Below are positions 1-64,000 of a DNA stretch of 64,000 nucleotides, piece by piece. A model generated the notes under the pieces. That model did no database searches, was not told where the DNA came from, and worked only from the letters and a program-made list of their open reading frames with translations. The position numbers were made by a program, and so were the translations under genes. How positions within the stretch are numbered: the first letter of the stretch is position 1; each line of letters starts with the position of its first letter. Source of the DNA: an uncultured virus (IMG/VR IMGVR_UViG_3300008113_011532). Lineage: Duplodnaviria > Heunggongvirae > Uroviricota > Caudoviricetes. Location of the stretch: IMG/VR virus record IMGVR_UViG_3300008113_011532. One strand, 5' to 3'.

Positions 1-1530
1 GTGAAGGCAGTCGAGCCAGAGAAAACTGAAGGACCGCCAGACAGCACGCCGAAGGTAGAGGAAACGCCAGCACCAAGCCCGGTCGTCGAGACGCCAACAT
101 CCGCACAAATAGTCAGGGTCAGGGGCGAGTACAAACTAGAGGTCGTAAAACCCCTTCAGGACACTTCCAAGGTCAACAAAGACGAACCGAAGAACGGACC
201 AGACGACAAAAAGGACGCAAAGGACGCAGCACAACAGGACACGAACAAAGAGACAACCAAGCAGACGACCGAGTCGCAGAACGGAACCAAGGTGGCGGAA
301 ACAAAGGACGTCAACACAAAGACCACGACGTCACAACCAGGCGATCCTATGGTGGACAGCAACGGAAAACCAGTAAACTGGGACGAAGAAAAACCCGTCG
401 AGGAGTCTCAAAACTTACAAGCAGTACTAAAGGTGGTCGGACCAAACGGAAATCTGGTACTCTTCCCGGATGGGACAAGAAGGGACATCGGCGATCTCAC
501 GGTCGTAAAGAAGGAGAATCCGTACGATCCTGAGATACTAAAAATCCTCAACGAGGAGTACCCGATAGATCCTTCAGAGCAGCTCGACGAGGAGTTCGTC
601 GAGGTAGAGTTCACGGGAGCAGAGGAGGCCGAGGTCGAGGCTGCAGCTCTGGCGTCTATGATCGCCGCAGAGGACCAAAAGGACTACGCAGAGTTCGACA
701 AAATCTGGATGGACTTCAAAAGCGGCGCTGGTGGCGGAGGAGGCGGAGGAGGCGGTGGCGTCACCGACGGTGGCGGAGGTGTAAGCTTTGGCGCAGGCGG
801 AGGCTCGGTTTCAGGATCTTTGAACTTCGCACCTCACAAAAGCAAGAGCGGAAGGGGCTGCATCGGCAAGAACAACAGATCCAAGGACGATCTCGTCAGA
901 ATAATGTTCGACTACGTAGAGGGTGGCTACTACCATCCTATAATCGGATGGACCAAGTTCAGCGCAGGTGACAGGAAACTCTACGGATCGAGTGGCGAGA
1001 CCATGTGGGGCCTCGACAGGTACGCAGGTCAGACCGAGAAAAACGCGAAAGGAGCCTACTTCTGGGCCGAGATAGACAAAATATCAGGAAACGGCGAGTA
1101 CGGAAGATCGGGCCTGGCGAGGAAGACGCCAACAAGAAACTGGAACATCGGCCAGAACCCGGCCAAGTCTGGAGCATGGAAATGGGGCTACCAACCGAAC
1201 ACGACCAAAGGCTCCGAACTTCTGAAGGCGGCAATCGAATACGCAAAGGCTAGGTACGCAGAGAGCCTAAAGGCGAACTTCGGCACCGGAGAGCTTGCCA
1301 AGATAATAGAGAGCGACAACAGGCTTCAGTTCATGTACTTCAGAGCCACGTGGAACGGGGCGGGCTGGTATCAGAAATACGCAAATAACCTCAAGAAAGT
1401 CTTCGCAAAGGTCGGCAACGATCCGGACAAGCTGATAATAAGCGATCTCAACTTCAGGCACAGTTTCTCAAGCTCACTCATAAAGCACGACGCTGCGGTA
1501 ATAGCAAGGTTGATCGGTGCGAATAAATAA
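1..1530 (+). CDS. Virion/tail-associated protein (probably 5'-partial) with low-complexity and poly-Gly linker and a C-terminal lysozyme-like domain
   Basis: 509 aa ORF open at the window edge; EGGYY...GETMWGLDR resembles a lysozyme-fold catalytic region; lies in the baseplate cluster. Confidence 0.5.
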   Translation: MKAVEPEKTEGPPDSTPKVEETPAPSPVVETPTSAQIVRVRGEYKLEVVKPLQDTSKVNKDEPKNGPDDKKDAKDAAQQDTNKETTKQTTESQNGTKVAETKDVNTKTTTSQPGDPMVDSNGKPVNWDEEKPVEESQNLQAVLKVVGPNGNLVLFPDGTRRDIGDLTVVKKENPYDPEILKILNEEYPIDPSEQLDEEFVEVEFTGAEEAEVEAAALASMIAAEDQKDYAEFDKIWMDFKSGAGGGGGGGGGGVTDGGGGVSFGAGGGSVSGSLNFAPHKSKSGRGCIGKNNRSKDDLVRIMFDYVEGGYYHPIIGWTKFSAGDRKLYGSSGETMWGLDRYAGQTEKNAKGAYFWAEIDKISGNGEYGRSGLARKTPTRNWNIGQNPAKSGAWKWGYQPNTTKGSELLKAAIEYAKARYAESLKANFGTGELAKIIESDNRLQFMYFRATWNGAGWYQKYANNLKKVFAKVGNDPDKLIISDLNFRHSFSSSLIKHDAAVIARLIGANK

Positions 1531-1540
1531 TATATAGAGA

Positions 1541-3682
1541 ATGGCAGATAGCAAGGCGAAGAGGAAGTTCTGGAAGAAACCAATCGGCATAAGCAAAGAT
1601 AGAGTAGAGTTGGGCATAGGGGATATGCTCAAACTAAACGTCACCGGAATCAAAAGAACCGACTCATACGGCAATCCAGTCGCCATAGTTGACAAATCCG
1701 GACAGAGGTTCGAACCAGGTTTCACACCGGACAGCGTCTACGCGGTAGAGGAAAGCTCGGACAACCTGGCACCCAACGGCTGGTACGGCCACCTCATCGA
1801 CGCACACTTCGACAGCGAGAACTTCGCCAAGATGAAGAAGATAAGCGCACAGAAGAAGTACAACGACAAAAGAGACACCCTTCAACAGTTCGGCGACTGG
1901 AGGACAGACTACTTCCTACACGACAACCAGATAAACCAGAACTCACCGATACTGATGACCGACGGTCTCAGGAACGCCCCGTACACGATGTTCTCGAACC
2001 CAAGCAAGTACCACACTTCTTACGAGAACCAGGATCCGGTCATCTACGCATTCGACATAATCATAGACGCACTAAGCTCGCCGCTTCTGAACGGATCGAT
2101 AAGCGACTTCCTTGCACTCTACCCGAACGTGAGCGAACTGCAGTCGCGAAGGATAGTGTACCACGACTTCAAGAAGCAGTTCGAGAAGATCTTCAAAACG
2201 AAGGGCACGATACACTACGAACCAGGGTACAACCCGGGCCCTTTGATGTCCGACAGACAGAACGGAAGCCTTCTAAGCGGGCAGGCCGAGGCGGCGGCGA
2301 CAGGGCAAAGGCTCACACGAGGAAAGAAGGCCTACCTCGGACACTACCTGTACAAGATAGAGGGACTTGACAAACTTGTCGAGGCAAACACGGGCGCAGA
2401 GAACAACTACCTTGTAGACTACGGCAAAGATCTAATAAAGCTCACATTCACCGAAGACGTGACCGGTACTCTGTCGGCACTGGCACACATGTACAAGCTA
2501 CTGTACTGGTCAAGACCGAACGGAAAAGGCCTCGTGCCGGAAAACCTACTCAGGTTCAACTGCGACATAGTGGTCTACGAGATGAGGAACTTCAACAGGA
2601 TTAGGCCGGCCATGGCGTCTGACGGGAACTCGACAGGAAAGCTCGAGACGCTACGCGACAACGTATCGAGGTACATCTACTCACTCAAGGAGTGCCAGTT
2701 CTACTTCGACAAGATGGCACACGACTCGATAATCGACATGGGGGGCACTCCGAAGACATTCGACGCGTTCGACGTCAGCTTCGACTTCAAGTACTCAACA
2801 CTGAAGTACGAGAAGTGGGTGTCAGACCCTAACCTATTCGGCAAGTACGTAGGATACAACAACGGCGCGATCTGGAAGGTGGGTAACAAAGGCGCCAGGC
2901 TCTCCCAGAACTTCACAGTCGGGCGAGAAGACAACACGACGGACCAGACAGTGGCAGGAAACACAGGTACCGTAAGGGACTCATCCGTGCCGGTATTCTA
3001 CACTTCAGACACTAACAGCCTCGGCGAGCCAGGCGTAAAGGAAATCGAGAGGATAAAGACTTACATCAACGATCCTGTCAAAGAAGAACTGACGAAGAAG
3101 AAGGACACGGCACCTGCGGACACCAAGGCGAAAGACGTTGACCAGACCGTATCGGCACCAACAACCGTTGCGGCAAGCAACGAGGACGGACAGGGAAAGA
3201 CACAGGACAACGGCGAGAAGGAAGAGTCATTCTTCGACAAGTTCAAGGAGAAGTCGAAGAAAGGCGCAGCCAAACTCGCCAAGAAGACCGCCAACTTCTT
3301 CATCGACGAAGTCAACAACCAGATAAACATACGCGTACAGATAATAAACAACACGATAAACAACATCAGGAACGCAGTTGGCCTATCCGGTCTAGCAACC
3401 GAGCCAAGGAACGTCTACCCTAAGCCATACGTACCTTACAGCTTCGGAATATTCTTCGACGTCAGAAACGAGCTCTACAACTTCGCAGGCGAGGGAATAT
3501 CCAGTGCACTCGCCGGCTTCGGCAACGTTCTCGATCCGTACCAGGATCCGATGAACCCGAGCCTCAACCCGTTCGGCTCAATAGTTCAGAAATTCAGCAG
3601 CACACCTACGGTTCTAAAAAACAACGCGATGGCAGGACCTCAGACACTGCAAGCAATAATCAAGAAGTACGGCGGTAAGTAG
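1541..3682 (+). CDS. Putative tail/baseplate structural protein
   Basis: 713 aa ORF behind a TATATA motif, next to the gp5-like gene. Confidence 0.45.
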   Translation: MADSKAKRKFWKKPIGISKDRVELGIGDMLKLNVTGIKRTDSYGNPVAIVDKSGQRFEPGFTPDSVYAVEESSDNLAPNGWYGHLIDAHFDSENFAKMKKISAQKKYNDKRDTLQQFGDWRTDYFLHDNQINQNSPILMTDGLRNAPYTMFSNPSKYHTSYENQDPVIYAFDIIIDALSSPLLNGSISDFLALYPNVSELQSRRIVYHDFKKQFEKIFKTKGTIHYEPGYNPGPLMSDRQNGSLLSGQAEAAATGQRLTRGKKAYLGHYLYKIEGLDKLVEANTGAENNYLVDYGKDLIKLTFTEDVTGTLSALAHMYKLLYWSRPNGKGLVPENLLRFNCDIVVYEMRNFNRIRPAMASDGNSTGKLETLRDNVSRYIYSLKECQFYFDKMAHDSIIDMGGTPKTFDAFDVSFDFKYSTLKYEKWVSDPNLFGKYVGYNNGAIWKVGNKGARLSQNFTVGREDNTTDQTVAGNTGTVRDSSVPVFYTSDTNSLGEPGVKEIERIKTYINDPVKEELTKKKDTAPADTKAKDVDQTVSAPTTVAASNEDGQGKTQDNGEKEESFFDKFKEKSKKGAAKLAKKTANFFIDEVNNQINIRVQIINNTINNIRNAVGLSGLATEPRNVYPKPYVPYSFGIFFDVRNELYNFAGEGISSALAGFGNVLDPYQDPMNPSLNPFGSIVQKFSSTPTVLKNNAMAGPQTLQAIIKKYGGK

Positions 3683-3703
3683 GCACATCCTTATATATAG
3701 TTT

Positions 3704-5926
3704 ATGCCAAGAAAAGAGATATCCATAGTCGAGTCAGGTAAGACCTACTTGGGAGTTGTCGAGGACAACAAGGATCCAGAGAGACAATGCCGGTGCAAGA
3801 TACGTGTAGTAAACGTTCACGATGGTCAGAACAAAGACGGCAAGTACGAGATAGAGACAAAGAACCTGCCTTGGGCGAAGCCCTGGAAGGACCTAAACGG
3901 CAACGCGTCGAACGTTCCTGACCTGGGCAAGGTGGTCGTCGTCGTTTTCGAGAAGGCCAAGACCAACAGCCCAGAGTACATCTATTCCAACCACTACAAC
4001 GTAAACCTGGAGAAGAAGATGGCGGCGATTACAGAGGCCGACTACCTTTCGATGAAGTCTCTCCTTTTCGACCACAAGACACAGATTTACGTCAACGACA
4101 CCGAGGGCCTGAAGATGGACCACAAGTTCAACAACATAAACATCACCGAGAAGGCCATAGACGTCAACCTGAAGGACAACTTCGGAAAGCTAAGCCTCGG
4201 AACACCAAACGCGACACAGCGCGCGATACTCGGCGACAACTTCATGCAGTGGTTCGACGCATTCCTCGACCTGTTCGTGCAGCAGGGTGCTCTGATAGGC
4301 AACTTCGGCGCTCCGGTTATAAGCTCACCACAGCTACTCTCTCATATAATGCTCTACCAACAGCTAAAGGAACCAAAACTGCTTTCAAAGAACGTGTACA
4401 TTGTCGACAACGACTACGTCAAAAAGCAGACAAGGGTGGCCGACGCCACCGTCGGTGACAACTGGGAGTCCACCGTCACGAACAACGAGCTGACAAAGCA
4501 GGAGCCGGTGACCTACAACTCGGTCGCAGGCGCATCGTCGACGACCTTCGACAAGCCAGCGGATACACAACCTAAGGCAGACGGAACAACGCAGACATCG
4601 GATACCAAGCCACAGACGACCGAGACGCCACCTAAGAAGGACGTGAACCCTGACGCCAGGACAATTATACAGCTGATGAAGGACAAATCCTACACGTTGT
4701 ACAACGAACAGCTAAAGCTAAACATAGTGGCAGTCAGAAACCAGTGCCTGAAAAGCGGAGACAGGTACACGGACTCATTCTCCGACGACCTCTACGTCAT
4801 GTGGCTCAACGAATCAGCCGAGTGGGAGGTCTCAAAGTTCAAGTTCTCGACCGTACCTGGACTCGAGTTCACACTGACCAGGTCGATGATGCAAAACGGC
4901 ATGGATGCACTAGGAAGACGTACAAAGATACCAAACACGTTCGATAAATTCATCAACAAAAAGGTATACTCAAAGATGATAATGAGCGCAATAGACAGCG
5001 ACGAGAACTCAAAAGTCCTCACACCATCACAATACCTCGACACGTTCCAGCTGACAAACAAGGAACTTACGACCAAATCCGGCGCGTCGTTCCTGTTCTA
5101 CGAGGACGACAACGTAAACTCACCAAGCTTCACACCGAGAAACCTTGCAAAACCGAAGACAATGCCTTACAACGTAGTGATAGGCAGAGGATTTCCGGGC
5201 GGTAAGAACGTAGGTTTCTGGGGAATGTTCGCACGACAGTGCTTCTCGACCGAACCGGAACTCAGCGAGTTCTTATCACTCTGCCAAAAGCACGTCGAAA
5301 AGCACGGAAACAGCATAACATACACGCTCGTAACTAAGAACGACTGGACCAAGGCAACACAGAACGCCACAGTCAACAAAAACGATCCTGGCACGGATCC
5401 AGAGACCGCGGCAAACCCACCGGAAGAGAAGGCCGCCGCCGAGGTCAAAGACAAGCCAGCAGGAAAACCTGCCGAACTGAAGAATTCGACCGACGTGAAA
5501 GCATTCCAAATACTCGCAAACAAAAGCGGCGAGAAAGTGAAAGAGGACGGCAGCTGGGGACCAGAGTCTAACGCAGCATGGGAGAAACTGAAAGAGGCAT
5601 ACTTGAAAAAAATAGGATTTGTGAGCAACTCAACTATAAGACTCTGCGCATCGAGGCTTTATCCATACGGCAAGGTCGTGAAGCAGCCAGACGGAACTTA
5701 CATCTACCAGTCGCCATTCAACAACAACAAGTACACAATAACACTTTACTCGAACGAAAGGTTCATGTTCTACGACAACCTGCTACAGAAGTCAATCGGA
5801 ATGGGATCGTTCAGTGACGCGTGCCTCGAGATGAGCGCGACCGTAAACGGAAGCAAATTCGTACAGAAAGGACCCAACGCCTGGGACAACATCAGGAAGA
5901 TGCTGACGAAGGTAAAGAACGCCTAA
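3704..5926 (+). CDS. T4 gp5-like baseplate hub/spike protein (N-terminal OB-fold) with long C-terminal extension
   Basis: YLGVVEDNKDPERQCRCKIRV...LPWA...VPDLGKVVVVVF matches the gp5/VgrG OB-domain pattern. Confidence 0.75.
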   Translation: MPRKEISIVESGKTYLGVVEDNKDPERQCRCKIRVVNVHDGQNKDGKYEIETKNLPWAKPWKDLNGNASNVPDLGKVVVVVFEKAKTNSPEYIYSNHYNVNLEKKMAAITEADYLSMKSLLFDHKTQIYVNDTEGLKMDHKFNNINITEKAIDVNLKDNFGKLSLGTPNATQRAILGDNFMQWFDAFLDLFVQQGALIGNFGAPVISSPQLLSHIMLYQQLKEPKLLSKNVYIVDNDYVKKQTRVADATVGDNWESTVTNNELTKQEPVTYNSVAGASSTTFDKPADTQPKADGTTQTSDTKPQTTETPPKKDVNPDARTIIQLMKDKSYTLYNEQLKLNIVAVRNQCLKSGDRYTDSFSDDLYVMWLNESAEWEVSKFKFSTVPGLEFTLTRSMMQNGMDALGRRTKIPNTFDKFINKKVYSKMIMSAIDSDENSKVLTPSQYLDTFQLTNKELTTKSGASFLFYEDDNVNSPSFTPRNLAKPKTMPYNVVIGRGFPGGKNVGFWGMFARQCFSTEPELSEFLSLCQKHVEKHGNSITYTLVTKNDWTKATQNATVNKNDPGTDPETAANPPEEKAAAEVKDKPAGKPAELKNSTDVKAFQILANKSGEKVKEDGSWGPESNAAWEKLKEAYLKKIGFVSNSTIRLCASRLYPYGKVVKQPDGTYIYQSPFNNNKYTITLYSNERFMFYDNLLQKSIGMGSFSDACLEMSATVNGSKFVQKGPNAWDNIRKMLTKVKNA

Positions 5927-7758
5927 GCAGAACCGTTAAGGAACTCGTCTATAATCTTGATTTCCTTTATTTTGTACTGATAGATAATCTTGGTTATGTA
6001 CTTAGTTGTCTCCATCTCACACACCTGCCTTCCTTCGCCAGTAGAGTTGTTCGACACAAGAACACAACCGAGAGAGTCCTTCTTACTACCACCGGCGTGT
6101 ATCCTGATACCGGACTGGCCAGGAACACTATTGATCCTCGGAAGTACCCCGTTCCTCTCAACGGCCTTCTCAGAATCAGGGAACTTGACGTAGTGCTTGG
6201 CGAGCCAGCTCTTGCTAGTAGAGTCGAGCGAAAGCGGATAAGTGCCGTGCTCGATACACCTCGAGTTCTCGTTCTCCTTAGTACCCGTGTGCGGCTTCTC
6301 CTTAGCACTTATGTAAGGATGCTCGCAGGTGACCGCGATCGCCTTATTGTTGAAGTACAAGGTTCCGGTGGTACCCTTACTGGAAGTCTTCTCACGAATG
6401 AGCGTAAGCTGGTGGTATGACTTTATCTGCTTCTCGGATGATGCAGACAGCTTGGTCATGCTCCTGGCGATGACAGGTGTCTTGATGTCGTTGATAGTCG
6501 TACCGGCGGTGTCGATACCTGAAGCATCGTCGGAGCTAGTCGGAACACCCGGCGGCTTCCAGTTCTTATACTCGTCAGGTTCGTCAGGCATTTTGAGGTA
6601 CTCCTCCGGGAACTCAGGCACGTTATCCGGCTCTCCAACGTAGGCACCCTCCGTGTACTCTGGATCCAGCGTGTCGTAATCGGATATGCCGTCACCCTCT
6701 AACTGCTCTTCTCCGATGAACACGAAGAACTCAGGCAGATCCGTTTTTGCGGTTATGCTTATCTTAGAATCCGCTATCGATATACGTATTGGCAATTTAG
6801 TAACTTCTTGCGTCACGCCGGAGACCTCAGAAGGCTTCGTATCTTCATTGACTGGCGTGACCTGACTGGTGTCCGTCTTCGTGGGATCCTTGTACGGCAC
6901 GTCAGTGACGTTGGGCTTGTCGACGAGCGCGACCTTCTTACCGTCGGTGTAAAGCTTGTTCCAAACACTGAGCACATAATCTATTATAGTAAGGTCGCTG
7001 AACTTATCAGCGCTTCTCGCACTCGTGCCGTAGAAAGATGCCTGTGCAGGATTGACGGTGAAGAAAAGATTCTGTTCACTGAACCCCGAAACAAACTTAT
7101 CGCCTTTGGCGAACGTTATCAGTCCCTTACCGTCAGGCGGTATAACGTCGACGGATTTGAGGAAGTCATAGACCGACTTGTCATAATCGTCATTCACGTC
7201 AACCTCTCTTCCCCAGTTGTCGCTATAACGCGTACCACCCTCAGTGTAGCTTTTCCTCTGCCACTTGACCTGAATTTTCGCACCGTTGTTGAGGTAGTAT
7301 TCGTCGAACCCATAGTTACGCAACTTCGGCGAGTACCCCGGAGTGTAGTTGTCCTCAACAATCTCGAAGTAGGGATAGCCATCGAACTTTCGCTGCTTAG
7401 CGAGCACTTTGTCCATCTCACCGACCGCCGAGTAACCCTTCGTGCCGAGGCCGTCCATGAAATTGAGGTCAGTGTATAAGTAACCCCAATTAGTCTCATT
7501 CTCCGGCGTCTCAAGCTGCTTTATTATGAATAGCAGGAAGTCCAACAGAATTCCGTCGTCCCCCGGCATCAGAGGATTATCCAATCCGTCGTAAACCTTC
7601 TGCTTCTCAGTAACAGCGACGTAGCCCTCATCAATCTTTACGAGCCTCTTCTTTCCCAAGAAACCGGTCTCGTAAATTGATATCTTAAGGTCTACGCCGA
7701 AGTTCTTGTCGTACTTCCTTGGTCTAACCCTAATCGCTTTTATGAACTTGTCGGCCAT
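5923..7758 (-). CDS. Protein with C-terminal DUF5675 (L,D-transpeptidase-like) domain
   Basis: LIRE..TTGTLY..TCE..CIEHGTY..VPGQSGIRIHAGG...DSLGCVLV motif. Confidence 0.7.
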   Translation of the reverse strand: MADKFIKAIRVRPRKYDKNFGVDLKISIYETGFLGKKRLVKIDEGYVAVTEKQKVYDGLDNPLMPGDDGILLDFLLFIIKQLETPENETNWGYLYTDLNFMDGLGTKGYSAVGEMDKVLAKQRKFDGYPYFEIVEDNYTPGYSPKLRNYGFDEYYLNNGAKIQVKWQRKSYTEGGTRYSDNWGREVDVNDDYDKSVYDFLKSVDVIPPDGKGLITFAKGDKFVSGFSEQNLFFTVNPAQASFYGTSARSADKFSDLTIIDYVLSVWNKLYTDGKKVALVDKPNVTDVPYKDPTKTDTSQVTPVNEDTKPSEVSGVTQEVTKLPIRISIADSKISITAKTDLPEFFVFIGEEQLEGDGISDYDTLDPEYTEGAYVGEPDNVPEFPEEYLKMPDEPDEYKNWKPPGVPTSSDDASGIDTAGTTINDIKTPVIARSMTKLSASSEKQIKSYHQLTLIREKTSSKGTTGTLYFNNKAIAVTCEHPYISAKEKPHTGTKENENSRCIEHGTYPLSLDSTSKSWLAKHYVKFPDSEKAVERNGVLPRINSVPGQSGIRIHAGGSKKDSLGCVLVSNNSTGEGRQVCEMETTKYITKIIYQYKIKEIKIIDEFLNGSA

Positions 7759-7771
7759 AGTTTTTCAGTAT

Positions 7772-8296
7772 TTATATACCACCTATTATTATCTTGCCTT
7801 CCTCTACCGATACCGGCGGCCTCGTGCCCCTGTTTACCGTCGGCGGTACCGAAACGTTGTTGCTTAGGAACTTCTTCCTGTTAGGGTCAACCGTAGACGT
7901 TTTGTTCGGATAGGTTATCTTAGATGCGACCCTGTCTACTGAGTACCCAGTGTTCGACTCCTCGTTCGGCCTCCACCTGAAGCTATCGAGGTTGTCCTTC
8001 CTCGGGTAAAGTATCTCCGTGCCGCTAAGAATACCTATAGGGTTGTCTATGTTGTTTATATAAAGAATCACGTCGATGTCCGCATAAAGGTAATTGTCAG
8101 GTCCGTAGATATCCTGCATTATGAGGTCAATCCTGCCCTCAAGCCCAGGCTCGACCTTGTACTTGAAAAGGTCAAACTCGCCACTGAACGCCATCGATGG
8201 TGTGAAAAGATCCACAAGCGCCTGATCACCCCTGTACACGACGAGCGCCTCCGCAAGTGACTTTATGTTCATTTCCTCCATAATTACTATACTCAA
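7772..8296 (-). CDS. gp53-like/LysM-type baseplate wedge protein
   Basis: YKV..EGRIDLIMQDIYG...ILYINNIDNP pattern. Confidence 0.65.
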   Translation of the reverse strand: MSIVIMEEMNIKSLAEALVVYRGDQALVDLFTPSMAFSGEFDLFKYKVEPGLEGRIDLIMQDIYGPDNYLYADIDVILYINNIDNPIGILSGTEILYPRKDNLDSFRWRPNEESNTGYSVDRVASKITYPNKTSTVDPNRKKFLSNNVSVPPTVNRGTRPPVSVEEGKIIIGGI

Positions 8297-8306
8297 TAAA
8301 TTTTAT

Positions 8307-10316
8307 CTACTTCTTGGCACCTTTGGCCTTCTTTCCGTTTACGGCCTTGGTCTTCTTGCCACCATCGGTCTTAGAAGTCCCCTTCTTGTCCTCGACCGTC
8401 TTAGAAGTGTCCGCGTTGACTCCTGAAGAACCGTTACTACCTTTTATTCCAGATGATGCGTTCGTACCAGCCGAACCGTTTACGCCAAGCGAACCGCTGA
8501 CGCCACCAGAAGTTGGGTTATTACCATTCAAACCGCTGGATCCACTCGAAAGAGTCGCAGGATCCACGTAAACACCTTCCCAGGAGAAACCACCGATCGG
8601 CTCCACGTTACCCAGCTGGTCTATCTCGACCTCGAAGAACGACTTCTCCGCGTCGAGCGTCCTGAGATAGCCCGAGTTGAACTTCGCCATTATCTCCTGA
8701 AGACCCCACGGCCTTGCGTTGGTCAGAGTAAAACCGGCTTTTATCGATGCAGGTAGGTCGTTGAACGCCAGCGTAGGGCCGAGAGTTATCGTTACGGCCT
8801 GAGTGTACATATCACCGGCACAGAAAACCGGCCTGAGCGGATTGCCTATGGTGATGTGCCAAGGCGTGGAAGCCGCACCAGATAGCGCGTTGACGACACC
8901 CATAATCTCAATCTTGTACTTGGCAGCGAGTGTCTTGAGACCATCTTTTAGGAATCTTCCTATGAAACTCAAAACTTTACCACCCATCGCTGCAAACTTC
9001 TGTATCATCTTTTTCTCCTTATTATCCAACTTCTCCTGGTCTGCCGCCTCCCTTTCTGCCTCGGCTTCCTCTCTGTCTTCCTCATCCTCGATTTCGTCAA
9101 TCTCGGAGTCCGCGTCCCTTTCCGCCTTCCTTGCCTCAATAGCTGCCAAACCTTCCTGAACGAACTTGTTGACAGCCTTCGCAATCTTGCTGGCGATCAT
9201 AGATAGACCTGCCTTTATAGCCTTTATGGCATCAGTGACCATAGACATAGGGTCGCTGAGCCATTTGTTTATTTTCGCGGCAAGGTTCCCGGACAGACCG
9301 TAGAAAGAACTAGGCGAAGTTCCGAAACGAGCAATCATACCGATTATATCCATCCAGACTATTGTCGGGTCTATACCGGATATGAACTTCTGCTCGTACT
9401 CGCAGTTCATCTCTATGTCGACCTTGCAGTTGAGACCGGATCCTGCCTGCTCCTTAGGAACGGTCTTCCTTCTCTTGGCCTCCTTTATAAGGTTCGGGTT
9501 ACCCGATGGTATGTTGTCGGCACCCTCGATGAAACCCATCTTCTCGAGCATACGTCTCTGAAATAGCTCGGTGAAACCAGGTAGCGGTATGACGTTACCT
9601 AGCTTACCCATAACGTCACCCATCTTACCACCCATAACGTCGGCACCAATCTTGTTGAATATCTCTTTGAAGTCGCCGTCTGCGTCCGTCCATTCCTCAC
9701 CGAAAGTTATCTTCAGGTAGTCAGTGTTCTCAGGTACCCAGCTGATGAGAGTGGCCTGCGCGCCCGACTCGACGAACTTACCACTCGCGGACTTCTTCCT
9801 CGGAGTTATTATGTTGTCAGTGACCGCGGTGGCGTATTTCCTGGCAATCATAAGCCTGTTGTTCGGTAGAACACCCACGTCCTTCAGATAGGCGAAATCC
9901 GCCATCTTGAGCGATCCTCTCGTGGTCGAGAGGTGCTCTATAATATTCAGAATACTTACGTCGTAGACGTCGTTGTTGTGAAGCGACTTCCTCTGACGGT
10001 ACTTACCCTGCGGTGTCGCGTCCTGTGTGCCCTCCTTCCGCGCCTTCTTTATAGCCTTGTCGTCAATCGAGGAATCACCCGTACCCGGCTGGGAGCTTCG
10101 CTTTTCGTCGTTGAAAGCAGAAGCGTTCGGCCACGCCCTCACGACCCTTGAGCCGCTGAACAGAGAGTTACCCCTCAGACCGGCGTTCCAAGCGCCGGAG
10201 TTGTAAGCTGCGACGGACACACCTCTCGTGTTACCGTCGTTGAATGTCGACCTGCCGTTGTTAGGGATAGATCTCACGTTTATTAGACCCAACGGCGAAC
10301 CACCTAGAATTGCCAT
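8307..10316 (-). CDS. Putative baseplate/tail-tube-associated structural protein
   Basis: 669 aa ORF co-oriented with the gp53-like gene; TATATA motif upstream. Confidence 0.45.
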   Translation of the reverse strand: MAILGGSPLGLINVRSIPNNGRSTFNDGNTRGVSVAAYNSGAWNAGLRGNSLFSGSRVVRAWPNASAFNDEKRSSQPGTGDSSIDDKAIKKARKEGTQDATPQGKYRQRKSLHNNDVYDVSILNIIEHLSTTRGSLKMADFAYLKDVGVLPNNRLMIARKYATAVTDNIITPRKKSASGKFVESGAQATLISWVPENTDYLKITFGEEWTDADGDFKEIFNKIGADVMGGKMGDVMGKLGNVIPLPGFTELFQRRMLEKMGFIEGADNIPSGNPNLIKEAKRRKTVPKEQAGSGLNCKVDIEMNCEYEQKFISGIDPTIVWMDIIGMIARFGTSPSSFYGLSGNLAAKINKWLSDPMSMVTDAIKAIKAGLSMIASKIAKAVNKFVQEGLAAIEARKAERDADSEIDEIEDEEDREEAEAEREAADQEKLDNKEKKMIQKFAAMGGKVLSFIGRFLKDGLKTLAAKYKIEIMGVVNALSGAASTPWHITIGNPLRPVFCAGDMYTQAVTITLGPTLAFNDLPASIKAGFTLTNARPWGLQEIMAKFNSGYLRTLDAEKSFFEVEIDQLGNVEPIGGFSWEGVYVDPATLSSGSSGLNGNNPTSGGVSGSLGVNGSAGTNASSGIKGSNGSSGVNADTSKTVEDKKGTSKTDGGKKTKAVNGKKAKGAKK

Positions 10317-10358
10317 AGTAATTTGTTTTTTATAGAGTATATATTAATAAGCGTGGCG

Positions 10359-10748
10359 TCAGTAGTCCCTTATTATCTGTGAGTTGCTGAACTTTGAAAG
10401 ATTCTCGAAAAGATCGTCGAGCACCTCAGGACTTTTCCTGAACTCGTTGTAGAAAACAAGCACGTTGAAAGGATTATCGCCTAATATCTTCTTCAGGTTC
10501 AACAACTTCTCAATCGAGAACTCGTTCTCGAAGTCCGGTATGTAATAGATGTCCTTGCCTTTGTCTATGGCCTGCTGTATTTTGTTGAAGACTACAATCT
10601 TCAGATAGGTCCGGTCCTCCTCGTGAGTCAGCTCCTCCTCTTCCATTATCTTCTTTATGTCGATGACGTACTTGTTCTTGACCCTGTTGACCTTGATATA
10701 CTTATCAATCTTCTTCCTAGTCTTTACGTACACGCAGAAAAAATTCAT
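10359..10748 (-). CDS. Hypothetical protein
   Basis: ORF with phage-like codon usage; likely start MNFFCVY. Confidence 0.6.
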   Translation of the reverse strand: MNFFCVYVKTRKKIDKYIKVNRVKNKYVIDIKKIMEEEELTHEEDRTYLKIVVFNKIQQAIDKGKDIYYIPDFENEFSIEKLLNLKKILGDNPFNVLVFYNEFRKSPEVLDDLFENLSKFSNSQIIRDY

Positions 10749-10852
10749 CAAATAGCGTTTTCTTTTAGGTCGATTTAAGACCTTCACAGGAGTATATATA
10801 AGTTACCTGGCCTTCCACCGATTTCTGAAAAGACGATAATAATATATACTCT

Positions 10853-12232
10853 ATGAAAAAGTACTCAGACAAGTTCCTGAACCAGTCCGCGAAGCTAAAA
10901 AACGCCACGATCGGCTTCGAGTTCGAGTTCTACGTAAAGGACCTATCATTCTACAAAACCCTGGAGATGCTGAACATAGAGCTCGCACCGGTCAAGGTGT
11001 GGGGTTTCAGGAAATACCACTCCGACTTCACTCCCGACAAGGATAACTTCAAGATTGAACCAGACCTCTCCGGTGGATCAAACATGGTCGAGCTGGTAAC
11101 AGGACCGCTGGACTACTACAACGCGAAGTACTACCTTATAAAGATACTGACCTTCATACAGAAGTACGGATACACAAACGACAAGTGCTCGGTACACTTC
11201 AACCTTTCGTTCGACGACGAGGATAAGGACCTAAACGATCTGAACATACTCAAGCTGATACTAAACACCGACGAGGAAGAGATATACAACGCATTCCCGA
11301 CAAGGAAAGGAAACGTGTACGCGAAGTCAGTGAAGAAAATAATACCCTACAAAGACTACGACTTCTTCAACGTGCCGATCGGTGCCGTGAAGAACAACAT
11401 GAGGACACCAAACGACAAATACTACGGCATCAACTTCCTTCACATCAACGACGACAAGGAAAAGCAGAGGCTCGAGTACCGTTACATAGGCGGGAAGGAC
11501 TACGAGAAGAACACCGGGCAGCTGATCTACTTCATGGAAAGGTTCATCGTAGACGTTCACGACTCAATAAACGCCGGCTTCGACTCAGAGGATATGAACA
11601 GACTTGAGGATTACCTGGAGGAGAACATAAAGCTGTTCAAGAACTTCTCTAAGTACGACAACTTCCTGGTAGAGTTTCCGTCGATGGTACTGCAGGTCGA
11701 CCAAAGAAACGAATACGACCTCGTCAGCGCCTACTACGGCAAAATCTATCCGAAACTATACTCAATAGTCGACGCCACAGACGGTCTAAAGGAGTGCATG
11801 ATAAACTACGTGACAGAGAGCCAGACACTGGAGATAGTCGACGCCACACTAAAGGCGACCTCTACCATTTCCAACATCGACCTGATAAACTGCAACCTGG
11901 AAGGTGTGTTCGAAAACTGCAACCTCGTAGGTTGCGACATAATAAACTCACAGCTCTCGAAGTCCAGAGTCACACACTCGGACGTCGACAACTCCAAGGT
12001 ACTATCTTGCAAGGTCGACGGCTCGACGCTGAACAACTGCTACTTCATGGAAGGCTACCTAAACGGCGACATGAACGGCGGCGTCTTCAGGTCAGGCGAT
12101 CTCGGACCGTACGCCTCGCTCGACGCAGAGGTCAAAATCGTGAACGAGACCGAGAACTTCTTCGACACGAAGTACGACGACGAGTCGAAAGGAGACAAGA
12201 AAGGAAAAATACCGGGATTCGGAAAGAAATGA
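10853..12232 (+). CDS. Putative amidoligase (COOH-NH2 ligase type) with C-terminal beta-helix-like repeats
   Basis: GFEFEF, IEPDLS, ELVTGPL, CSVHFN, KYYGIN and RLEYR motifs. Confidence 0.7.
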   Translation: MKKYSDKFLNQSAKLKNATIGFEFEFYVKDLSFYKTLEMLNIELAPVKVWGFRKYHSDFTPDKDNFKIEPDLSGGSNMVELVTGPLDYYNAKYYLIKILTFIQKYGYTNDKCSVHFNLSFDDEDKDLNDLNILKLILNTDEEEIYNAFPTRKGNVYAKSVKKIIPYKDYDFFNVPIGAVKNNMRTPNDKYYGINFLHINDDKEKQRLEYRYIGGKDYEKNTGQLIYFMERFIVDVHDSINAGFDSEDMNRLEDYLEENIKLFKNFSKYDNFLVEFPSMVLQVDQRNEYDLVSAYYGKIYPKLYSIVDATDGLKECMINYVTESQTLEIVDATLKATSTISNIDLINCNLEGVFENCNLVGCDIINSQLSKSRVTHSDVDNSKVLSCKVDGSTLNNCYFMEGYLNGDMNGGVFRSGDLGPYASLDAEVKIVNETENFFDTKYDDESKGDKKGKIPGFGKK

Positions 12233-12660
12233 GACTGAAGAGATACACAGACTACCTGAACGAGTCGATGGAGCTGAACGGCCTGACGAAGACCGACATC
12301 GAGCTCATGCTCGAGGACCTGACGATGGACAGGGATAAGTTCCCAGAGGAGCTCGAGATATCGCTTACGCAAGGAAAGACCGCCAGGCCGTCGAGCGAAG
12401 GCGACGCTGTGTTCTCCTTCTCGTTCGTGTCGAGAATAGAGGTGAAGATAAAGACGGTGAACCCGCCGAGGACCTTCAGGCACTACGGCGAGGACGTCCG
12501 GAGGTTCCTACTAAGACTCATCGGAGAGAAGAGGTTCACCGAGATAATCGACAACTTCAGGGATAGGCTAGAGTACTACGACCTCGCTGTGCAGCAGCCG
12601 GTCGTTCCGCACAACCTCGACTACATACTGCTGGTGATAAGAACCAAAAACGAGAATTAA
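12229..12660 (+). CDS. Hypothetical protein (N-terminal MRLKRYTDYLNES motif)
   Basis: ATG overlaps the upstream stop; shares the N-terminal motif family. Confidence 0.6.
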   Translation: MRLKRYTDYLNESMELNGLTKTDIELMLEDLTMDRDKFPEELEISLTQGKTARPSSEGDAVFSFSFVSRIEVKIKTVNPPRTFRHYGEDVRRFLLRLIGEKRFTEIIDNFRDRLEYYDLAVQQPVVPHNLDYILLVIRTKNEN

Positions 12661-12686
12661 TATATACAAAAAATCCATACAAAAAG

Positions 12687-14189
12687 ATGAGGATAAAAAG
12701 CTTCAACAGCTGGACCCCGATAAACGAGGAAAGAGCACTCAGGACACTACCGACAGACGAGAAGTACTGGAAAGGTAAGGGCAAGAACGGAAAGGACGTA
12801 GCACTCTACACGCACGACGACATGGACGGAATATTCTGCGCGATTGAGATGAAGAAATGGCTAGTCGAGCACGGCTTCAAAATCGTGAAGTACGGCATAG
12901 TAAACTACTCCGAGGGCTGGAAGAACACGACAATCGATCCTAAGCTCATAAACGTTGCACTTGACTTCGCGAACATGCCAGGCGACGAGAGGGACGAGCA
13001 CATAGACTGGTACCTAGACCACCACGGACTTTTCAATCCAGACCAGGACGAGAAGTACAAGGATGCGCCAGTGAAGAAGCTAGCGACATCCTCGGCGTAC
13101 GAGGCACTCTGCATAGTTCTCGGCCTACCAACCGACGAGCTAGTCCTTTCAGTAATCGACATGATCGACGCCGCGAAGTACCAGGACTACGGTGTCAGCT
13201 GGCAGAGACTACTCGACTTCAACCTAGCGGACATCAAGAAGTCGGACAAGAAGAGGCTCGAGTTCGCAGCGGCGTTCAACCAGTTCCTCAAAAGAAGCGA
13301 CCACAGGACGCTCATATCGGTGATCGCGAACTGCAAGGACGCCTCGATCTATGCAATCTTCAACGCGATGAAGGCCGTATATCCAGAGCACAACGCAGAC
13401 AGGTACGGAACCAAGAAGGACTTCGTCGAGGACTCAGAGTGGAGGCTCAAGACGATGCAGAAAAGAACGAGAGGAAACGACACTCAGAAGATAACCATAA
13501 ACTCATTCGACGAGTTCAAGAAGCTCGAGCAGGGCGGACTGGTCAGGACGAGCGGCTACGTTAAAATCGGAGACCTCGTGTTCGTACCGACAGGGACGTG
13601 GGCAAACGCACTGAGGGCAAGAACAATCGTAGAGAAGGACTTCAAAGACGGCTTCCTGGACTCAGAGCCTAAGTTCATACTCCTACAGTACGGAGGCACG
13701 CTACAGGTCTGCGGATACAAGAAGATGAACGAGATGGAACTTCCCGAGACGATCGATGGAAAGCCGATAGACGACCTTGGCCACTACATGACAGGACTTC
13801 TGAAGAACTTTCAGGAGCACCTGGGATACTACAACCCGGACACGAGCATAGGACAGGACGAGATCACGGTATCGGGCGGACACGGCGGAATCGGATCAAT
13901 CTCGAACATATTCGGAACTTGCGACAAGCCTAAGTACGAGGGCCTCAGGTTCATCGACCTTTTCAAGAACAAGATCATAACTGACCTAGCAGGACTCGGA
14001 ATGAGCGCAGACGAGAGAGGCAAGATGCTAAGGTTCAAATGGTCCGAGCCTAAGGAGTACGCGGGCAAGGAGCCGGAGATGGACAACAAGGTACTCGGCG
14101 CAGAGCAAGTAACAAAGCTCGACAAGTACGGAAAGCCACTGCCGAAGAACGAGAGCAGGATATTTAGTTTCAAGAAGTTCAAAAAATAA
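12687..14189 (+). CDS. DHH-family phosphoesterase
   Basis: YTHDDMDG, ALD, LDHH and GGH motifs. Confidence 0.75.
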   Translation: MRIKSFNSWTPINEERALRTLPTDEKYWKGKGKNGKDVALYTHDDMDGIFCAIEMKKWLVEHGFKIVKYGIVNYSEGWKNTTIDPKLINVALDFANMPGDERDEHIDWYLDHHGLFNPDQDEKYKDAPVKKLATSSAYEALCIVLGLPTDELVLSVIDMIDAAKYQDYGVSWQRLLDFNLADIKKSDKKRLEFAAAFNQFLKRSDHRTLISVIANCKDASIYAIFNAMKAVYPEHNADRYGTKKDFVEDSEWRLKTMQKRTRGNDTQKITINSFDEFKKLEQGGLVRTSGYVKIGDLVFVPTGTWANALRARTIVEKDFKDGFLDSEPKFILLQYGGTLQVCGYKKMNEMELPETIDGKPIDDLGHYMTGLLKNFQEHLGYYNPDTSIGQDEITVSGGHGGIGSISNIFGTCDKPKYEGLRFIDLFKNKIITDLAGLGMSADERGKMLRFKWSEPKEYAGKEPEMDNKVLGAEQVTKLDKYGKPLPKNESRIFSFKKFKK

Positions 14190-14192
14190 AAA

Positions 14193-14216
14193 AAACCCGC
14201 CATGTGCGGGTTTTTC
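14193..14216 (+). terminator. Intrinsic terminator
   Basis: aaacccgc-catgt-gcgggttttt hairpin plus U-tract. Confidence 0.7.
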
Positions 14217-14263
14217 TAATCAAATGACAACCATAATTATATAACAAAGAAAAAGTTTTAAAG

Positions 14264-14680
14264 ATGATTACAAGCGGAATGACGGTGACCGTCAACTACA
14301 CAGGAAAAATCGACGACGGCCAAGTCTTCGACACAACACAGGGAAGAGATCCATTCAAATTCGTTTTAGGTGTCGATCCACTTATCCTAGGCTTCCAAGA
14401 GGCTATAGTCGGAAGACAGATTGGCGACAAGTTCACGGTGAACATCCCAGTCGAAAAAGCATACGGCGAATCCTCAGAGGAAAAGATTGTCAGGATACCA
14501 AAAACGGAAATGCCAGGTGAGGTTGAGGTAGACCAAATACTCGTGGCTAAAGGAACGAACGAACAAGAGGTCAGAGTTATTGTCAAAGAGGTGCACGATG
14601 ACCACGTGGTCATCGACGGAAACCACCCGTTGGCAGGCAAGGATCTTATTTTCGAAATCGAGATTATTGAAGCAGTATAA
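14264..14680 (+). CDS. slyD: FKBP-type peptidyl-prolyl isomerase (SlyD-like)
   Basis: VNYTG..DGQVFDTT, AYG and DGNHPLAGKDLIFEIEI motifs. Confidence 0.9.
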   Translation: MITSGMTVTVNYTGKIDDGQVFDTTQGRDPFKFVLGVDPLILGFQEAIVGRQIGDKFTVNIPVEKAYGESSEEKIVRIPKTEMPGEVEVDQILVAKGTNEQEVRVIVKEVHDDHVVIDGNHPLAGKDLIFEIEIIEAV

Positions 14681-14681
14681 A

Positions 14682-14706
14682 AAAAAGTGCCGAATGGCAC
14701 TTTTTT
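14682..14706. terminator. Bidirectional intrinsic terminator
   Basis: aaaaagtgcc-gaat-ggcacttttt between convergent genes. Confidence 0.7.
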
Positions 14707-14981
14707 CATTTAAAGTCAATCCTGTCACACGCCAGCCAATGGCAGAGATGATCCGAAAACTCAGAATCTTTGGATATTATCTCATACTCAGACTGTAGAC
14801 GTATCCAGTTGTTCTCCTCATCGCACTTACAACCGTACAAATACTCAGAGGCCACGTCGACGTAGTGTCTTATCTTTATAGACATATCACCGGATGAGTG
14901 GTCAACCAGCTCGTTGCGGCTGTCGAGTATGCGGTAAAGGTGGACCGGTGAATCCACCGTCAGGACTTTCGAAATTTCCAT
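14706..14981 (-). CDS. Hypothetical protein
   Basis: ORF from MEISKVL overlapping the upstream gene end. Confidence 0.55.
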   Translation of the reverse strand: MEISKVLTVDSPVHLYRILDSRNELVDHSSGDMSIKIRHYVDVASEYLYGCKCDEENNWIRLQSEYEIISKDSEFSDHLCHWLACDRIDFK

Positions 14982-15304
14982 AATAAGAATACGTAAAGAT
15001 TGTATGCGAAGAGAGACGCTAAGTAGACCGCAGGAGTGCATAAAATTCCAACACCGAAGTGGCAAGCCAACGCAGACAGCCAGAAGCACAGACAACTCTT
15101 ACAGGACATCAGCTTGGTGAAAAACCCCCTGTGTCGACTTGAAACATATTGCAGGTACGTGACACGAGGATACTTCTCTCTCCAAACGTCCCAATCGTCT
15201 ATGTGAAGGAACTTGGTAAGACGAAGCGCGCGCCCGTAATCCACGAAAGCATCCGTCTCGAACCAGACGTACATAAAAAAGACGACGAAAAGAACCTCAA
15301 TCAT
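14960..15304 (-). CDS. Small membrane protein with CxxC
   Basis: Hydrophobic segments; SCKSCLCFW. Confidence 0.55.
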   Translation of the reverse strand: MIEVLFVVFFMYVWFETDAFVDYGRALRLTKFLHIDDWDVWREKYPRVTYLQYVSSRHRGFFTKLMSCKSCLCFWLSALACHFGVGILCTPAVYLASLFAYNLYVFLLWKFRKS

Positions 15305-15337
15305 AAGGCTTTTACGTCGTCTTTGACAAAAAGTTTA

Positions 15338-15487
15338 CTACCTGCCTTGGCCAGCGTACTTCTTCTTGTAGTTCTTGGCATTCTTTGAGACCGAAGTCTT
15401 CTTCTTCGAGTGAACCCCTGGCCTTTTCTTTCTCGGCCTGGCGACGTGTGTTCTTGAGACAGACGTCTTAGAAGCTTTTGCTGCCAT
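15338..15487 (-). CDS. 49-aa highly basic peptide (MAAKASK...KKRPGVHSKKK...KKKYAGQGR)
   Basis: Read directly from the sequence (below the ORF-track cutoff); TATATA motif upstream. Confidence 0.7.
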   Translation of the reverse strand: MAAKASKTSVSRTHVARPRKKRPGVHSKKKTSVSKNAKNYKKKYAGQGR

Positions 15488-15553
15488 AACATAGTATAGT
15501 TTTTATGCACCGCAAGGCGGCACTAGACTATATATTAGGCCAGGAAAACGATT

Positions 15554-15748
15554 TTACCCCTGAAGCGGAAGCTTGAATATGTCCACGAACGCGTTGGTGT
15601 AACCCTCGTAGAGGTCCTTCTTGGCGAGTGTGCTCCTGCTCACGCCTAACTGTTCCTGGTTATAGCGAGTGTACAGCTTGCCGAGGTTCACGAAAAGCTC
15701 CATGCGCCCGGTCGCCTTCCATCTTATGTAAAGCGCCGTCCTTCTCAT
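15554..15748 (-). CDS. Small hypothetical protein
   Basis: ATG coupled to the stop of the upstream phosphoesterase gene. Confidence 0.5.
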   Translation of the reverse strand: MRRTALYIRWKATGRMELFVNLGKLYTRYNQEQLGVSRSTLAKKDLYEGYTNAFVDIFKLPLQG

Positions 15749-16533
15749 CAGCCGAAGTTCAATTCGTCGAGATCCTCCTCCCAGAGCTCGCCAACTCCAA
15801 GCACACGGTGCTCGCAACCGTCAAGTGACATGCTGTCGCTGAAGTGGAAGTGGCCGTAGTAGTGCTTGGAAGGTGAGTGTCCGTTCAGACGGAGCAGGTG
15901 GAACATCTCGGACATCTGCTGGCGCTCGAACATAAGGTCCGACTTCAGTCGCCCGTCGTAGGCCGCGAAGCTCTCCACCAAAGGGCCGAAGCTGAAGGTG
16001 TTGTCTGGCTGGCACCAGGCAGGCGCGGTGTGCGTGAGCACTATGTCTATGTCCTTCATCGCTGATACCTTCTCGACGTCCAGCTCGAAGACCTCGTCGT
16101 GCCACCAGCTCTCGTTTCCCTTGTACTCGAAACCTGCCCAGCTTCCGTTCTTCTCGAAGACGTCGCCCTGCTTTGACGTAAGTCTAGGCATACGGTCGAC
16201 GCTGACCGCCCCGCCGACGCAGAGTATGCGCTTCCCAAACAGCTCGAGCACCGTGTAGTCAGGTATAAGCTTTATGTTGGTGAACCCGAAAGGATCGTTG
16301 TCGAAGTAAGGCTTGAAGTCGTGGTTCCCTCGGAAAGCCCAGACGGTCACGTTGTTCTTCACCAGCTTGTGGTGGTACATCTCGAGCTCACGCTTCTCCT
16401 TGTGCAATTGCTTGAAACCCACGCCGAAGTCGCCAATCTGCACTATGTGTGCGTCAGATATACCGAATCTGTCGATGTAGTTCGATATCAGATTGAAGTT
16501 GCCGTGTATGTCGCCTAGGTAGAAAAGTCTCAT
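15748..16533 (-). CDS. Calcineurin-like metallophosphoesterase
   Basis: GDIHG, GDFG, RGNHD, THTAP and GHFH motifs. Confidence 0.9.
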   Translation of the reverse strand: MRLFYLGDIHGNFNLISNYIDRFGISDAHIVQIGDFGVGFKQLHKEKRELEMYHHKLVKNNVTVWAFRGNHDFKPYFDNDPFGFTNIKLIPDYTVLELFGKRILCVGGAVSVDRMPRLTSKQGDVFEKNGSWAGFEYKGNESWWHDEVFELDVEKVSAMKDIDIVLTHTAPAWCQPDNTFSFGPLVESFAAYDGRLKSDLMFERQQMSEMFHLLRLNGHSPSKHYYGHFHFSDSMSLDGCEHRVLGVGELWEEDLDELNFG

Positions 16534-16593
16534 AATGTGTAAATTTAGCTATTTTGTACAGAATAACCTAAACTATATAAACAAAACGCGCAT

Positions 16594-16947
16594 TTGTTTG
16601 ATAGAACCGCTATGGACGACGTACACAAACTCACAACCAAGCTTAAGCTACACTTCAAGGAGTTCGTCGCCAACGTCAAGAAGGAGAACGACGAGACCAA
16701 GGCTGCATTTGAGATCCTACTGAAGGCATCAAGGAAGGAACTGGTCGACGACTACGGCAACTGCCGGAAACTCAACGACCACGAGAAGGAGTACATACGC
16801 CAGCAGGCAGGCGACGTGCTGAAGATGGTCGGACTGACTTCGCTGACAATACTTCCAGGCGGAACGCTCGTACTTGTACTCATAAACGTGTTCCGCCTGA
16901 ACGACCACCTGCTACCATCGAGCTTCAAGAAACCCAAAAAGCAATAG
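16594..16947 (+). CDS. LETM1-like small protein
   Basis: DVLKMVG...ILPGGT...LLPSSF pattern. Confidence 0.5.
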   Translation: MFDRTAMDDVHKLTTKLKLHFKEFVANVKKENDETKAAFEILLKASRKELVDDYGNCRKLNDHEKEYIRQQAGDVLKMVGLTSLTILPGGTLVLVLINVFRLNDHLLPSSFKKPKKQ

Positions 16948-16967
16948 CGGTATTTTATATATACCGC

Positions 16968-18173
16968 ATGAAGATCACGAACTACAACGAGTTCCTGCTG
17001 GAGAAGGAGTTCCAGAGGATACTAAAGGCAATCAGGCTCATAAACGAGGCAGACACGTACAACGTCGGAGACACAATCGAGTGGGACCTGGCTAAGGACA
17101 AAGGCACCCCGGACGAGCCGTCACCAGAGATGGAATGGACATTCGATCCGAAGTCCAAGCTGCAGAAGGCCAAGGACAGAATATCGGACTTCACGAGCTG
17201 GCTGAAGAAGGACGACGCCGACATCGACCTCAAGTTCGAGCACCCGATCGTCAACCTCCTCAAAAATTTCGTCGAGAAGGTAAAGAACGAAATCAGAGAT
17301 CCTGAGAAGTTCAAGGCCAAGGTGAAAGAGTACTTCCTCAGGATGCTCGACGAGATTAAGTCGCTACCGGAGAAGATAAAGAGAGACCTGCTAAGCAAGG
17401 CATTCATAGTGCTTGCGGCTTACATACCGCTTTCTAACATAGTCACACCAGACGTGATAGAAAAAGAGCCTATAACCGCCGAGATAAAGGCAGACATCGA
17501 CTCGAGACAGCAACAGAAGCCAGTCAAAACGGTAGTCGCAGAGCCGAAAAAGGAGACAAGCAAGCAAAAGGCGAGCTTCGAGAAGGCGCAGTCGCTCGTG
17601 AAGTCAGTAGAGGCGGGCTATTCCGACGACAGGAACGACACAGGAAACTACATACCGGTTGCCGGAGGCGGGCAGAGGTTCATCGGAACGAACCACGGAA
17701 TATCAGCGCCTATTCTTGCCAAATACTTCAAGGACAAAGGAATAACAAGACTTCTGACGAAACAGGACATGATTGATCTCAAATACGAGACCGCACTTGA
17801 GATATACAAAAAGGACTACTGGGACGCGCAAAGACTCGGCGAGTTCAATAGCCAGTCTATAGCCAACGTGCTCTACGACGGATGCGTGAACCAAGGCGCG
17901 GGCGCAACGCTGACCGTACTCAAGAACTCAATGGAGAACCTCGGACACAATGCAGAGGACATCGGCAGCTGGGACGAGTTCCACGAAAAGCTAACACCGA
18001 CCGTCAACGAGATGGACAACGCCGAGACCGAGAAACTGTTCGAGGAAATCAAAGAAGAGAGAATGATCAAATACAGGAAGTCAGACACCTGGGACGACCA
18101 CGGAAGAGGCTGGACCGACAGGATAAAAGACATGGCCTTCGTCGACGGGCAGACAGACTCGGATCTCACATAA
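16968..18173 (+). CDS. Glycoside hydrolase family 108-like lysozyme with N-terminal extension
   Basis: EAGYSDDRNDTG, GTNHGIS, IYKKDYWD, YDGCVNQG and RGWTDR motifs. Confidence 0.8.
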   Translation: MKITNYNEFLLEKEFQRILKAIRLINEADTYNVGDTIEWDLAKDKGTPDEPSPEMEWTFDPKSKLQKAKDRISDFTSWLKKDDADIDLKFEHPIVNLLKNFVEKVKNEIRDPEKFKAKVKEYFLRMLDEIKSLPEKIKRDLLSKAFIVLAAYIPLSNIVTPDVIEKEPITAEIKADIDSRQQQKPVKTVVAEPKKETSKQKASFEKAQSLVKSVEAGYSDDRNDTGNYIPVAGGGQRFIGTNHGISAPILAKYFKDKGITRLLTKQDMIDLKYETALEIYKKDYWDAQRLGEFNSQSIANVLYDGCVNQGAGATLTVLKNSMENLGHNAEDIGSWDEFHEKLTPTVNEMDNAETEKLFEEIKEERMIKYRKSDTWDDHGRGWTDRIKDMAFVDGQTDSDLT

Positions 18174-18208
18174 TAGAAATAATATATAAGTAAACTAATC
18201 ATAAAGAA

Positions 18209-18730
18209 ATGAACCTAGAAAACTGGCAAAGAAGAGAGCTACTCGGCGCAACGAATAGCGAGGCAGTTGTAAACAGATACTACGCATATTCAACGATCAG
18301 CAACCCAGCAGACACAGACGCAGTCTACTCAATAAGGAAGGTAACCGTTTCAGGCACGGTCGAGACGTCCGCATGGAGTGACAACGCACAGGCCAGCTTC
18401 AACGCCAAATGGTCAGAGAGAGCAGCGAACTTTACAGCACCTACCGGGGCTCTCGGATTCACCTTCAGTGCAGGTGACATAGCAAGCTTCAGCTGGACGA
18501 GGCTCAGTGGCGTCAACACCTACAACATAGTCGTAACAAACCACGAAGGTAAAATCGTCACAAGAACTGGAGACCTCCTACAAAACTCACCGATGACCGT
18601 CACCGAGACCTACATCAACGAGACAAACCACAGCCAGTACTTCAGACTCACCGGTACGTACTCGATAGTTCTACAGGCAGTCAACGCAGCGGGAACACTT
18701 ACGGCGACACACTATTACGTGAAATCATAA
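18209..18730 (+). CDS. Putative virion protein (beta-rich)
   Basis: T/S/N-rich 173 aa ORF behind a TATATA motif. Confidence 0.45.
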   Translation: MNLENWQRRELLGATNSEAVVNRYYAYSTISNPADTDAVYSIRKVTVSGTVETSAWSDNAQASFNAKWSERAANFTAPTGALGFTFSAGDIASFSWTRLSGVNTYNIVVTNHEGKIVTRTGDLLQNSPMTVTETYINETNHSQYFRLTGTYSIVLQAVNAAGTLTATHYYVKS

Positions 18731-18808
18731 AAGAAACACATCAGAAGCCGACACCAGTCGGCTTCATCATTTAATGAAACTTTGCTATATTTGAGAATAT
18801 AATAAAAC

Positions 18809-19342
18809 ATGGTAAATAGTAATAAAATGAGAATCAGTGCCTTGTTGACACTCACATTCTTGGTCACAATGATGGCATCGCTATTCGCAACTGGACTCAG
18901 TAACGGAATCGACAACACGAACAGGTCAAAAATGAAGGCACAATGGTGCGTAATGAAAACACACAAAGTCGATAAAAAAGAGACCTCGCCTAAGAAGAAG
19001 ACGAACGACAAAAAGAAAGTCCAAAAAACGAAAGCGACAGAAACACACAAGGAAGCAACCGTCAGAATCCACGACCCTAACGCACACCACATCGCCACTT
19101 GGTACAGGACCGAAGGTTCTATAGTACACAGGGAACATCCAACCGCGGCATACAACTTCACAGCACTGGGGACGAAACTACTCGTAATTAACGCGGCAAG
19201 CGGCGACTCCTGCATAGTAGAGGTAACCGACAGAATGGGCCACAAAAAGGGAAACCACATAGACCTCAGCCACGCTGCATTCGGCAGGTTGGGAAACCAC
19301 GGCCAGGGTGTGATCAGAGTCCTCGTAAAACTACTGAACTGA
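18809..19342 (+). CDS. RlpA-like (DPBB) lytic transglycosylase with N-terminal membrane anchor
   Basis: ATWY, TAA, GTKLLVIN, VEVTDR and IDLSHAAF motifs. Confidence 0.75.
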   Translation: MVNSNKMRISALLTLTFLVTMMASLFATGLSNGIDNTNRSKMKAQWCVMKTHKVDKKETSPKKKTNDKKKVQKTKATETHKEATVRIHDPNAHHIATWYRTEGSIVHREHPTAAYNFTALGTKLLVINAASGDSCIVEVTDRMGHKKGNHIDLSHAAFGRLGNHGQGVIRVLVKLLN

Positions 19343-19343
19343 T

Positions 19344-19778
19344 ATGAAACTGACGCCAGAGGATCTAGGCAAATACAGGCTCGTGAAAGTTACGTACGAC
19401 CACAGCATCAAAGAGCTCGCCATAATCGAGGAATCGATGCCACCAGCAGACCGAAAACTTTTGCAGACCAACCAAAGCCAAATAAACCTCAGAATAAGGA
19501 GAAGGAACCTTCTCGTTGACTGGATATGGGCAATTCAAGATGATATTTCAGCCTACGAAGTCTGCCTGAAAACAAACGAGGTCAGACACAAAATTGTCGA
19601 CCACACGACTACCTACTACAGAAACCCGGAGAAGCTTGCCGCACTGAGAAACGAAGTCGACGATTTCATAACAAATAACGCGGACACCGATTTCATTCTC
19701 GACCGAATAGGACTTATCGGCATCGAAAACATATCAAAGTTGGAAAAAGAAATACTCGAAAAAGAATCAAAAGTATGA
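19344..19778 (+). CDS. Hypothetical protein with DUF6576-like C-terminus
   Basis: DFILDRIGLIGIENISKLEKEIL. Confidence 0.55.
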   Translation: MKLTPEDLGKYRLVKVTYDHSIKELAIIEESMPPADRKLLQTNQSQINLRIRRRNLLVDWIWAIQDDISAYEVCLKTNEVRHKIVDHTTTYYRNPEKLAALRNEVDDFITNNADTDFILDRIGLIGIENISKLEKEILEKESKV

Positions 19779-20026
19779 CAAGCAAAAAAACGTCCGGAAT
19801 AGGCGTGCTCGGAATTCTACAGATAGTATTCCTGGTGCTCAAACTGACAAATAACATAGACTGGAACTGGCTCTGGGTACTATCCCCGATACTCTTTCCA
19901 ATTTTGCTGTTCCTCGTCTCAGTTGTAACACTCACAGTCGTAATATTCATCGGCGTGGGCCTTGGAATTTGGGATCTTGACAGAATAAACGACAAAATCA
20001 AAAGTAGAGATGCAGGGAAAGAATAA
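19775..20026 (+). CDS. Small membrane protein
   Basis: IVFLVLKLTNNIDWNWLWVLSP, a motif typical of small phage membrane proteins. Confidence 0.7.
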   Translation: MTSKKTSGIGVLGILQIVFLVLKLTNNIDWNWLWVLSPILFPILLFLVSVVTLTVVIFIGVGLGIWDLDRINDKIKSRDAGKE

Positions 20027-20645
20027 ACACATCGGATTCGAGGGCGGCCTAAAGGTCGTCACCACAAAAAAACAGATGGCAAAAGACTTTCCGTTGTCAA
20101 AGAAGTGGACGAAAAGAATCAAGAGCTGGGTGACCGACAAAGAAAGCTTCTCGAAGAAAAACAACGAGTACTTCTACGGATGCACATTTAAAGTACCGAC
20201 CAACCAGGAAGAGCTGGCCGACTACGTCGCCGACGCAGAGTTCTCAACCACACTACCTTTCGAGGAAAGGCTCAACTACGAGCTGTCCAAAGTCAACGTA
20301 TCCGCATTCGTGAAAAACAAAAACTTCGTCATCGGCGACAGAATCACAAACGAATCGCTACCAAGTAGCGTCACAAACATGCTGGCAGAAATAGTAAAGA
20401 TTAAAATGCTCGTTGAGTACGAGATACACGGAGACGACGAAATCAGAAAAACAATACCCGAAATCGACAGCAAGAGAGTGGATCCGAAGGTAGTTCAGAA
20501 AGAGATTGACCAACTAAAACAGCAGATTGACGAAGATACCGAACTGGACCTGGACACAATACTCGACAAGATAAACATGTACGGGATGGGCTCGGTCACA
20601 AAAAAGGAACTCGACTTCCTGAACGAGCAGAGTAGAAAGAGCTAA
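20010..20645 (+). CDS. Hypothetical protein with DUF6576-like C-terminus
   Basis: LDTILDKINMYGMGSVTKKELDFL. Confidence 0.55.
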   Translation: MQGKNKHIGFEGGLKVVTTKKQMAKDFPLSKKWTKRIKSWVTDKESFSKKNNEYFYGCTFKVPTNQEELADYVADAEFSTTLPFEERLNYELSKVNVSAFVKNKNFVIGDRITNESLPSSVTNMLAEIVKIKMLVEYEIHGDDEIRKTIPEIDSKRVDPKVVQKEIDQLKQQIDEDTELDLDTILDKINMYGMGSVTKKELDFLNEQSRKS

Positions 20646-21535
20646 GAGACAGACTTCAGAACACTCTTAACAATTGCCATCTTACGTCTTCCCTGGTCCG
20701 TATCGAAATCACCCACAATACCCAGCACAGCGAACGCCAGAAAATCCGCAAAATCTTCCCTTGGGTTCCGACTGGAATACTTCCTGCAGAACGTCGAACC
20801 CTTCTTCGAAATCCAATCAGACTTCTTCTCGCCTGCCTTCTGCCTACCGGGTCTGGTCTCGACGTATCTGAAGTAGCCTTCAGGAACAGCCTCGTCTCTA
20901 CCACACTTCTTCCAACCGGAAATAGACCTCCACTCTCTACCAAACGATACACGCTTCAGGTAGTCTATGCAGTGGCAAATCTCGTGCGTGATACAGAACT
21001 CAATGTAAGGTATGTCCTTGCCACCGGCATTGAACCTCTTCTTGAACTCGAACACACGAGTGTTCAGCCTGAACAGGCGATCCTCATTTCGCCACTGTGC
21101 ACGCACACCGCCGAGGTCCTTGAAAAGTATCCTCCTTATCTTACCCTTTATGAACTTACGGTCGAACCTCTCGAAGCATTTCCTTATGACCTCGAGCTGG
21201 TGCTTGGTGACATCCGGGTCCATCTGCGTTCCGAAGTCTTTCTCGAACGACTCGACTTCATCAGCCGACGCGAAGTCAGCAGACTCGTTCACCTCGTCAA
21301 CCACATCTATCTCTGCGTTCTCTAGATCCCTTAGATCACTAACCTGACTCGGATCGCCTTTCTTTCTCTTTCCGGTTGCACCGAGAAACGTCGTTTTGTC
21401 ACCGGAACCGTCTTGTGAGCCGACGCCAGGCACAGAGCCAACGGTGGCGTTCGCTACCGAGCCCATACCGCCAACCGACGCGTTGGCCGCGGCCACGCCG
21501 TCCTCGAAGAACCTAGCGAAAGTCTTTATTCTCAT
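20642..21535 (-). CDS. Zinc metallopeptidase-like protein (HExxH)
   Basis: ITHEICH plus YS..NPREDFAD; start MRIKTFARFFED. Confidence 0.65.
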   Translation of the reverse strand: MRIKTFARFFEDGVAAANASVGGMGSVANATVGSVPGVGSQDGSGDKTTFLGATGKRKKGDPSQVSDLRDLENAEIDVVDEVNESADFASADEVESFEKDFGTQMDPDVTKHQLEVIRKCFERFDRKFIKGKIRRILFKDLGGVRAQWRNEDRLFRLNTRVFEFKKRFNAGGKDIPYIEFCITHEICHCIDYLKRVSFGREWRSISGWKKCGRDEAVPEGYFRYVETRPGRQKAGEKKSDWISKKGSTFCRKYSSRNPREDFADFLAFAVLGIVGDFDTDQGRRKMAIVKSVLKSVS

Positions 21536-21801
21536 CTGTAGTATATGTTTTGCCATAGGTTCGGCGGGCTTTTGAACGTCGAAAATCCACCGGTAGAAAG
21601 CTCGAGATCCTTCGCAACGTGCTCGGCCAGCTCTCGTGAGTACCTTCCCTCGGAATACCACTGCTCTATAAGAGGCCAGTAGAAGTCACGGAGATGCCTT
21701 ATCTGTGCTGGGAAAAGATTGTACTTGCTGAGAAACCTAAAAACCTCGTCAGCGTACTCCTCCACGTCCGTATAGGACTCGAAAGTCTTCAAATAAACCA
21801 T
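21532..21801 (-). CDS. Hypothetical protein (MVYLKTFESY motif)
   Basis: ORF behind a TATATA motif. Confidence 0.6.
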   Translation of the reverse strand: MVYLKTFESYTDVEEYADEVFRFLSKYNLFPAQIRHLRDFYWPLIEQWYSEGRYSRELAEHVAKDLELSTGGFSTFKSPPNLWQNIYYR

Positions 21802-21822
21802 AGGGTATATATAAAAGGCAGA

Positions 21823-22332
21823 CTACAGCAAATCGTCGATGTTTATCTGCCGCCTGAGCGCCTTTATGCACGCGGCCCTGCCAACGTGCGCGTTGTAGTC
21901 GAAGTAGAACTCGTGGGCGAACTCGGAACTGACGAAGTCCTGGAATTCCAACCACTTCTCAGTATGAATGATATTACTGAAGTGATGGCCCGGTGGTATC
22001 CTGAAGAAAGGAAGATAAACCAACTTATTAGATGCAACACATCCAGCAAAGAAACGCCGGGTCGCATCAAGGTCTATTTCCACCAAATCCCCTTTGTCGT
22101 GCAGCCAGAACATGTACTGTTCACGTATGAAAAGGTGCTTCTGCGGTATCCTCGACAGGTCGATCTTTCCGACACTCTTCGTGCAGAATGCAAGACCCTT
22201 AGGCACTTTCTCGGCCCACGAGTGTATCATTACACGCTCGGACCCGAGAAGGCCCTCGAAAAGACCCGAGTGAGGGATGAACCTGTTCGGATCCCAGTAG
22301 CTGTTGACGTCAATCTCTATCCACCTTACCAT
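21823..22332 (-). CDS. Hypothetical protein
   Basis: ORF with the shared C-terminal R..IDDLL motif. Confidence 0.55.
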   Translation of the reverse strand: MVRWIEIDVNSYWDPNRFIPHSGLFEGLLGSERVMIHSWAEKVPKGLAFCTKSVGKIDLSRIPQKHLFIREQYMFWLHDKGDLVEIDLDATRRFFAGCVASNKLVYLPFFRIPPGHHFSNIIHTEKWLEFQDFVSSEFAHEFYFDYNAHVGRAACIKALRRQINIDDLL

Positions 22333-22366
22333 AAAACAAACTTAGCTATAATATTTATAATAAACT

Positions 22367-22690
22367 ATGATGACAGAACAACAACTGATAGACAAAGGAT
22401 ACTCACCGGCACTCGCAAGGATAGTAAACAGAGTTATAAAGGACTTGTGCAAGGTCGACGGGTTCGAGCTAATCAGCGCGAGGCCCTGGAAGTCGAACCT
22501 TCCGGCGGTGATGCCAAGCGTAGGCGGCCGCATCGAGTCTGAGATATTCTCATACATCCAGGGACAGGAGATAACCATCCTCGACCAGAGAAGAAGAGAG
22601 GTGGCCGACGGACTCGAGCAGATCAGGGACGAGTACGGAAACCCTTACATCTCGACCAAGTGGGTAGAGGATAACATCCTAAGAAAATAA
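22367..22690 (+). CDS. Hypothetical protein
   Basis: ORF with phage codon usage. Confidence 0.55.
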   Translation: MMTEQQLIDKGYSPALARIVNRVIKDLCKVDGFELISARPWKSNLPAVMPSVGGRIESEIFSYIQGQEITILDQRRREVADGLEQIRDEYGNPYISTKWVEDNILRK

Positions 22691-22702
22691 AAAACCAAAG
22701 AA

Positions 22703-23014
22703 ATGAAGAAAGTCTGGAAAGTGACAACCGCACTAAACGAACAGGAGAACAAAGATTTCATGACGTCCATGTCAGAGGAAGACCACACCTTGGTCTCTGG
22801 ACTAGAACTTGATCTTTCAGTAGACGTACTAGAGAACGAAAAGATAACCTCTTTCGTGGTCTGCAACGAACTCAACCTCGAAAAACTGAAGTCGCTACTA
22901 ATGAAGCACAACGTAGAGTTCAAAGTTGACGACACGACAGAATTCTTCGTCAACGAAGAAGTGAAGGTAGAGGACCTATCAGACGAGTACATCTACGAGA
23001 AACTAGGCATATAA
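22703..23014 (+). CDS. Hypothetical protein
   Basis: ORF with phage codon usage. Confidence 0.6.
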   Translation: MKKVWKVTTALNEQENKDFMTSMSEEDHTLVSGLELDLSVDVLENEKITSFVVCNELNLEKLKSLLMKHNVEFKVDDTTEFFVNEEVKVEDLSDEYIYEKLGI

Positions 23015-23024
23015 AAACAAGCAT

Positions 23025-24098
23025 ATGAAAAGCAGCAAATTCCTAAAGAAGTACCTGAACGCTTACTCACCGACCGGGCAAGAGTCGGAAGGACAGCAGG
23101 TATGGATCGAATACATGAAGGACTGGAGCGACGAGCAACACACCGATCCATACGGAACGGCGTACTGCCTGGTCAAGAGCGACAGCGACAATTACGGACA
23201 CACGGTCGTAATCGAGGCGCACGCCGACGAAATCGCCTGGATGGTCTCGCAGATCGATTCCGAGGGCTTCCTAAGGGTCAAGAGAAACGGAGGCTCCGAC
23301 AACATGATCGCGCCTTCAAAACAGGTGACCGTAATAACACACGACGGAAAGAAGCACACCGGCGTCTTCGGATACCCTGCGGTTCACGTCAGGGAAAAGT
23401 ACACCGAGATGGGTCTCGACCAGCATGATCTCTGGGTCGACATGGGAACCGACAAGGAAGGCGTAGAGAAGATGGGAATCGAGGTCGGCAACATGGTAGT
23501 ATTCAACGACGAATTCGGCCAGGTTGGAAACTACTACACAGGTAGAGCACTCGACAACAAAATCGGAGGATACATAATCGCAGAGGCGGCGAGAAGAATA
23601 AAGGAGAACAACATCAAGCTACCGTTCGACCTTTACGTGGTCAACTCGGTGCAGGAAGAGGTAGGCCTACACGGCGCCAAGATGATTGCGCAGAGACTAA
23701 AGCCGGACTTCGCACTCGTGCACGACGTGTGCCACAATACAAGCACGCCGAGGATGAACAAGGCGAAGGACTGCGACACCAAAGGTGGAAACGGACCGGT
23801 GATAGAGTACACGGCACAGAACCACAGACTGGCAATAAAACTCATAAGAGAAACCGCGAACCGTAACAACATTCCGGTACAGCTAACAATCGGGTCTTAC
23901 GGCAACGACACGATGGGCTTCTTCCTGGCGAACGCAGGCACGCCCACAGCGATAATATCGACTCCGTTGAAGTATATGCACACAACGGTAGAGATGGCGC
24001 ACGTGGACGACGTGGAGCACGCAATCAACCTCTTCATCGAGACGCTGAAGGAAATCGACCACGACTTCCTTACAGAAATAAAAGGCGGAAGGGCATGA
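23025..24098 (+). CDS. M42-family metallo-aminopeptidase
   Basis: EAHADEI, RALDNK, VQEEVGLHGA and YMHT motifs. Confidence 0.9.
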   Translation: MKSSKFLKKYLNAYSPTGQESEGQQVWIEYMKDWSDEQHTDPYGTAYCLVKSDSDNYGHTVVIEAHADEIAWMVSQIDSEGFLRVKRNGGSDNMIAPSKQVTVITHDGKKHTGVFGYPAVHVREKYTEMGLDQHDLWVDMGTDKEGVEKMGIEVGNMVVFNDEFGQVGNYYTGRALDNKIGGYIIAEAARRIKENNIKLPFDLYVVNSVQEEVGLHGAKMIAQRLKPDFALVHDVCHNTSTPRMNKAKDCDTKGGNGPVIEYTAQNHRLAIKLIRETANRNNIPVQLTIGSYGNDTMGFFLANAGTPTAIISTPLKYMHTTVEMAHVDDVEHAINLFIETLKEIDHDFLTEIKGGRA

Positions 24099-24211
24099 TA
24101 CCGATGTCACTGATAGTCATCGGCATAATCGCCGCACTAATGGACAAAGAGTTCATAGAAAAGCACATCGTTATGGAACTCGACCCTGACGACGAAAATT
24201 TTTAGAAACGA

Positions 24212-24874
24212 ATGAAGTTCTTCATCGACACGGCGGACCTGAAGCAAATAAAGGCCGCAGCACATATGGGAATCCTGGACGGGGTGACCACAAACCCATC
24301 GCTGATGGCGAAGGTAGGCATCAAAGGCCACGACCAGATAATGAACCACTACGCAGAGATATGCAAGATCGTGGACGGCCCGGTCTCGGCAGAGGTGCTT
24401 TCGACCGAGTACGAGGAGATGGTACAGGAAGGAAAGGCTCTAAGCGAGCTTCACCCAAACATCGTGGTCAAGCTGCCTATGACACACGACGGCGTCAGGG
24501 CGATAAGCCACCTGAGCTCAATCGGCATAAAGACGAACTGCACGCTGGTCTTCTCCGTCGGCCAGGCACTCGTAGCGGCGAAGGCAGGCGCAACCTACGT
24601 CTCTCCGTTCGTGGGAAGGCTAGACGACATATCGTCAGACGGCCTGGACCTTATCAGGCAGATAAGGCAGGTCTACGACAACTACCCTAAGCACGAACTC
24701 GACACGAAGATACTCGCGGCTTCCATCAGAAACCCGATGCACATCGTAGACTGTGCGAAAATCGGAGCAGACGTCATAACGGCACCACTCGATGCGATAC
24801 AGTCGCTCATCTCACATCCACTTACGGACAAAGGCATAAACCAGTTCATAGAGGACACGAAGAAGTTCATCTAA
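24212..24874 (+). CDS. talC: Transaldolase / fructose-6-phosphate aldolase family protein
   Basis: FFIDTA, GVTTNPSL, VVKLP, YVSPFVGRLDD and LAASIR motifs. Confidence 0.92.
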   Translation: MKFFIDTADLKQIKAAAHMGILDGVTTNPSLMAKVGIKGHDQIMNHYAEICKIVDGPVSAEVLSTEYEEMVQEGKALSELHPNIVVKLPMTHDGVRAISHLSSIGIKTNCTLVFSVGQALVAAKAGATYVSPFVGRLDDISSDGLDLIRQIRQVYDNYPKHELDTKILAASIRNPMHIVDCAKIGADVITAPLDAIQSLISHPLTDKGINQFIEDTKKFI

Positions 24875-24892
24875 ATATGCAGTAACGACTGC

Positions 24893-24920
24893 AAAATCCG
24901 GCCAATGGCCGGATTTTTTT
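24893..24920 (+). terminator. Intrinsic terminator
   Basis: aaaatccggcc-aat-ggccggatttttt. Confidence 0.7.
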
Positions 24921-24933
24921 ATAACTTTACGAT

Positions 24934-25182
24934 ATGAACGAACTTGACCAGCAGATAATCGAGTGCGCCGTCGCCGACGGATTCACCTACAAGGAAAGTG
25001 ACACACTTGAAGTGATACGCGCGCAGTTCAACAGCGGAAAGGATATGGGCGAGTGGTGGATAAAGGTGAGGGGCACCGGAACGGGAAGTCGAGTTGTCCA
25101 GACTATGCGAAGAGTGACCGACGAAGACCTGAAGCAGTGGAGAAGGAACAAATCGATAGACACAATCCTACCTAACTCTTAG
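24934..25182 (+). CDS. Hypothetical protein
   Basis: ORF with the C-terminal RNKSIDTIL motif. Confidence 0.55.
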   Translation: MNELDQQIIECAVADGFTYKESDTLEVIRAQFNSGKDMGEWWIKVRGTGTGSRVVQTMRRVTDEDLKQWRRNKSIDTILPNS

Positions 25183-26055
25183 CCTCTGGCCTACGAACAA
25201 CCACTTGAGTTCGTCAATGTGGTTGAGACGACAAAGATCCTGCACGCTAGTACCATATACGTGAGCTATTTTATCCAGGCAGTCACCTTTTCTGACATAA
25301 TGATATTTCCTCATATTGGCGGGCACTCTCGTCTCGAACTTACCGGCCATCGGTAGGGCTATCCCCGCCACGAACTCGACAGACTCGAACTCGTCGAGCA
25401 AATCACTCGCAGGAATTCGAGACTTCAGCAACTCAGGCGTAACTGCAAAAGTATGAGAGACGACCTTCCCCGTCCTGAAATCAACCACATCCTCTGGATC
25501 TATAGCCACGTCGTAGAGCCTAATCTCGAAGTGGAGGTGCGCGCCGAATGAATGACCGGTGTTTCCACCCAAGCCTATAGGATGCCCTGCCTTCACGAAC
25601 TGGCCACTCTCGACCTTCACCTTGCTAAGGTGCGCGTAGTACGTCTCCAGGCCGTTCCTGTGCCTTACTATGACTAGGTTACCGTAGCCGCCGCGGTTCA
25701 TCATCGCGTACCTCACGACACCGTCCCATGCGGATCTTACGGTGTCGCCGGTCCTCAAGGCGATGTCGACGCCGGCGTGCATCGCGTTCCACCTAATGCC
25801 GTAGCGAGAGGTCATATATCCGTCGAACGGGACGTGAAACGAATCAATCGCTATATCGAACCGGCTCTGTACGAATCTGACCATATCCAGGTTCTTCTGC
25901 GATCTCGTTATTCGGGGCGTCCAGTTCTGGAGGCCGGAAACGCCGTTGCTCAGGAAGATTTGCCTATGTACGCTGTCGACCGCGACGTCGACCGTGTCCT
26001 GCGAGATCGCAAGATTGAGTATTGAAATGAAAAGTATCGATAATATTAGCCTCAT
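25168..26055 (-). CDS. M23 peptidase with signal peptide and C-terminal LysM
   Basis: HAGVD, YYAHL, GNTG.SFGAHLHFE; YVRKGDCL..IA..YG..L..LN. Confidence 0.9.
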   Translation of the reverse strand: MRLILSILFISILNLAISQDTVDVAVDSVHRQIFLSNGVSGLQNWTPRITRSQKNLDMVRFVQSRFDIAIDSFHVPFDGYMTSRYGIRWNAMHAGVDIALRTGDTVRSAWDGVVRYAMMNRGGYGNLVIVRHRNGLETYYAHLSKVKVESGQFVKAGHPIGLGGNTGHSFGAHLHFEIRLYDVAIDPEDVVDFRTGKVVSHTFAVTPELLKSRIPASDLLDEFESVEFVAGIALPMAGKFETRVPANMRKYHYVRKGDCLDKIAHVYGTSVQDLCRLNHIDELKWLFVGQRLRVR

Positions 26056-26118
26056 ATTGTTGTCATTTTGTGAAAAAGAAAAACCCGGTCTCCCGGGTTT
26101 TTATACAGTGCCAAAGCA

Positions 26119-26448
26119 CTAAAGTCCAAAGTCGTGGTGCGAGTGCGACGTGTGTGCGTGTTCCTCCTGCGAGTAATATTTGAACGCCGCCTTGTACTGG
26201 TCCTCGTTCTCAATATTGTCGAACATCTCTACCTGCGCGTAGTCGTTGTCGTCCTGCGGATACGGATCGAAAGATCCGTGGAAAGTCTTTCCAGGGTTTA
26301 TCTTCTCCTTCAGCCAAGCCTCGAACTCCTCCACCTCGTCAACTTCCGTTCCGAACATCCTGGCTATGTCGCCGTAAGTCCTTCCGTCTAGGTAGGCAGA
26401 CTTCGTGTCGCCCATAACGAACTCGAGAAACATCTTCAACCTTCTCAT
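26119..26448 (-). CDS. Hypothetical protein (MRRLKMFLEF motif; His-rich tail)
   Basis: ORF behind a TATATA motif. Confidence 0.55.
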   Translation of the reverse strand: MRRLKMFLEFVMGDTKSAYLDGRTYGDIARMFGTEVDEVEEFEAWLKEKINPGKTFHGSFDPYPQDDNDYAQVEMFDNIENEDQYKAAFKYYSQEEHAHTSHSHHDFGL

Positions 26449-26496
26449 ATTATAAACTGTATTTTCGTTATATATTAAGATTGAGATGCCGTTTTT

Positions 26497-26733
26497 TCAC
26501 CGACCGAGTACCTCGTCTATCCTAAGGTTCCTTAGGTCGACCTGGACCTTCTGCCAGTAGTTGTCGTGTATCGAGAAAGTGAGCGTCCCGTCGTCGTTCA
26601 CGATGCAAATAAACCAGGTGTCGCCAATCAGCTCCTGCCTCAGTACCTCCATTCCATCGAAGAAGCTTATGTAGACCTCCTCGATCTCGCCAAATACTCC
26701 TATCCTGTACTTTTCCATATAAAAACCTTTCAC
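26497..26733 (-). CDS. Hypothetical protein
   Basis: C-terminal RNLRIDEVLG motif. Confidence 0.55.
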   Translation of the reverse strand: MKGFYMEKYRIGVFGEIEEVYISFFDGMEVLRQELIGDTWFICIVNDDGTLTFSIHDNYWQKVQVDLRNLRIDEVLGR

Positions 26734-26750
26734 TTTTTATATATAGTGGT

Positions 26751-28412
26751 ATGAAAAGACTAATGACCCGCGAACAGTTCCTGAACGAGGCACACATCTA
26801 CTTCGACGATTACCTGGTAGACACACTGAGTGAGATAGACAATCCAATAGCAAAGAGGCTTCTCGACCTACACAAGAAACAACAGGACACCGACATCGCC
26901 TTCGCCATGCAGGGAAAGAAGGGAAAGGTCAACATAATAACGTACAAAAAGGCAGCAGAGACGCTACGTAAGAAGGAAGACGACGTGTTCATAAACGATG
27001 TGGCAGATGACGTAGAAGCAGACAAGCCACTCGACGACGACTGGCAGAAGAAATCATTCAACTTCCTCAGGGACAACAAGGCGATGACCGCAACAAAAAT
27101 CTCCAGGCTCGTGAACACATTGTTCCCGAAGGAGTACGAGGACGCCGAGGGGCAGAAGACGCTCAGAGACCTGATAGACAAGTACGGCGCGCTCACCGAC
27201 GACACGATGACACTGGAGATTGTAAGAGGCGAGGAGATAAAGAAATGGTACCTCGAGGACAACTACGGCGACAAAAGAGGAGAGCTCGCGTCCAGCTGCA
27301 TGAGGCACGACCGTTGCCAGACCTACTTCGACATTTACACCAAGAACCCCGACGTGGTAAGCATGCTCATCTGCACCAACGCAAAAGGACTGCTGATCGG
27401 AAGAGCACTCATATGGGAGCTCGCGGGCAGCAAGGAGCCGTCGCAGCTTATGGACAGGATCTACTTCAGAAACGAGAGGGTAAAAGAGAAGTTCATAAGC
27501 TACGCAGAGGAGAACGACATGGCCTACAAGGCCGGAAGAGGCCTTACAAACATAGTGTGGCGCGGTGAGAGGTTCAAGAGGTCGCCTAAGGTGCAGCTCG
27601 ACGAGTGGGAGTTCGACGAATACCCGTACATGGACACCTTCGCGAAGCTGGACATCGAGGACGGGACGCTCTACAACTCCGAGGACAAGGCTGAGGGCTT
27701 CTACATACTCACGTCGACCGACGGCGGATACTTCGAGAGGGAAGAAGTCTTTTCAAATTACGAGGACCAGTTCATAGAGGAGGACGAGGCCGATTGGAGC
27801 GAGCCGCTGCAGGACTGGATAAGCAAGAGCAACTCAGTCTACGTAAGCAGCGACTACGACAGTACGACCGGGATCTACCCGAAGGACCATCCGGACATCA
27901 AGCTGATAGAAGGGCAAGGATATTTCCACATCAACGACACGCTTTACAGCGAGGCGATGGATCAGTACATACTCTACTCCGACGCGATAGAAATAGTAGG
28001 TCACATCGACGATATGGAGGCAGACTCGTTTGGACACGAGATTGATTATGTCGATAGATCGAAAAAACTCGTAATCTGGCGGGATATGCTCTGTGCGAAC
28101 TGGCTGAGGCACCTAATAGACAATGACATTTGGGAAGAGAAGCCGTTACTCGACGACGATGTGGTGAAGGCAGAGAACGGAAAGTACTACCTGGTCGACT
28201 GGTCGATAGTCGCGTACGAGACAGAGAAGGGCCCGCTCTCGTTCAAACACTGCCAGACGCTAGGGATTGACAACGCAGGACTCAAGGAGCTGATGACCGA
28301 CACGCCGAGCTACTACTGGGGATTGAAGCCGGAGATAAAAAAGGAGCTAATCGAGAAACTCAAAGAAAAGGACCCCAAGGAGTTAAAGAAAATCGAGTCC
28401 TGGTCGCACTAA
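26751..28412 (+). CDS. Large hypothetical protein (SCM, GRALIW, MDRIY and YPYMDT motifs)
   Basis: 553 aa ORF; N-terminal EQFLNEA motif. Confidence 0.65.
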   Translation: MKRLMTREQFLNEAHIYFDDYLVDTLSEIDNPIAKRLLDLHKKQQDTDIAFAMQGKKGKVNIITYKKAAETLRKKEDDVFINDVADDVEADKPLDDDWQKKSFNFLRDNKAMTATKISRLVNTLFPKEYEDAEGQKTLRDLIDKYGALTDDTMTLEIVRGEEIKKWYLEDNYGDKRGELASSCMRHDRCQTYFDIYTKNPDVVSMLICTNAKGLLIGRALIWELAGSKEPSQLMDRIYFRNERVKEKFISYAEENDMAYKAGRGLTNIVWRGERFKRSPKVQLDEWEFDEYPYMDTFAKLDIEDGTLYNSEDKAEGFYILTSTDGGYFEREEVFSNYEDQFIEEDEADWSEPLQDWISKSNSVYVSSDYDSTTGIYPKDHPDIKLIEGQGYFHINDTLYSEAMDQYILYSDAIEIVGHIDDMEADSFGHEIDYVDRSKKLVIWRDMLCANWLRHLIDNDIWEEKPLLDDDVVKAENGKYYLVDWSIVAYETEKGPLSFKHCQTLGIDNAGLKELMTDTPSYYWGLKPEIKKELIEKLKEKDPKELKKIESWSH

Positions 28413-28458
28413 AAGACGGTAAACATACGGAAAACAATCCGTATAAACTAAAAACTTA

Positions 28459-28776
28459 GTGAAACAAATGGCATCAACCAGATTCGACAAAGAGTTCAGC
28501 AACAACTTCAAGGTAGGAAAGCACTACTCGTGCGAGCTCACGCCCTACGACCCAATCTACAGGGTACAGGTGCTCGAAATAACCGATAAGTGCCTGGTGC
28601 TGGACATAAACGGCCAACTTCCGAACTTCTGGCGCGACGAGATCGCAACCAAAGAGCTCACGAAGGGTGACCAGCCAGGAACGTACTGGCTCGACAAAGG
28701 CCTGCTAGACACGTTCTTCTTCGAGGATCACGAGACAAACAGAGACCAGGCACTAGAAAAACTCGGCATAAAGTAA
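28459..28776 (+). CDS. Hypothetical protein
   Basis: C-terminal RDQALEKLGI motif. Confidence 0.55.
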   Translation: MKQMASTRFDKEFSNNFKVGKHYSCELTPYDPIYRVQVLEITDKCLVLDINGQLPNFWRDEIATKELTKGDQPGTYWLDKGLLDTFFFEDHETNRDQALEKLGIK

Positions 28777-28806
28777 AAAAAGAGTAGGTTATTCGAAACT
28801 TAGCCG

Positions 28807-28856
28807 TATATTTGTCTTATAAAACAAAAAGGGAAGTAAAAAAACTTTATATATAC
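28807..28856 (+). promoter_or_regulatory. Tandem Bacteroidota-type -7 box (TATATTTG) and phage TATATA motif upstream of leader 1
   Basis: tatatttg at 28807-28814; ttatatatac just before the ATG. Confidence 0.6.
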
Positions 28857-28862
28857 AACACA

Positions 28863-28973
28863 ATGAAAGCAACAACACTAAATATGGCAATCGTGAGAAA
28901 CTTGATGGTGAATATTACATTATGTAATATTAGACCAGACGAGGGTTCCAGCCTATTTGTGGATGTCGCATAA
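28863..28973 (+). CDS. Attenuator leader peptide 1 (MKATTLNMAIVRNLMVNITLCNIRPDEGSSLFVDVA)
   Basis: 36 codons; the L M V N I T L C N I R block matches the downstream tRNA set; contains gacgagggttc complementary to the terminator 5' arm. Confidence 0.85.
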   Translation: MKATTLNMAIVRNLMVNITLCNIRPDEGSSLFVDVA

Positions 28974-28994
28974 GCATTCGTGAAAAGAAACTCG

Positions 28995-29030
28995 AACCCT
29001 CAGTCAAAAAACTGAGGGTTTTTTGTTTTT
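28995..29030 (+). terminator. Attenuator terminator 1
   Basis: aaccctcagt-caaaaa-actgagggtt plus U-tract. Confidence 0.85.
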
Positions 29031-29035
29031 ATAAA

Positions 29036-29116
29036 AGATTGAAAAAGGAAGTTGATAAATGTATTTTAGTTTGTGCTAACTGCCATAGAGAAATACACGA
29101 TGAAATTTCCAAATAA
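29036..29116 (+). pseudogene. C-terminal remnant of an HNH endonuclease
   Basis: Translates RLKKEVDKCILVCANCHREIHDEISK* with no start codon. Confidence 0.65.
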
Positions 29117-29121
29117 CATAC

Positions 29122-29193
29122 GGACGGGTAGCTCAGAGGCAGAGCAAAACCCTGTTAAGGTTGAGGTCGAGATATCGTAATTCTCCCCGTCCG
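29122..29193 (+). tRNA. tRNA-Asn(GTT)
   Basis: Cloverleaf, anticodon loop ctGTTaa; atypical T-loop. Confidence 0.8.
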
Positions 29194-29203
29194 CTAGTAA
29201 AAT

Positions 29204-29290
29204 GGACTTGTAGCTGATAAGGTTTAGCTGGTGACTGTTAATCACTGAATGAAAAATGAAATAAAGTAGGTTCGAATCCTACCTGGTCCG
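29204..29290 (+). tRNA. tRNA-Asn(GTT) with an expanded A-rich variable region
   Basis: ggtga-ctGTTaa-tcact; ~19 nt unpaired variable region. Confidence 0.65.
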
Positions 29291-29302
29291 CAAAAAACAA
29301 CA

Positions 29303-29386
29303 CGGTAGGTACCCGAGCGGTCCCAGGGACTAGTCTGATACACTAGGCGCGAAAGCGCGACGTGGGTTCAAATCCCACCCTACCGA
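29303..29386 (+). tRNA. tRNA with Ile anticodon (GAT) and a class II long variable arm
   Basis: ctagt-ctGATac-actag; V-arm gcgc-gaaa-gcgc. Confidence 0.75.
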
Positions 29387-29391
29387 CAAAC

Positions 29392-29466
29392 AGTCCCGTC
29401 GTCCAATGGAAAGGACGTCGGTCTTCTAAACCGAAGATGTGGGTTCGACTCCCGCCGGGACTACCA
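29392..29466 (+). tRNA. tRNA-Arg(TCT)
   Basis: tcggt-ctTCTaa-accga; encoded CCA. Confidence 0.9.
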
Positions 29467-29470
29467 AGAC

Positions 29471-29544
29471 TGGAATATAGCTCAGTTGGTTAGAGCATTC
29501 GCCTGATACGCGAAAGGTCGCTGGTTCGAATCCAGCTATTCCAA
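29471..29544 (+). tRNA. tRNA-Ile(GAT)
   Basis: ttcgc-ctGATac-gcgaa. Confidence 0.9.
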
Positions 29545-29556
29545 CAAAAAATACAA

Positions 29557-29630
29557 GCACCGGTGGTCGAGCGGCTTTAGGCGCTGGCCTGCAAAGCCAG
29601 ATTACGTGGGTTCGAATCCCTCCCGGTGCT
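29557..29630 (+). tRNA. tRNA-Cys(GCA)
   Basis: ctggc-ctGCAaa-gccag. Confidence 0.9.
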
Positions 29631-29636
29631 CAAAAT

Positions 29637-29709
29637 GCCTTTGTAGCTCAGCTGGTAGAGCGCTTCACTTGTAATGAAGATGTCGCAGGTTCGACCCCTG
29701 TCAAAGGCT
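29637..29709 (+). tRNA. tRNA-Thr(TGT)
   Basis: cttca-ctTGTaa-tgaag. Confidence 0.9.
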
Positions 29710-29713
29710 CAAA

Positions 29714-29761
29714 TGATGCTCAAAGCGATGCTGTAAGTGATGCTGTAAATGATGCTCAAAA
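29714..29761. repeat. Four tandem ~12-bp repeats ((t/c)gatgct core)
   Basis: tgatgctcaaag cgatgctgtaag tgatgctgtaaa tgatgctcaaaa. Confidence 0.8.
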
Positions 29762-29762
29762 C

Positions 29763-29832
29763 GCCGCGGCTTAGTGGAAAAGAACCGTCTCTCATAAGGA
29801 CGGAAAAGTGAGTTCGAACCTCATACGCGGCA
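29763..29832 (+). tRNA. tRNA-Met(CAT), atypical short D-arm
   Basis: ccgtct-ctCATaa-ggacgg; T-arm gtgag-ttcgaac-ctcat. Confidence 0.65.
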
Positions 29833-29852
29833 CTAACTAAAAAAAGAAAGAC

Positions 29853-30011
29853 ATGAAATTCGAAGACTACTTCAAAAGCAAGTTTCCTTTCCTGAAGGAA
29901 AGCCAGGAAAGCCACACGATCGACATCGACTCGGACACGCTCATATACCTGGTGCAGGACTTCATCGACAAAGAAAGGAGCAGAGAAGACCAATCGAAGG
30001 CATTCGAGTAA
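29853..30011 (+). CDS. 52-aa hypothetical protein inside the tRNA cassette
   Basis: MKFEDYFKSKFPFLKES...; phage-like codon usage. Confidence 0.55.
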   Translation: MKFEDYFKSKFPFLKESQESHTIDIDSDTLIYLVQDFIDKERSREDQSKAFE

Positions 30012-30018
30012 CAGAAAC

Positions 30019-30091
30019 AGGGAATTAGCTCAATCGGGAGAGCACCAGTCTTACATACTGGAGGTAGCGGGATCGTAACCCGCATTCCCTA
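30019..30091 (+). tRNA. tRNA-Val(TAC)
   Basis: ccagt-ctTACat-actgg. Confidence 0.85.
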
Positions 30092-30093
30092 CT

Positions 30094-30198
30094 AGGCAGT
30101 GGCAACCGAAAGGGCTACTTCGTAAATGGTTTACAATTTGACTTCAAATCAAACTCCGCGGTTCAATTCCGCAAAACCCTACGGGACTTACCCTGCCT
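30094..30198 (+). ncRNA. tRNA-like RNA with UCA anticodon and an irregular, extended acceptor helix
   Basis: D-arm gtaa/ttac, tttga-ctTCAaa-tcaaa, T-arm gcgg-ttcaatt-ccgc; outer helix aggcag/ctgcct. Confidence 0.55.
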
Positions 30199-30202
30199 CT
30201 AC

Positions 30203-30285
30203 GCACCGGTGGTGAAACTGGAGATACACGCTGCGCTTAAACCGCAGTCCTTTATTGGTTGAGGGTTCGAGCCCCTTCCGGTGCA
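30203..30285 (+). tRNA. tRNA-Leu(TAA)
   Basis: ctgcg-ctTAAac-cgcag; long V-arm. Confidence 0.85.
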
Positions 30286-30318
30286 CTTAAATATATATAA
30301 AAGAAAAGTACAAAAAAC

Positions 30319-31089
30319 ATGAGCATAACACTACTCGGTACATGCAGAATAGATTCGATACCAGGACACAATAACCTGAACAATCTAATAAACTACCCAC
30401 ACTCGACGAAAGAAGTCATACAGATGCTCGAATTCATCTCAGGTAAGAAGGATTTGAAGAGTCCGTATAACCTACTTTGTCTAAGAGCGGCAATTATAGA
30501 AACAGTCTATCCGGGATCAATCTCAAGAGAGACCGGTCTACCCGAAAATGTAATCTTCGAAAGGTTCGAATTGACAGAGTCAAACGGTAAAAAACACATA
30601 CTTCAACAAACGTCAATCGTAGAAAAATTCAATCAAACTGAGGTATTTGTTATTGAGATTTCTTCAGTAAAAAATTACACACACAACGGACACTACCTAC
30701 ACCACCTCTGCGTAGACGAAAGATTTCCTGACTACAAAAGCATAACTCCAGTCGAAATACTTGACGAACACACTGTCAACAAACAGAGTGAGGCAGAAAT
30801 CGAGAAAGACATATTGAAAATCGTAGAAATGCTATCACCAAAGAAAATACTTATTGTATCACACTTCAACTACAAAAACGGAACAGAATTCATACCAAGT
30901 AGGAACGATTTAGTACGCACGCTTGAAAGAATATGTGAAAGAAACGGAATCGCCTTCGCAAATCCGGCAGAGCTACTGTCAGAACACGACCAGAACCTGA
31001 CTATGGGTAGCGACAGCGAACACTACACGCCACTCGGTAAAGTACTAATTGGCGAAAAGCTAAGTCAGATGATCGACAAACTGGCCTGA
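30319..31089 (+). CDS. Hypothetical protein, possibly SGNH/GSCFA-like
   Basis: GTCR at the N-terminus, IEISS and DSEHY motifs; AT-richer than neighbouring genes. Confidence 0.45.
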   Translation: MSITLLGTCRIDSIPGHNNLNNLINYPHSTKEVIQMLEFISGKKDLKSPYNLLCLRAAIIETVYPGSISRETGLPENVIFERFELTESNGKKHILQQTSIVEKFNQTEVFVIEISSVKNYTHNGHYLHHLCVDERFPDYKSITPVEILDEHTVNKQSEAEIEKDILKIVEMLSPKKILIVSHFNYKNGTEFIPSRNDLVRTLERICERNGIAFANPAELLSEHDQNLTMGSDSEHYTPLGKVLIGEKLSQMIDKLA

Positions 31090-31135
31090 ATGAAAAAAAA
31101 AATCTAAATAAACTTCCTGGCAAGAAAAAAATACA

Positions 31136-31156
31136 TATATTTGTTCAGTTCTTTGA
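31136..31156 (+). promoter_or_regulatory. TAnnTTTG promoter followed by boxA-like GTTCTTTGA
   Basis: tatatttg 31136-31143; gttctttga 31148-31156. Confidence 0.55.
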
Positions 31157-31175
31157 GAGAAAGCAATAAATAAAA

Positions 31176-31257
31176 GCTCTTGTGGTGGAATTGGTAGACA
31201 CGCTAGACTTAGGATCTAGTGCCGCAAGGTGTGCGAGTTCGAGTCTCGCCAAGAGTA
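31176..31257 (+). tRNA. tRNA-Leu(TAG)
   Basis: ctaga-ctTAGga-tctag. Confidence 0.9.
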
Positions 31258-31280
31258 CAGAAAAAAAAACGCTTCAAAGC

Positions 31281-31343
31281 TTGTCGGAATGGAAATAATG
31301 ACTATCTTTGAAAAACAATAACAGAACAAAGGTTCTTTGACAT
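31281..31343 (+). promoter_or_regulatory. TTG...TATCTTTG promoter followed by boxA-like GTTCTTTGACAT
   Basis: Motifs at 31281, 31303-31310 and 31332-31343. Confidence 0.6.
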
Positions 31344-31364
31344 ACTAAAACAAAAACAATAAAT

Positions 31365-31445
31365 GCTCCGGTGGTGGAATGGTAGACACGCTCGTTTCAG
31401 AGGCGAGTGCCGCAAGGTGTGAGGGTTCAAGTCCCTTCTGGAGTA
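31365..31445 (+). tRNA. tRNA-Leu(CAG)
   Basis: ctcgt-ttCAGag-gcgag. Confidence 0.9.
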
Positions 31446-31451
31446 CAAAAA

Positions 31452-31525
<74 letters not shown>

Positions 31526-31533
31526 CTAAAAAC

Positions 31534-31605
<72 letters not shown>

Positions 31606-31625
31606 CGAAAAAATGTTCTAAAAAG

Positions 31626-31680
31626 TTTGGTGGAACGAAAAGAAACACTAACTTTGTAAAACAAACGAGGTCTTTGACAT
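31626..31680 (+). promoter_or_regulatory. TTTG...TAACTTTG promoter followed by boxA-like GGTCTTTGACAT
   Basis: Motifs at 31626, 31649-31656 and 31669-31680. Confidence 0.6.
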
Positions 31681-31691
31681 AACAAGAAAAC

Positions 31692-31763
31692 GGCGCCATA
31701 GTTCAAGGGATAGAATAGAAGTTTCCTAAACTTTAGATCCAGGTTCGAATCCTGGTGGGGCCA
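31692..31763 (+). tRNA. tRNA-Arg(CCT)
   Basis: gaagt-ttCCTaa-acttt. Confidence 0.88.
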
Positions 31764-31777
31764 CTAAAAAACAAAAC

Positions 31778-31860
31778 GCGCCGATGGCGAAATTGGTAGA
31801 CGCGCCATCCTGAGGGGGTGGTGTCCTATGGATGTGGGGGTTCAAGTCCCCCTCGGCGTA
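31778..31860 (+). tRNA. tRNA-Leu(GAG)
   Basis: ccatc-ctGAGgg-ggtgg. Confidence 0.88.
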
Positions 31861-31873
31861 CAAAAAACACAAC

Positions 31874-31955
31874 GGCCTTGTGTTGGAAATGGTAGACAAG
31901 CACGTTTGAGGGGCGTGTGCCGAAAGGCGTATGGGTTCAAGTCCCATCAAGGTCA
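31874..31955 (+). tRNA. tRNA-Leu(GAG), second copy
   Basis: cacgt-ttGAGgg-gcgtg. Confidence 0.85.
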
Positions 31956-32003
31956 CAAAAGAATGCTCAGGCAACCCCCTGGTGAAAGCATTCGAAAATA
32001 TAT

Positions 32004-32076
<73 letters not shown>

Positions 32077-32090
32077 CTAAAAAAATACAT

Positions 32091-32163
32091 TGCGCGGTGG
32101 AGAAGTAGGTATCTCGTGAGGCTCATAACCTTAAGATCGGCGGTTCGAGTCCGTCCTGCGCTA
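32091..32163 (+). tRNA. tRNA-fMet(CAT), second copy
   Basis: 1:72 mismatch, tgagg-ctCATaa-cctta. Confidence 0.8.
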
Positions 32164-32283
32164 CAAAAACCCAGGCAACCTCCTGGTAGAAACAGAATGC
32201 TCAGGCAACCCCCTGGTAAAAAGCATTCGAGCTCTTTGAAATGTCAAATACTAAAAATAAAGCTCAGGCGTAATTAACCTGCA

Positions 32284-32413
32284 GCCTGGATGGTTCGAAA
32301 CATCCGATTTGATATGGTGTACTGGGCACGACACCCGCCGCTGAGGTTCGAATCCTCAGGTAAGGAATGGCTACCACGGGAGTAAGATTGGGTTCGATTC
32401 CCTTTATCAGGCC
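32284..32413 (+). ncRNA. Putative structured RNA with three T-loop-like hairpins
   Basis: ggatg-gttcgaaa-catcc, ctgagg-ttcgaat-cctcag and ggg-ttcgatt-ccc, closed by gcctg/caggc. Confidence 0.4.
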
Positions 32414-32510
32414 AAAAGACCAGACAACCCTCTGGCAGCAACGCTAACACAGCACAATGCGGGCTCATACCTGCGGCGTAGTGTGACGGTCAGGAGAGAC
32501 TGACAACCTT

Positions 32511-32586
<76 letters not shown>

Positions 32587-32654
32587 ATCAAAGGTCGCTG
32601 CAACGGGCTGCGAGAGCCGAGGATCGAAATGTTTGCAGACATAGACATCTAGGC

Positions 32655-32727
32655 AGTGTGTTCGTATAGGGGACTAGTACGTCGTTCGCGAAGAACGGAA
32701 ACACGGGTTCGAGTCCCGTACACACAA
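32655..32727 (+). tRNA. tRNA-like gene with a Glu-type body and aberrant anticodon loop
   Basis: Acceptor gtgtgt/acacac, T-arm acggg-ttcgagt-cccgt; loop cgcgaag lacks U33. Confidence 0.5.
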
Positions 32728-32737
32728 CAAAAAATAC

Positions 32738-32810
32738 ACGGGTGTAGCTCAGCTGGTAGAGTAGTGGTCTCCAAAACCATTGGTCGTGGGTTCGAATCCT
32801 ACCTCCCGTG
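32738..32810 (+). tRNA. tRNA-Trp(CCA)
   Basis: gtggt-ctCCAaa-accat. Confidence 0.88.
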
Positions 32811-32812
32811 CT

Positions 32813-33020
32813 AGATTAGTAATCGATATGATGGAGGGAATAGCCATCGCGTGAATGGCCCGACCTTTTGCATCACGGATAGTTGCGCAAACAATACGTG
32901 GACTAGGAGGAAAGCTATAACCGGCAAGGATTAGAAATCAAGTCGGAAAGAAGCAAGTACAGAACCCGAACGGACGAACTTACTAAGTCCAAAGGGTAAG
33001 GGTGTCGACAATGCTAATCT
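32813..33020 (+). ncRNA. Putative ~210-nt ncRNA between two tRNAs
   Basis: Closing helix agattagt/gctaatct plus tcgata/tgtcga; no substantial ORF. Confidence 0.45.
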
Positions 33021-33023
33021 TAA

Positions 33024-33097
33024 GGTCTTGTAGCTCAGTTGGTTAGAGCACTGGTCTCATAAACCAGGGGTCCTCGGATCGTGCCCGAGCAGGACCA
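33024..33097 (+). tRNA. tRNA-Met/Ile2(CAT), elongator type
   Basis: ctggt-ctCATaa-accag. Confidence 0.85.
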
Positions 33098-33113
33098 CAC
33101 CAGTATCTGGTAC

Positions 33114-33923
33114 TCACGATTGTTGAGTACCATTTACTTTTAAATACTCAATCAGAGTATCAAATTCCATTTCAACTTTTTCTTTTGAGAATCTACCCAT
33201 ATCTTTGATGATGTATGGTTTATAACCACACCTTTCAATTTCTTTCAATTTTATTCTATCTCTATTCTGTACCTGTGATAAAGAATGACCTTCCCTTATT
33301 TTCTCGTAGTGCCACTTACCATTCCACAAAACAGCCAACTTACAATCGTGTATGATTACATCCGCATCCCAACCATTGAATATAGGTTTGTTATTTTCGA
33401 CATTATTGAAGTAATCAGAGCACTTCTCAAAGAACAGAATCTCATTTTTACTCCTACGAACCTGTGTATTAATAGACTTCTCAACCATTTTTCGTATATT
33501 TTCTCTACCCTCATCAGTTTTACATCTATGTTTACTCGAACACGAAATAGAACAAAATAAATTTCTTTTCCTGGACATAGTAATATCGACACCACATTCC
33601 AAACAACTCTTAGCACTTCTCGGTCTTTTTTCACGAACGGTGCCCAAAACCGAATTTCGAATCTTTTCTCGGGTCTCATCACTACGCTCTCTCTTATTCG
33701 CACAACTACGGGAACAATAAACATCCTTTCTCTCAAAGTGAGTGTACTCAACCATATTATCACAGTGTTTACACTTATCGATGAAATCGAATTTTTCCTT
33801 TAACATCCTTATAGATAGTTTCTTCAGAATCCGTTTCAGTTTATAGATGTTTATACCCAACTCATTCGCCATATCTTGTCTACTATAACCAAGCTCTATC
33901 ATTTCCTCAATATGTTCTTTCAT
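33114..33923 (-). CDS. Putative free-standing homing endonuclease (HTH, Zn-ribbons, PD-(D/E)xK/Vsr-like domain)
   Basis: YCSRSC, FCSISC, DAD, WNGKWHY and QNRDRIK motifs; AT-rich and antisense to the tRNA cluster. Confidence 0.7.
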   Translation of the reverse strand: MKEHIEEMIELGYSRQDMANELGINIYKLKRILKKLSIRMLKEKFDFIDKCKHCDNMVEYTHFERKDVYCSRSCANKRERSDETREKIRNSVLGTVREKRPRSAKSCLECGVDITMSRKRNLFCSISCSSKHRCKTDEGRENIRKMVEKSINTQVRRSKNEILFFEKCSDYFNNVENNKPIFNGWDADVIIHDCKLAVLWNGKWHYEKIREGHSLSQVQNRDRIKLKEIERCGYKPYIIKDMGRFSKEKVEMEFDTLIEYLKVNGTQQS

Positions 33924-34024
33924 AAAAAACTTATTTTTAGTTTATATATAAAACTAGATGACCTATGGTTCGATTTTATTTTGGACTACATTTTTTTAAT
34001 CCAGTTCCACTTTATATATACTCT

Positions 34025-34660
34025 ATGATAAAGAAATGGAATGAGTTCTGCCGAATAATCGAATCCGGCGAATACATGGACGACTACCTCGACGCAATCA
34101 ACGGAAGCGGCCACATATACCCGGACGAGAAGGAGAGGCTCTTCATCGGAAAGTCGTTGGACCTACCGAGGGTAAGGATCCTTGACGAGTTCCAGAGGAG
34201 GCTGGTCGAGCAGTTCCCGGGCATCATCATGTTCACATACGGCGGTTCTGTGCTGATTCCTACTTACATCGACGGCAACACAATCGAAGGCGTCGGCTAC
34301 AAGGACCAGGGCGGCAAGCTAGTCTTCCAACAGTTCAGCAACCGATCTACATCATTCATCAGCGACTACGACTTCCAGGACGACCACGACGAGCTTTACA
34401 TGAGCATCGCCGGGGAGATGGCGGAGAACGACGGAAGACCTTACATCGAGGCGGACCGAGACAACGACGAGATTGATCATGCGAGGACAGAGCAGATTTT
34501 GGCACACCTAAGCAAGATGTCCAACGCGGGGTTCTCGGACTTCACGAGGAGGAACATCCCCGACAAAAGGTACTGGGACTGTAAGAGATCCATCGCGGAC
34601 GTTGCCCAGTACATAATCGATAACGATTTATGGGAAAAAATCAAGGCGGAAATAGGATAA
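34025..34660 (+). CDS. Hypothetical protein (MIKKWNEF motif)
   Basis: ATG just after a TATATA motif. Confidence 0.6.
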   Translation: MIKKWNEFCRIIESGEYMDDYLDAINGSGHIYPDEKERLFIGKSLDLPRVRILDEFQRRLVEQFPGIIMFTYGGSVLIPTYIDGNTIEGVGYKDQGGKLVFQQFSNRSTSFISDYDFQDDHDELYMSIAGEMAENDGRPYIEADRDNDEIDHARTEQILAHLSKMSNAGFSDFTRRNIPDKRYWDCKRSIADVAQYIIDNDLWEKIKAEIG

Positions 34661-34722
34661 ATCGAAAAAAAGTTCCTATCTTTACAAAACAAAGGAAACG
34701 AAAACTTATATATACAATACTT

Positions 34723-34815
34723 ATGAAAACTTTCATCAACATAACAGCTATCTTCCCGCAGGATCAGGATCAACCGAAAAGGTTGTGGACTAGCTGCCTA
34801 TTGTCTGAAAGTTGA
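34723..34815 (+). CDS. Attenuator leader peptide 2 (MKTFINITAIFPQDQDQPKRLWTSCLLSES)
   Basis: PQDQDQP block matches the downstream Gln/Asp/Pro tRNAs; ggactagctg pairs with the terminator 5' arm. Confidence 0.88.
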   Translation: MKTFINITAIFPQDQDQPKRLWTSCLLSES

Positions 34816-34835
34816 TAAAGAACTTGAACGATATG

Positions 34836-34868
34836 AGCCCAGTTAGTCTTTGATTAGCTGGGTTTTTT
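34836..34868 (+). terminator. Attenuator terminator 2
   Basis: agcccagttagtc-ttt-gattagctgggtt plus U-tract. Confidence 0.85.
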
Positions 34869-34879
34869 CGTTTATACAA

Positions 34880-34953
34880 TGTCCCGTGGTGTAATTCGGC
34901 AACACGTCTGATTTTGGCTCAGAAGAGTCCAGGTTCGAGCCCTGGCGGGACAA
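34880..34953 (+). tRNA. tRNA-Gln(TTG)
   Basis: tctga-ttTTGgc-tcaga. Confidence 0.9.
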
Positions 34954-34963
34954 CAAAGAAAAC

Positions 34964-35035
34964 TGTCGAGTCGTCTAGTTGGCAGGACACGGGATTTTGA
35001 CTCCCGAGACACAGGTTCGAAGCCTGTCTCGACAA
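34964..35035 (+). tRNA. tRNA-Gln(TTG), second copy
   Basis: cggga-ttTTGac-tcccg. Confidence 0.88.
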
Positions 35036-35049
35036 CTAAAGCAGGAAAA

Positions 35050-35122
35050 GGTCCTGCAGTCCAGTGGAGTGGACGCCGCCCTGTCACGGCGGAGATCGTG
35101 GGTTCGAATCCCATCAGGACCG
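35050..35122 (+). tRNA. tRNA-Asp(GTC)
   Basis: ccgcc-ctGTCac-ggcgg. Confidence 0.9.
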
Positions 35123-35132
35123 CAAAACAAAA

Positions 35133-35206
35133 CGAGTAGTAGAGGAGTGGTTTATCTCGGGTGCATTGGAAGCATCAGCACGCAGGTTCGAATCCTGCCT
35201 ATTCGA
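35133..35206 (+). tRNA. tRNA-Pro(TGG)
   Basis: ggtgc-atTGGaa-gcatc. Confidence 0.8.
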
Positions 35207-35210
35207 CAAA

Positions 35211-35282
35211 GGTCCTGTCGTCCAATGGTAGGATAACCCGTTGTCTGCGGGATGGTTGCGGGTTCGAGCCCCGTCAGGACCG
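35211..35282 (+). tRNA. tRNA-Asp(GTC), second copy
   Basis: cccg-ttGTCtg-cggg. Confidence 0.8.
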
Positions 35283-35336
35283 CGAATATAACTAGGTGTA
35301 GATCAGTTGGTAGATCGGGTGGTTTGGGACCATCAG

Positions 35337-35540
35337 AAAGACCTTACCATTATCTAATGAAAATACTGCACCGAACACACCGACACCTAAAAACTCTTTA
35401 ATTTTTCCAAACTTGCTTTCAAATTTTTCTACATCAAAGGATTCAATAAACTTATTCATATTGTTTTTAACTTGTTCACTAACAATATGTGATCTCATTA
35501 TCAATGCCTCAAAGCCTTTTCTTAATAAGCTTTTTACCAA
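35337..35540 (-). pseudogene. Truncated kinase-like ORF at the edge of the insertion
   Basis: LGVGVFGAVF Gly-rich loop, cut at the tRNA junction. Confidence 0.45.
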
Positions 35541-35605
35541 TACATCATTATTAGATGTTAATTCGTTAAAAAAATAAATATATACTCTAATAAAAAAACA
35601 ATGAT

Positions 35606-36178
35606 ATGAAATACATTAAAACATTTGAGTCTTTCAAATTAAACGAAACACAGGACATGATGTTCATGCCTGTTGATCCAATTAAAGGTGCAGCTGAAGC
35701 TTATTCAGATATTGCAAGCGCTTTAGGTGGGAAATTCCACGAAGCATTGGATAAAGTAGAAGAAGTTGCTGAAGCAGTAGTTGAAGAAATTGGTGGAAAA
35801 GCTTCTGAAGTATTAAGTTCTGTAGAAAGATTCTTCGGAATTCCTGCAGAAGAACTTACTTATGATGCTATTGTAGCTAAATTAGAAAAATCAAACGAGT
35901 CTTTCGTAGACAAATATGATGAAGCAGATCCATATGATGGACATGGAGAAACTATGACGACTCCTTTAAAAGATATAAAAGGAGGTCCTGTTCAAAAGAT
36001 TCTTTCGATACTTCAAAATGTATTTGCCACCAACATCCTTTCAATTGGAGTATTAGGAACTTTTGTTACTTGGATAGCAGGTATAACTGTAAACTTTGCT
36101 GTGTCTATGCTTGTATCAATCGCTGCATTCGTAGTAATACATATTATAAGAAAACTTGTAACTATGGCTACTGCATAA
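35606..36178 (+). CDS. AT-rich membrane protein with MKYIKTFESFKLNE N-terminus
   Basis: 190 aa ORF with two C-terminal hydrophobic helices; codon usage differs from the rest of the window. Confidence 0.75.
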   Translation: MKYIKTFESFKLNETQDMMFMPVDPIKGAAEAYSDIASALGGKFHEALDKVEEVAEAVVEEIGGKASEVLSSVERFFGIPAEELTYDAIVAKLEKSNESFVDKYDEADPYDGHGETMTTPLKDIKGGPVQKILSILQNVFATNILSIGVLGTFVTWIAGITVNFAVSMLVSIAAFVVIHIIRKLVTMATA

Positions 36179-36307
36179 GAAACAAAATTAAAAGAACCAT
36201 TCATTGGTTCTTTTTTTTATGTATAGAATTTTATATATACAAAAAAGATATATTATTTTGCCGCAGGTTCGAGCCCTGCCACCTAGACAAAACGAGTTGT
36301 CACGCAG

Positions 36308-36340
36308 TTCGGAGCGGGTTCAACTCCCGTCACTTCCGCA
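36308..36340 (+). other. Orphan 3' tRNA/tmRNA-like half
   Basis: ttcggagcgggttcaactcccgtcacttccgca, a T-arm with no matching 5' half nearby. Confidence 0.4.
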
Positions 36341-36367
36341 AAAAGGCCTCGAATAATCGAGGCCTTC

Positions 36368-36685
36368 TTATTTACTATCTTCATCGTTGGTTCCGGAGTT
36401 CTTCGTACCGAAGTAGTAAGAGAATATCATCAGCGTCAGAGTCTTGATAAGCTCGAAAAGCTGCGTACTCAGTTCAGGAGTTAGTAATTGTACTCTGAAC
36501 GCCACCGTCTTATCCACTATGAAGAGTGCGGTCAACGCAGTGAAAATGACCAGGACGAATCGGACGAGTACATCCTTTGTGTTCTTCGCGAACATGTTGT
36601 TGACCCAGTACACGGAACCGGCTATGAAACCGAGGCCTATGAGTATGCCCATAACCATTATCCACGGATTGTTAGAACTGAACAT
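36368..36685 (-). CDS. Small membrane protein (holin-like)
   Basis: Three hydrophobic helices; C-terminal SYYFGTK. Confidence 0.5.
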   Translation of the reverse strand: MFSSNNPWIMVMGILIGLGFIAGSVYWVNNMFAKNTKDVLVRFVLVIFTALTALFIVDKTVAFRVQLLTPELSTQLFELIKTLTLMIFSYYFGTKNSGTNDEDSK

Positions 36686-36697
36686 ATGTCTGTATTT

Positions 36698-37399
36698 TTA
36701 TTCGGACAGGTAGTCGCGTGTCGAGACGATTCTCCTAATGTAGACAGTCTTGTTTTTCCCGATCACGAACTCACTAAGTCCTATGTGTGATTTGTTGCTA
36801 GGATTCCAGTCGTATGTGTAGCCGAGCTGTCCCCAAGGATATTGGTTGTAGAGATCACACTGGTAGTACCTGCTGATCCTGTTGTCGTTTATCCAACTCA
36901 CGTGTTCGTCGTCGGTTCCCAAAGGAAAACAAAGGTCACACTTCGAGTCGTTTATCTCTTTGTCTGGGCACGGTCTGAAAAGGTCTTGCGGCCTGACCCA
37001 GATTTCTACGAAATAGCTGTATTTTGATCCAGGTGGTAGACCTAATAGTTGTATAAGTCTTAGGTTCGTGTCTGCAGGTGCCTCTTTTCTGAACCTGCTC
37101 TTGAGCTCAGGTGATACGGTGACCCAGATTGGATAGTTTCCGGTATTGAACTTGTCGGACTTCTTGTAGAATGATACGTTCTGCTTCCAGGTGCAAACAA
37201 GTATGTACTCCTCCCCGTCTATGTTCTTTCTGTTTATCCATTCATTTTCTGGATTTATTGCGACCAGGCCGTCGTAAATCTTTGAGCTGTCCGGATAGAT
37301 TGAGTTGTGCATAGCGTATTTGTACAAATCCCTATCCGACTGCGACATCGATACGAAGCAAATAAGTATTGCAACTGCAACTGATAATAATTTTCCCAT
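36698..37399 (-). CDS. Secreted hypothetical protein
   Basis: Signal peptide; QLLGLPP, LFRPC and YPWGQLGYTYDW motifs. Confidence 0.65.
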   Translation of the reverse strand: MGKLLSVAVAILICFVSMSQSDRDLYKYAMHNSIYPDSSKIYDGLVAINPENEWINRKNIDGEEYILVCTWKQNVSFYKKSDKFNTGNYPIWVTVSPELKSRFRKEAPADTNLRLIQLLGLPPGSKYSYFVEIWVRPQDLFRPCPDKEINDSKCDLCFPLGTDDEHVSWINDNRISRYYQCDLYNQYPWGQLGYTYDWNPSNKSHIGLSEFVIGKNKTVYIRRIVSTRDYLSE

Positions 37400-37443
37400 T
37401 TGTTTTATAAGTTTCGGTTATATATCACCGAGACGAACGCACA

Positions 37444-38202
37444 TCAGATTCTTATCCATCCATCACAAGCGATGTCTGCCTCTTGACTACCATACCACTT
37501 CCCGGGGTAGACGACCCTTTTATTAGGATTTTTGTTCAGCCAGGCACCCCACCACGAGAATGAACTGTTTGCTATTATGTTATCCCTACAAAGGGACATG
37601 AGCCAAAGGTCTACGACCTCGTCGTTGCCGGTCACCACCGTCATTTTCTCGAACGGAAGGTTTTCTCTACACCAAGAAGGATCGTCCGAGAAGACGAACA
37701 GCTTGTCGTACGCTTCCAGCTCACAGAGCGCGCTCGTATAGTATTCTAGGTCCTGCACTGGATGAAATCCGTTCGAGGTCACGTAGTCGGTCCTGCGTAT
37801 GTGCATGGAAATCGAATCAGGAGTTATACCGAAACGCTCTACCAGATCCGCCGGTGGGGAAAGCGTACGCCTTATCACATCCTCGCTTCCTTTGAAGAAC
37901 CTTTCCTTCTGGAAGTGGTCTACGAGCACGTAATTTTTTTCGGGGTTCAAAGCATCGAGGTTCGTAACATCGGCGACAACATCGAAAGGCCTGGAATTTC
38001 CAACCATCTCATCGGTGAGCTTCTCCGAGAAGTTAGGAAACTTGTTGAGCGAGTAGCTTCTCTTAGTAACACCAGGTATGTAAGAGTTCAGAAAAGACAG
38101 GTCCATATAGAGGTTTCTGTTACCGGTCAGTGAAAGGTGCTTGCCGTAGGCCCACTGGAAAAGTTGGTTACCTAGTCCACCCATGAGTTTTACCACAATC
38201 AT
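37444..38202 (-). CDS. Alpha-1,2-fucosyltransferase (GT11)
   Basis: GGLGNQLFQ, HIRRTDY, FSDD and IIANSSFSWWGAWL motifs. Confidence 0.92.
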   Translation of the reverse strand: MIVVKLMGGLGNQLFQWAYGKHLSLTGNRNLYMDLSFLNSYIPGVTKRSYSLNKFPNFSEKLTDEMVGNSRPFDVVADVTNLDALNPEKNYVLVDHFQKERFFKGSEDVIRRTLSPPADLVERFGITPDSISMHIRRTDYVTSNGFHPVQDLEYYTSALCELEAYDKLFVFSDDPSWCRENLPFEKMTVVTGNDEVVDLWLMSLCRDNIIANSSFSWWGAWLNKNPNKRVVYPGKWYGSQEADIACDGWIRI

Positions 38203-38206
38203 AAGG

Positions 38207-38533
38207 TCAGTTTCTTTTTTTTAATATATCGTCGATCCTCGACTCTCTAACAATCGCCTTCAGGTCGCCGTAGGTCGTGAACTCATCAATCAGCCTGCCG
38301 TTGTAGTATATGTCGAACTCGTCGAACGAGCAGCTCTCTTCGTCCTGGCGTGGCAGCTCTCCGTTGTACCCGTTGTAACTCTCGTAGGTCCAACCCTGAA
38401 AGAATCCCCAACCATTCTCGAGCACCATCGAGTCGTACCAGTTTGTGCAGTCCGAATCCAACGTGGCCTCTCCTACGAACCAGGTTTCCTTTTTGGCGAT
38501 GAAGCTGAAACCGCTCGTGAAATCTATCTTCAT
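38207..38533 (-). CDS. Hypothetical protein
   Basis: C-terminal RESRIDDIL motif. Confidence 0.55.
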   Translation of the reverse strand: MKIDFTSGFSFIAKKETWFVGEATLDSDCTNWYDSMVLENGWGFFQGWTYESYNGYNGELPRQDEESCSFDEFDIYYNGRLIDEFTTYGDLKAIVRESRIDDILKKRN

Positions 38534-38592
38534 AAAGATTATACGGATGATAACAAACAAAGGCCTCAACGATATATAAAAAAACACAAAAT

Positions 38593-38868
38593 ATGACTAT
38601 GGAAAACAGGATAATAGTAAACGAGCTACTCTTCACCGAGATTTGCAAAAAAGGTTTTTTATCGACCAGAGACGCACTTGGCAACATAGACGTACACTTC
38701 AGCAAGCAAGACATAAAGGACCTCTGTGCAGGAAAGATATTGGAGAAGGAGCAGTTCGAACCCAAGACTCTCTTCGCACTGGCCAACATCGGCGTTGAGA
38801 TGATGAACATACTCAAAAGGTCGCCGATATACTACGGCCTCTACGAGGAGCTAAACACACCGTCGTGA
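38593..38868 (+). CDS. Hypothetical protein
   Basis: ORF behind a TATATA motif. Confidence 0.55.
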   Translation: MTMENRIIVNELLFTEICKKGFLSTRDALGNIDVHFSKQDIKDLCAGKILEKEQFEPKTLFALANIGVEMMNILKRSPIYYGLYEELNTPS

Positions 38869-39797
38869 ACTGGTCAACAAAACTGATTGGGGACTGGCTC
38901 GAGGATCCGAAGGCGGTCGAGCGCGACATGAAGGTGCTCTACCTGCTCGAGGACGGAGAGAAGCAGATGGTCGAGCCGTACACAAACGTGGAGATGTTCG
39001 GCGAAGCCTACAGGCTCAGGAACCAGCAAGTCGTGCTGAGCCACACCGACGAGGAGCTGCAGGACATCATAAGGAAGAAGACGATGCCCGAGGCTTTGGA
39101 AGGTATACTGAAGGAACCACGTGACTACCAGCACGAGATTCTGAGCGCAATACAGTCGCACAAACTAACAATGTTCACCTGCGCCAGGCAGATCGGCACC
39201 ACGTCCACACTCGCAACATACGTCGCACACTACGTGGCGACCAACTGGGAAAAGAGCATAGGCTTCGTCACGAAGGACGTCTACGCCGCGACCAGGAACA
39301 TACTCAAGGCAATAGAGCTCTGCCCTTACCACAGGCAAAGCGGCGTGACCGAGGTGGATGAAGTCGAAGGCAACGACGTCCACAGTGACGCGGTGATCTT
39401 AAGGTTCGACAACGGCTGCACGGTAAGGGTCTTCGACATGGAAAAGCTGCTGGTCAGCCCGGACCTGCTCATCGTAGACGGCGTCCAGTTCTACGGCACC
39501 GATCTCTTCTGGGGAATATGGCCAGGGCTAATATCGAGGAACTGCAAGTTGGTACTCGCCGGCCTTCCAGACAGAGACGGTAAGTTCGAGCAGGTGACTA
39601 AGTCGATTGAGGACTTCAAGAAGACGAACCCCGCGTCGGTGCACGTAGCCGCCTACGACTGGAAATGCCACTGGTTCGAGTTCACGAACGAAATAAAAAG
39701 CATGATCACCACCGAGGAGTGGCTGATGGAGTACGAGCTGCTGACGCCCGGGACACAGAAGTGGCGCGATAAGATGTTAGAGACGATACTTAGATGA
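38865..39797 (+). CDS. Degenerate terminase-large-subunit-like ATPase domain
   Basis: RDYQ and ARQIGTT (cf. RQxGKT); no nuclease domain. Confidence 0.55.
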   Translation: MNWSTKLIGDWLEDPKAVERDMKVLYLLEDGEKQMVEPYTNVEMFGEAYRLRNQQVVLSHTDEELQDIIRKKTMPEALEGILKEPRDYQHEILSAIQSHKLTMFTCARQIGTTSTLATYVAHYVATNWEKSIGFVTKDVYAATRNILKAIELCPYHRQSGVTEVDEVEGNDVHSDAVILRFDNGCTVRVFDMEKLLVSPDLLIVDGVQFYGTDLFWGIWPGLISRNCKLVLAGLPDRDGKFEQVTKSIEDFKKTNPASVHVAAYDWKCHWFEFTNEIKSMITTEEWLMEYELLTPGTQKWRDKMLETILR

Positions 39798-40332
39798 CCA
39801 TATGTAGCGTCATGCTGTAGCCGTCCGAAGTTGTCCAATCGGTCTCGTCTATGTAGTAAGCGCCACCAAAGTACTGCCTGAACCTCTCGCCGTACATGCG
39901 GCTGAACTCGGCGACCTGCTCGTCGTGGTCCTCGTCAAGGCCGGTCACTCTTACCTCAATCATCGGAATAAAGCTCTCGCTCGGGCCTGAAGCCTTCAAA
40001 CGCTCGATGTACTCCTCAGAGGACTGCGGCCGCAGCCCAGGCAGAGCATAGAAAGGCTGTTCATAAACATCGTCGACGCGCAACCTTTCGCGGTCCTGCA
40101 CGAAACACGCACGGAAATGCCTGCTTCCGAACGACGGAAGGCCGGGCGCTCGCTTGACCTCTACGGTCTCCAGTACCGCGTAGAATATCTCGTATCCGGC
40201 TATGACGTCGAGGCCGGTCTCCTCAAGGCACGAAAGAACCAGACGAATGTTGTCCTCAGGGTCTATCCCCCATAGGTCCTTCACCGTCTGCCCGTCGGAG
40301 AAGCTCTCGAAAATCTTCAAATATCTCATCAA
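39790..40332 (-). CDS. Hypothetical protein (MRYLKIFESF motif)
   Basis: ORF behind a TATATA motif. Confidence 0.6.
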   Translation of the reverse strand: MMRYLKIFESFSDGQTVKDLWGIDPEDNIRLVLSCLEETGLDVIAGYEIFYAVLETVEVKRAPGLPSFGSRHFRACFVQDRERLRVDDVYEQPFYALPGLRPQSSEEYIERLKASGPSESFIPMIEVRVTGLDEDHDEQVAEFSRMYGERFRQYFGGAYYIDETDWTTSDGYSMTLHMVI

Positions 40333-40361
40333 CTATATATAAAAATCCGTATATTAGTACC

Positions 40362-41171
40362 ATGAAATACACAAGGAAAAAGTACCCTGACGGCGGAATA
40401 TACGCCGAGGTGCACGACTTCAACAGCCCAAAGATAGTTGAGAGGATTAACTCCTACGAGGACCTCTTCTTCATAAAGTCAATCAAGGACGTCTGCGACT
40501 ACAACAACGTCACGGACGTCGAGCTTTTCATACCGTGCATGTTCCAGCAGCAGCACGACCGCAGGTTCCACGACAACGAGTCGTTCGAGCTCAAACTGGT
40601 CGCGGACTTCATCAACTCGTGCAACTTCAGCAAGGTCACGATCTTCCACCCGCACTCCGACTCAACGGGTATGGGCGTAAGAAACGCCAGGCTGATCGAC
40701 AACAGCGCGTTCATAACGAAGGTGCTCGAGGACCTAGGCCAAGAGCCGGTGATACTCTCCACCGACGCCGGATCCTTCAAGTGGATCAACAAACTGGCAG
40801 ACAAGATAAAGTTCGAGGGCGAGGTCTACTCAGCAAGCAAGTCACGTGACCTGGTCACACACAAGCTGACGCAGGTGATCGAGAACGAGGACTTCGAGGG
40901 CAAGGACATCCTTGTAATCGACGACCTTTGCGTCTTCGGTGGAACCTTCATCGGCCTGGCTAAGCTACTGAAGGAAAGAAACGCGGGCAAGCTCTACCTG
41001 GCAGTTTCGCATATGACCGTGCAGAACCCGAACCCGGAGCTGGAGCAGCACTACGAAAGGATATTCACGACCAACTCAAAGTTTGGGTACTACGAGCTCA
41101 ACAACCTTACCACATACGACCTGGTTTACCTATTAGAGGGAACGGTCTTCAACAAACCACAGACAGCATAA
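40362..41171 (+). CDS. Ribose-phosphate pyrophosphokinase-like protein (candidate ADPR-PP synthetase)
   Basis: KYPDG, QQHDRR, HPHS and LVIDDLCVFGGTF (PRPP-binding loop) motifs. Confidence 0.85.
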   Translation: MKYTRKKYPDGGIYAEVHDFNSPKIVERINSYEDLFFIKSIKDVCDYNNVTDVELFIPCMFQQQHDRRFHDNESFELKLVADFINSCNFSKVTIFHPHSDSTGMGVRNARLIDNSAFITKVLEDLGQEPVILSTDAGSFKWINKLADKIKFEGEVYSASKSRDLVTHKLTQVIENEDFEGKDILVIDDLCVFGGTFIGLAKLLKERNAGKLYLAVSHMTVQNPNPELEQHYERIFTTNSKFGYYELNNLTTYDLVYLLEGTVFNKPQTA

Positions 41172-41590
41172 TGGAATACGGAGTCATATACACGAAGATT
41201 TGCCCGAAGGACGGTGTGCCGGGAGCATGGATAAAGTACTGTCACTTCCTATCGGAGACGCCGAAGTCATTCCAGGACGGCGTCGCGTTAATCGCGACGG
41301 ACATAAACTCTAAGTTCGCGGACGACATAGTAATACCGATGGACGAGGACGTGCACCCTGGCTGCACCACCAAGCCGGAGGCGGTAAGGCAGGTCGCGGA
41401 GGAGATGCACAGAAGGTACTCCGAGCTCTGCGAGATGCAGGGAATACCGAACTCCGTAAGGACGGCGTTCACAACCGGAGAGATAGAGAACGTGAACAAG
41501 CCGTCGACACACGAGCTTGTAAGCCAGACTATGGTAAAACTAGGACATTTCCTCGACGAGTCTGACGAGCCAGGAATATACGAAGTATGA
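41171..41590 (+). CDS. Hypothetical protein
   Basis: Translationally coupled ORF. Confidence 0.55.
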   Translation: MEYGVIYTKICPKDGVPGAWIKYCHFLSETPKSFQDGVALIATDINSKFADDIVIPMDEDVHPGCTTKPEAVRQVAEEMHRRYSELCEMQGIPNSVRTAFTTGEIENVNKPSTHELVSQTMVKLGHFLDESDEPGIYEV

Positions 41591-41778
41591 GAAAAGCAAT
41601 GAACATATTAGGCACAATACTGAGAATACTCGGGATGTTATTCACAATTCCTTCTTTTCTCCTTTCACTACCGGGAATGTTACTAATATTGATAGGCGAG
41701 GCAATCGAGGAAGAGTCAGTCGAAAACGAGAAGCTCGCCAGAGGAATAGAGGAAGAACACAACAACAGACAGATATGA
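41587..41778 (+). CDS. Small membrane protein
   Basis: Hydrophobic 63 aa ORF with overlapping start and stop. Confidence 0.55.
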   Translation: MRKAMNILGTILRILGMLFTIPSFLLSLPGMLLILIGEAIEEESVENEKLARGIEEEHNNRQI

Positions 41779-42206
41779 ACAAGGAAAACCCAGCAATCAG
41801 GTACGTAGACCGCCTCGAGTCCGAGTGGGACCAGCACGGCAAGATCATCATCGGCGTCGACTACGACGACACAATCTCACCATGGCGCGAGCACGACTTC
41901 AACTTCGACTCGGTGATAAAGACACTGAAGGTCGCGAAGGAGACCGGAGCCTACATCGTCATATTCACGTCGTGCCACGAGGACAGGTATTCAGAGATTA
42001 CGACGTACTGCCATTCAAAAGGCCTCGAAATCGACAGGATAAACGAGACACCAATACAGCTCGAGTACGGCAACACGACAAAGATATACGCGAACATATT
42101 CATCGACGACCGCGCCGGCCTTCACGAGGCACTCGACATACTCGAGACCGCGATGTACAGAATAAGGGGCAAGCGCGCCAGCAAATACAACGACTCATGG
42201 AGATAA
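41775..42206 (+). CDS. HAD-superfamily phosphatase-like protein
   Basis: GVDYDDT, IFTSC and KIYANIFIDDR motifs. Confidence 0.75.
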   Translation: MNKENPAIRYVDRLESEWDQHGKIIIGVDYDDTISPWREHDFNFDSVIKTLKVAKETGAYIVIFTSCHEDRYSEITTYCHSKGLEIDRINETPIQLEYGNTTKIYANIFIDDRAGLHEALDILETAMYRIRGKRASKYNDSWR

Positions 42207-42853
42207 AGACAATACTTGCGGCACTGATAATATCTTTGCCGTTTTTCGGCCTCGCCCAGACCGACACGACCAAGACCGAAGAGGACACCGTGGACTACGA
42301 GTTTGTGGACTACACGGAGTACTACCACGTGACCAAAAACTCTGTAGACGCCTACCCGGAGGACGGCACGTTCGAGGATGACGTGCTCGACACGATTGCC
42401 TTCCACATCAGGACAGGAAGCCTAATCACTACCAACAAGGACGTCAACCTCAACGTAGCAATACTCGCCAGGGAATGGAGGCAGAAAGAGCTCAGAAAAA
42501 TCGGAAGCGCGGACACCATAGGAATGCCAATCAGCGACGACATAAACAACACAAGATCCATCAACTCGCTGTTCGACTTCAGATACCCGGCGTACGAGTA
42601 CATCGGCAAGCCCTTCGTTTTGCACATATTCGACCAGACAGAGAGCTGCGAGTGCTCGAAGTCAATATTCCAGGAAATAACAGGGAATAAGTACATAACT
42701 GAGGCACTGGCAGATCCGAGGCTGAAATGGATGACGTTCAGCTACTTCCAACACACCACAGAGCACGGCTTCGACGAGGAGTTCATCTTCGTCAGGTGGA
42801 AGAGGAAATGGGGCCTGCTCACCAGAGAGTATATGATTATATTAGGAGATTAA
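42197..42853 (+). CDS. Secreted hypothetical protein
   Basis: Signal peptide MEIKTILAALIISLPFFGLA. Confidence 0.6.
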   Translation: MEIKTILAALIISLPFFGLAQTDTTKTEEDTVDYEFVDYTEYYHVTKNSVDAYPEDGTFEDDVLDTIAFHIRTGSLITTNKDVNLNVAILAREWRQKELRKIGSADTIGMPISDDINNTRSINSLFDFRYPAYEYIGKPFVLHIFDQTESCECSKSIFQEITGNKYITEALADPRLKWMTFSYFQHTTEHGFDEEFIFVRWKRKWGLLTREYMIILGD

Positions 42854-42876
42854 CAACAAAAATAAAACCAAACAAA

Positions 42877-44409
42877 ATGTTTAGACCAACATCACTTTAC
42901 TACACAGACGGATACAAAATCGGGCACAAGGCGATGCTCGCGGACGGAACTGACTTCCTATACGGAACCTGGATCCCGCGCTCGACAAAACACGCACCTA
43001 AGGGCATCAGCAAGATTGTGTCGTTCGGGCAGCAACTGACGTGGCGATGGATCCACGACGAGTTCACGGAGAACTTCTTCAACCAACCAATCGAGAAGGC
43101 AGAGAAGTTCGTGAAGGACATGATCAACTACCTCGGAATGGACTACAACGGAGACCACTTCATCGAGCTACACAAGCTAGGCTACCTACCTGTAAGGGTG
43201 AAGGCACTCCCTGAGGGAATCGAGACCAGGCCGAACGTACCACACATGACGTTCATCAACACAAAGAAAGGTTACGCTTGGCTCACTCTTTTCTTAGAGA
43301 CAATCGTTTCATCATTGGCGTGGAAACCTGCGACATCCGCGACCATCGCGCTCAAATACAACAGAAACCTGTACGAGTGGGTACTGAAGACAGACCCTGC
43401 CAACGCTTGGCTTATCCCATTCCTGGCACACGACTTCTCTGCACGCGGAATCGATCCCTGGACTATGGTTTCTTCCGGACTTGGTCACGCGACTTCGTTC
43501 AGAGGATCGGACACACTCGTGGTAATCGAGGCGGCAAGGTACTTCTACCTGGAGCCTGAGGACGAGGTGGCAATCAACTCGGTGAACGCTTCTGAGCACT
43601 CCGTATCAACTACGAAAATATTCACTGTTGGAGAGAAGCAGATGCTGATTGACTGGATGAACAAATTCGACAAAGGCATCTTATCGGTGGTAATGGACAC
43701 GTTCGACATCACCAAGGTCGCCAAGCCAGGCGAGGACGGATACTGCTTCGATTTGAAGGACCAAATCATGGGACGCGACGGTAAGCTCGTAATCAGACCT
43801 GACTCAGGAGACCCGGTAGAGATTATCTGCGGACACGGAAGAACAGAGCTTACGGAAAACGAGAAAAGAGCGTTCTACCCTGAGTTCTACACGAAAGGAC
43901 TCATCGAGTGCCTATGGGACATCTTCGGCGGAACTATCAACGAGCAAGGCTACAAGGTACTCGACACACACATCGGCGCAATCTACGGCGACTCCATCAC
44001 TACAGACCGCCAGGTAGAAATCTACGAGAGACTCGCCGAGAAAGGCTTCGCAGCGACTAACATCGTGCTAGGTGTTGGATCGTACACGTACCAGTACAAC
44101 ACCCGCGACACCTTCGGTTTCGCAGCGAAAGGCGCCTGGTTCGAGGCGAACGGCGTGGCGCACGACATCTACAAGGATCCAATCTCGGACGACGGAACCA
44201 AGAAGTCGCTGAAAGGGCTCATCGCGGTGCACGAAACCGAGGACGGAGACCACTCTGTCGGTGTACAGTGCAAACTGGACGAGGAGAAAGAGGGAATCCT
44301 ACAGGTAATCTACCAGGACGGCAAGTTCTACAACGAGACGTCGCTGACAGAGATCAGGGGCAAAATCGAGGCTCTCGCGAAGAGCGGAACTCAGCTGCAA
44401 CTAGCATAA
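42877..44409 (+). CDS. Nicotinamide phosphoribosyltransferase-family protein (candidate Namat)
   Basis: TDGYKIGH, HDFSARG, ASEHS, IRPDSGDP, IYGDSIT and KKSLKG motifs. Confidence 0.92.
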   Translation: MFRPTSLYYTDGYKIGHKAMLADGTDFLYGTWIPRSTKHAPKGISKIVSFGQQLTWRWIHDEFTENFFNQPIEKAEKFVKDMINYLGMDYNGDHFIELHKLGYLPVRVKALPEGIETRPNVPHMTFINTKKGYAWLTLFLETIVSSLAWKPATSATIALKYNRNLYEWVLKTDPANAWLIPFLAHDFSARGIDPWTMVSSGLGHATSFRGSDTLVVIEAARYFYLEPEDEVAINSVNASEHSVSTTKIFTVGEKQMLIDWMNKFDKGILSVVMDTFDITKVAKPGEDGYCFDLKDQIMGRDGKLVIRPDSGDPVEIICGHGRTELTENEKRAFYPEFYTKGLIECLWDIFGGTINEQGYKVLDTHIGAIYGDSITTDRQVEIYERLAEKGFAATNIVLGVGSYTYQYNTRDTFGFAAKGAWFEANGVAHDIYKDPISDDGTKKSLKGLIAVHETEDGDHSVGVQCKLDEEKEGILQVIYQDGKFYNETSLTEIRGKIEALAKSGTQLQLA

Positions 44410-44473
44410 AAAAGATGCCACCTAAGGGTGGCATTTTCATTTAAAACGATTACATTTGTAAAAACTACTCATA

Positions 44474-46267
44474 ATGGAAATGGAAGAGCAAATCGAAATG
44501 CAAGATAAAGCGCCGGTAATCGGCAAGTTCAAAACTAAAGGAAAGTTCATCAGCTTCATGTCCGCGACGCAGGGCAAGGTTAGGCTTTTCCGCGAGACCG
44601 CGTACATCGACGGAATCCAGCTGTCCGGGCTTTTCGACAAGTCGAAGTTCAAGATGACAATCTGCGACGAGGGAACCGTAGACTTCGAGGAAATCGGCAC
44701 AGAAATCGCCGACGAGGCAATGCTTAAGCGTCTTATCGCACAGATCGAGGATTACGAAGTGACAGGGTATGCACACAAGTTCGTGAAGTCAGGATTGACG
44801 TTCAAAGACGAGGACGGGCACGTTTGCTATTTAGAGGTCGAGCACCAAAAGCCAATCGACAGACTTCGCTCGCTCTTCGACGACGAGCCAGAAATCTCAG
44901 AGAAAGGGCTTAGCGCACTGGATCTTTTATTCGGCGGCGACGACGAGGACACGCTCGAACTTTCCGAAGACGACGCAGAGATTATCGCCGAGGAAATCGA
45001 GAATCCATCAGAGCCGAATGAGAAGCTGAAAACATCAGCGGAAAGCTACATCGAGGAGTCGTTCCGCAAGATGAACGAGCAAAAGGTAAACGAGCTGAAA
45101 GAACGTATCGAGAAGGCAGAGAGGGAACTGACAAAGACCAACTTCGAGCTGAAGACAGCTGAGGATAAGGCTAAGAAGACCCAAGAGGAACTGAAGGTCT
45201 TGAACACGAGACTGGAGACTATGACACCGGCAGAAGAGCCTAACGGTATAGTTTTCCAAGTGTCCGAGGAGAAGAAGCACGAGACCGGACTTGACGAGAG
45301 CACGAGACACGTTGCTGACAAAATCGCAGACTTACTGAAGCTGAACAAAGAGGCTCTTTTCACGCAGCTTACATCAGGCTTCTACGAAATCAGAATAACC
45401 GACAAGAGAGATGACTACTCGGTCGAGGACAAAGAGAAAGAGATTGAGATAAACAAGATTATAAAGGACGTGAAGTCAATCGATCCGGCAGGAAAGTTCG
45501 AGATTGCACCAGAAGATGGAGTGATTGTCATCACATACTCAGGCGAACTGAACTGGCACGAGATTACAGCTAAGCTTCTACGCAAGGGCTTCGAGCAGGA
45601 CGAGGAGTTCGACAAGTTCGTGAACTCGAACTCGTACACCAGCAAGTTCACCGAGAGAGGCGAGGAGACTGAAGACGAGGATGACGACATCGAGAACCTT
45701 TTAGGATACCCTAAATCGTTATTGTCACCGGATGACGAGGATGACGAGGACGAAGAAAGAACACCAGGCGCGGACTACCACACGAAGGAATTGATGAACT
45801 TCGACGAGCCGACCGACCTAGTAATCTGGACAGAGCCGTCAATCGGAGACTACGGAGACGCGGACATCACGCTGACCGACGACTACGCGACGCTCGGACT
45901 GAGAATAAAAGGAAACTACGTGCTCGACATGGAGACCGCAGGCTTCGCGTCAATCACGACATTCGAGAAGTACAAGAAGTTCCTAGACGAGGAAGGTGAA
46001 GAAGGCAGATTCGGACTCGAGGCGACAGACGCGGTGCTGATACCCGACTTCAAAGGATCAATCAGCGTCGGCGTCGAGCTAGACAAAGGAGGCTACGCGA
46101 TCGAGTTCGACACAAACGAGGAACTGATGTACATCTCAGAGGGATCCGGCGCACCTTTCCTGGACTTTCCGGAGGGCACCGAGATGGTCTTCATCGAGGA
46201 CCACGACCTGAACAACCTGAAAGGCTTCGTGAGAGACAAGAAGTTGCAGGAGCTCGGAATAAAATAG
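44474..46267 (+). CDS. Large acidic coiled-coil hypothetical protein
   Basis: 597 aa; C-terminal RDKKLQELGI motif. Confidence 0.65.
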   Translation: MEMEEQIEMQDKAPVIGKFKTKGKFISFMSATQGKVRLFRETAYIDGIQLSGLFDKSKFKMTICDEGTVDFEEIGTEIADEAMLKRLIAQIEDYEVTGYAHKFVKSGLTFKDEDGHVCYLEVEHQKPIDRLRSLFDDEPEISEKGLSALDLLFGGDDEDTLELSEDDAEIIAEEIENPSEPNEKLKTSAESYIEESFRKMNEQKVNELKERIEKAERELTKTNFELKTAEDKAKKTQEELKVLNTRLETMTPAEEPNGIVFQVSEEKKHETGLDESTRHVADKIADLLKLNKEALFTQLTSGFYEIRITDKRDDYSVEDKEKEIEINKIIKDVKSIDPAGKFEIAPEDGVIVITYSGELNWHEITAKLLRKGFEQDEEFDKFVNSNSYTSKFTERGEETEDEDDDIENLLGYPKSLLSPDDEDDEDEERTPGADYHTKELMNFDEPTDLVIWTEPSIGDYGDADITLTDDYATLGLRIKGNYVLDMETAGFASITTFEKYKKFLDEEGEEGRFGLEATDAVLIPDFKGSISVGVELDKGGYAIEFDTNEELMYISEGSGAPFLDFPEGTEMVFIEDHDLNNLKGFVRDKKLQELGIK

Positions 46268-46334
46268 CAGAAAGGCGGAAACATTTCCGCCTTTCTTCAA
46301 TTAATGTTTTAAAATATATACCTATATTAGTCTT

Positions 46335-46853
46335 ATGAAGGCACTATACATACACGGATTCCAATCCTCGCCACTACCAGTGAAGGTAAAGGCACTCGAA
46401 GAGATCTTCGGTGAGACAATCGCACCGCACATCGACTGGGAGGACGAAACGAGAAGGCAAGGACTTTTCCAGGAGCTGGACAACGTGATCAAAACCGAGG
46501 GCGTGACGCACGTAATCGGATCATCTATGGGAGGACAGATGGCCTTCTACCTCGCGACGAGGAACAACCTGGACGCACTGTGCTTCAATCCGGCATTCGG
46601 CGTCGGATACGACGACTTCGGCTACGAGCTCAACAAAGACTTCGACTCAAACATACTCATAGTGCTCGGCAAGAACGACGACGTGGTGGATCCAGAGAGA
46701 TCACACGAGTTCCTGCGAAGCAACGGCATCTACAACAAGGTCCAGCTGGCGATAGAGGACATCGGCCACCAAATATCGCTTCCGGTATTCATAAAACACT
46801 CTATGTTCACGAAGAAGTGGACATTGGCGGAACAAAAAAACAAAAGCATATGA
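46335..46853 (+). CDS. YqiA-like alpha/beta hydrolase (esterase)
   Basis: HGFQSS, GSSMGG, NPA, DDVV and GH motifs. Confidence 0.85.
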   Translation: MKALYIHGFQSSPLPVKVKALEEIFGETIAPHIDWEDETRRQGLFQELDNVIKTEGVTHVIGSSMGGQMAFYLATRNNLDALCFNPAFGVGYDDFGYELNKDFDSNILIVLGKNDDVVDPERSHEFLRSNGIYNKVQLAIEDIGHQISLPVFIKHSMFTKKWTLAEQKNKSI

Positions 46854-47152
46854 TAGACTGGTATTCCTACAAGCCCGGCCAGGCGCTGGAACTTAAGATC
46901 GCAGAGGACGGTAAAGTCTACACGCTCGGCACCGTAATCGAGGACTACGAGTGGTCGCACCACCGGAAGCCATACCTGGCAATCATAACACTGACGGAGA
47001 ACTCCGAGGACGGCAAGTGGTGCAAAGGCGACAAGATAAAGCTGCCGCTTATCTGGGACGACAAGGAGGAGCACGCGGTACTGGTCTGCCAGCACTGCCA
47101 GGACAACTCAATAAGGGAAATAGCTAGAAACACAATAATCTCACTAAACTGA
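46850..47152 (+). CDS. Hypothetical protein
   Basis: Coupled ORF starting MIDWYSY. Confidence 0.5.
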   Translation: MIDWYSYKPGQALELKIAEDGKVYTLGTVIEDYEWSHHRKPYLAIITLTENSEDGKWCKGDKIKLPLIWDDKEEHAVLVCQHCQDNSIREIARNTIISLN

Positions 47153-47158
47153 AACAAT

Positions 47159-47416
47159 ATGTTCGAAAGGATGATGGAAGACTGGATGAAATTCCAGCAA
47201 AAGATGATGCCCGACATGCCACAGGCATTCAAAAACGTGAAAGACGCAGCCGACGCGTTCAAGTCGATGCCCAACCCAATGGCAGACGCCGAGAAGTGGG
47301 CCAAGTTCATGGAGAACTCAATCAAGTTCCAGAGGGCGTACGTGGTGCAGCAGCAGGCGATGCTAGAGATGATGGAGGCTATGACCGAGAACGCTAAGAT
47401 ACTCTCAAACAAATAA
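47159..47416 (+). CDS. Met-rich small helical protein
   Basis: 85 aa ORF. Confidence 0.55.
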   Translation: MFERMMEDWMKFQQKMMPDMPQAFKNVKDAADAFKSMPNPMADAEKWAKFMENSIKFQRAYVVQQQAMLEMMEAMTENAKILSNK

Positions 47417-47420
47417 GACC

Positions 47421-47792
47421 ATGAAGACACTACTAACGGCGATTGCAACGACAATCTGCCTTGCAGCGCTATGCCAGCAAGCAACACCTAAGGACTACGA
47501 GGTGAGGTACTACGAGCACCACAATCCGAAATGGATGCAGACGACACCAGGCACGCAGATACGCAAGGCATCAATCAGCACCATAACCGGCACAATCGTA
47601 TCGATGATGGGCACCTACCTTTATACTAAATCGGTCGGTGATACTGACATTCCAGAGGTGATGCCCAAGATAGGCATCGCTGGCATCTGCATCGGAGCCC
47701 TACTGGCACTGAAAGGACAGGTTCACGTATACCGTGCCGGAATACTTCTCGACTCGAGAGGAATAGGCGTAACAATACCAATAGGCAAATAA
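47421..47792 (+). CDS. Membrane/secreted hypothetical protein
   Basis: Signal peptide plus hydrophobic segments. Confidence 0.55.
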   Translation: MKTLLTAIATTICLAALCQQATPKDYEVRYYEHHNPKWMQTTPGTQIRKASISTITGTIVSMMGTYLYTKSVGDTDIPEVMPKIGIAGICIGALLALKGQVHVYRAGILLDSRGIGVTIPIGK

Positions 47793-47793
47793 C

Positions 47794-48213
47794 ATGACAA
47801 AGGCAGTATTCTTCGTAGACGGATTTCCGGAGGTTTCCCTGGATTTCGAAAGCACAGAGGCGGCGTTCGACCTCGTGCACACAAACTCATTCGGGCTTAC
47901 CAAAAGGGACTGCGTCGCCCTGTTCAACCAGCACAACGGATTCCTGAGCGCCACTTTTCACACGCCTGCCAAGCTGAAGAACGCGCTAGTAAAGGCAGGC
48001 CTCGACGAGGCGGCGTTCCACCACCAAAGCTACCCGAAGAGGAAATGGATCTTCGCGAACGAGGCGATGATCCTGATACACGGCGAGAAGGCGCCGGACA
48101 TGGACGAGTTCGACGACGAGCTCGTAGGCGAGTCGACTGCGATGGTCGAAAGGGTGTTCGCCTACAGGACCAAACTCACCAGGGAAATAAAAATCGACGA
48201 GCTTGGCATCTGA
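47794..48213 (+). CDS. Hypothetical protein
   Basis: C-terminal REIKIDELGI motif. Confidence 0.55.
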   Translation: MTKAVFFVDGFPEVSLDFESTEAAFDLVHTNSFGLTKRDCVALFNQHNGFLSATFHTPAKLKNALVKAGLDEAAFHHQSYPKRKWIFANEAMILIHGEKAPDMDEFDDELVGESTAMVERVFAYRTKLTREIKIDELGI

Positions 48214-48327
48214 ACCGAATTTTGCATTATATTTGTAAAAAAAGGAAGAAGCCATGACACTTACACAGATTGAAACAACAGCACTAGCGTACGAAGCACA
48301 ATACTACTCACGCAAATTCAACTAACA

Positions 48328-48891
48328 TTGAAGACGATACTCATACTGGCGTCCGGCAACGGGACCAACGCGAGAAACATAATAAGCCACTTCACTGAAA
48401 ACCAAGAGGTTGGCATCATCGGCGTGATTTCGAGCAGCGAGAACGCAGGCGTGGTCGAGGTAGCCAGGTCTCTCAACACCAAATGCCTCGTAGTCGACAA
48501 GGAAGAGCTGAACTCCGGAAGGTTCGTCAGCTTCCTAAGGAAAGCCAACCCAACGCTTATCGTGCTGGCGGGCTTCCTGCTGATGGTCCCGAAGGAGATA
48601 ACCGAGATGTTCCGGGTCGTGAACATACACCCGTCGCTTCTACCGAGACACGGAGGAAAGGGAATGCACGGGATGAACGTACACAGGGCAGTAATCGAGG
48701 CAGGAGACGAGGAGAGCGGCATAACGATACACTGGGCCGACGCGGAGTACGACAGAGGCGAGATAATCGAGCAGCACCGCTGTAAGGTACTGCCAGGCGA
48801 CACGCCGGAGACGCTGTGCCAGAGGGTCCGACAGCTCGAGAGCGCATACCCGGAGGCGATTGAACGAATACTCACACTAGACATAGACTGA
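48328..48891 (+). CDS. purN: Phosphoribosylglycinamide formyltransferase
   Basis: ASGNGTN, LAGF, NIHPSLLP, SGITIH and YDRG motifs; TTG start. Confidence 0.9.
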   Translation: MKTILILASGNGTNARNIISHFTENQEVGIIGVISSSENAGVVEVARSLNTKCLVVDKEELNSGRFVSFLRKANPTLIVLAGFLLMVPKEITEMFRVVNIHPSLLPRHGGKGMHGMNVHRAVIEAGDEESGITIHWADAEYDRGEIIEQHRCKVLPGDTPETLCQRVRQLESAYPEAIERILTLDID

Positions 48892-48892
48892 C

Positions 48893-49207
48893 ATGAAAAG
48901 CATAATCGACGCACTACTGAAGAAGGGCGAGAAGCCAGAGCCGAAGAAGACATTCCCGCCGCAGGATATAATCTTCAACGTCGGAAACTTCAACATCTGG
49001 TTCAACAGCCCGGACAACGGCGCCACTTACGCCAATCCCGGGATATTCAAGAGAGCGGACAAGCTCTCCGAGTCGCACGTCGACGAGTACCTGAAGAACT
49101 GCTACGGGCTTGAGAACGGCGCGTTCCTTTTCTCGAAGCCTTTCGTCGAGATGAAGTCGGACTTCCTGAAAGAGATAAAGCAAGACTGGTCAAACCAAAA
49201 CAAATAG
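48893..49207 (+). CDS. Hypothetical protein
   Basis: ORF in operon. Confidence 0.5.
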   Translation: MKSIIDALLKKGEKPEPKKTFPPQDIIFNVGNFNIWFNSPDNGATYANPGIFKRADKLSESHVDEYLKNCYGLENGAFLFSKPFVEMKSDFLKEIKQDWSNQNK

Positions 49208-49209
49208 AC

Positions 49210-49572
49210 ATGTACTGCATCTGCTGCAAGCAAGACAAAGTCACACCGCACGACGCTCTCCTGGACGGGCAACTCGACGAAAGATCCGAGGAGGACATGC
49301 TGTGGAGGGAGGAGCACCGAAACGGGAAGACGCTCACAGTCGACAACGAGATGGTCAACGGCGGCATCGTGCAGATACTGCACGCAGGCTTCGGCTCCGC
49401 ACACGACACAGACAGCTTCATCATCGCCATATGCGACAGCTGCATAGCCGAGAACCTAGAGGACGCGACGCTGCTGCTGTTCAGGAGCGGGCACTGGAAC
49501 GAGCCGGAGAAGCACGTAAACGAGTCAAAGAAGAAGTACAGAAGAAGAAAGAACCTAGACCGACTAATATGA
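49210..49572 (+). CDS. Hypothetical Zn-binding protein
   Basis: CICC ... CDSC; C-terminal RKNLDRLI. Confidence 0.55.
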   Translation: MYCICCKQDKVTPHDALLDGQLDERSEEDMLWREEHRNGKTLTVDNEMVNGGIVQILHAGFGSAHDTDSFIIAICDSCIAENLEDATLLLFRSGHWNEPEKHVNESKKKYRRRKNLDRLI

Positions 49573-49895
49573 AAGTAATACCGCTGAAAAACGTAACCCT
49601 TTTCGTTCTCGAGACGGTCGAGCCGATAGGTCGAGAGAATATGTCGATTGAAATCTGCAGGACATGCGGCCAGGAGATAGTCGTCTACGCAAAATTCTAC
49701 GCAGACGGCAAAGGACAGATCTTCACCGAGGAGCAACTAGACGACTTCATAGACCAGCCGGAAATACCGAGCTGGTGGCTGAACACCTATAACTCCATGG
49801 TAAATGCAAGGAAAGAGATGCAGAAGCACCTCAGGGAAAAAAGAATCGACAACCTGCTGAAAAAAGACGATCCGGAGGAGTTCATGTGGGCCTAG
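49569..49895 (+). CDS. Hypothetical protein
   Basis: Coupled start MKVIPL; REKRIDNLL motif. Confidence 0.55.
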   Translation: MKVIPLKNVTLFVLETVEPIGRENMSIEICRTCGQEIVVYAKFYADGKGQIFTEEQLDDFIDQPEIPSWWLNTYNSMVNARKEMQKHLREKRIDNLLKKDDPEEFMWA

Positions 49896-50698
49896 CCCTT
49901 CGCGGCGGCGAACATTCTAGCCAGCCTCTTCCTTGACTCGAAGCCTAGCCTGTGATCGTCGCAGAAACTCTTGAAGTCCGAAATCACCGACTTTGGAACA
50001 ACCGCGTCGAAGTCTTCCGAAACCACCTTCACACCAACCTTGAACAGGAAGGTTATCCTCCTAAGTCTTATGAATTTAGCGGTAGCATTCGGTATGAACT
50101 TCTTCCACTTCTGGTAAATCGGGTCTGTCGAGGTCAGGATAAGCTTTTTAGGAGTGGCCCTTCCTGCCGACATTGACGCCGAAGGCTTGGAGTAGTAGCT
50201 ATCGAACTCGAGCACGGCCACTCCGTCGGCAACGGTCTCTATATTCTCGACGTGCTCGAGAATCTCACCGATCTGCTCCGTTGTAAGATCCGGCGATTTT
50301 CGCTGCCACCAATCAATTGCAGCCCTATTATTGCCACTACCAACCAACATATCGTAGTCCACGACAAGCTCGACCTCCTTCTGCGAGGAAAGCCTCTGTA
50401 TCTTTCTGTCCAGACTCTCGGCCACTCTATCGTTGACCTTGGCACTCAACTCTATCGAGGTGTACGAAACCCCGCCCCTGTTGGTGAAGATCCAACCTTC
50501 GTGCTCCTCATCAAGAAAGTACAGCGACAAATAAGGCTTCACTGTGTGCGTCATGTCGAAGATCTCGTACATCAGCTGGTTCGCGGTCGCAACCTCGTCA
50601 AGCGACTTGTAGTGCTCGAGCAGCTCGGCGGCCTTGTCTGCCACCGCCTTAGCCTGTTCTGCCGAGTATGCCTCAAACATTCTATTGATATGCCTCAT
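49892..50698 (-). CDS. Hypothetical protein (MRHINRMFEAY motif)
   Basis: ORF behind a TATATA motif. Confidence 0.55.
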   Translation of the reverse strand: MRHINRMFEAYSAEQAKAVADKAAELLEHYKSLDEVATANQLMYEIFDMTHTVKPYLSLYFLDEEHEGWIFTNRGGVSYTSIELSAKVNDRVAESLDRKIQRLSSQKEVELVVDYDMLVGSGNNRAAIDWWQRKSPDLTTEQIGEILEHVENIETVADGVAVLEFDSYYSKPSASMSAGRATPKKLILTSTDPIYQKWKKFIPNATAKFIRLRRITFLFKVGVKVVSEDFDAVVPKSVISDFKSFCDDHRLGFESRKRLARMFAAAKG

Positions 50699-50843
50699 AC
50701 TCCTATATATAAAAAACAAAAATCTTTTAGAGGCATATAAAAAACATGAGAAGCATAGGACGTATATTCGGCAGGATTGCCAGGTTCTTCAGCGAGGTGA
50801 ACCGCGCACTAAGAGAGATCAACGAAAAAGGAATGGGACCGAA

Positions 50844-51338
50844 ATGAAGAAGAAGAATGAGAAGAAGATCGCGAAGGCGGTCGTAAAGCAAATGAAAAAC
50901 TACGCGGGTAAAGTGGACACTCAGTTAAAAAAAGCCGAGGTCGTCACCTTCAGGGCTCCACACGACGAGGAGTCCAGCAAGTCGATACTGTCATTCATCA
51001 GCCGGATTGCGGAACAGCCGGGAGTGCTCATTGACGTAAGGGACGAGAGAATATACTTCTCGTGCAGGGACGTGAAGAACATCAAGACCGGCCAGAACTC
51101 CGGATACAACGACGACAGGTACATGGAAATCGAGATAGACGAAGAGGGCTTCTGCATTACGTACGGGCACACGGGAAGGCACTACTTCGAGGACAAATCT
51201 ATGCTCGGCACCGTGATGAAGCAGCTCGAGCAGACAATCAACCAGAAGAACAAGTCATACCTGTCGGACACGATAGATAAAATCTACAGCGAGTCGGGCC
51301 TCATCAGGGAAAACAACCTCGACGAGCTTTTCAAATAA
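50844..51338 (+). CDS. Hypothetical protein
   Basis: C-terminal RENNLDELF motif. Confidence 0.55.
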   Translation: MKKKNEKKIAKAVVKQMKNYAGKVDTQLKKAEVVTFRAPHDEESSKSILSFISRIAEQPGVLIDVRDERIYFSCRDVKNIKTGQNSGYNDDRYMEIEIDEEGFCITYGHTGRHYFEDKSMLGTVMKQLEQTINQKNKSYLSDTIDKIYSESGLIRENNLDELFK

Positions 51339-51348
51339 AAAAAGTAAG

Positions 51349-51567
51349 ATGGAAAAGAAACCATTGAGAAACGGTGGCATAATCACCAAAAACGAGTACG
51401 TTGGAAAGACGTACGAAGACGCTAGAACATACGCCGAAGAGGGCGGATTCACGACCAGGATAGTCGAGGAAGACGGGAAAACCTTCATGCTGGAGTACAG
51501 CGTAAACGCAAGGAGGCTGAACTTCAGGATCTCGAACAACATCGTGACCGACGTCTTCGGCGGATAA
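51349..51567 (+). CDS. Small protein resembling the I78/potato-inhibitor fold
   Basis: YVGKTYEDA ... MLEYSVNARRLNFRISNNIVTDVFGG. Confidence 0.5.
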   Translation: MEKKPLRNGGIITKNEYVGKTYEDARTYAEEGGFTTRIVEEDGKTFMLEYSVNARRLNFRISNNIVTDVFGG

Positions 51568-51580
51568 AAATCAGTAAATA

Positions 51581-52426
51581 ATGAGCAAGAAAAACTCAAA
51601 CAACAAAAACACTCTGACCGACGTTGAGGTGGCGAAGAAGCTGATCAACATCTACCAGAGCGCGCAGGACAGGAAGCTGGACTTCAACCTGGGCTTTGAC
51701 TACGTCAAGAAGCTCCTGGAGTTCAAGCAGTGCTACTACACCGGAACGCCCTTCACCGAGGACGGCGTGAACGCCAGGTCCTTCGACCGCATAGACTCCG
51801 ACAAAGGATACGTCGAGGGCAACGTGGTGGCGTGCACCGTCGACATAAACGGGAAGAAGTCGAACCTCTCCTTCTCGGAGATCGACTGCCTGCACTCTAA
51901 GCTAGCAAAGCTCAACGCCAACAGGAAGAAGAAGATGCCGAAGATACTCATAATAGGTAACGCAAGGCACGGAAAGGACACGTTGGCTGAGCTGTTCAAC
52001 AAGCACTTCGGGATGACCTTCAAGTCCTCCTCGCACGCGGCGAACGAGCTGTTCATCTTCGACGAGCTGAAGGCCGAGTTCGGCTACAAGACGCTCGAGC
52101 AGTGCTTCGAGGACAGAGTCAACCACAGGGAGAAGTGGTACCATATGGTGCGCGACTTCAACGATCCGGACAGGGCAAGGCTAGCGAAGGAGATAACGGC
52201 GATGGCGGACTGCTACGTCGGAATGAGGGACCACGACGAGTTCATGGCGTCTAAGGACCTTTTCGACCTGATCATCTACGTAGACGCGAGCGACAGGGAG
52301 GCCAAAGAGGTCGGATCCTTCAACATCGAGAAGGACGAGGCGGACCTAATCATCACGAACAACACCAACCTTCAGGACTTCGAGAGCAAGGCGATAAAGC
52401 TAGGAAAGCTGCTCTTCAACTTCTAG
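51581..52426 (+). CDS. Fusion of an HNH/endonuclease-VII-like domain and a dNMP kinase-like P-loop domain
   Basis: CYYTG..SFDRIDSDKGYVEGNVVAC..IN.KK followed by IIGNARHGKDT. Confidence 0.7.
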   Translation: MSKKNSNNKNTLTDVEVAKKLINIYQSAQDRKLDFNLGFDYVKKLLEFKQCYYTGTPFTEDGVNARSFDRIDSDKGYVEGNVVACTVDINGKKSNLSFSEIDCLHSKLAKLNANRKKKMPKILIIGNARHGKDTLAELFNKHFGMTFKSSSHAANELFIFDELKAEFGYKTLEQCFEDRVNHREKWYHMVRDFNDPDRARLAKEITAMADCYVGMRDHDEFMASKDLFDLIIYVDASDREAKEVGSFNIEKDEADLIITNNTNLQDFESKAIKLGKLLFNF

Positions 52427-52487
52427 CAAACAAAAGGACCGGCCAAAAAAGCCGGTTTTTTTTTCACCGTATTTTATATATACGGGC

Positions 52488-54278
52488 ATGAGTTCGAAAT
52501 TCTGCAACAAAACACTTCTCAACATAGTAATGACCTTGTCGTTCTCGTTCGTGTTCGCACTGACGAAATTCGTCGTTATGACAGACACCGTAAGTGAAGG
52601 GCCTATTACGAAGACGATCGAGATCACCAGCTTCATAATGATGCTTCCGTTCTTCTACAGGATGGTGAGGCAGTACCTCAGGAGAACTGACGAGATAAAC
52701 CTGCTCAACGCATACACGACAAAGCTCAACAAAACGCTTATTGACCAGTCACACAACCCGTTGTTCTACGAGGGCGACCTGGAGGAAGGCGCCAGGATAC
52801 TCACAAGGGACGTAGTCGAGAACCTTAGAATCGACAGGTGCAGCATATGGCTCTTCAACGACGACGGCGACGCGATAGACCTCGAGATGCTCTACGAGGA
52901 CTCGACGCGTAGGTGGTCCACTGGAGGCAGACTCGACTACAATACACACCCCAACTACTTCATAGAGATACGAAAGAACCCAGTCGTCGTAGCAAACGAC
53001 GCAGAGTCGCACCCCGCGACGGCGTGCTTCACAGAGTCTTATCTCAGGCCAATCGGCATAAAGTCGATGCTCGACGTTCCGATCCTCTTCAGAGGAGTGA
53101 CAATAGGCGTAATCTGCATTGAGAGCCTGACAAAAAGAGAATGGATAGACGCCGAGATAAACTTCGCACAGGTGCTATCATCGCTTTACTCATTCGCGTG
53201 GTCAATCGCCGACGGCAACGACATAAAGAAGAACCTGCTCGAGATTGAGAACTTCATGGACACCGCGGTGCTCGTTTCCAAGACCGACGAGTACGGAAGG
53301 ATCGTGTACGTGAACGACAAGTTCACCGCGGTATCCGGCTGGACAGTACAGGAGGCCATAGGTCAGGACCACCGAATACTAAACTCCGGCGTGCACAGCA
53401 AGGACTTCTGGAAGGAGATGTACGACGTGACCATAAACAAAAGACAGATATGGAACGCCGTCATCACCAACAAAAACAAGAACGGCAAAATCTACTACGT
53501 AGACACATACATAAAAGCAGACTTCGATCCAGAGACCGGAGTACACAAAGGACACACGTCAATAAGGCAAGACGTGACAAAGATCATAGAGGCATCGATC
53601 GAGATAGAGAAGAAGAACACCTACCTCGAGCACGCCGCCAAGATACTGAGACACGACATGCACTCCGGAATAAACACTTACATACCGAAAGGAGTTTCAA
53701 TGCTCACGAAGATGCTGCCACCTGAAATAGTGAAGCAGTACAAGCTCGAGTCAGGCGTTAAACTCATCACCGAGGGGCTCAGGCACACACAGAAGGTCTA
53801 CAAAGGCGTCTACGAGTTCACGAACCTCGTAAAGAAGGACAGAGTGCTCGAGAAACAGAGCCACAGCGTACACGACATACTCAAAAACTACCTTCAGTCC
53901 ACAATCTACAACGACGCGGTCGACATATCCAACGAACTTCCGACCATAGAGGTCAACGAGTCGCTCTTCTGCACGGCGATAGACAACCTGATAAGGAACG
54001 GCCTGAAGTACAACGACAGCGCCAAGAGGATCGTGAAGATATACCACGACGGCGGCGACACCATAGTCGTGCAGGACAACGGCCGCGGCCTCACACAGCA
54101 GGAATTCGAACTATACTCAAAACCATACACGCGAAAGGCGGACCAGAAGGAATCGGGCACGGGCCTGGGCCTCAACATCTGCATAGCGATACTAAAGGAA
54201 CACGACTTCACGGTAACGTGCGAGAAAGCTGAAGAAGGCGGTACCAAGATAAAAATTAAGTACAAGGGAAATGATTGA
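52488..54278 (+). CDS. Membrane sensor histidine kinase (TM-GAF-PAS-HisKA-HATPase)
   Basis: GAF (SMLDVPI..GVIC), PAS (YVNDKF..SG), LRHD, NLIRNG, DNGRG and GTGLGL motifs. Confidence 0.9.
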   Translation: MSSKFCNKTLLNIVMTLSFSFVFALTKFVVMTDTVSEGPITKTIEITSFIMMLPFFYRMVRQYLRRTDEINLLNAYTTKLNKTLIDQSHNPLFYEGDLEEGARILTRDVVENLRIDRCSIWLFNDDGDAIDLEMLYEDSTRRWSTGGRLDYNTHPNYFIEIRKNPVVVANDAESHPATACFTESYLRPIGIKSMLDVPILFRGVTIGVICIESLTKREWIDAEINFAQVLSSLYSFAWSIADGNDIKKNLLEIENFMDTAVLVSKTDEYGRIVYVNDKFTAVSGWTVQEAIGQDHRILNSGVHSKDFWKEMYDVTINKRQIWNAVITNKNKNGKIYYVDTYIKADFDPETGVHKGHTSIRQDVTKIIEASIEIEKKNTYLEHAAKILRHDMHSGINTYIPKGVSMLTKMLPPEIVKQYKLESGVKLITEGLRHTQKVYKGVYEFTNLVKKDRVLEKQSHSVHDILKNYLQSTIYNDAVDISNELPTIEVNESLFCTAIDNLIRNGLKYNDSAKRIVKIYHDGGDTIVVQDNGRGLTQQEFELYSKPYTRKADQKESGTGLGLNICIAILKEHDFTVTCEKAEEGGTKIKIKYKGND

Positions 54279-54702
54279 TTCAATTCTACTGGTGGACGAC
54301 GAGTCCCTATTCCAGGTGGTATTCGACTACTCCTGCAGCCTACTGGACATATCACTCACGCTCGAGTGCATATCGAGCTCAGACGAGGCAGCTGACAGGT
54401 TCGCGGAGTGGATGAAGAACCCGGCAGGAAGGCCTGTCTGCGTCTTCGTCGACCTGAACATCGTCGGCTCGACGTTCGACGGCATAGAGCTAGTGAGGAA
54501 GATCAACGAGGACTACGGAAACCACGTCGTCATCGGAATAGTATCATCGTCAAACGAGCCGGCAGAGCAACAAAGGGCCATGGAGGCAGGCGCGCAGTTC
54601 TGGATTATAAAGAGCGACGACATCGAGCCGAGGCTTCTGGAGTTCAAGAACGACTACGAGGGCTACGTAGACAGGACGCTACCGTTCAAGATATATAAGT
54701 AA
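54271..54702 (+). CDS. Single-domain response regulator (receiver)
   Basis: ILLVDD, FVDLN, DG, VSSS and GAQFWIIK motifs. Confidence 0.9.
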   Translation: MIDSILLVDDESLFQVVFDYSCSLLDISLTLECISSSDEAADRFAEWMKNPAGRPVCVFVDLNIVGSTFDGIELVRKINEDYGNHVVIGIVSSSNEPAEQQRAMEAGAQFWIIKSDDIEPRLLEFKNDYEGYVDRTLPFKIYK

Positions 54703-55379
54703 TGAAACCCTGCACCGATACCAAGAAGGACCTGATAAGGCTAGCTAACGAGAAGAAGATATACCTCGAGGGCAGCATACTTAAGCTGCTGGACGCGGGC
54801 GACGACGCCGAATTCGCGGAGTACCTCAAAACTGCAAACGAGAAAGACAAGGAGAAGCGAAGGAGAGGCCTTGAGATAACCAAGGAGTTTCAGAGGAAGA
54901 ACCTTGAGCTCGAGGCGGCGGCGAAGGAGAACGAGAGGCTGATGGAGGAGGTTAGGACATCTCTACAGGAGACAGAGAACGACAGGCTGAAGATAGAGGC
55001 GCAGAACACAGAGCTTCTTAGCTGGAAGGAGGAGAACGAGAGGATAAGCGAGGAGCTACAAGACGCACTCGACGAGGCAGAGAGGGCCAGAAAGGACGCG
55101 GTCAACGCGAAGGAGGCAGCGGAGAACGACCTGGACCTTCTGCAGAAGAAGACGCAGTTCGAGCTCATCGGCTCGATAGTAAGAGTGGCACTTTGGATAA
55201 TAATGGGCGTTGGCGTCGCGACGACGCTGCTCTACATCGGCGCGATATTCTTCGGAAAGGACACACACATCATAGGGCCGGCGTGGTCCAACCTGATAAG
55301 CATACTACTCACCAACGCCTTCTCGATAGTCGGAACGATTATGGGCGTAAAGTACGCGACAGAGCGTGAAAAAAAGTGA
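54702..55379 (+). CDS. Coiled-coil protein with two C-terminal TM helices, coupled to the two-component genes
   Basis: Overlapping start; heptad-rich region; hydrophobic C-terminus. Confidence 0.7.
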   Translation: MKPCTDTKKDLIRLANEKKIYLEGSILKLLDAGDDAEFAEYLKTANEKDKEKRRRGLEITKEFQRKNLELEAAAKENERLMEEVRTSLQETENDRLKIEAQNTELLSWKEENERISEELQDALDEAERARKDAVNAKEAAENDLDLLQKKTQFELIGSIVRVALWIIMGVGVATTLLYIGAIFFGKDTHIIGPAWSNLISILLTNAFSIVGTIMGVKYATEREKK

Positions 55380-55420
55380 GAACCGAAAGGTAATATATAC
55401 AAAAAAAAAAGTTTTCGAAT

Positions 55421-56317
55421 ATGAACGACGAACAAAATGAAAATATTGGTTCAAACCCATTAAGTAGATTGAGTCAGTTGTTAAGTGATGTACCAACGCT
55501 TTTAGATGAGATAATAACATTCGCATCTACAGAAGAAGGTAGAAAAACACTTAAATCCGGACTGGAAGACGCAGGCGGTCCAGATGACGATAAAGTAGAC
55601 ATCGACACAAATTGTACGGCAACGAAAGTCATAAAAACTCTACAGGCAACACAAAACGTAGTTTATATAGGAAACACGACAAAGATTGCAATACAGGGAT
55701 CAGAAGGTGACAAATTCGACGGACCACTTTACGATGGTGCCAAAAACGGAAAAGTTAGTGCGAACATATGGGTTGCCGGAAAAAGCGAACCAACACACAT
55801 CATCGATGGACACCACAGATGGAGCGCGATTTCTATGCTGAATCCTGATACAGAGATTACAGGGATGATTTGGATAAAACTGGAACCAAACGTGGCACTT
55901 GCATTTTTGACAGCCGCACTTAGAGCTAGAGAATCAAAAGATCAAGGACAAGGCGCACCTACTGGCAACGTAACGCCAGTAAAAGGAAACTGCAAACCCG
56001 ATGTAATACTTCAAGAGTTGAACAAGTTAGGAGAAGATAGAGCCAGTGCCTTCATCAACAAATACAAATCAGACTTCAACGTAGAAGGTGAGGTTGTAGA
56101 AAAACTAGCATCAAACCTAGCAACAATCCAGGGAAATATACCTGCAAATGCACCAAAAAGAGAGCTAATGCCACAATTAGGATTCCATAAGACTGATTTG
56201 AACCTCGAAGACGAGACTATCGACATGCTAACTAAAGGGGAGGTTGACGTTAGAGAACCATTTGCAGAGAACACGAAGTGGATCAAGACCTACGAGCAGT
56301 TCAGGAACAAAAAATAA
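55421..56317 (+). CDS. ParB/Srx-like domain protein
   Basis: TQ and IIDGHHRW motifs; C-terminal WIKTYEQF motif. Confidence 0.6.
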   Translation: MNDEQNENIGSNPLSRLSQLLSDVPTLLDEIITFASTEEGRKTLKSGLEDAGGPDDDKVDIDTNCTATKVIKTLQATQNVVYIGNTTKIAIQGSEGDKFDGPLYDGAKNGKVSANIWVAGKSEPTHIIDGHHRWSAISMLNPDTEITGMIWIKLEPNVALAFLTAALRARESKDQGQGAPTGNVTPVKGNCKPDVILQELNKLGEDRASAFINKYKSDFNVEGEVVEKLASNLATIQGNIPANAPKRELMPQLGFHKTDLNLEDETIDMLTKGEVDVREPFAENTKWIKTYEQFRNKK

Positions 56318-56411
56318 AAAAAAGAGGAAAATCTTTCACGGAATACAAAACTTAGCTATATTTGTATCGTAAAAGAAAAAACGAAAGACAACAACTCTAA
56401 TATATACAACA

Positions 56412-56531
56412 ATGACAACGAACAGCAAACATAAGCATTTTAGTAAATCAAGCAAGTGGTTTAGCAAAAAACCCGAACTTGGTACTGGCAAAGTATTGCG
56501 TTTGTTCTCAGAGGATCTTACGACCATATAG
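56412..56531 (+). CDS. Attenuator leader peptide 3 (MTTNSKHKHFSKSSKWFSKKPELGTGKVLRLFSEDLTTI)
   Basis: K/H/F/W block matches the downstream His/Phe/Lys/Trp tRNAs; gaacttgg pairs with the terminator arm ccaagttc. Confidence 0.85.
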   Translation: MTTNSKHKHFSKSSKWFSKKPELGTGKVLRLFSEDLTTI

Positions 56532-56550
56532 ACAAAACAATAAAAGACAG

Positions 56551-56586
56551 AAACCCAAGTTCACGAGACTTGGGTTTTTTTGTTTT
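56551..56586 (+). terminator. Attenuator terminator 3
   Basis: aaacccaagtt-cacga-gacttgggttt plus U-tract. Confidence 0.85.
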
Positions 56587-56592
56587 ACACAT

Positions 56593-56665
56593 GGTGTGTG
56601 TAGCTCAGAGGCAGAGCGCTGGTTTGTGAAGCCAGAGGCCGGGATTTCGAAACTCCTCACGCACC
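56593..56665 (+). tRNA. tRNA-His(GTG)
   Basis: ctggt-ttGTGaa-gccag; G-1 and C73. Confidence 0.85.
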
Positions 56666-56676
56666 CAACATAACAA

Positions 56677-56752
56677 GGAGCTGTGGCAGATGTGGTCATT
56701 GCGCTGGACTGAAAATTCAGAGGAACGGGATCGTAACCCGTCGGCTCCACCA
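56677..56752 (+). tRNA. tRNA-Phe(GAA)
   Basis: ctgga-ctGAAaa-ttcag; encoded CCA. Confidence 0.85.
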
Positions 56753-56756
56753 AAAT

Positions 56757-56828
56757 TGCCTTGTAGCTGAGCGGTAAAGCACCTGACTCTTAATCAGGGG
56801 ATCGCAGGTTCAATCCCTGCCGGGGCAA
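56757..56828 (+). tRNA. tRNA-Lys(CTT)
   Basis: cctga-ctCTTaa-tcagg. Confidence 0.9.
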
Positions 56829-56840
56829 CAAAAAATACAA

Positions 56841-56913
56841 GCGTCGTTGGTGTAACGGCTTAGCATCTCTGGCTCCAACCCAGAGGGTCAGGGTTCGAAT
56901 CCTTGGCGGCGCG
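56841..56913 (+). tRNA. tRNA-Trp(CCA)
   Basis: tctgg-ctCCAac-ccaga. Confidence 0.88.
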
Positions 56914-56921
56914 CAAAATAT

Positions 56922-56996
56922 GACTTCGTAGCTCAGTTGGTTCAGAGCACTCCACTTTTAATGGAGGGGTCGTGGGTTCGAGCCCCACCGGGGTCA
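56922..56996 (+). tRNA. tRNA-Lys(TTT)
   Basis: ctcca-ctTTTaa-tggag. Confidence 0.9.
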
Positions 56997-56998
56997 CT

Positions 56999-57072
56999 GT
57001 GTCGGTAGCTCAGTCGGTCAGAGCGCTGGTTTGTGGAACCAGAGGTCGCGGGTTCAAGTCCCGTTCGACACC
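56999..57072 (+). tRNA. tRNA-His(GTG), second copy
   Basis: ctggt-ttGTGga-accag. Confidence 0.85.
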
Positions 57073-57077
57073 GAAAC

Positions 57078-57114
57078 GTGGATGTAGCTCAGCAGTTAGT
57101 GCACGAGATTGAAA
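57078..57114 (+). pseudogene. 5' half of a tRNA-Phe(GAA), truncated at the anticodon
   Basis: gtggatg-ta-gctc..gtgc-a-cgaga-ttGAAa followed by A-rich sequence. Confidence 0.55.
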
Positions 57115-57163
57115 TAAAAACAAAGAAGCACATAAAGCGTATAAAACAAAAAAAGAACGACAT

Positions 57164-57784
57164 ATGCTAATAAGGTTTCAAGACATAGTAAACAAATACG
57201 GGAAACCGAAAGGAATAATACACATAGGCGCACACCTAATGGAAGAAAGGACCGACTATATATCCTACGGACTATTCAACACCATCTGGGTAGAGGCAAA
57301 TCCGAGAGTCTTCGAATCAATAAGCTATGTCAACAACTTCGACTCGGAGGAAAAGGCTTTCAATTTCGCAATCTCGGACAAAGACGGCGAGACCGTGAAA
57401 CTGAACGTCACCAACAACGGCCAATCATCTTCAATACTCGAGTTGGAAAAGCACAAAATCCACCATCCGACAATCTTTGTAAGCGACGTGATTGAAGTAA
57501 AGACCAAAAGAATGGAAACTCTAATACAGGAAAACGGAATTAAAATTGAAAACTACGACTTCCTGAACATAGACATACAGGGTGCAGAACTTCTGGCACT
57601 CAAAGGCTTCGGCGAAATGCTGAATAGCATTTCGAGGATATACATAGAAATCAACACCAACGAACTGTACAAAGGATGTCCACTCGTTGGCGAGATTGAC
57701 GAATACCTAAGCAAATTTGGATTCCACAGGGCAGAAACCGCACTTACCGAGTTCGAATGGGGAGATGCTCTTTACATAAAGTGA
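57164..57784 (+). CDS. FkbM-family methyltransferase
   Basis: HIGAH, VEANP, SSSIL and NIDIQGAELLALKG motifs. Confidence 0.9.
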   Translation: MLIRFQDIVNKYGKPKGIIHIGAHLMEERTDYISYGLFNTIWVEANPRVFESISYVNNFDSEEKAFNFAISDKDGETVKLNVTNNGQSSSILELEKHKIHHPTIFVSDVIEVKTKRMETLIQENGIKIENYDFLNIDIQGAELLALKGFGEMLNSISRIYIEINTNELYKGCPLVGEIDEYLSKFGFHRAETALTEFEWGDALYIK

Positions 57785-58005
57785 TGAACCGGATCGACCT
57801 GCACGGAACAAAACACACCGAAGTACAGCAGAGACTCGACCAGTTCTACTGGGAGGCAATGCAACGCGGGCACTTCGAAGTCGAAGTCGTTACCGGTATA
57901 AGCGCCAGGATGAAGGAAATAGTGAGGAATGTTTCAAAGGACTACAACTTCAATGTCGAGGAAATACCACTGAATCCAGGATCGCTAATCGTTAGAATAA
58001 AATGA
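57784..58005 (+). CDS. Stand-alone Smr-domain protein
   Basis: IDLHG...EVVTG...NPGSLIV. Confidence 0.7.
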   Translation: MNRIDLHGTKHTEVQQRLDQFYWEAMQRGHFEVEVVTGISARMKEIVRNVSKDYNFNVEEIPLNPGSLIVRIK

Positions 58006-58184
58006 TGGAAATACTTAAGATAGAGGATTACAAATACTCGATAATCTACACAATGAACGAGGGTAAAGCCGAAGTACACAAACGAAAAGATGACGGCACC
58101 TGGCAGTCACTCAGAAACGGTAAGTGGATCGAAACAAAGGACTTTGCGGACATCGAGAAGGCACTTAAAACCAATAAAAAATAA
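58002..58184 (+). CDS. Small hypothetical protein
   Basis: Coupled 60 aa ORF. Confidence 0.5.
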   Translation: MMEILKIEDYKYSIIYTMNEGKAEVHKRKDDGTWQSLRNGKWIETKDFADIEKALKTNKK

Positions 58185-58190
58185 GAAAAG

Positions 58191-58318
58191 TAGGGAGTAG
58201 CTCAGCTGGTAGAGCACGTACAATACTCGTTTATGACTTTGCCTCGCAAGAGTGCCGAATAGAAGAGTTACTTCGGCTGTTAACCGCGTGGTCGCAGGTT
58301 CGAATCCTGTCTCCCTAC
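58191..58318 (+). ncRNA. tRNA-Asn(GTT)-like RNA with a 55-nt insertion in the anticodon stem (possible permuted Y/YrlA-like RNA)
   Basis: Acceptor tagggag/ctcccta with canonical D and T arms; removing 58219-58273 gives cgcgg-ctGTTaa-ccgcg. Confidence 0.7.
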
Positions 58319-58367
58319 CGAAATGTAAACATACGTTGATTGTAGAGATACAATAGTAAAATATAAA

Positions 58368-59999
58368 TTGATAATGTTCCAAAAAACAATCGCAATCTAT
58401 GGCTCACACGACTCGTCGTTCACATTCATAGACAATTCCGGTCAGCTAAGAATATTCGAGGTCGAAAGATTCACAAAGCAGAGGTATTCTTCGTTCTCCA
58501 AAAGGTTCGACACTCAATCAACCGGAATAAACGATCAGCTTAGGGAAGACTTCATAAACATGTTGAAGGAAAGACTTTTCGACAAAGACATCACAACAGT
58601 ACTTTACGAGGAAGTCTTCGAGGACGACTTCATCTTTCTGAGAAAACACTTCCCAAACGCAAACTTCGTTAAGTGGGACGACCACCACAAATCACACGCA
58701 TACTCAGCAATACAAAACTCCGGTTTCGAAGACTCAATCATATTGTCAATCGACGGAAGTGGGATCAATTCAGGTTCAACAAAGGTATTCGACTACCAGG
58801 ATAAAAAACTCTCACTGATAGACAACCATATGGTGAATCTCGGGCAGGCCTATACAATAAGCACACTACCACTCGTGGATATAACACATCAAAATCCGAA
58901 AGCCGAACTTCTATCCGCAGCTGGTAAATTCATGGGCATATGCGCTTACGGTGATGTCATCGAAGACTGGATTGCGCCTTTCCATGATTTTTATCTCAAT
59001 TTCATAAACTCTTCCTTCGAGGATTCATTGAGGAAGCTAACCCAACGACTAAAGCTGGAAGAGATAAATTTCGACCGAATTTACGAGAACGAGTCTTTCA
59101 ACCTGACAGGTGTCAAAGTGCTCACAGGTAAGAAAGCATACGACTTCGCAGCAACCTCTCAATTCGTGTTCGAAAAAATCGTTCTAAGTCTGGTAGAATT
59201 TTTTGTAGACAAATACAACAAGAACGTAATACTAACAGGAGGTTGCGCACTCAACGTTCTTGCTAACCAAAAGATTTTCGAGTATCTCAACAAAAGAGGA
59301 CTCTCACTCTACGTGCCACCGAATCCTTCAGACTGTGGTATCTCTTACGGAATGTGGATGTCCTACTTCACAGATTTCGAAAGTGGCGAGACTTGCTTTT
59401 CCGGTATTGAAATACTCGACGAAGACAAAATCGAAGTTTACGAAAACAACCACGCATACGAACCACTCACCTACGAATCGGTAGTCGGACACCTCAAGGC
59501 CGGTAAAATAATCGGCATCATCGACGGCAACTCAGAGGTCGGACCAAGAGCCCTCGGCAACCGAAGTATAATTTGCGATCCGTCATACGAGGGAATGAAA
59601 GACATACTGAATAGTAAAGTAAAGTTCCGAGAGTGGTTCAGGCCCTTTGCGCCTGTATGCACAGATGAGTACATGGAAACATACTTCGAAAACGCGTTCA
59701 GTTCAAAGTACATGACTTACGCACCTAAAGTCAAAGAAGAGTTTCGAAAACTATTACCTTCAATCACACACGCGGACGGTACCTCAAGGCTACAGACCGT
59801 TCACAGCGACGGAAGTCATTTCCATAGCATACTGACAGAGCTGAAAAGGCAAGGGCACATACCAGTAATACTCAACACATCATTCAACATAAAAGGAAGA
59901 CCGATACTTACGTCTTTGGAAGACGCATTTTACGTACTCGACAACACGCAACTGGATCTTCTAATACATAACGGTAAAATATATTCGAAGAAAGATTAG
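58368..59999 (+). CDS. Carbamoyltransferase (NodU/CmcH family)
   Basis: HDSS, EVERF, HHKSHA, GKFMG, GGCALN, EVGPRALGNRS, REWFRPFAP and LNTSFN motifs. Confidence 0.92.
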   Translation: MIMFQKTIAIYGSHDSSFTFIDNSGQLRIFEVERFTKQRYSSFSKRFDTQSTGINDQLREDFINMLKERLFDKDITTVLYEEVFEDDFIFLRKHFPNANFVKWDDHHKSHAYSAIQNSGFEDSIILSIDGSGINSGSTKVFDYQDKKLSLIDNHMVNLGQAYTISTLPLVDITHQNPKAELLSAAGKFMGICAYGDVIEDWIAPFHDFYLNFINSSFEDSLRKLTQRLKLEEINFDRIYENESFNLTGVKVLTGKKAYDFAATSQFVFEKIVLSLVEFFVDKYNKNVILTGGCALNVLANQKIFEYLNKRGLSLYVPPNPSDCGISYGMWMSYFTDFESGETCFSGIEILDEDKIEVYENNHAYEPLTYESVVGHLKAGKIIGIIDGNSEVGPRALGNRSIICDPSYEGMKDILNSKVKFREWFRPFAPVCTDEYMETYFENAFSSKYMTYAPKVKEEFRKLLPSITHADGTSRLQTVHSDGSHFHSILTELKRQGHIPVILNTSFNIKGRPILTSLEDAFYVLDNTQLDLLIHNGKIYSKKD

Positions 60000-60049
60000 T
60001 AATAATCGAAAACAAACGTTACATTTGTAATATATAAACAAAGACAACT

Positions 60050-60121
60050 ATGAAAGCATCTGTAAACATATCAAGCTCATCAAGTCGCTCATCAGCGGCC
60101 GAGGTCCGATTGTGTTTATAG
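60050..60121 (+). CDS. Attenuator leader peptide 4 (MKASVNISSSSSRSSAAEVRLCL)
   Basis: SSSSSRSS block matches the downstream Arg(ACG) and four Ser tRNAs; ccgagg pairs with the terminator arm cctcgg. Confidence 0.88.
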   Translation: MKASVNISSSSSRSSAAEVRLCL

Positions 60122-60144
60122 CTGTCGCATAACGATATTGTATG

Positions 60145-60175
60145 AACCCTCGGAAGAAACGCCGAGGGTTTTTTT
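60145..60175 (+). terminator. Attenuator terminator 4
   Basis: aaccctcgg-aagaaacg-ccgagggtt plus U-tract. Confidence 0.85.
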
Positions 60176-60179
60176 ATTT

Positions 60180-60251
60180 GGTTCCATCGTCCAACGGAAA
60201 GGACAGGTCGCTACGAACGATCAGATGGGGGTTCGAATCCCTCTGGGACTA
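60180..60251 (+). tRNA. tRNA-Arg(ACG)
   Basis: ggtcg-ctACGaa-cgatc. Confidence 0.9.
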
Positions 60252-60256
60252 CAAAA

Positions 60257-60347
60257 GGAGAAATAAGAGCAGTGTGGACTAAGCTCGGCGCACTTGAAAT
60301 GCGTAGGCCCTCGAGGTGTCTGGGTTCGAGCCCCAGTTTCTCCGCCA
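60257..60347 (+). tRNA. tRNA-Ser(TGA)
   Basis: gcgca-ctTGAaa-tgcgt; long V-arm, G73, CCA. Confidence 0.85.
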
Positions 60348-60361
60348 AAAAGTTAAATTAT

Positions 60362-60447
60362 GGAGAGCAAACCAGGGAGGTCCCTGGCACCGCCTGCTAA
60401 GCGAGTGGCCCGTTTTTTCGGGTGGGCTTCGACTGCTCTGCTCTCCG
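60362..60447 (+). tRNA. tRNA-Ser(GCT), 8/4 fold
   Basis: 8-bp acceptor ggagagca/tgctctcc; 4-bp T-stem gggc/gctc. Confidence 0.8.
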
Positions 60448-60453
60448 CAACAT

Positions 60454-60537
60454 GGAAGATGAACTGCAGCGGCCTGCAGCCCTGTCTCGAAAACAGCGGG
60501 TACCTCCGGGTATTGGGATCGACACCTACTTCTTCCG
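60454..60537 (+). tRNA. tRNA-Ser(CGA), 8/4 fold
   Basis: ctgt-ctCGAaa-acag; 8-position acceptor and 4-bp T-stem. Confidence 0.75.
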
Positions 60538-60542
60538 CAACT

Positions 60543-60626
60543 GGAAAGCTATCCCTGATGGTGATGGGGTCCGCCTGGAAAGCGCGACGTACCGCGAGGT
60601 ATACGGTTCGATTCCGTAGTTTTCCG
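60543..60626 (+). tRNA. tRNA-Ser(GGA), 8/4 fold
   Basis: Acceptor ggaaagct/agttttcc; T-stem acgg/ccgt. Confidence 0.8.
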
Positions 60627-60672
60627 CAAACAAAAGACGCATAAGTCCGTATAAAACAAAAAAATACAGTCT

Positions 60673-61065
60673 ATGCGAAAACTCATATTGGCCGTTCTAG
60701 CCATAACTTCGCTCCTGGCAACATCATGCCGTAGGTGCGAGGATCCGAAAGCACTCAACTACAGTTTAGATGCGATGGGCCGTGAGGACAACACGATCTG
60801 CAAGTACTCGAAGGCGATATTCTACGTATCCGGGCCGGCGAACTATCCACCACTCACACTCTACGTCAACGGATCTTCCGAGGGGACAATCTCAGGGTTC
60901 TATCCGTACGGACCTGGCAACTGCAGCGCCACAGGTTGCGCGGTATACCAGTTCACATCCGGCAACAGCATCGACTGGGAAGTCAGAGACGCCGTAGGAA
61001 ACGTAGTGAACGGAACATCCGAGCCGAGCCAGTACCAAGAGTGCATAAAAATAAGAGTATACTGA
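60673..61065 (+). CDS. Lipoprotein
   Basis: Signal peptide with lipobox-like LATSC; CEDPKALNY motif. Confidence 0.7.
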   Translation: MRKLILAVLAITSLLATSCRRCEDPKALNYSLDAMGREDNTICKYSKAIFYVSGPANYPPLTLYVNGSSEGTISGFYPYGPGNCSATGCAVYQFTSGNSIDWEVRDAVGNVVNGTSEPSQYQECIKIRVY

Positions 61066-61382
61066 TGATAAAAAAACTGATATACACGATTGCCGCCATA
61101 GTAACACTTTTCTTAGCAGAACCTACACAGGCTCAGAGCGGTTGGCAGGCAGGGCAATACTACCAATACGAGGGCCAAAGAACAATAGACTGCGATCCTT
61201 TCTGGGTCAAGGCCACACCATTCGGCATCGAAAGAAGATGCAGAATACTACAATGGGAAAAGCAATACTATACAGGAAACATACAAGTCTGGAACGGTTG
61301 GCAGTGGGTTTCACAATGGCAGACTACCTGGGCATGGTACTGTTGGTGGGGACCGTGGTACTTCCAGTACTCAGCACGATAG
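61065..61382 (+). CDS. Secreted Trp/Gln-rich small protein
   Basis: Signal peptide MIKKLIYTIAAIVTLFLA; many Trp residues in the C-terminal half. Confidence 0.65.
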   Translation: MIKKLIYTIAAIVTLFLAEPTQAQSGWQAGQYYQYEGQRTIDCDPFWVKATPFGIERRCRILQWEKQYYTGNIQVWNGWQWVSQWQTTWAWYCWWGPWYFQYSAR

Positions 61383-61500
61383 TTTTTTTACTTATTTTCA
61401 ATAAAATACAAAAAGAGAGAAAAAAACTTTTATATATAATCAACAAGTAAAGGAAAAACACCTATATTTGTAGAGTAAACAAAGACTAAAAACTGAAACA

Positions 61501-61587
61501 ATGAAAGCAACATTCAAAATAGAGGCCATAGGGTATGCGTATGAGGCGGGACGCCACATATCCGGACTGACTTTGTCTTTTGAGTAG
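61501..61587 (+). CDS. Attenuator leader peptide 5 (MKATFKIEAIGYAYEAGRHISGLTLSFE)
   Basis: IEAIGYAYEAG block matches the downstream Glu/Tyr/Ile(TAT)/Gly/Ala tRNAs; cggactg pairs with cagtctg. Confidence 0.88.
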   Translation: MKATFKIEAIGYAYEAGRHISGLTLSFE

Positions 61588-61608
61588 TTGATATATTACG
61601 ATATTGAG

Positions 61609-61640
61609 AAGCCCAGTCTGAGAAACAGACTGGGCTTTTT
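61609..61640 (+). terminator. Attenuator terminator 5
   Basis: aagcccagtctg-agaaa-cagactgggctt plus U-tract. Confidence 0.88.
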
Positions 61641-61647
61641 CGTTTAT

Positions 61648-61721
61648 GGTCCGTTCGTCTAGCGGTTTAGGACATCTTCCTTTCACGAAGAAGATCACGG
61701 GTTCGAATCCCGTACGGATCA
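61648..61721 (+). tRNA. tRNA-Glu(TTC)
   Basis: tcttc-ctTTCac-gaaga. Confidence 0.9.
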
Positions 61722-61744
61722 CAAAAAAAAAAAATGAAAAATAC

Positions 61745-61827
61745 TGGAAGGTGGCCGAGTGGTTAAAGGCGGCAGACTGTAAATCTGCTCTCGAAAGAGT
61801 ACGGGGGTTCGAATCCCTCCCTTCCAA
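61745..61827 (+). tRNA. tRNA-Tyr(GTA)
   Basis: gcaga-ctGTAaa-tctgc; long V-arm. Confidence 0.9.
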
Positions 61828-61833
61828 CAACAT

Positions 61834-61907
61834 GGTCCGTTAGTGAAGCGGCTTAACACGTCTCCCTTTCACGGAGAAGATCACGGGTTCGAATCCCGTA
61901 CGGACTA
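61834..61907 (+). tRNA. tRNA-Glu(TTC), second copy
   Basis: tctcc-ctTTCac-ggaga. Confidence 0.9.
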
Positions 61908-61914
61908 CAGAAAC

Positions 61915-61988
61915 TGGTAAGTAGCTTAGACGGTAGAAGCACGTGTCTTATACACACGAGATAGTGGGTTCGATACCCACCTTACCAA
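61915..61988 (+). tRNA. tRNA-Ile(TAT)
   Basis: cgtgt-ctTATac-acacg. Confidence 0.85.
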
Positions 61989-61995
61989 CAGAAAA

Positions 61996-62067
61996 GCAGG
62001 TATCGTACAACGGTTAGTACAGGGCACTTCCAATGCTCAGATGTCGGTTCGATTCCGGTTACCTGCA
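61996..62067 (+). tRNA. tRNA-Gly(TCC)
   Basis: gggca-ctTCCaa-tgctc. Confidence 0.88.
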
Positions 62068-62127
62068 CAAAAAGACTTAAAAGTCCTGCGTACACAGGAC
62101 GCGAGAAGGTTAGTCTTCCTTCTATCC

Positions 62128-62201
62128 GGGGCAGCATGTACCAAGGCAGGCGAGGAACACTTGCAATGTTCCTGTGGTGGGTTCGATTTCCACCTGCTCC
62201 A
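62128..62201 (+). tRNA. tRNA-Ala(TGC)
   Basis: gaaca-ctTGCaa-tgttc; G3:U70; atypical D-arm. Confidence 0.75.
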
Positions 62202-62226
62202 CGGAAACAAAAAATAAAAAGAAGAT

Positions 62227-62370
62227 ATGAAGAAAAGGACAGTTATCGAGGGCACAATGAGATCCAGCAGGGAAACGATGAGAAGAGAAGTAGAAACCAA
62301 CATCTCAATACTGGAGGCGATAAAAAAAATTGTGAGAAGGATTAAACAAAAGAGAAACGTAGAGATATAA
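62227..62370 (+). CDS. 47-aa basic hypothetical peptide inside the tRNA cassette
   Basis: [11 protein letters not shown]... read directly from the sequence. Confidence 0.4.
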
Positions 62371-62381
62371 ACTTTACAAAC

Positions 62382-62454
62382 GCGAGAATAGCTCAGTTGG
62401 TAGAGCGCCACCTTGCCAAGGTGGAGGTCGCGGGTTCGAATCCCGTTTCTCGCT
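62382..62454 (+). tRNA. tRNA-Gly(GCC)
   Basis: ccacc-ttGCCaa-ggtgg. Confidence 0.92.
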
Positions 62455-62563
62455 CTAAGCCCCGAAAGGGGCTTTCTCGTTTAGTAGCGTTTTGATAATG
62501 CGGAAAATTTACTATTCGATTACCGGAAAAAATACATACATTTGTAAAAAAGAAACAAACCAA

Positions 62564-62926
62564 ATGAAGAGCAGAAGAAAAGCAACGAAGGCAGAACTCA
62601 TAAGAGAGAGCAAAGATCACCCAGGATACTTCAAATACAAAGTGACCATAGAGGAAGTCGACGGAACAATCCACGACGTCCCAGCGTACGGAAAAGACAT
62701 GCAGGACGCAATCGAAAGACTCGTCTGGTCCGAGAGAATAGAGAAGGTGACGAACAAAAAAGGAATAATGCCGGTGTTCGCCGCACTGCTATTAGGTGTC
62801 GTTGCGGTATCGGGCATGATTGGCGTCATAAAGAACAACCCGTTGTGGGTCTTAGGCGGTCTCGGCGTGGCCGGAGTCGCGATGGCCATAAGCAACCACG
62901 TGAACAGCTACCTACACAAAGAATGA
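62564..62926 (+). CDS. Membrane hypothetical protein
   Basis: PAYGKDMQDA motif; two C-terminal TM helices. Confidence 0.6.
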   Translation: MKSRRKATKAELIRESKDHPGYFKYKVTIEEVDGTIHDVPAYGKDMQDAIERLVWSERIEKVTNKKGIMPVFAALLLGVVAVSGMIGVIKNNPLWVLGGLGVAGVAMAISNHVNSYLHKE

Positions 62927-63549
62927 GACTAATACTAACATATCTATCAGTAATGCTCTGCTTGACATCGTTCGGGCAGGGCATTTCTGCACGCCTGTTC
63001 CAGCCGTACGACGACACCGTGTTCGAAGGCCACCTTTACAAACTGGTGAGGATTGGAAACGTACACTACGAGAGCAATGGTTCGATGAACATACACTGGA
63101 AAATCTGGTTCCTGAACGACCTGAAACCCTACGAGAGGAACAACCTACTCGATATGAAGACGCAGAGAGACATGCCGGGCGTAGGTTTGTTCATCAATCC
63201 GAACTTCGACAGCATCTACTTCAACCCGACGGGCGCTATGAAGGCATGCCCAAACGGATGGAGAGTTCCAAGGATCAGTGAGTGGGACACGCTGTTCGAC
63301 CAGCTGAACATCGACATGAAGATGTACATGTTCAGAGAGTTACCAGGCTACATAAGCTACAACATAGTGAAGAGCGACACCGTGGCAATCAGGAAGGTCG
63401 AGAGACTGCACGGCGGCATTTGGTGGTCTTCCAACATAGACGGCGAAAGATGCGAGGGGATAGAGCTCGACAACAGCAGGAACAAGAACAAAGGCAAGGG
63501 ATCACTACACGACCGAGCCGCCGTTAGGTGCGTAAGGGACGAAGAATGA
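62923..63549 (+). CDS. FISUMP (Fib_succ_major)-domain secreted protein
   Basis: ACPNGWRVP..EW, WWSS and AVRCVRD motifs; signal peptide. Confidence 0.75.
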   Translation: MRLILTYLSVMLCLTSFGQGISARLFQPYDDTVFEGHLYKLVRIGNVHYESNGSMNIHWKIWFLNDLKPYERNNLLDMKTQRDMPGVGLFINPNFDSIYFNPTGAMKACPNGWRVPRISEWDTLFDQLNIDMKMYMFRELPGYISYNIVKSDTVAIRKVERLHGGIWWSSNIDGERCEGIELDNSRNKNKGKGSLHDRAAVRCVRDEE

Positions 63550-63577
63550 GAAAAGGCACCCGTTTGGGTGCCTTTCT

Positions 63578-64000
63578 CTATTTCCTAAGGTGCCACTTCC
63601 TGGTGTCAGGAAGAGCGTCCCATGTCTCTGGTTCGTACTTCTGAGCCAACTCTATAAGCTTCATCGCCGTCTTCTTGTTGTCGTCCGACGTCCTCTTACG
63701 GGTCATCGCCATCCAGCAGTAAGCACCGACGTATCCTTGCTTAGCGTCCATATCGTTCTCTACGAAGTCAATTAGGTCAAGCCTTCCGTATTCGGCAGCC
63801 CACTTCAATATCCAGAAGTTGCCCTGCTCGTCACACATGCTCGCTCCGTACTCGAGAGCGATTTTGAATGAGTCCCAATAAACCTCGCCTGGCTCAGTGG
63901 CGCTCTTGTACGAGCCCTTACACGAAGCCCTAAGCGGAAGAGAGTTCTCGAAGTTAGGATCAAGACCGGACTTCAAGCAGAACTCGACGGTATTCTTGTC
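63578..64000 (-). CDS. Ankyrin-repeat-like protein (probably 5'-partial)
   Basis: GLDPNFENSLPLRASC and LKWAAEYG motifs; frame open to the window edge. Confidence 0.45.
   Translation of the reverse strand, partial: DKNTVEFCLKSGLDPNFENSLPLRASCKGSYKSATEPGEVYWDSFKIALEYGASMCDEQGNFWILKWAAEYGRLDLIDFVENDMDAKQGYVGAYCWMAMTRKRTSDDNKKTAMKLIELAQKYEPETWDALPDTRKWHLRK

Follow-up and report, generated by a model that had tools for sequence, protein, structure and literature searches.

T-box riboswitches read tRNAs via a specifier codon. In the window (the whole stretch of DNA analysed here, 64 kb), tRNA cassettes lie behind short leader ORFs whose codons match the tRNAs downstream, and our literature search found no description of such a modular codon-matched leader/tRNA-cassette design.

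Organization of five leader-tRNA units

Five units, all on the + strand (C1 to C5; 28807-30286, 34707-35283, 56347-57072, 60020-60627 and 61431-62455), share one order: promoter-like motifs, leader ORF, complementary segment, intrinsic terminator and tRNAs. This common layout had been claimed in an earlier note on the same DNA and is confirmed, with an ATG ORF preceding each of the five terminators. The ORFs encode 36, 30, 39, 23 and 28 residues in C1 to C5, respectively, and the segment complementary to the terminator 5' arm sits inside the ORF. The + strand of the 64 kb has nine strong terminators, five of which precede a tRNA cassette at a distance of 8-101 nt. In C2-C5 the gap from terminator to first tRNA is only 8-15 nt, which therefore leaves no space for a bypass promoter.

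The promoter-like motifs of C1 (28807-28858) are TATATTTG at 28807-28814 and TATATATACAA at 28848-28858. The C1 leader ORF (28863-28973, 36 aa, product MKATTLNMAIVRNLMVNITLCNIRPDEGSSLFVDVA) has 20 of 35 codons decodable by cassette 1 and a matched block at about 28872-28934, and contains a 9-bp hairpin (AATATTACA/TGTAATATT). Its antiterminator segment CGAGGGTTCC (28940-28949) is complementary to the 5' arm GAACCCTC of the terminator (28994-29030, 11-bp stem plus T tract), with a pairing dG of -15.1 vs -7.7 in dinucleotide shuffles (z -3.6). Cassette 1 (29122-30286) encodes Asn (two genes), Ile(gat) (two), Arg(tct), Cys, Thr(tgt), Val(tac) and Leu(taa). Between Thr(tgt) and Val(tac), Rfam adds a weak Met-like element (29763-29832, anticodon CAT, 30.2 bits vs a cut-off of 29). 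In C2, the TATATATACAA motif (34707-34717) precedes a 30-aa leader ORF (34723-34815) that contains ..FPQDQDQPKR.. and the seven contiguous matched codons CCG CAG GAT CAG GAT CAA CCG (34756-34776). The candidate antiterminator GGACTAGCTGC (34787-34797) is predicted in the fold without the 3' arm, with a z of only -0.8; a CTAACT-like motif is kept in 8/8 family members. The terminator (34835-34873) has a 14-bp stem, and cassette 2 (34880-35283) encodes two Gln, two Asp and one Pro tRNA as called by Aragorn.

C3 has promoter-like motifs at 56347-56409 (TATATTTG at 56347-56354, TAATATATACAA at 56398-56409) and a 39-aa leader ORF (56412-56531) containing ..KHKHFSKSSKWFSKK.., with 13 of 38 codons matched. 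The block K H K H F S K S S K W F S K K (56427-56471) is followed by the antiterminator GAACTTGGTACTGG (56475-56488), a terminator with a 13-bp stem (56549-56587) and cassette 3 (56594-57072; Aragorn: His twice, Phe, Lys(ctt), Trp and Lys(ttt)). In C4, the motifs TACATTTG and TAATATATAAAC (60020-60039) lie ahead of a 23-aa leader ORF (60050-60121) containing ..SSSSSRSS.., with the block TCA AGC TCA TCA AGT CGC TCA TCA (60071-60094), an antiterminator with core CCGAGG (60098-60120) and a terminator with a 10-bp stem (60144-60179). Cassette 4 (60180-60627) comprises tRNA-Arg(acg) at 60180-60252, a tRNA-Ser with anticodon TGA at 60257-60344 that Rfam adds to the Aragorn set, and class-II tRNA-Ser-like elements, namely weak calls with anticodons cga (about 60458-60536) and gga (60543-60627) and a weak GCT element recognized by eye (about 60360-60447). 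C5 begins with promoter-like motifs at 61431-61470 (TATATATAA at 61431-61439, TATATTTG at 61463-61470). Its 28-aa leader ORF (61501-61587), with ..IEAIGYAYEAG.. and 14 of 27 codons matched, carries the block ATA GAG GCC ATA GGG TAT GCG TAT GAG GCG GGA (61519-61551). The candidate antiterminator (core GGACTG, 61562-61578) is predicted in the fold without the 3' arm and has a z of only -0.7. A terminator with a 15-bp stem (61606-61646) is followed by cassette 5 (61648-62455; Glu twice, Tyr, Ile(tat), Gly(tcc), Ala(tgc), Gly(gcc)), which a further terminator closes (62457-62474).

Leader codons match the downstream tRNAs

The statement in the earlier note that a codon block in each leader lists the amino acids of its own cassette was borne out, also in the permutation test proposed there. 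In the five window units, 62 of 151 leader codons can be decoded by the unit's own cassette. When leaders and cassettes were permuted, the true assignment alone ranked first among the 120 possibilities (runner-up 48, mean 25.4), and in 100,000 draws of in-frame segments taken at random from genes no set reached 62 (mean 26.9, sd 4.5). The matched codons lie in uninterrupted runs ahead of the complementary segment. For 21 of the 22 distinct strict anticodons of the window cassettes a cognate codon occurs in the own leader, the only exception being Gly-gcc. The match extends to isoacceptors: ATT/ATC are found in the leader of tRNA-Ile(gat) and ATA in that of tRNA-Ile(tat), AGA in the leader of tRNA-Arg(tct) and CGC in that of tRNA-Arg(acg), and the C3 leader uses both AAA and AAG while cassette 3 has both tRNA-Lys species. 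One mismatch is the presence of Ser codons in the C3 leader; the Ser tRNAs of the window have a leader of their own and lie 3.5 kb farther downstream.

Leaders and cassettes co-vary in related genomes

The relatives examined were the megaphage genomes LR756502.1 and LR745206.1 and five IMG/VR contigs of 249-508 kb. The design is retained in these genomes, and where cassettes are split the leaders are split too. For six related genomes the true assignment was the unique best of 5040, 5040, 5040, 5040, 720 and 24 permutations; these results are not independent because the genomes are related, and the independent evidence consists of two partitions plus the split/merge events. For 227 of 247 distinct strict anticodons in this comparison, the leader of the same unit contained a cognate codon.

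The window, G005 and G003 carry a single Gln/Asp/Pro cassette behind a ..PQDQDQP..-type leader. W01, W02, G001, G002 and G004 carry a Pro/Asp cassette, and their Gln-only tRNAs lie behind a separate terminator and a poly-Gln leader (for example MTTSFQQQQQQQINRTD); Gln codons remain in the Pro/Asp leaders of these split genomes, a mismatch. Likewise, a single cassette combines Glu/Tyr with Ile(tat)/Gly/Ala in the window, G002, L026 and L033, and two separate ones are present in W01, W02, G001, G003 and G004; all four merged/split combinations were seen. A search of IMG/VR with the Q-leader pattern gave seven loci, two of which belong to G001 and G004, and all seven had only Gln tRNAs downstream. 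In LR756501.1 the tRNAs are partitioned differently, with newly matched leaders (51/117 codons, best of 24 permutations). There, a {Glu, Met, Gln, Ile-tat} cassette follows a leader with ..IINMIQEQMQQIQ.., a leader with all six Leu codons precedes five tRNA-Leu genes, and an {Arg, Pro, Ala, Thr, Val, Gly} cassette follows a leader with ..TPAPAVAFRRGTGTGTGTCVPAGCG... The split leaders and the repartition in LR756501.1 provide the leader/cassette co-variation for which the earlier note had suggested looking. In Lak-C1, no leader/terminator/tRNA unit of this kind was found.

These comparisons bear on whether the match could arise by chance or as a by-product, with ordinary operon terminators next to fortuitous small ORFs, or with ORF composition dictated by a hairpin, and no sensing. 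Part of the C1 block (AAT ATT ACA TTA TGT AAT ATT) is a perfect hairpin, and its Asn/Ile and Thr/Cys codon pairs are therefore forced by the hairpin itself. Furthermore, TGT (Cys), a codon within this conserved hairpin, persists in C1-type leaders in front of cassettes without a tRNA-Cys (W01, W02, L015/L017, G001 and G002). However, none of the poly-Gln, all-six-Leu and KHKHF blocks is a palindrome, the random sets never reached the observed match, and cassette content and leaders change together across genomes. The chance reading is already disfavoured and we regard it as exceedingly improbable. We give equally little credence to the small ORFs being functional micro-proteins merely co-located with tRNAs. 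Their C-terminal parts are moderately conserved (e.g. E[VI]RL[CY][LS] in C4 and CNIRPxEG in C1), but these parts coincide with the terminator-pairing stretch of the RNA, and ORF composition follows the neighbouring tRNAs, not any one peptide family.

Leaders have the properties of reading frames

Among differing aligned codons the synonymous share was 23.3% in the ATG frame and 11.2% and 11.9% in the other two. Alignment gaps within the leader ORFs are multiples of three, and 63 of the 64 leaders from units of all genomes have an ATG+A start. An untranslated RNA sensor, in which codon-like triplets bind anticodons as a T-box-like specifier array and tRNA binding sets the choice between terminator and antiterminator, would also account for triplets that match the cassette anticodons. 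Against this, the triplets are contiguous and in a single frame between ATG and stop, and the doubled synonymous share in the ATG frame only, the gap lengths and the conserved start are further points against it. An Rfam search of the leaders matched neither the T-box nor any other family, and seven to twenty adjacent codons would be unable each to hold a tRNA. We therefore consider such a sensor very unlikely.

A model for attenuation of tRNA cassettes

Judged from sequence, the units are probably multivalent ribosome-mediated attenuators, by which each tRNA cassette would be autoregulated by decoding capacity. This reading, put forward in the earlier note, survived all computational tests run; it draws on the observed architecture, the codon/anticodon match with its cross-genome co-variation, and antiterminator/terminator co-variation in three families. 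Transcription would begin immediately 5' of the leader, from a host-type TAnnTTTG promoter, a phage TATATATA-type motif or both, and a ribosome would translate the leader ORF, whose central block consists of codons read by the tRNAs encoded downstream. With charged cognate tRNA plentiful, the ribosome would cross the antiterminator while RNA polymerase makes the terminator; the hairpin would form and transcription would end 8-101 nt short of the first tRNA. With any cognate tRNA scarce, the ribosome would stall in the block and leave the antiterminator free to pair with the emerging terminator 5' arm, so that polymerase would read through and transcribe the cassette. The tRNA products would relieve the stall, so that decoding capacity would feed back negatively on the cassette that supplies it. 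The giant phage thus probably makes a given tRNA set only when ribosomes are short of those tRNAs. We infer leader translation, the direction of the switch and its physiological trigger; the trigger may be starvation or host anticodon nucleases, and the units might then have an anti-defence role.

Antiterminator pairing and ribosome position

The earlier note had placed a segment complementary to the terminator 5' arm in every leader. Relative to dinucleotide shuffles, this held for C1 (z -3.6), C4 (z -2.9) and C3 (z -2.3) but not for C2 (z -0.8) or C5 (z -0.7). Pairing of the ORF 3' part with the 5' arm had a mean z of -2.6 and fell below -2 in 34/64 units. Own arms beat family arms in C1 (0/5000 permutations), C3 (1/5000), C4 (1/5000) and C5-EY (98/5000). 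The test was not significant in the C5b (629/5000), C2 (3732/5000) and Q (1056/5000) families, where it has low power because the terminator arms hardly vary. In the alignment of eight C1 homologues the helix was 80.8% paired vs 25-52% when slid, with both-side changes at 5 pairs and a covariation score reached by 2/500 shuffles. The compensatory changes between antiterminator and terminator that the note had proposed to seek were thus seen as co-variation in the C1, C3 and C4 families.

In 59/64 units the complementary segment comes after the matched block, either within the ORF or at its end. Upstream of the antiterminator 46% of codons are matched (576/1244), and from the antiterminator onward 16% (94/578). 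The concern that a stalled ribosome could itself cover the antiterminator has a partial answer: 496 of 670 matched codons are at least 13 nt upstream of it, and a ribosome stalled there would therefore leave it free, but 80 are at positions where the ribosome would occlude it and 94 are at or after it. In a nascent-transcript model (n=63), mean sequestration of the 5' arm was 0.78 with a block-stalled ribosome and 0.64 in the ribosome-free transcript; it was 0.43 when the ribosome sat at the stop codon and 0.31 when it sat over the antiterminator, the last figure being partly circular because the segment was defined as the best partner of the arm. In C4 the modelled sequestration rose from 0.24 without a ribosome to 0.98 when one was stalled on the block.

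The leader might be translated and its codon content might matter, yet with an output other than read-through upon stalling; for example, stalling could alter processing or stability of the precursor RNA, or smooth translation could permit read-through (inverted logic). A classical 1:2 anti-antiterminator is unsupported (mean z -0.4; z below -2 in 6/63 units), and the C2, C5, C5b and Q families have a weak antiterminator. In addition, the C1 antiterminator would stay uncovered while the ribosome sits at the stop codon (modelled sequestration 0.88), and termination in that family must therefore rest on timing or sterics. Nevertheless, such an output is unlikely, as the position of the arm-complementary segment is that expected if stalling gives read-through, the segment co-varies with the arm in three families, and modelled sequestration peaks with the ribosome on the block.

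Promoter motifs and tRNAs outside the units

TAnnTTTG occurs within 80 nt upstream in 44/64 units across all genomes vs 1.7 expected from shuffles, and the TATATATA[AC]A motif is found ahead of other genes too. None of the public RNA runs searched for the region contained it. Aragorn called 41 tRNAs in the 64-kb window, all on the + strand. The cassettes together were said to cover all 20 amino acids; this was borne out with caveats on Met and Ser, as Met in cassette 1 depends on the weak 29763-29832 call or on leaderless distal Met tRNAs, and Ser depends on a single Rfam call together with calls made by eye or at a relaxed threshold. Leaderless tRNAs also occur in LR756501.1, where no leader ORF precedes one of the cassettes (Ile, Cys, Asp, Asn, Tyr, His). 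In the window, 13 of the 41 tRNAs lie downstream of cassette 1 without a leader (31176-33098, + strand) and are outside leader control, or under it only distally. This set has its own TAnnTTTG-like motifs and comprises Leu (five genes), Val, Thr, Arg(cct), Met (three), Ala(ggc), a doubtful Ser and Trp.

Leader-terminator-tRNA units in the window

Aragorn found 41 tRNA genes in the window, all on the + strand, and Rfam added tRNA-Ser(TGA) at 60257-60344 and a weak tRNA with a CAT anticodon at 29763-29832; the calls for several Ser tRNAs and for the Met tRNA of cassette 1 are weak. The window is phage DNA and also encodes a baseplate hub and an endolysin. Only nine strong terminators lie on the + strand of the 64 kb, and five of these, with GC-rich stems of 10-15 bp followed by a T tract, sit 8-101 nt before a tRNA cassette. 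Each of the five is preceded by an ATG-initiated ORF of 23-39 residues with its own stop codon, ahead of the tRNAs that would be regulated.

In the first unit (C1) the leader ORF (28863-28973, + strand) reads MKATTLNMAIVRNLMVNITLCNIRPDEGSSLFVDVA and is followed by tRNA genes for Asn, Asn, Ile(gat), Arg(tct), Ile, Cys, Thr, (Met), Val and Leu. The C2 leader (34723-34815, +), with ..FPQDQDQPKR.., precedes Gln, Gln, Asp, Pro and Asp, and the C3 leader (56412-56531, +), with ..KHKHFSKSSKWFSKK.., precedes His, Phe, Lys(ctt), Trp, Lys(ttt) and His. The C4 leader (60050-60121, +) contains ..SSSSSRSS.. before Arg(acg), Ser(tga) and more Ser-like elements, and the C5 leader (61501-61587, +) contains ..IEAIGYAYEAG.. 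before Glu, Tyr, Glu, Ile(tat), Gly, Ala and Gly.

Upstream of the leaders we found a TAnnTTTG motif, a TATATATA-type motif or both. TAnnTTTG, the -7 promoter element of Bacteroidetes, stands before 44 of the 64 units from all genomes, where 1.7 would be expected. The layout described in the earlier note, in which promoter motifs, a short ORF, a segment complementary to the terminator, the terminator and the tRNAs follow one another, is thus present at all five window cassettes. The motif TATATATA[AC]A also lies 15-30 nt upstream of many window start codons on both strands (for example at 30292, 33943, 40334 and 50704 on the + strand and at 26745 and 16963 on the - strand), as well as just before leader ATGs, and is probably a phage-specific promoter.

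Leader codons match the tRNAs of their own cassette

Codon matches were scored with simple wobble rules against strict tRNA calls together with Rfam-supported and relaxed calls inside the cassettes. That each leader lists the amino acids of its cassette was borne out by permutation. The cassettes decode 62 of the 151 codons of their own leaders; among the 120 permutations no other assignment does as well (next best 48, mean 25.4), and 0/100,000 sets of random in-frame gene segments reached 62 (mean 26.9, sd 4.5). The matched codons form contiguous blocks in the window leaders, and a cognate codon is found in the own leader for 21 of the 22 distinct strict anticodons. The match extends to isoacceptors. 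The two tRNA-Ile species have different Ile codons in their leaders, ATT/ATC for tRNA-Ile(gat) and ATA for tRNA-Ile(tat); the Arg codon is AGA where tRNA-Arg(tct) follows and CGC where tRNA-Arg(acg) follows, and both AAA and AAG are used in the leader that is followed by both tRNA-Lys species. Counting the leaders won by their own cassette on raw matches (2-6 of 7 per genome) was dropped as a size-biased measure, because cassette 1 is so large that it decodes about 23% of all codons and takes many rows on that account alone.

Leaders change with cassettes in related phages

By DNA, the window is closest to two genomes of uncultured megaphages, LR756502.1 (642 kb) and LR745206.1 (635 kb), which PMC9723777 describes as megaphages of >630 kb from fresh water and the subsurface. 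PMC7162821 predicts that the five genomes of >634 kb have Bacteroidetes hosts and places them in the Mahaphage clade; 'attenuat', 'leader' and 'terminator' do not occur in that paper. All tRNA regions were taken from LR756502.1, LR745206.1 and five IMG/VR contigs (G001-G005, 249-508 kb). A carbamoyltransferase gene (58368-59999) used as query against viral contigs found no relative, and further loci were instead added with two leader-derived DNA patterns. The C3 leader pattern picked up two stretches in the genome contigs; neither was a leader-terminator-tRNA unit and both were rejected as chance matches.

This collection yielded 73 leader-terminator-tRNA units, or 65 non-redundant ones with identical sequences counted once, and the unit design was retained throughout these. 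Tests used 64 of the 65. The locus left out, L012, has the ORF MESVKPVVALKNIEVIKG before a lone tRNA-Met and belongs to no leader family; it was omitted from the arm-pairing, own-versus-homologue-arm, 1:2 duplex, geometry, promoter-motif and nascent-transcript analyses and from the start-codon and anticodon counts. For another locus, L052, an inner ORF (1587-1640) was used instead of a longer out-of-family ORF in the arm-pairing test, the genome permutations and the start-codon and anticodon counts; L052 is absent from the own-versus-homologue-arm, 1:2 duplex and nascent-transcript tests and was skipped in the synonymous-codon test.

Leaders limited to the codons of their own cassette number five in the window and up to seven per relative. 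The true assignment was the unique best in six further genomes (1/5040 in four, 1/720 and 1/24), which are related, so that these results are not independent. We consider the change of leaders with the content of their cassettes the more telling evidence. Gln is split from Pro/Asp in LR756502.1, LR745206.1, G001, G002 and G004, where an extra terminator and a poly-Gln leader (such as MTTSFQQQQQQQINRTD, MTTTQQIQQQQINQTD, MRTTTQYQQQQQINPTD or ..QQVQQQQ..) precede tRNAs for Gln only. In the window, G005 and G003 the three amino acids are merged behind one leader of the ..PQDQDQP.. type. Glu/Tyr and Ile(tat)/Gly/Ala cassettes are likewise merged or split together with their leaders, and all four combinations of merged and split states were found. 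A scan of IMG/VR with the poly-Gln leader pattern gave seven loci, two of them being in G001 and G004, and all seven have a terminator and only Gln tRNAs downstream. At one IMG/VR locus, L070, the poly-Gln leader is in frame with an upstream ORF of about 220 codons, and so may be the tail of a larger protein or may be read from an internal ATG.

In LR756501.1 (735 kb) the tRNAs are grouped differently and the leaders match the new groups; this grouping is an independent partition. One leader, MNFRIINMIQEQMQQIQ.., precedes {Glu, Met, Gln, Ile-tat}; another, with CTA, CTT, CTG, TTA, CTC and TTG, precedes five tRNA-Leu genes (tag, gag, caa, taa, tag); ..TPAPAVAFRRGTGTGTGTCVPAGCG.. precedes {Arg, Pro, Ala, Thr, Val, Gly} and ..SKHSKHFSSSSKWF.. 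precedes {Trp, His, Phe, Lys, Ser}. Of 117 codons, 51 are matched, the best of 24 permutations. Leader codons thus track cassette content across related phages, a co-variation that the earlier note proposed to look for, through split and merged cassettes as well as in LR756501.1. At the level of sequence, these comparisons demonstrate both the unit architecture and its co-variation.

A proposed switch between antiterminator and terminator

In every unit the 5' arm of the terminator, its upstream stem strand, has its best partner beyond the matched block, in the 3' portion of the leader region; in 59 of 64 units this partner falls within the ORF. The pairing is stronger than in dinucleotide shuffles (mean z -2.6, with z < -2 in 34/64 units), and is weak in the C2, C5, C5b (Ile/Gly/Ala) and Q (poly-Gln) leader families. 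When the own arm was compared with the arms of homologues, the own value was reached by 0/5000 permutations for C1, 1/5000 for C3, 1/5000 for C4 and 98/5000 for the Glu/Tyr family (C5-EY). The same test was not significant for C5b, C2 and Q, where the arms hardly vary. In the C1 alignment the antiterminator helix is 80.8% paired, against 25-52% when slid, with seven invariant pairs and five pairs changed on both sides, and its covariation score was reached by 2/500 shuffles. The terminator stem itself shows compensatory changes in the C4 family. Co-variation between antiterminator and terminator, which the earlier note proposed to look for in relatives, is accordingly seen in C1, C3 and C4. 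A dedicated 1:2 anti-antiterminator or pause hairpin, which would give termination in the absence of translation, was unsupported by the duplex test (mean z -0.4, z < -2 in 6/63 units).

The leaders, we infer, are translated. Alignment gaps within them are multiples of three, and synonymous changes make up 23.3% of differing aligned codons in the ATG frame compared with 11.2% and 11.9% in the other frames. The ATG is followed directly by A in 63/64 leaders, the second residue being K, T, R or N. Leader stop codons lie 16-35 nt upstream of the terminator.

Of the codons that precede the antiterminator 46% are matched, a share that is 16% from that segment onward. It had been cautioned that a ribosome stalled on the last sensor codons could itself cover the antiterminator. 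For 496 of the 670 matched codons, which lie at least 13 nt upstream, a stalled ribosome leaves the segment free; the caution holds for the 80 codons at which it would occlude the segment, and a further 94 lie at or after the antiterminator. We modelled the nascent transcript with the 3' arm of the terminator not yet made (n = 63 units). The predicted mean probability that the 5' arm is paired upstream was 0.78 with a ribosome on the block and 0.64 with no ribosome, a rise contributed mainly by C3, C4 and Q. It was 0.43 with the ribosome at the stop codon and 0.31 with the ribosome over the antiterminator, the last value being partly circular. In the C1 family the modelled ribosome at the stop codon gives no release (sequestration 0.88), so that termination there would have to rest on timing.

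Proposed mechanism and exceptions

We think it probable that the units work by classical ribosome-mediated attenuation in a multivalent form, each tRNA cassette being regulated by its own decoding capacity. Ribosomes stalling on the codons of the block would cause read-through into the cassette, a direction of the switch that we infer. The tRNAs made would relieve the stalling and, since the regulated genes are the tRNAs consumed by the codons of the leader, each cassette would form a negative-feedback loop on decoding capacity. A shortage of the tRNAs themselves would make a more sensible signal than a lack of amino acids, because extra tRNA is no help when amino acids are missing. Such a shortage might come from host tRNA decay, from cleavage by anticodon nucleases or from demand exceeding supply late in infection. 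A tentative and rather doubtful extension is that megaphages of the Mahaphage group carry a modular, isoacceptor-resolved tRNA network in which every cassette is stall-induced and product-silenced. On that reading the network would be the first leader-peptide attenuation acting on tRNA genes and, because its sensor would read decoding capacity directly, would also serve as an automatic, cassette-specific counter-defence against host anticodon nucleases or host tRNA decay.

Several features do not fit. A TGT codon is kept in C1-type leaders that have no downstream tRNA-Cys; this codon is part of a conserved hairpin in the C1 block, AATATTACA-TTA-TGTAATATT (28908-28934), with a perfect 9-bp stem kept in 8/8 aligned homologues and a conserved ..IRPxEG.. 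peptide directly after it. The role of the hairpin may be to pause the polymerase or to slow translation. Ser codons occur in the C3 leader and no Ser tRNA in cassette 3 of the window; in most relatives the Ser/Arg cassette comes directly after the C3 cassette. Gln codons remain in the split Pro/Asp leaders. The number of Arg codons in Ser/Arg leaders was rejected as an indicator of the number of tRNA-Arg genes, several single-Arg cassettes having RSSR.

Some tRNAs stand outside such units. Thirteen of the 41 window tRNAs (31176-33098) have TAnnTTTG-like promoter-like motifs of their own and are without a leader; the spaces between these tRNAs contain T-arm-like fragments (32260-32420) and a further stretch of some 200 nt (32810-33020). 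A leader ORF is also absent from one cassette of LR756501.1 (Ile, Cys, Asp, Asn, Tyr, His; locus L058, - strand, 850-1290). Ahead of it is a GC-rich structured stretch, and the end of the gene upstream resembles, by eye, the ribosomal protein L7/L12 C-terminus. In Prevotella phage Lak-C1 the tRNAs are dispersed, and a scan found no leader-terminator unit upstream of any of them.

Comparison with known attenuators

The ilvL (ilvGMEDA) and thrL leaders of E. coli and Salmonella are multivalent leader-peptide attenuators of amino-acid operons. They share with the phage units a short leader ORF with codons for several amino acids and, behind it, antiterminator and terminator hairpins that exclude each other; the leader is translated and a stall on any of the codons gives read-through, the logic that we propose here. 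Unlike in ilvL and thrL, which regulate biosynthetic enzymes, the carrier here is a phage and the regulated genes encode tRNAs, so that the sensor uses up the very product of the genes it would control. The phage leaders also differ in their isoacceptor-level codons (ATA versus ATY, AGA versus CGC, six Leu codons), in the unsupported 1:2 anti-antiterminator and in matching no Rfam leader family. At gathering score, Rfam matches in the whole window were to tRNA only, with none to His_, Leu_, Thr_, Trp_ or Phe_leader; the best-scoring leader family was Phe_leader with 16.3 bits (E = 4.1), the cut-off being 55, and no leader family was found in 56300-61660.

The poly-Gln leaders of the relatives resemble hisL, the his operon leader with its run of seven His codons, in having a single-amino-acid run, QQQQQQQ before three or four tRNA-Gln genes. 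They differ from it in their target, a tRNA-Gln cassette, in an ORF of only 16-23 codons and in an antiterminator that overlaps the stop codon. In E. coli the pheM leader controls the attenuator of pheST, which encodes an aminoacyl-tRNA synthetase; there too leader-peptide attenuation acts on a component of the translation apparatus and not on a biosynthetic pathway, whereas the genes regulated here are the tRNAs themselves. A T-box riboswitch works independently of translation, by direct binding of one uncharged tRNA. As proposed for the phage units, it sets a terminator/antiterminator choice before translation-related genes by the state of a specific tRNA; in contrast, the sensor here is an in-frame ORF with many codons, and the Rfam T-box model had no match in the window.

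To our knowledge, attenuation of this kind has been described for no more than amino-acid operons and a single synthetase operon, all classical leader-peptide attenuators regulating protein-coding biosynthesis or aminoacyl-tRNA synthetase genes. The genes downstream of the phage leaders are tRNAs, and for that reason we set the units apart as a variant of leader-peptide attenuation. Full-text literature searches, judged mostly from result listings, brought up no paper in which leader-peptide attenuation acts on tRNA genes or on the tRNA arrays of phages.

Phage tRNA arrays are usually seen as constitutive codon-usage patches or as spares against tRNA-cleaving defences, and we know of essentially nothing on how phages control their own tRNA genes. 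If the mechanism is true, the largest known phages would gauge decoding capacity separately for each codon family and produce every tRNA set as it is needed, and ribosome-mediated attenuation would extend to targets of a new class, regulated RNAs that are themselves the ligand of the sensor. The units would also give a direct way to test when phages need their tRNAs, and why. A leader with its terminator (about 170 nt) would be a compact natural part reporting the availability of chosen tRNAs, and small leader ORFs beside phage tRNA genes merit annotation.

Other observations

A weak tRNA-like element with anticodon TCA lies in cassette 1 at 30110-30181, called by Aragorn at relaxed threshold only and scoring 26 bits with Rfam tRNA-Sec against a cut-off of 47; a tRNA that reads UGA is one possibility and a decayed tRNA another. 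The DNA contig of one public lake-water run skips 60346-60451, which by eye holds a class-II tRNA-Ser-like element with anticodon GCT, and thus points to a related strain without that element. The window also carries a phage-borne GAF-PAS-HATPase sensor-kinase-like gene (52488-54278) and a gene of the nicotinate phosphoribosyltransferase family (42727-44409), and an FkbM methyltransferase and carbamoyltransferase pair (57164-59999) lies between two of the tRNA cassettes.

Follow-up and report, generated by a model that had tools for sequence, protein, structure and literature searches.

A putative leader-peptide attenuator ahead of a ten-tRNA cluster in a giant lake phage

The first attenuator (Attenuator 1) of the window, by which we mean the whole stretch of 64,000 nucleotides that was analysed, is with good probability a transcription attenuator of the ribosome-mediated (leader-peptide) kind that controls a phage tRNA operon; the window appears to hold five such switches. 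This assessment is based on the sequence and on folding models. If so, the giant lake phage would probably produce these tRNAs chiefly when ribosomes are slow in reading the corresponding codons. A leader-peptide attenuator had already been proposed for this region in the sequence-only reading, and the proposal is supported. Leader 1 has a short ORF with a start codon, a run of regulatory codons cognate to the tRNAs, an intrinsic terminator before the tRNAs and an antiterminator arm that excludes the terminator, and the arrangement is repeated at four other clusters and in three other huge-phage genomes. The features around leader 1 are as follows.

28807–28814, + strand: TATATTTG, a TAnnTTTG promoter-like motif, 56 nt 5' of the leader 1 ATG (motif scan)
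28848–28855, + strand: TATATATA motif, 7 nt 5' of the leader 1 ATG (motif scan)
28863–28973, + strand: leader ORF 1, 36 codons plus stop, MKATTLNMAIVRNLMVNITLCNIRPDEGSSLFVDVA (ORF list, codon analysis)
28890–28934, + strand: control block, an unbroken run of 15 codons (I V R N L M V N I T L C N I R), each decoded by cluster A tRNAs
28906–28937, + strand: hairpin within the block, a TGGT/ACCA flank plus AATATTACA-tta-TGTAATATT
28938–28949, + strand: segment 2, the candidate antiterminator 5' arm, directly 3' of the codon block, with its core GAGGGTTC at 28941–28948
28994–29030, + strand: intrinsic terminator, with 5' arm 28994–29004 (segment 3), loop, 3' arm 29011–29021 (segment 4) and T-run 29019–29030
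29039–29116, + strand: remnant of an HNH endonuclease C-terminus, between terminator 1 and the first tRNA (Pfam HNH, E 0.0048, 17.5 bits, below the 21.4 cut-off)
29122–30286, + strand: tRNA cluster A, consisting of Asn, Asn, Ile(GAT), Arg(TCT), Ile(GAT), Cys, Thr(TGT), a CAT-tRNA, Val(TAC) and Leu(TAA) (ARAGORN, Rfam)

The list of ten tRNAs given in the sequence-only reading was recovered in full, nine of them by ARAGORN. The 'Met' tRNA (anticodon CAT, 29763–29832) was missed by ARAGORN and found by Rfam alone, with a score of 30.2 bits against a cut-off of 29. The cognate block ttg atg gtg aat att aca tta tgt aat att aga, described earlier at 28902–28934, lies exactly there and is in frame with the ATG ORF 28863–28973, and the matched run is actually longer. 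Codons 10–24 of leader 1 (28890–28934) are decodable by cluster A in 15/15 cases, of which 3/15 are not independent because the palindrome of the block mirrors AAT/ATT and ACA/TGT. The match extends to the level of the anticodon, as had been claimed, with AGA read by TCT, ACA by TGT, TTR by TAA and GTR by TAC. This 15/15 run is the only such window in a scan of ~128,000 codon windows over six frames, for which the block boundaries were set after inspection; in a segment scan, which is free of such a choice, the leader 1 block is the top-scoring segment of the whole 64-kb window for the cluster A tRNA set. Over the entire leader, 20 of the 35 sense codons are decodable by cluster A, compared with 0–5 by each of the six other clusters.

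Leader 1 has paralogues. A detector that requires an ATG ORF of 15–70 codons with its stop 33–62 nt before a hairpin and T-run, and that sets no tRNA condition, was applied to both strands of the whole window and returned exactly five leaders, all directly 5' of tRNA clusters. They start at 28863, 34723, 56412, 60050 and 61501, and each matches its own cluster. Leaders 2–5 are as follows.

34723–35283, + strand: leader 2 34723–34815 (..FPQDQDQPK..); terminator 34835–34865; tRNAs Gln Gln Asp Pro Asp 34880–35283
56412–57072, + strand: leader 3 56412–56531 (..KHKHFSKSSKWFSKK..); terminator 56551–56577; tRNAs His Phe Lys Trp Lys His 56594–57072
60050–60344, + strand: leader 4 60050–60121 (..SSSSSRSS..); terminator 60144–60171; tRNAs Arg(ACG) 60180 and Ser(TGA) 60257–60344
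61501–62455, + strand: leader 5 61501–61587 (..IEAIGYAYEAG..); terminator 61608–61638; tRNAs Glu Tyr Glu Ile(TAT) Gly Ala Gly 61648–62455

Each leader scores highest with its own cluster, and of the 2520 ways to assign leaders to clusters the true one scores above all others. The PQDQDQP block of leader 2 is a 7/7 codon run that is again unique among ~128,000 windows, and it is invariant in the homologous loci L002 and L005. Leader 3 carries the residues KHKHF..KWF..KK ahead of His/Phe/Lys/Trp/Lys/His tRNAs. In the segment scan leader 5 ranks second for its own set and leader 4 falls outside the top three. The geometry is also regular, with 44–49 nt from stop codon to T-run in all five leaders and 11–19 nt from T-run to tRNA in four of the five, a gap that leaves no room there for a separate promoter. 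Clusters B and C of the window are without a leader. Homologues of leaders 3–5 were not found in G002, the contig of L002, and these three leaders are consequently without close-relative comparison.

Three further phages share this architecture: two huge phages from GenBank (635 and 642 kb) and one of 374 kb from IMG/VR, whose clusters differ in composition. Thirteen further leaders were found in LR756502.1, LR745206.1 and IMG/VR contig G003. Across the four genomes, the own cluster is the best match for 17 of 18 leaders, and the true pairing alone reaches its score among 120, 24, 24 and 120 permutations. The tRNAs of G003 are grouped differently and its leaders track this grouping: YNAYQQYNQNQNQ stands ahead of Asn Asn Tyr Tyr Gln Gln Gln, and IVRISRRR ahead of Ile Arg Arg. 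As a negative control, the detector was run on loci fetched via an unrelated protein (a 298-aa ParB-like protein; 80 distant loci). It gave one candidate in 81 loci (907,437 bp, 66 tRNAs), itself a codon-matched leader. Megablast of 26000–36000 against phage records yielded matches of tRNA size only. The 553-aa neighbour protein led to one locus (L001), which is without tRNAs or leader, and the 256-aa neighbour protein to no loci. A search of viral contigs for exact matches to the palindrome region recovered the contig of L002 only.

Two kinds of promoter-like motif precede leader 1. TAnnTTTG, which we take to be the Bacteroidota −7 promoter element, occurs 15 times on the + strand of the window, and its strict form, [CG][CGT]TATATTTGT, occurs three times, each ahead of a tRNA leader. 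TAnnTTTG is found within 100 nt upstream of 15 of the 23 leaders, compared with ~0.5 expected. The TATATATA motif has 15 sites, several of them 4–8 nt 5' of the ATG of long ORFs, and stands ahead of many protein genes of the window; it may be a phage promoter or initiation signal. On the other side of the terminator, the HNH remnant is outside the switch. It takes up ~90 nt of the 103-nt spacer between terminator 1 and the tRNAs in the window and is absent from L002, L004 and L005, in which the T-run is ~20 nt from the tRNA. This spacer, which has a weak sigma-70-like match at 29039–29067, could carry a promoter.

The terminator 1 hairpin (28994–29021) consists of 11 pairs, five of them GC, followed by a T tail, and has an energy of −16.5 kcal/mol. 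Its pairs are kept in 100% of cells across four homologues, with one compensatory change; all covariation counts given here rest on 4–6 sequences. The pairing of gacgagggttc (28938–28948) with gaaccctc(a)gtc, noted in the earlier reading, is borne out. The best antiterminator duplex of leader 1 joins CGAGGGTTCC to GAACCCTCAGT at −14.8 kcal/mol (z −4.1) and was equalled by 0/500 shuffles. Six of its eight pairs are invariant and 95.8% of cells are paired across six homologues, with compensatory changes in two pairs (UA>CG in L005 and CG>UA in L092). The AATATTACA/TGTAATATT palindrome is likewise present as described and is unique in the window, with 0 chance matches expected. The pairs of this block hairpin are kept in 94.7% of cells (six homologues), with one compensatory UA>AU change, and the hairpin is possibly a pause element or the 5' half of an anti-antiterminator. 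In all of the 22 leaders compared, the best partner of the terminator 5' arm lies in the last part of the ORF, 3' of the block. The antiterminator reaches z ≤ −2 in 11/22 leaders and is no better than shuffles in 11/22, including leaders 2 (z −1.0) and 5 (z −0.4) of the window.

The leader 1 ORF is present in 6/6 homologues, including L092 and L093, and its start, frame and length (37 codons including the stop) are kept in 4/4 close homologues. Residues vary freely and indels stay in frame, and identity is 87–90% for the leader DNA versus 73–79% for the adjoining protein gene, a pattern of selection that speaks for the attenuator. The conserved start, frame and length, together with four synonymous and no nonsynonymous codon differences between L002 and L004, would suit ordinary small-protein or small-RNA genes with terminators of their own, in which case the tRNAs would be expressed by leak-through or from unseen promoters and the codon match would be meaningless for regulation. 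The terminator is also always ahead at equilibrium (see below), as such genes would have it. We nevertheless consider this explanation improbable. The residues themselves are not conserved, with nine nonsynonymous changes to one synonymous between the window and L005, and a Pfam search found no credible family, the sole match being a weak one to DUF4957 (E 0.085). There would be no reason for paralogues to be written in the codons of their own tRNAs, as 17/18 are in four genomes, or for a copy of the terminator 3' arm to lie directly 3' of the block, and the 11–19 nt between T-run and tRNA are too few for a separate promoter.

It is also conceivable that the leader RNA senses tRNAs directly and untranslated, in the manner of a T-box, with the block acting as specifier triplets that pair with anticodons and tRNA binding choosing between terminator and antiterminator. 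The match of the block at the anticodon level would agree with this, as would the conserved hairpin that holds much of the block. In our view this is quite unlikely, as a scan of the window with Rfam at gathering scores gives tRNAs only, with no match to the T-box covariance model or to any other riboswitch. In each of the 23 leaders, moreover, an ATG start is followed by an open frame up to a stop, which lies at a set distance from the terminator. The indels seen, of 6 nt in leader 2 and of 3 nt in L092, preserve the frame, and changes within the block exchange served codons for other served codons (e.g. CAG>CAA and ATT<>AAT). All of these are features of translation and argue against direct sensing. 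To our knowledge there is no precedent for up to 15–21 specifiers in a row.

An antiterminator unable to compete with the terminator was named in the sequence-only reading as grounds for refuting it. In the kinetic sense the folding models do not bear such a refutation out: the antiterminator competes on transcripts that lack the terminator 3' arm, and loses at equilibrium. In constrained folds of leader 1 transcripts ending before the 3' arm, any ribosome position within the block lets the 5' arm pair with the leader, and a ribosome at block codons leaves 7–11 nt of segment 3 paired with the leader in 5/5 leaders of the window. In leaders 3 and 4 this pairing is gone without a ribosome or with the ribosome further downstream, which is the classical behaviour. 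In leaders 1, 2 and 5 the antiterminator forms in the model even without a ribosome (transcript lacking segment 4), and this places the 'default off' state of these three in doubt. A ribosome in the block cuts the advantage of the terminator, which falls in leader 1 from 9.5 to 3.6 kcal/mol and also shrinks in the four others. Every leader and condition modelled nonetheless favours the terminator state at equilibrium, by 3.6 to 15.5 kcal/mol with the ribosome mid-block. As terminator 1 thus still has 3.6 kcal/mol in its favour, the switch would have to be kinetic. In the full-length minimum-energy fold of leader 1, residues 28890–28903 pair with segment 2. We do note that a stall on one of the final two or three codons of the block would hide segment 2 beneath the ribosome, which counts against the mechanism, and that a terminating ribosome would leave segment 2 of leader 1 uncovered, unlike in the trp leader, because the stop codon is 22 nt further on.

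The fold models give no kinetics, and in this respect they could accommodate a switch of opposite sign or other purpose, in which efficient translation of the leader aids read-through (e.g. by coupling to RNA polymerase) or the leader times tRNA expression during infection; the two motifs of different kind 5' of the leader hint at stage-specific control. We regard this as very unlikely. In the constrained folds of leaders 3 and 4 the antiterminator gains from a ribosome in the block and loses from one beyond it, and segment 2 is downstream of the block in 22/22 leaders, which is the arrangement of stall-induced read-through. Chance or composition, by which an A/T-rich ORF would happen on the A/T-rich codons served by cluster A, can appeal to the 23% of codons in the long ORFs of the window that belong to the cluster A set and to the palindrome that ties 3/15 block codons to three others, and is refuted, with scarcely any probability left to it, by a run unique in ~128,000 windows, a pairing that is the best of 2520, four more leaders that match compositionally different tRNA sets and a pattern that recurs in three other genomes.

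For the favoured attenuation mechanism we envisage the following course. Transcription would start at a promoter 5' of the leader and the 36-codon leader would be translated. Where charged tRNA for any block codon is scarce, the ribosome would stall in the block, open the block hairpin and free segment 2 (28938–28949), which could pair with the terminator 5' arm (28994–29004) before the 3' arm is made; the structures that this step would use are possible and conserved. RNA polymerase would then read through into the tRNA genes. With fast decoding, the ribosome would be on segment 2 or at the stop codon between the arms, the terminator would form and no tRNAs would be made. The product tRNAs would relieve the stall, giving the negative feedback that we propose, and the output of each cluster would follow the need for its own codons.

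More generally, we think it rather likely that huge phages of freshwater Bacteroidota-type hosts run demand sensors, with each tRNA operon on only when its own codons are decoded slowly, by means of a leader peptide made up of just these codons, and that this would be the first ribosome-mediated attenuation of tRNA genes and the first direct product-feedback loop on tRNA supply. The portions of the literature returned by our search do not describe tRNA genes under attenuation or comparable control, and the 'tRNA operon' passage of PMC3082878 is unrelated to attenuation of tRNA genes.

Explanations for why phages carry tRNAs, and how these are used, are still being sought; those usually offered are codon-usage compensation, host range and making good the tRNAs that host shut-off or tRNA-cleaving defences remove. 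If a switch responds to decoding speed codon by codon, this would mean that these phages treat tRNA supply as a regulated quantity, and the leaders would show which codons each cluster is meant to serve. If this is true, tRNA output would be tuned to the host entered or to the loss of tRNAs in infection through shut-off or tRNA-cleaving defences. Attenuation of the classical kind would then reach beyond amino-acid synthesis to the tRNA pool, and would be placed in viruses and in a Bacteroidota-type expression context. Together the parts would make a sensor of decoding speed that is compact, modular, multi-input and potentially reusable, and the question why phages carry tRNAs would come within reach of simple reporters.

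Among known systems, T-box riboswitches resemble the proposed phage switches in that a 5' leader decides between terminator and antiterminator in response to tRNA. They differ in that they bind one uncharged tRNA directly, are untranslated and control synthetase, transport and biosynthesis genes. The pheM leader, which exerts attenuation control over pheST, the phenylalanyl-tRNA synthetase of E. coli, is similar as a case of ribosome-mediated attenuation of a translation-apparatus gene; there, however, a synthetase is controlled rather than tRNA genes, and a single amino acid is sensed. The amino-acid operon attenuators of enterobacteria include trpL, hisL, pheL and leuL and the multivalent thrL and ilvL. 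With these the phage leaders have in common a short leader ORF (translated there, and presumably here) with many regulatory codons, an intrinsic terminator and, just 3' of these codons, an arm upstream of the terminator that can pair with its 5' arm; like thrL and ilvL, one leader would sense several amino acids. In contrast to the enterobacterial leaders, the phage switches are phage-borne and present in five paralogous copies in one genome, their promoter motifs are presumably of the Bacteroidota type, and their stop codon is placed well past segment 2 (by 22 nt in leader 1). One phage leader would sample up to eight tRNA specificities, and these switches would regulate tRNAs rather than enzymes, so that the molecule sensed would be the operon's own product.

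The observation made at leader 1, a short ORF preceding tRNA cluster A, is confirmed: all of the sequence elements described in the sequence-only reading (codon block, palindrome, pairing and terminator) were found in the window. In this phage-like window tRNA genes are very abundant: ARAGORN reports 41 and Rfam gives 41 matches, two being seen by each program alone, so that there are at least 43. These form seven clusters (A–G), every one on the + strand.

Features of the leader 1 region
28807–28814, + strand: TAnnTTTG motif, the first element of the region
28848–28855, + strand: TATATATA motif, between TAnnTTTG and the leader ATG
28863–28973, + strand: leader 1, ATG ORF of 36 codons, MKATTLNMAIVRNLMVNITLCNIRPDEGSSLFVDVA
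28994–29004 with 29011–29021 (stem) and 29019–29030 (T-run), + strand: intrinsic terminator 1
29039–29116: HNH endonuclease remnant, 25 codons (Pfam HNH, E 0.0048, below cut-off)
29122–30286: cluster A tRNAs, in order Asn, Asn, Ile, Arg(TCT), Ile, Cys, Thr(TGT), CAT-anticodon, Val(TAC), Leu(TAA)

The CAT-anticodon tRNA (29763–29832) was found by Rfam only, with a score of 30.2 bits (cut-off 29). The HNH remnant, which is C-terminal, separates the first tRNA from terminator 1 and is absent from three loci with leader 1 homologues (L002, L004 and L005). Matches to 29036–29100 at about 85% occur in several further metagenome contigs, as would be expected of a mobile homing-endonuclease family.

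The claimed codon match to cluster A is borne out, and the block, meaning the run of leader codons readable by the tRNAs of the downstream cluster, is longer than had been proposed: it spans codons 10–24 (28890–28934), of which 15 of 15 are decodable under plain wobble rules. The palindrome AATATTACA-tta-TGTAATATT has its sole copy in the window here, with none expected by chance. We note that AAT/ATT and ACA/TGT are reverse complements, so that 'N I T .. C N I' arises from the palindrome itself; three of the 15 block codons are therefore not independent.

Four further leaders of the same build lie upstream of other tRNA clusters in the window. The first codons are common to all five (ATG AAA GCA/ACT ...), which indicates that the leaders are paralogues. 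The stop codon-to-T-run spacing is 44–49 nt in each, and the T-run lies 11–19 nt from the first tRNA in four of them and 103 nt in leader 1, owing to the HNH remnant. A detector with no tRNA condition (an ATG ORF of 15–70 codons with its stop 33–62 nt before a hairpin and T-run) returned exactly these five leaders from both strands of the whole window. Clusters B (31176–32164) and C (32511–33098) have no leader, although TAnnTTTG motifs are present: neither leader ORF nor terminator was found in 31090–33100, where the motif occurs at 31136, 31303 and 31649. A repeated hairpin motif, CCAGGCAACC(C/T)CCTGG, is seen at 32168–32230 and recurs in L002 at 9066–9130.

The five leaders: sense codons served by own and by each other cluster, and stability advantage (gap) of the terminator in full-length folds without a ribosome and with one mid-block
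Leader 1, 28863–28973, then cluster A: own 20/35, others 0–5; gap 9.5 and 3.6 kcal/mol
Leader 2, 34723–34815, ..FPQDQDQPK.., then Gln Gln Asp Pro Asp (cluster D): own 7/29 in a single run of 7, others 0–8; gap 11.1 and 5.3 kcal/mol
Leader 3, 56412–56531, ..KHKHFSKSSKWFSKK.., then His Phe Lys Trp Lys His (cluster E): own 13/38, others 1–7; gap 11.5 and 6.9 kcal/mol
Leader 4, 60050–60121, ..SSSSSRSS.., then Arg(ACG), Ser(TGA) (the latter at 60257–60344; cluster F): own 7/22, others 0–5; gap 16.2 and 7.8 kcal/mol
Leader 5, 61501–61587, ..IEAIGYAYEAG.., then Glu Tyr Glu Ile(TAT) Gly Ala Gly (cluster G): own 14/27, others 0–5; gap 18.7 and 15.5 kcal/mol

The leader-by-cluster counts are diagonal-dominant, and with window codon usage as background the true pairing of five leaders with seven clusters has the top summed z-score among 2520 assignments. 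When about 128,000 codon windows are scanned over the six frames, no other codon window equals the hit count of the block of leader 1, 2 or 3; four reach the count of leader 5, its own block included, and 17 that of leader 4, again with the block itself included. In a maximal-segment scan of the whole window, in which block boundaries are not chosen by hand, the leader ranks first for clusters A, D and E and second for G; leader 4 falls outside the top three for cluster F, and clusters B and C, which lack a leader, have their top segments elsewhere.

The same arrangement recurs in other huge phages. With leader 1 as query, blastn in 'distant' mode retrieved two GenBank 'uncultured phage' records, LR756502.1 (642,428 bp) and LR745206.1 (634,780 bp), whose clusters add Leu(TAG) and whose leaders contain CTA/CTG/CTC codons. 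The detector identified three additional leaders in other tRNA regions of each. An unplanned control set (81 loci of an unrelated protein; 907,437 bp, 66 tRNAs) yielded one candidate, in the IMG/VR phage contig G003 (373,759 bp), and four additional leaders are present in other tRNA regions of this contig.

Leaders in other phages and the tRNAs that follow
LR756502.1 and LR745206.1, leader 1 homologues: MKTMNLNMNLNTLTVVNNTLCIRPCEG.. and MTTMNLNMTMNLTLNVVNITLCNIRPTEG..
LR phages: SSRSRSSKS, then Arg(ACG) Ser(TGA) Arg(TCG)
LR phages: a second leader of this Ser/Arg type
LR phages: IETIGYTGYEGAY, then Glu Tyr Glu Tyr Glu Ile Gly Gly
LR phages: QVQRQVVVDQDQPD, then Pro Pro Asp Asp Asp
LR phages: PVNPQPQDQDP, then Pro, Asp x4, Pro, Gln x3
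LR phages: NISIAVIGNGAGAI, then Ile(TAT) Gly Met Gly
G003, control candidate: MKKYNAYQQYNQNQNQSS.., then Asn Asn Tyr Tyr Gln Gln Gln
G003: IVLVFPVFVSF, then Phe Pro Val Val
G003: LIHIHHIW, then Trp .. His His
G003: IVRISRRR, then Ile Arg Arg
G003: TITKGMYTGTTFTTKKDGK, then Lys Met Gly Met Gly Gly Thr Thr Lys Lys Lys Met

The window and the two LR phages are mutually related; the G003 leaders have no obvious sequence likeness to theirs. The tRNAs of G003 are grouped differently from those of the window, and leader composition tracks the G003 grouping. Across the four genomes the own cluster is the top match for 17 of 18 leaders, and the true pairing alone reaches its score among 120, 24, 24 and 120 permutations. 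The exception is LR756502.1's Gln/Asp/Pro leader: in its cluster, as we delimited it, ARAGORN reports no Gln tRNA. G003 also carries two amber-reading CTA-anticodon tRNAs (L106 878, L109 888), labelled Pyl by ARAGORN, and one of its five codon-matched leaders has a TAG stop.

Using the 105-aa ORF directly upstream of leader 1 as an anchor, we found homologous leaders in the IMG/VR contig L002 and in the metagenome contigs L004 and L005, plus L006 and L007, which are cut at contig ends. The start, frame and 37-codon length of the ORF are kept in all four close homologues, and the DNA from promoter motif to T-run is 87–90% identical, compared with 73–79% for the neighbouring protein gene. Leader residues vary freely, with nine nonsynonymous changes and one synonymous codon change between the window and L005; L002 and L004 differ in leader 1 by four synonymous changes and no others. 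The block changes in L005 are AGA>AGC, AAC>ACT, TTG>ACA, ATT>AAT, AAT>ATT and ATT>ATC, of which the ATT/AAT swap is compensatory for the block hairpin and leaves both codons in the served set. In leader 2, PQDQDQP is invariant in L002 and L005, with variable flanks that include an in-frame 6-nt indel. A freshwater-run contig differs from the window by 12 listed differences and one deletion, all within 28737–28859; none of the listed differences is inside 28863–29030.

TAnnTTTG, which we take to be the −7 element of Bacteroidota promoters, is found in the 100 nt preceding 15 of 23 leaders (about 0.5 expected). TATATATA, often with TT in front, has 15 sites in the window (e.g. 16956, 26738, 34013 and 52475) and many protein genes have it 4–8 nt upstream of their ATG, where it may act as a phage promoter yielding near-leaderless mRNAs or as an initiation signal.

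Several further observations concern the tRNA regions. The ARAGORN Ile(GAT) at 29303–29387 (L005 4739–4823) measures 85 nt and has a long variable arm, a shape that bacteria normally show in Leu, Ser and Tyr tRNAs; its true identity may be other than Ile. The second tRNA-Asn(GTT) (29204–29291; L002 6799–6887, L004 4677–4767) measures 88–91 nt; its variable region holds an A-rich insertion, which is also conserved in the relatives. In the Val(TAC)–Leu(TAA) spacer (30093–30202), ARAGORN at a relaxed threshold places an anticodon-TCA tRNA at 30111–30182, for which Rfam gives no match at its gathering score. This candidate may read opal codons, or may not be a tRNA at all. A 52-codon ORF (MKFEDYFKSKF..) within cluster A (29853–30011) has a near-identical copy at L002 7308–7466 and no match in a Pfam search. 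Protein genes inserted within tRNA regions (window 33114–33923, − strand; L002 9172–9807; L004 7270–7893) are likely to be homing endonucleases; by eye, the window and L002 products appear related, with a NEILF..GWD..LWNG.WHY stretch in common, and Pfam gives weak HTH hits alone for the window copy.

The proposed antiterminator, CGAGGGTTCC with GAACCCTCAGT (−14.8 kcal/mol), proved to be the top partner of the terminator 5′ arm anywhere in leader 1; its z-score is −4.1, and 0 of 500 dinucleotide shuffles reach its energy. The fold of 28820–29035 (−55.5 kcal/mol) lies well below shuffles (−33.5 ± 3.8 kcal/mol; z −5.7). In 22 of 22 leaders the top partner falls within the last part of the ORF, directly after the block. 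Duplex energies range from −7.8 to −19.4 kcal/mol, and 11 leaders have z of −2 or below; the other 11, window leaders 2 and 5 among them, have z between −0.1 and −1.9. Among six leader 1 homologues, 95.8% of cells in the 8-pair antiterminator are paired, with compensatory changes UA>CG and CG>UA, and the block hairpin and terminator show one compensatory change each. The observed values are reached by 3–7 of 500 shuffles on four of five measures, while for further pair types 111 of the 500 reach them; covariation from so few sequences should be regarded as supportive only.

We also folded transcripts that stop short of the terminator 3′ arm while shifting a 28-nt mask, standing for the ribosome, one codon at a time. 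The claim that the antiterminator can compete holds in the kinetic sense: with the mask at block codons, each of the five leaders pairs with 7–11 nt of the 5′ arm. In full-length folds the terminator is always more stable, and a ribosome in the block shrinks its advantage. Leaders 3 and 4 behave as classical attenuators in the shortened transcripts, losing the pairing both when the ribosome is left out and when it is placed further downstream; leaders 1, 2 and 5 form it without a ribosome too. Since the full-length terminator is always favoured, the switch must be kinetic, with segment 2 (the antiterminator 5′ arm, 28938–28949) and segment 3 (the terminator 5′ arm) pairing before segment 4 (the terminator 3′ arm) is made. 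Classical attenuators are understood to act in this way, their antiterminator arms pairing before the terminator 3′ arm exists. A ribosome stalled in the block would open the block hairpin and free segment 2, whereupon the antiterminator would form and the tRNAs would be transcribed. Smooth decoding would carry the ribosome onto segment 2, or park it at the stop codon between the two arms, and the terminator would then form. The promoter used, polymerase pausing at the hairpin and the timing are what we infer. In our view, sequence, comparative and structural evidence support the reading of leader 1 as a leader-peptide attenuator, its function being predicted.

A full-text literature search returned no account of attenuation of tRNA genes, as judged from titles and the openings of abstracts. 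T-box riboswitches sense tRNA, as is proposed for the phage leaders, but through direct binding, and Rfam detected none in the window. The parts list of the phage leaders is the same as that of the leader-peptide attenuators of amino-acid operons, among which the multivalent thr and ilv leaders are closest. The phage leaders differ from these in that their target is tRNA genes, so that the operon's own product would be sensed, in that a single leader samples many specificities, in that the stop codon lies well past segment 2, and in that they form a phage-borne, paralogous set.

Follow-up and report, generated by a model that had tools for sequence, protein, structure and literature searches.

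A probable leader-peptide transcription attenuator ahead of a Gln/Asp/Pro tRNA cassette in an uncultured Caudoviricetes virus

The window analysed here is a whole stretch of 64,000 nucleotides from an uncultured virus (IMG/VR record IMGVR_UViG_3300008113_011532; Duplodnaviria; Heunggongvirae; Uroviricota; Caudoviricetes). Downstream of another gene it carries a short predicted leader ORF, an intrinsic terminator and a cassette of tRNA genes for Gln, Asp and Pro, an arrangement which we call unit F. Its features are the following.

33965-34660: upstream gene
34677..34684, plus strand: promoter -7 box-like element TATCTTTA, read from the sequence
34706..34717, plus strand: TTATATATACAA motif, separated from the leader ATG by 5 nt
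34723..34815, plus strand: predicted leader ORF of 30 codons and TGA, MKTFINITAIFPQDQDQPKRLWTSCLLSES; its frame is kept, with in-frame indels, in relatives
34745..34753, plus strand: segment 1 (CAGCTATCT), just 5' of the regulatory codons, from the MFE pair table
34756..34776, plus strand: regulatory codons CCG CAG GAT CAG GAT CAA CCG (PQDQDQP)
34787..34796, plus strand: segment 2 (GGACTAGCTG), partner of segment 1 or segment 3
34813-34815, plus strand: leader stop codon TGA
34835..34868, plus strand: intrinsic terminator including the T-run, from a terminator-like hairpin call and folding (5' arm 34835-34848; loop 34849-34851; 3' arm, or segment 4, 34852-34865; T-run to 34868)
34840-34849, plus strand: segment 3 (CAGTTAGTCT), within the terminator 5' arm
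34880-34954, plus strand: tRNA-Gln(ttg), called, like the next four tRNAs, by ARAGORN and Rfam RF00005
34964-35036, plus strand: tRNA-Gln(ttg), second copy
35050-35123, plus strand: tRNA-Asp(gtc)
35133-35207, plus strand: tRNA-Pro(tgg)
35211-35283, plus strand: tRNA-Asp(gtc), second copy
about 35292..35336, plus strand: 5' part of a split tRNA-Pro (acceptor, D arm, anticodon arm, anticodon TGG)
35337..36257, boundaries approximate: low-GC insertion (~0.9 kb) splitting this sixth tRNA
35292-35540, minus strand: insertion ORF
35606-36178, plus strand: insertion ORF MKYIKTFESF...
36231: TTATATATACAA motif inside the insertion
about 36258..36288, plus strand: 3' part of the split tRNA-Pro (T arm, acceptor strand)
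36343..36366, plus strand: terminator-like hairpin past the tRNA cassette

A preliminary description of this DNA listed six tRNAs (Gln, Gln, Asp, Pro, Asp, Pro) behind the leader. Five of them stand as described, but the sixth is not an intact gene; when its two parts were joined in silico, tRNA-Pro(tgg) was called. The hairpin at 36343..36366 is probably the end of the tRNA transcription unit.

In relatives of unit F, the -7 box-like element takes the form TATATTTA or TATATTTG, and in the window it would imply a transcription start near 34689. The Bacteroidota sigma-A consensus is given in PMC9723704 as TAnnTTTG, located at -12 to -5. The TTATATATACAA motif, with at most one mismatch allowed, has 9 matches in the window versus 0.19 expected; it precedes the leaders of units A, F and G (two of the sister units listed below, and unit F itself) and ordinary genes too. 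It might resemble a phage promoter, or else provide a context for initiation.

We confirmed that the PQDQDQP run reported previously at 34756-34776 is in frame with the ATG at 34723, within a 30-codon ORF, and all seven of its codons are readable by the cassette tRNAs Pro(tgg), Gln(ttg) and Asp(gtc). When the 219-nt spacer was subjected to 20,000 dinucleotide-preserving shuffles, with all three frames scored, a run of seven cassette codons was never obtained (0/20,000), and seven of eight appeared once (1/20,000). The leader stop codon is located 19 nt before the terminator, whose hairpin (34835-34865) consists of 14 pairs and a loop of 3, then the T-run, and the first tRNA gene (Gln) starts about 11-12 nt after this T-run.

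The pairing of 34787-34796 with 34840-34849, pointed out in the same description, indeed comprises 10 bp, of which 34787-34849 and 34793-34843 are G-U pairs, with a duplex energy of -13.7 kcal/mol, and its second partner does lie in a terminator arm, namely the 5' arm. Segments 2 and 3 are paired in 88.6% of cells in nine homologues, versus 7-42% in slid controls. Covariation counts are uninformative in the F family, as segments 3 and 4 were part of the pattern used for the search, and for the same reason no compensatory changes are scorable there. Segment 1 forms 9 bp with segment 2 in the window (MFE pair table). A pairing of this type, 5' of the regulatory codons, is found in six of the nine homologue MFE folds; it is a short helix, absent from the RNAalifold output for the nine aligned homologues, which recovers the terminator alone, the terminator helix being kept in 9/9. 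The 166-nt region of unit F folds at z = -4.3. Its terminator state was calculated at -45.6 kcal/mol versus -36.5 kcal/mol for the enforced antiterminator, and the MFE of the nascent RNA is the antiterminator even without a ribosome; thermodynamics does not decide the switch between the structures.

The core of segment 2, CTA(A/G)CT, is kept in 45/45 distinct leaders, 7-17 nt before the stop codon, with a mean duplex energy of -11.2 kcal/mol versus -6.7 for shuffles, and the variants CTAGCT and CTGGCT retain G-U pairs. A leader's own terminator arm fits it better than the arms of others (-10.1 versus -7.5 kcal/mol in 34 units; 0/100,000 permutations). In all five units of the window a gap of 17-22 nt separates the stop codon from the terminator, and segment 2 begins 2-11 nt after the last regulatory codon. 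In unit F the latter distance is 10 nt, and a stall at the end of the codon run would hide segment 2 under the ribosome, which speaks against an attenuator.

The four sister units in the window, all on the plus strand, are these.

28863..29021: unit A, leader MKATTLNMAIVRNLMVNITLCNIRPDEG... (28863-28973), terminator 28994-29021, then tRNAs Asn Asn Ile Arg(tct) Ile Cys Thr(tgt)
56412..56579: unit G, leader MTTNSKHKHFSKSSKWFSKK... (56412-56531), terminator 56549-56579, then tRNAs His Phe Lys(ctt) Trp Lys(ttt) His
60050..60171: unit H, leader MKASVNISSSSSRSSAAEVRLCL (60050-60121), terminator 60144-60171, then Arg(acg) and three long-arm Ser-type tRNAs
61501..61637: unit I, leader MKATFKIEAIGYAYEAGRH... 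(61501-61587), terminator 61609-61637, then tRNAs Glu Tyr Glu Ile(tat) Gly Ala Gly

When the five leaders were compared with the five cassettes, matches of leader codons to the leader's own cassette numbered 13, 7, 13, 9 and 14, versus 0-7 for other cassettes. The match extends to isoacceptors: ATA codons stand before Ile(tat) and ATT before Ile(gat), AGA before Arg(tct) and CGC/CGA before Arg(acg), AAA and AAG before Lys(ttt) and Lys(ctt). Support from shuffling is weaker for two of the sister units, the score of unit A being reached by 446/20,000 shuffles and that of unit G by 1,462-3,370/20,000. Leader H is rich in Ser, yet the ARAGORN calls downstream of it are tRNA-Arg only; Rfam and folding revealed Ser-type tRNAs with anticodons TGA, GCT and CGA at this place, so a prediction made from leader composition came true. 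The Rfam scan of the whole window at gathering threshold gave 41 matches, all to RF00005 tRNA, and neither a leader family nor a T-box.

The rule that the leader matches its cassette holds for these four units and is obeyed beyond the window as well, by 34 units of related phages and by unrelated ones of Cellulophaga phages. In related huge phages we found QYQQQQQ before Gln tRNAs, YYYEE before Glu/Tyr tRNAs, ISIAIIAGGAG before Ile(tat)/Gly tRNAs, SKSSSSRSS before Arg/Ser tRNAs, and RSHKHFSKSSKWF before Phe His Lys Arg Ser; when cassettes were permuted among the 34 leaders, the observed match was reached in 0/100,000 cases. Cellulophaga phages phi17:2 and phi4:1 have the same design in unrelated sequences, with MKIQRLHLQELEQP before Pro Glu Gln His Leu Leu Arg and MKTNYCTYNNSNWSFSY before Tyr Ser Asn Trp Phe; within the phages collection, the Cellulophaga unit is limited to seven records from two phage species. 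In the same collection units F and I have no relatives, tRNA matches aside. Salmonella phage pSal-SNUABM-04, with 11 tRNAs, and Gordonia phage Sixama, with 29, gave no units with our unit finder, a sample of two genomes that gives no basis for statements on other phyla. An N-terminus of the form M-K/T-T..N-I is common to all leader families, which suggests duplication and recoding of one ancestral attenuator.

Relatives of unit F were searched for by the terminator pattern alone, with no use of the leader. Among viral contigs, 8 of the 11 loci with this pattern have a P/Q/D leader and Asp/Pro/Gln tRNAs, the leader being absent from the other three. Among metagenome contigs, a P/Q/D-rich leader is present at 51/67 loci, and at those of the 51 with at least 300 nt of downstream sequence the first tRNA is Asp, Pro or Gln (42/42 loci); summed over the first four tRNAs, there are 68 Asp, 44 Pro and 30 Gln, with 5 undetermined. 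The P/Q/D cut-off was missed by 16/67 metagenome loci. Ten of these lack tRNAs and carry unrelated ORFs, and three have too little flanking sequence upstream or downstream. One more (L085) has Gln/Pro/Asp tRNAs downstream, the fixed ORF rule having chosen an unrelated ORF, and the remaining two (L101, L143) have a Q-poor leader, NPQPKGLNDLDPD, before Asp/Pro. Three loci possess the leader and have no tRNA within 400 nt; in two of them an ORF of 210-215 aa is inserted before the tRNAs, and in the third an unrecognised tRNA-like sequence comes first. As a side observation, the ten tRNA-less loci include a small-ORF family, KLKDD.YLWTDC, which has the same terminator. A separate scan with a peptide pattern gave 46 viral loci, 44 of them in unrelated coding sequence that lacks tRNAs. 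A 344-kb viral contig (G001), related through a 553-aa neighbour gene, contains no tRNA array and no match to unit F and was thus uninformative, and the 231-aa upstream protein gave one weak partial match (L003).

Altogether, unit F is conserved in at least 49 distinct sequences. The leader ATG is present in 49/49 of these relatives and AAA is the second codon in 45/49. The Q, D, Q columns are invariant (49/49 leaders), their codons varying between CAA and CAG and between GAT and GAC; the P columns use CCG, CCT, CCA and CCC, and 22 of the 25 replacements at six core columns stay within P/Q/D. Judged from these leaders, the synonymous and within-P/Q/D changes point to selection on codon meaning. 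The correspondence is not perfect: in two relatives (G004, G008) Gln codons persist though the Gln tRNAs belong to a separate unit or follow a second terminator. Asn/Ile codons at the leader N-terminus are also conserved; the attenuation reading has no account of them, and we count this against it.

The main parts of unit F (leader ORF, cognate codons, terminator and an antiterminator exclusive with it), their geometry, their conservation and the codon-anticodon match are all present in the sequence, beside a segment 1:2 pairing predicted by folding, which supports the attenuator reading put forward in the preliminary description. We consider it probable that unit F gates a phage tRNA operon as a leader-peptide transcription attenuator of the ribosome-mediated kind; leader translation, stalling, the choice of structure and the direction of the response are what we infer for it. 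In this scenario, transcription would begin at the Bacteroidota-type promoter near 34689, and the leader ORF (34723-34815) would be translated as RNA polymerase advances. To our knowledge, Bacteroidota do without Shine-Dalgarno sites, and for this reason initiation at the ATG at 34723 cannot be judged from sequence. With ample charged tRNA-Pro, tRNA-Gln and tRNA-Asp, the ribosome would reach the stop codon and occlude the stretch around segment 2, the terminator (34835-34868) would form, and transcription would end about 12 nt before the first tRNA gene. If any of the three tRNAs were scarce, the ribosome would stall on PQDQDQP (34756-34776), covering segment 1 and freeing segment 2, which might then pair with the terminator 5' arm (34840-34849) and block the terminator, so that polymerase would read through into the Gln-Gln-Asp-Pro-Asp(-Pro) cassette. 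The new tRNAs would ultimately relieve the stall, giving negative feedback, a sort of tRNA supply on demand. PMC9723704 reports that amino-acid operons of Flavobacterium psychrophilum are likely to be under leader-peptide attenuation, which makes an attenuator plausible in the host.

Other explanations of the same layout need to be weighed. One might assume coupling of the opposite sign, in which a ribosome moving fast behind the polymerase blocks the hairpin and a shortage leads to termination, that is, positive feedback of the pyrBI type. The constant short distance between stop codon and terminator in the five window units would suit such coupling, and the direction of response in the attenuator reading itself rests on inference from sequence. 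However, every leader stops before the terminator and none runs through it, and, with the established size of the ribosome footprint, a ribosome at such a stop should not cover the 5' arm. Moreover, this coupling gives no role to the conserved segment 2, a copy of the terminator 3' arm kept in all 45 leaders and fitted to its own terminator. We hold it to be unlikely. An RNA-only sensor, in which codon-like triplets bind the anticodons of free or uncharged tRNAs in a T-box-like manner, without translation, would account for triplets that match the anticodons of the downstream tRNAs, but it is very improbable indeed. The invariant ATG, the frame kept through in-frame indels, the stop codon at a fixed distance, and the synonymous third-position changes together with replacements within P/Q/D argue for decoding by a ribosome, and Rfam recognised neither a T-box nor another known family besides tRNA. 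We know of no precedent among T-boxes for seven to eleven adjacent triplets serving three to five tRNA species.

It is likewise conceivable that the leader encodes a micropeptide with its own function, whose transcript ends at the terminator, the tRNAs being expressed independently. Its C-terminal part (T/A-N-Y/C-V-F...) is in fact conserved; on the other hand, these conserved codons coincide with segment 2, about 11 nt from the T-run to the first tRNA leave no room for a promoter, and in many leader families unrelated to one another the peptide composition tracks the tRNAs that lie downstream, which makes this explanation improbable, if marginally less so than the RNA-only sensor. Finally, the terminator could be an ordinary one belonging to the gene at 33965-34660, with a spurious ORF in the spacer. 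Terminator-like hairpins are frequent in the region (16 found versus 7.4 expected), but such a coincidence, strongly disfavoured by the shuffle tests, the diagonal leader-cassette cross-matrix, conservation in 49 distinct relatives and 42/42 cassettes of the right kind, is scarcely credible.

With attenuation as the preferred reading, a broader idea may be put forward, towards which we lean slightly. Phage tRNA genes would form a modular, demand-driven regulon, each cassette being switched on by shortage of its own tRNA species via a codon-matched leader, with leaders derived from one duplicated and recoded ancestor; it would be widespread in huge Bacteroidota phages and of independent origin or spread in Cellulophaga phages. 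If true, the regulon may let phages confine their answer to host tRNA depletion to the times and places that call for it, be the cause a mismatch in codon usage, host shut-off or an anticodon-nuclease defence, and it would bear on how phages cope with tRNA-depleting defences and shut-off. This touches on two open questions, what phages have tRNA genes for and whether these genes are regulated by the phage, and suggests that many large phages meter tRNA output to ribosome need, cassette by cassette. In practice, leader composition could be used to predict unrecognised downstream tRNAs and so aid annotation, as with the Ser tRNAs missed by ARAGORN, and the units could serve as compact natural sensors for chosen tRNA sets. 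Cellulophaga baltica with phi17:2 or phi4:1 is a cultured pair suited to testing. In the openly accessible full-text literature we found no description of leader-peptide control of tRNA genes, to which such units would extend attenuation from amino-acid metabolism, closing a direct feedback loop.

The classical leader-peptide attenuators are those of amino-acid operons, such as trpL, hisL, leuL, thrL, ilvL and pheL of E. coli/Salmonella. Like them, unit F has a short leader ORF, a cluster of cognate codons, an intrinsic terminator, four predicted RNA segments of which 1 resembles 3 and 2 resembles 4, and a stop codon placed so that a non-stalled ribosome would favour the terminator. Unlike them, it appears to control tRNA genes and not biosynthetic enzymes, so that the product fed back would be the sensed molecule itself; its codon clusters mix three to six amino acids equal to the cassette tRNA set, isoacceptors included; such units are carried by phages, many to a genome, with Bacteroidota-type signals that lack Shine-Dalgarno sites; and unit F does not match Rfam leader families (His, Trp, Leu, Thr and similar). 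Leader-peptide attenuation of a translation-apparatus gene is known from E. coli pheST with its pheM leader, in which charged-tRNA supply is likewise sensed by ribosome stalling and a component of tRNA charging is controlled; however, that component is the synthetase protein for one amino acid, whereas unit F would control the tRNAs themselves. With T-box riboswitches unit F would share the sensing of specific tRNAs, the choice between terminator and antiterminator and the control of translation-supply genes. T-boxes operate independently of translation and bind uncharged tRNA directly, via a specifier codon and the T-box sequence, whereas the unit F leader bears the signatures of a translated ORF and has no T-box match. 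Finally, the Flavobacterium psychrophilum operons of PMC9723704, for which leader-peptide attenuation is proposed, belong to the same host phylum as unit F, have promoters of the same TAnnTTTG type and would be controlled in the same way; they differ from it in being host biosynthetic operons rather than phage tRNA genes.

Unit F, a leader ORF and terminator followed by tRNA genes, lies in a window with 41 tRNA genes (called by ARAGORN, and likewise by Rfam) that is rich in orphan ORFs and auxiliary metabolic genes, and that is related to viral contigs of 250-480 kb; the window appears to belong to a very large phage genome. Genes for NAPRTase, transaldolase and M42 peptidase are also present, and apart from these, at 52488-54699 of this phage-like window, a GAF-domain histidine kinase gene adjoins a response-regulator receiver gene. 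In unit F, a 219-nt spacer separates a 231-aa ORF (end at 34660) from tRNA-Gln (34880), and it contains, in this order:

34677-34684, TAnnTTTG-like box TATCTTTA
34706-34717, TTATATATACAA motif
34723-34815, leader ORF of 30 codons, MKTFINITAIFPQDQDQPKRLWTSCLLSES
34835-34868, terminator-like hairpin of 14 pairs with a T-run

The preliminary description had read seven cassette codons at 34756-34776 as CCG CAG GAT CAG GAT CAA CCG, and we read them identically; it was also correct that GGACTAGCTG (34787-34796) can form 10 bp, including two G-U, with CAGTTAGTCT (34840-34849) in the terminator 5' arm. The proposed six-tRNA cassette had to be amended: Gln, Gln, Asp, Pro and Asp, called by both ARAGORN and Rfam, are intact, while the sixth, tRNA-Pro(tgg) (35292-36288), is interrupted after its anticodon arm by a low-GC insertion of about 0.9 kb:

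ending near 35336, 5' part of the sixth tRNA-Pro
about 36258-36288, its 3' part, beyond the insertion

Joining both parts in silico gave a tRNA-Pro(tgg) call, and a terminator-like hairpin at 36343-36366 is probably the end of the transcription unit. Within the insertion lie an ORF of the MKxIKTFxSF type (35606-36178) and, immediately 5' of the tRNA-Pro 3' part, a TTATATATACAA motif at 36231; the insertion may be a mobile element, an intron or a dead gene. In the related metagenome locus L050 (about 5980-6427), another tRNA is split by a similar insertion with an MKNIKTFGSF... ORF. The tRNA region also holds a low-GC (35%) 269-aa ORF with many Cys-x-x-Cys pairs (33114-33923, minus strand), which resembles an ORF in the tRNA array of L050 (about 4150-4790), and in L145 and L111 ORFs of 210-215 aa are inserted between attenuator and tRNAs. 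No Pfam match was obtained at 1e-5; the 269-aa ORF, its counterpart and the 210-215-aa insertions are probably homing-endonuclease-like mobile genes. Elsewhere, the 100 nt between the terminator of unit A and the first tRNA-Asn (29022-29121) contain a C-terminal remnant of an HNH-like ORF (..CANCHREIHDEISK), and 29763-29832 gives a weak tRNA-like match of 30.2 bits.

A match between leader and cassette holds also for four further units of the window.

Leader and tRNAs of the sister units
Unit A: ...NITLCNIR...; Asn Asn Ile(gat) Arg(tct) Ile Cys Thr(tgt)
Unit G: ...KHKHFSKSSKWFSKK...; His Phe Lys(ctt) Trp Lys(ttt) His
Unit H: ...SSSSSRSS..VR...; Arg(acg) and Ser-type
Unit I: ...IEAIGYAYEAG...; Glu Tyr Glu Ile(tat) Gly Ala Gly

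When the codons of each of the five leaders were compared with those readable by each cassette, the diagonal of the 5 x 5 matrix was 13, 7, 13, 9 and 14, and off-diagonal values were 0-7. The match extends to isoacceptors: ATA and ATT codons follow the two Ile anticodons, AGA and CGC/CGA the two Arg anticodons, and AAA and AAG occur for the two Lys tRNAs. In every unit, the gap from leader end to strong terminator is 17-22 nt, and a stretch copying the terminator's 3' arm lies directly 3' of the regulatory codons (leader codons readable by the downstream cassette). Chance was assessed for unit F with 20,000 dinucleotide-preserving shuffles of the 219-nt spacer, scored in all three frames: seven consecutive cassette codons occurred in no shuffle, and seven of eight in a single one. 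Observed codons were matched by 0-2 of 20,000 shuffles for F, H and I (strong), by 446 for A (moderate) and by 1,462-3,370 for G (weak).

Downstream of leader H, which encodes Ser by TCA (five), AGC and AGT, ARAGORN finds tRNA-Arg(acg) only. These codons worked as a prediction, as they foretold what appear to be Ser-type tRNAs:

60257-60344, anticodon TGA, called by Rfam
60362-60449, anticodon GCT, folds as a long-arm cloverleaf
60454-60537, anticodon CGA, similar cloverleaf fold, at an energy no better than that of shuffles

ARAGORN detected none of these three long-arm tRNAs and Rfam the first only; those with GCT and CGA anticodons have unusual D arms.

A fixed unit finder (terminator at most 130 nt from a tRNA, plus the longest ATG-initiated ORF that stops close to this terminator) recovered 34 leader-cassette units from 17 stretches belonging to the window, six related viral contigs and one Cellulophaga phage.

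Leaders and the tRNAs downstream of them
MRTTTQYQQQQQ.. and MTTFTQQYQQQQ..: Gln only
..YYYEE..: Glu Glu Tyr Glu Tyr
..YYYEGE..: Glu, Tyr, Gly, Ala
..ISIAIIAGGAG..: Ile(tat) Gly Gly
..SKSSSSRSS..: Arg Ser Ser Ser
..RSHKHFSKSSKWF..RR..: Phe His Lys Arg Ser Ser Ser

The mean best-of-8 codon match was 5.1 with the own cassette versus 2.1 with others, and the fit of leader to terminator arm was -10.1 kcal/mol in the own unit versus -7.5 with other units; neither observed value was reached in 100,000 permutations, and the non-independence of homologous units makes both tests conservative, not liberal. In one lineage whose Gln tRNAs form their own unit, the Asp/Pro leader (NPQPKGLNDLDPD) has lost two of three Gln codons; the match is nevertheless imperfect, since another lineage with such a Gln unit retains Gln codons in its Asp/Pro leader. 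Because the design is cassette-specific, each leader being linked to its own tRNA set, the leader-tRNA link can be demonstrated. All leader families share a conserved Asn/Ile-rich N-terminus and the same start, M-K/T-T/A-..-N-I, whatever their regulatory codons (window 28863, 34723, 56412, 60050 and 61501, and relatives), which suggests either duplication and recoding of one ancestral leader or a common initiation requirement.

For relatives of unit F, a degenerate seven-codon pattern matched 46 loci in viral contigs; tRNAs occur at just two of them, where the pattern falls in a leader immediately 5' of Gln/Asp/Pro tRNAs. To escape circularity, a second search used the terminator sequence alone. 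It found a leader rich in Pro, Gln and Asp (P/Q/D) with Asp/Pro/Gln tRNAs at 8 of 11 loci in viral contigs, and such a leader at 51 of 67 loci in metagenome contigs. The first downstream tRNA was Asp, Pro or Gln in all 42 metagenome leader loci with at least 300 nt of downstream sequence, and the first four tRNAs comprised 68 Asp, 44 Pro, 30 Gln, 5 undetermined and no other kind; three apparent exceptions were traced to inserted ORFs or unrecognised tRNA-like sequence. Across 49 distinct leaders (45 distinct peptides), core residues are kept while their codons vary.

Core columns of the 49 leaders
14: P 44/49 (CCG 34, CCT 7, CCA 3); replaced by Q 5
15: Q 49/49 (CAA 42, CAG 7); no replacements
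16: P 38/49 (CCG 15, CCT 12, CCA 8, CCC 3); replaced by D 8, L 1, I 1, S 1
22: D 49/49 (GAT 48, GAC 1); no replacements
25: Q 49/49 (CAG 38, CAA 11); no replacements
26: D 40/49 (GAT 40); replaced by P 9

Replacements confined to P, Q and D (22 of 25), together with codon variation, are expected from selection on decoding and not from selection on RNA sequence alone. At the metagenome loci L089, L118, L144 and L146, a terminator sequence identical to that of unit F follows a different small ORF family (M-R/K-K-I/V-I-K-L-K/N-D-D-x-Y-L-W/L-x-D-C), with no tRNA within 1.5 kb downstream. At L084 (about 2306-3030), a metagenome relative, four tRNA-Gln genes directly precede an ORF that has the HIGH motif of class-I synthetases (MNFIEEKILDKGNL...FLHIGHAKS...), probably a phage glutaminyl-tRNA synthetase forming one unit with them.

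The same design, in unrelated sequences, was found in Cellulophaga phages phi17:2_18 and phi4:1, which we regard as an independent case of it.

Cellulophaga leaders and the tRNAs they precede
MKIQRLHLQELEQPIISGGTGV, with terminator: Pro Glu Gln His Leu Leu Arg
MKTNYCTYNNSNWSFSY..., with terminator: Tyr, Ser, Asn, Trp, Phe
..TKTGITVIDKTKGARAYLGDTVIG, with hairpin, found by eye: Ala, Ile, Gly, Met, Asp, Thr, Val, Arg

The unit finder skipped this third case because the ORF lacks an ATG and the hairpin loop is larger. LR745206.1, a 634-kb uncultured phage in GenBank, has one P/Q/D unit and one poly-Gln unit. One Salmonella phage and one Gordonia phage, the two genomes taken from other phyla, yielded no unit.

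With at most one mismatch, TTATATATACAA occurs nine times in the window (8052, 12658, 28847, 33942, 34706, 36231, 55391, 56398 and 61428) versus 0.19 expected, 1-18 nt 5' of start codons of leaders and ordinary genes alike, and may be a phage-specific promoter or initiation signal. TCTTTGA(C/A)AT has three plus-strand copies within the tRNA region (31334, 31671 and 32233), two of them about 20-30 nt 5' of a leaderless tRNA; a second promoter type or a processing signal is possible. PMC9723704 describes a TAnnTTTG -7 box and absent Shine-Dalgarno sites as Bacteroidota signals, and leader-peptide attenuation as likely in a Flavobacterium; the expression signals of the window fit a Bacteroidota host.

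The unit F region is much more stably folded than shuffles (z = -4.3). Its MFE fold contains the terminator (with segment 3, 34840-34849, in its 5' arm and segment 4, 34852-34865, as its 3' arm), a 9-bp pairing of segments 1 (34745-34753) and 2 (34787-34796), and an outer 11-bp helix, the regulatory codons being enclosed in the domain formed by the latter two. Once the terminator 3' arm is removed, the antiterminator (2:3) is the best fold. Thermodynamics alone does not decide the outcome, since the terminator state is lower in energy (-45.6 versus -36.5 kcal/mol for the enforced antiterminator), yet nascent RNA favours the antiterminator even without a ribosome. The segment 2 core CTA(A/G)CT is present in all 45 distinct leader regions, 7-17 nt 5' of the stop, with a mean duplex energy of -11.2 kcal/mol versus -6.7 in shuffles, and the commonest variants, CTAGCT and CTGGCT, preserve pairing via G-U. 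In full-length folds of nine aligned homologues, six have segment 2 paired just 5' of the regulatory codons, with a stretch resembling segment 3. RNAalifold on the homologue alignment recovered the terminator and nothing else; compensatory changes were not scorable in these relatives because the search pattern fixed segments 3 and 4. Support for the modelled 1:2 pairing is weak.

The trp and his attenuators are established models for stalling and antitermination, and from them and the geometry of unit F we infer the following. A ribosome stalled on P/Q/D codons would cover segment 1 and release segment 2 for the antiterminator; a ribosome at the stop, 16 nt past the end of segment 2, would hinder 2:3 pairing, so that the terminator forms; and if the leader were not translated, 1:2 pairing and terminator would stay in place. 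Such a switch would provide negative feedback, in which a tRNA that is too scarce causes stalling, read-through and hence more of that tRNA. The signal sensed could be tRNA amount or charging, which are indistinguishable here. The Rfam scan of the window gave no known leader family and no T-box, and full-text searches of literature outside subscription journals found no account of tRNA genes, phage or cellular, being controlled by a leader peptide. As in classical attenuators, segments 1 and 2 of unit F resemble 3 and 4, respectively, with the regulatory codons placed between 1 and 2 and the stop codon between 2 and 3. Unit F would represent a known mechanism, attenuation, with a new target class and a new logic.
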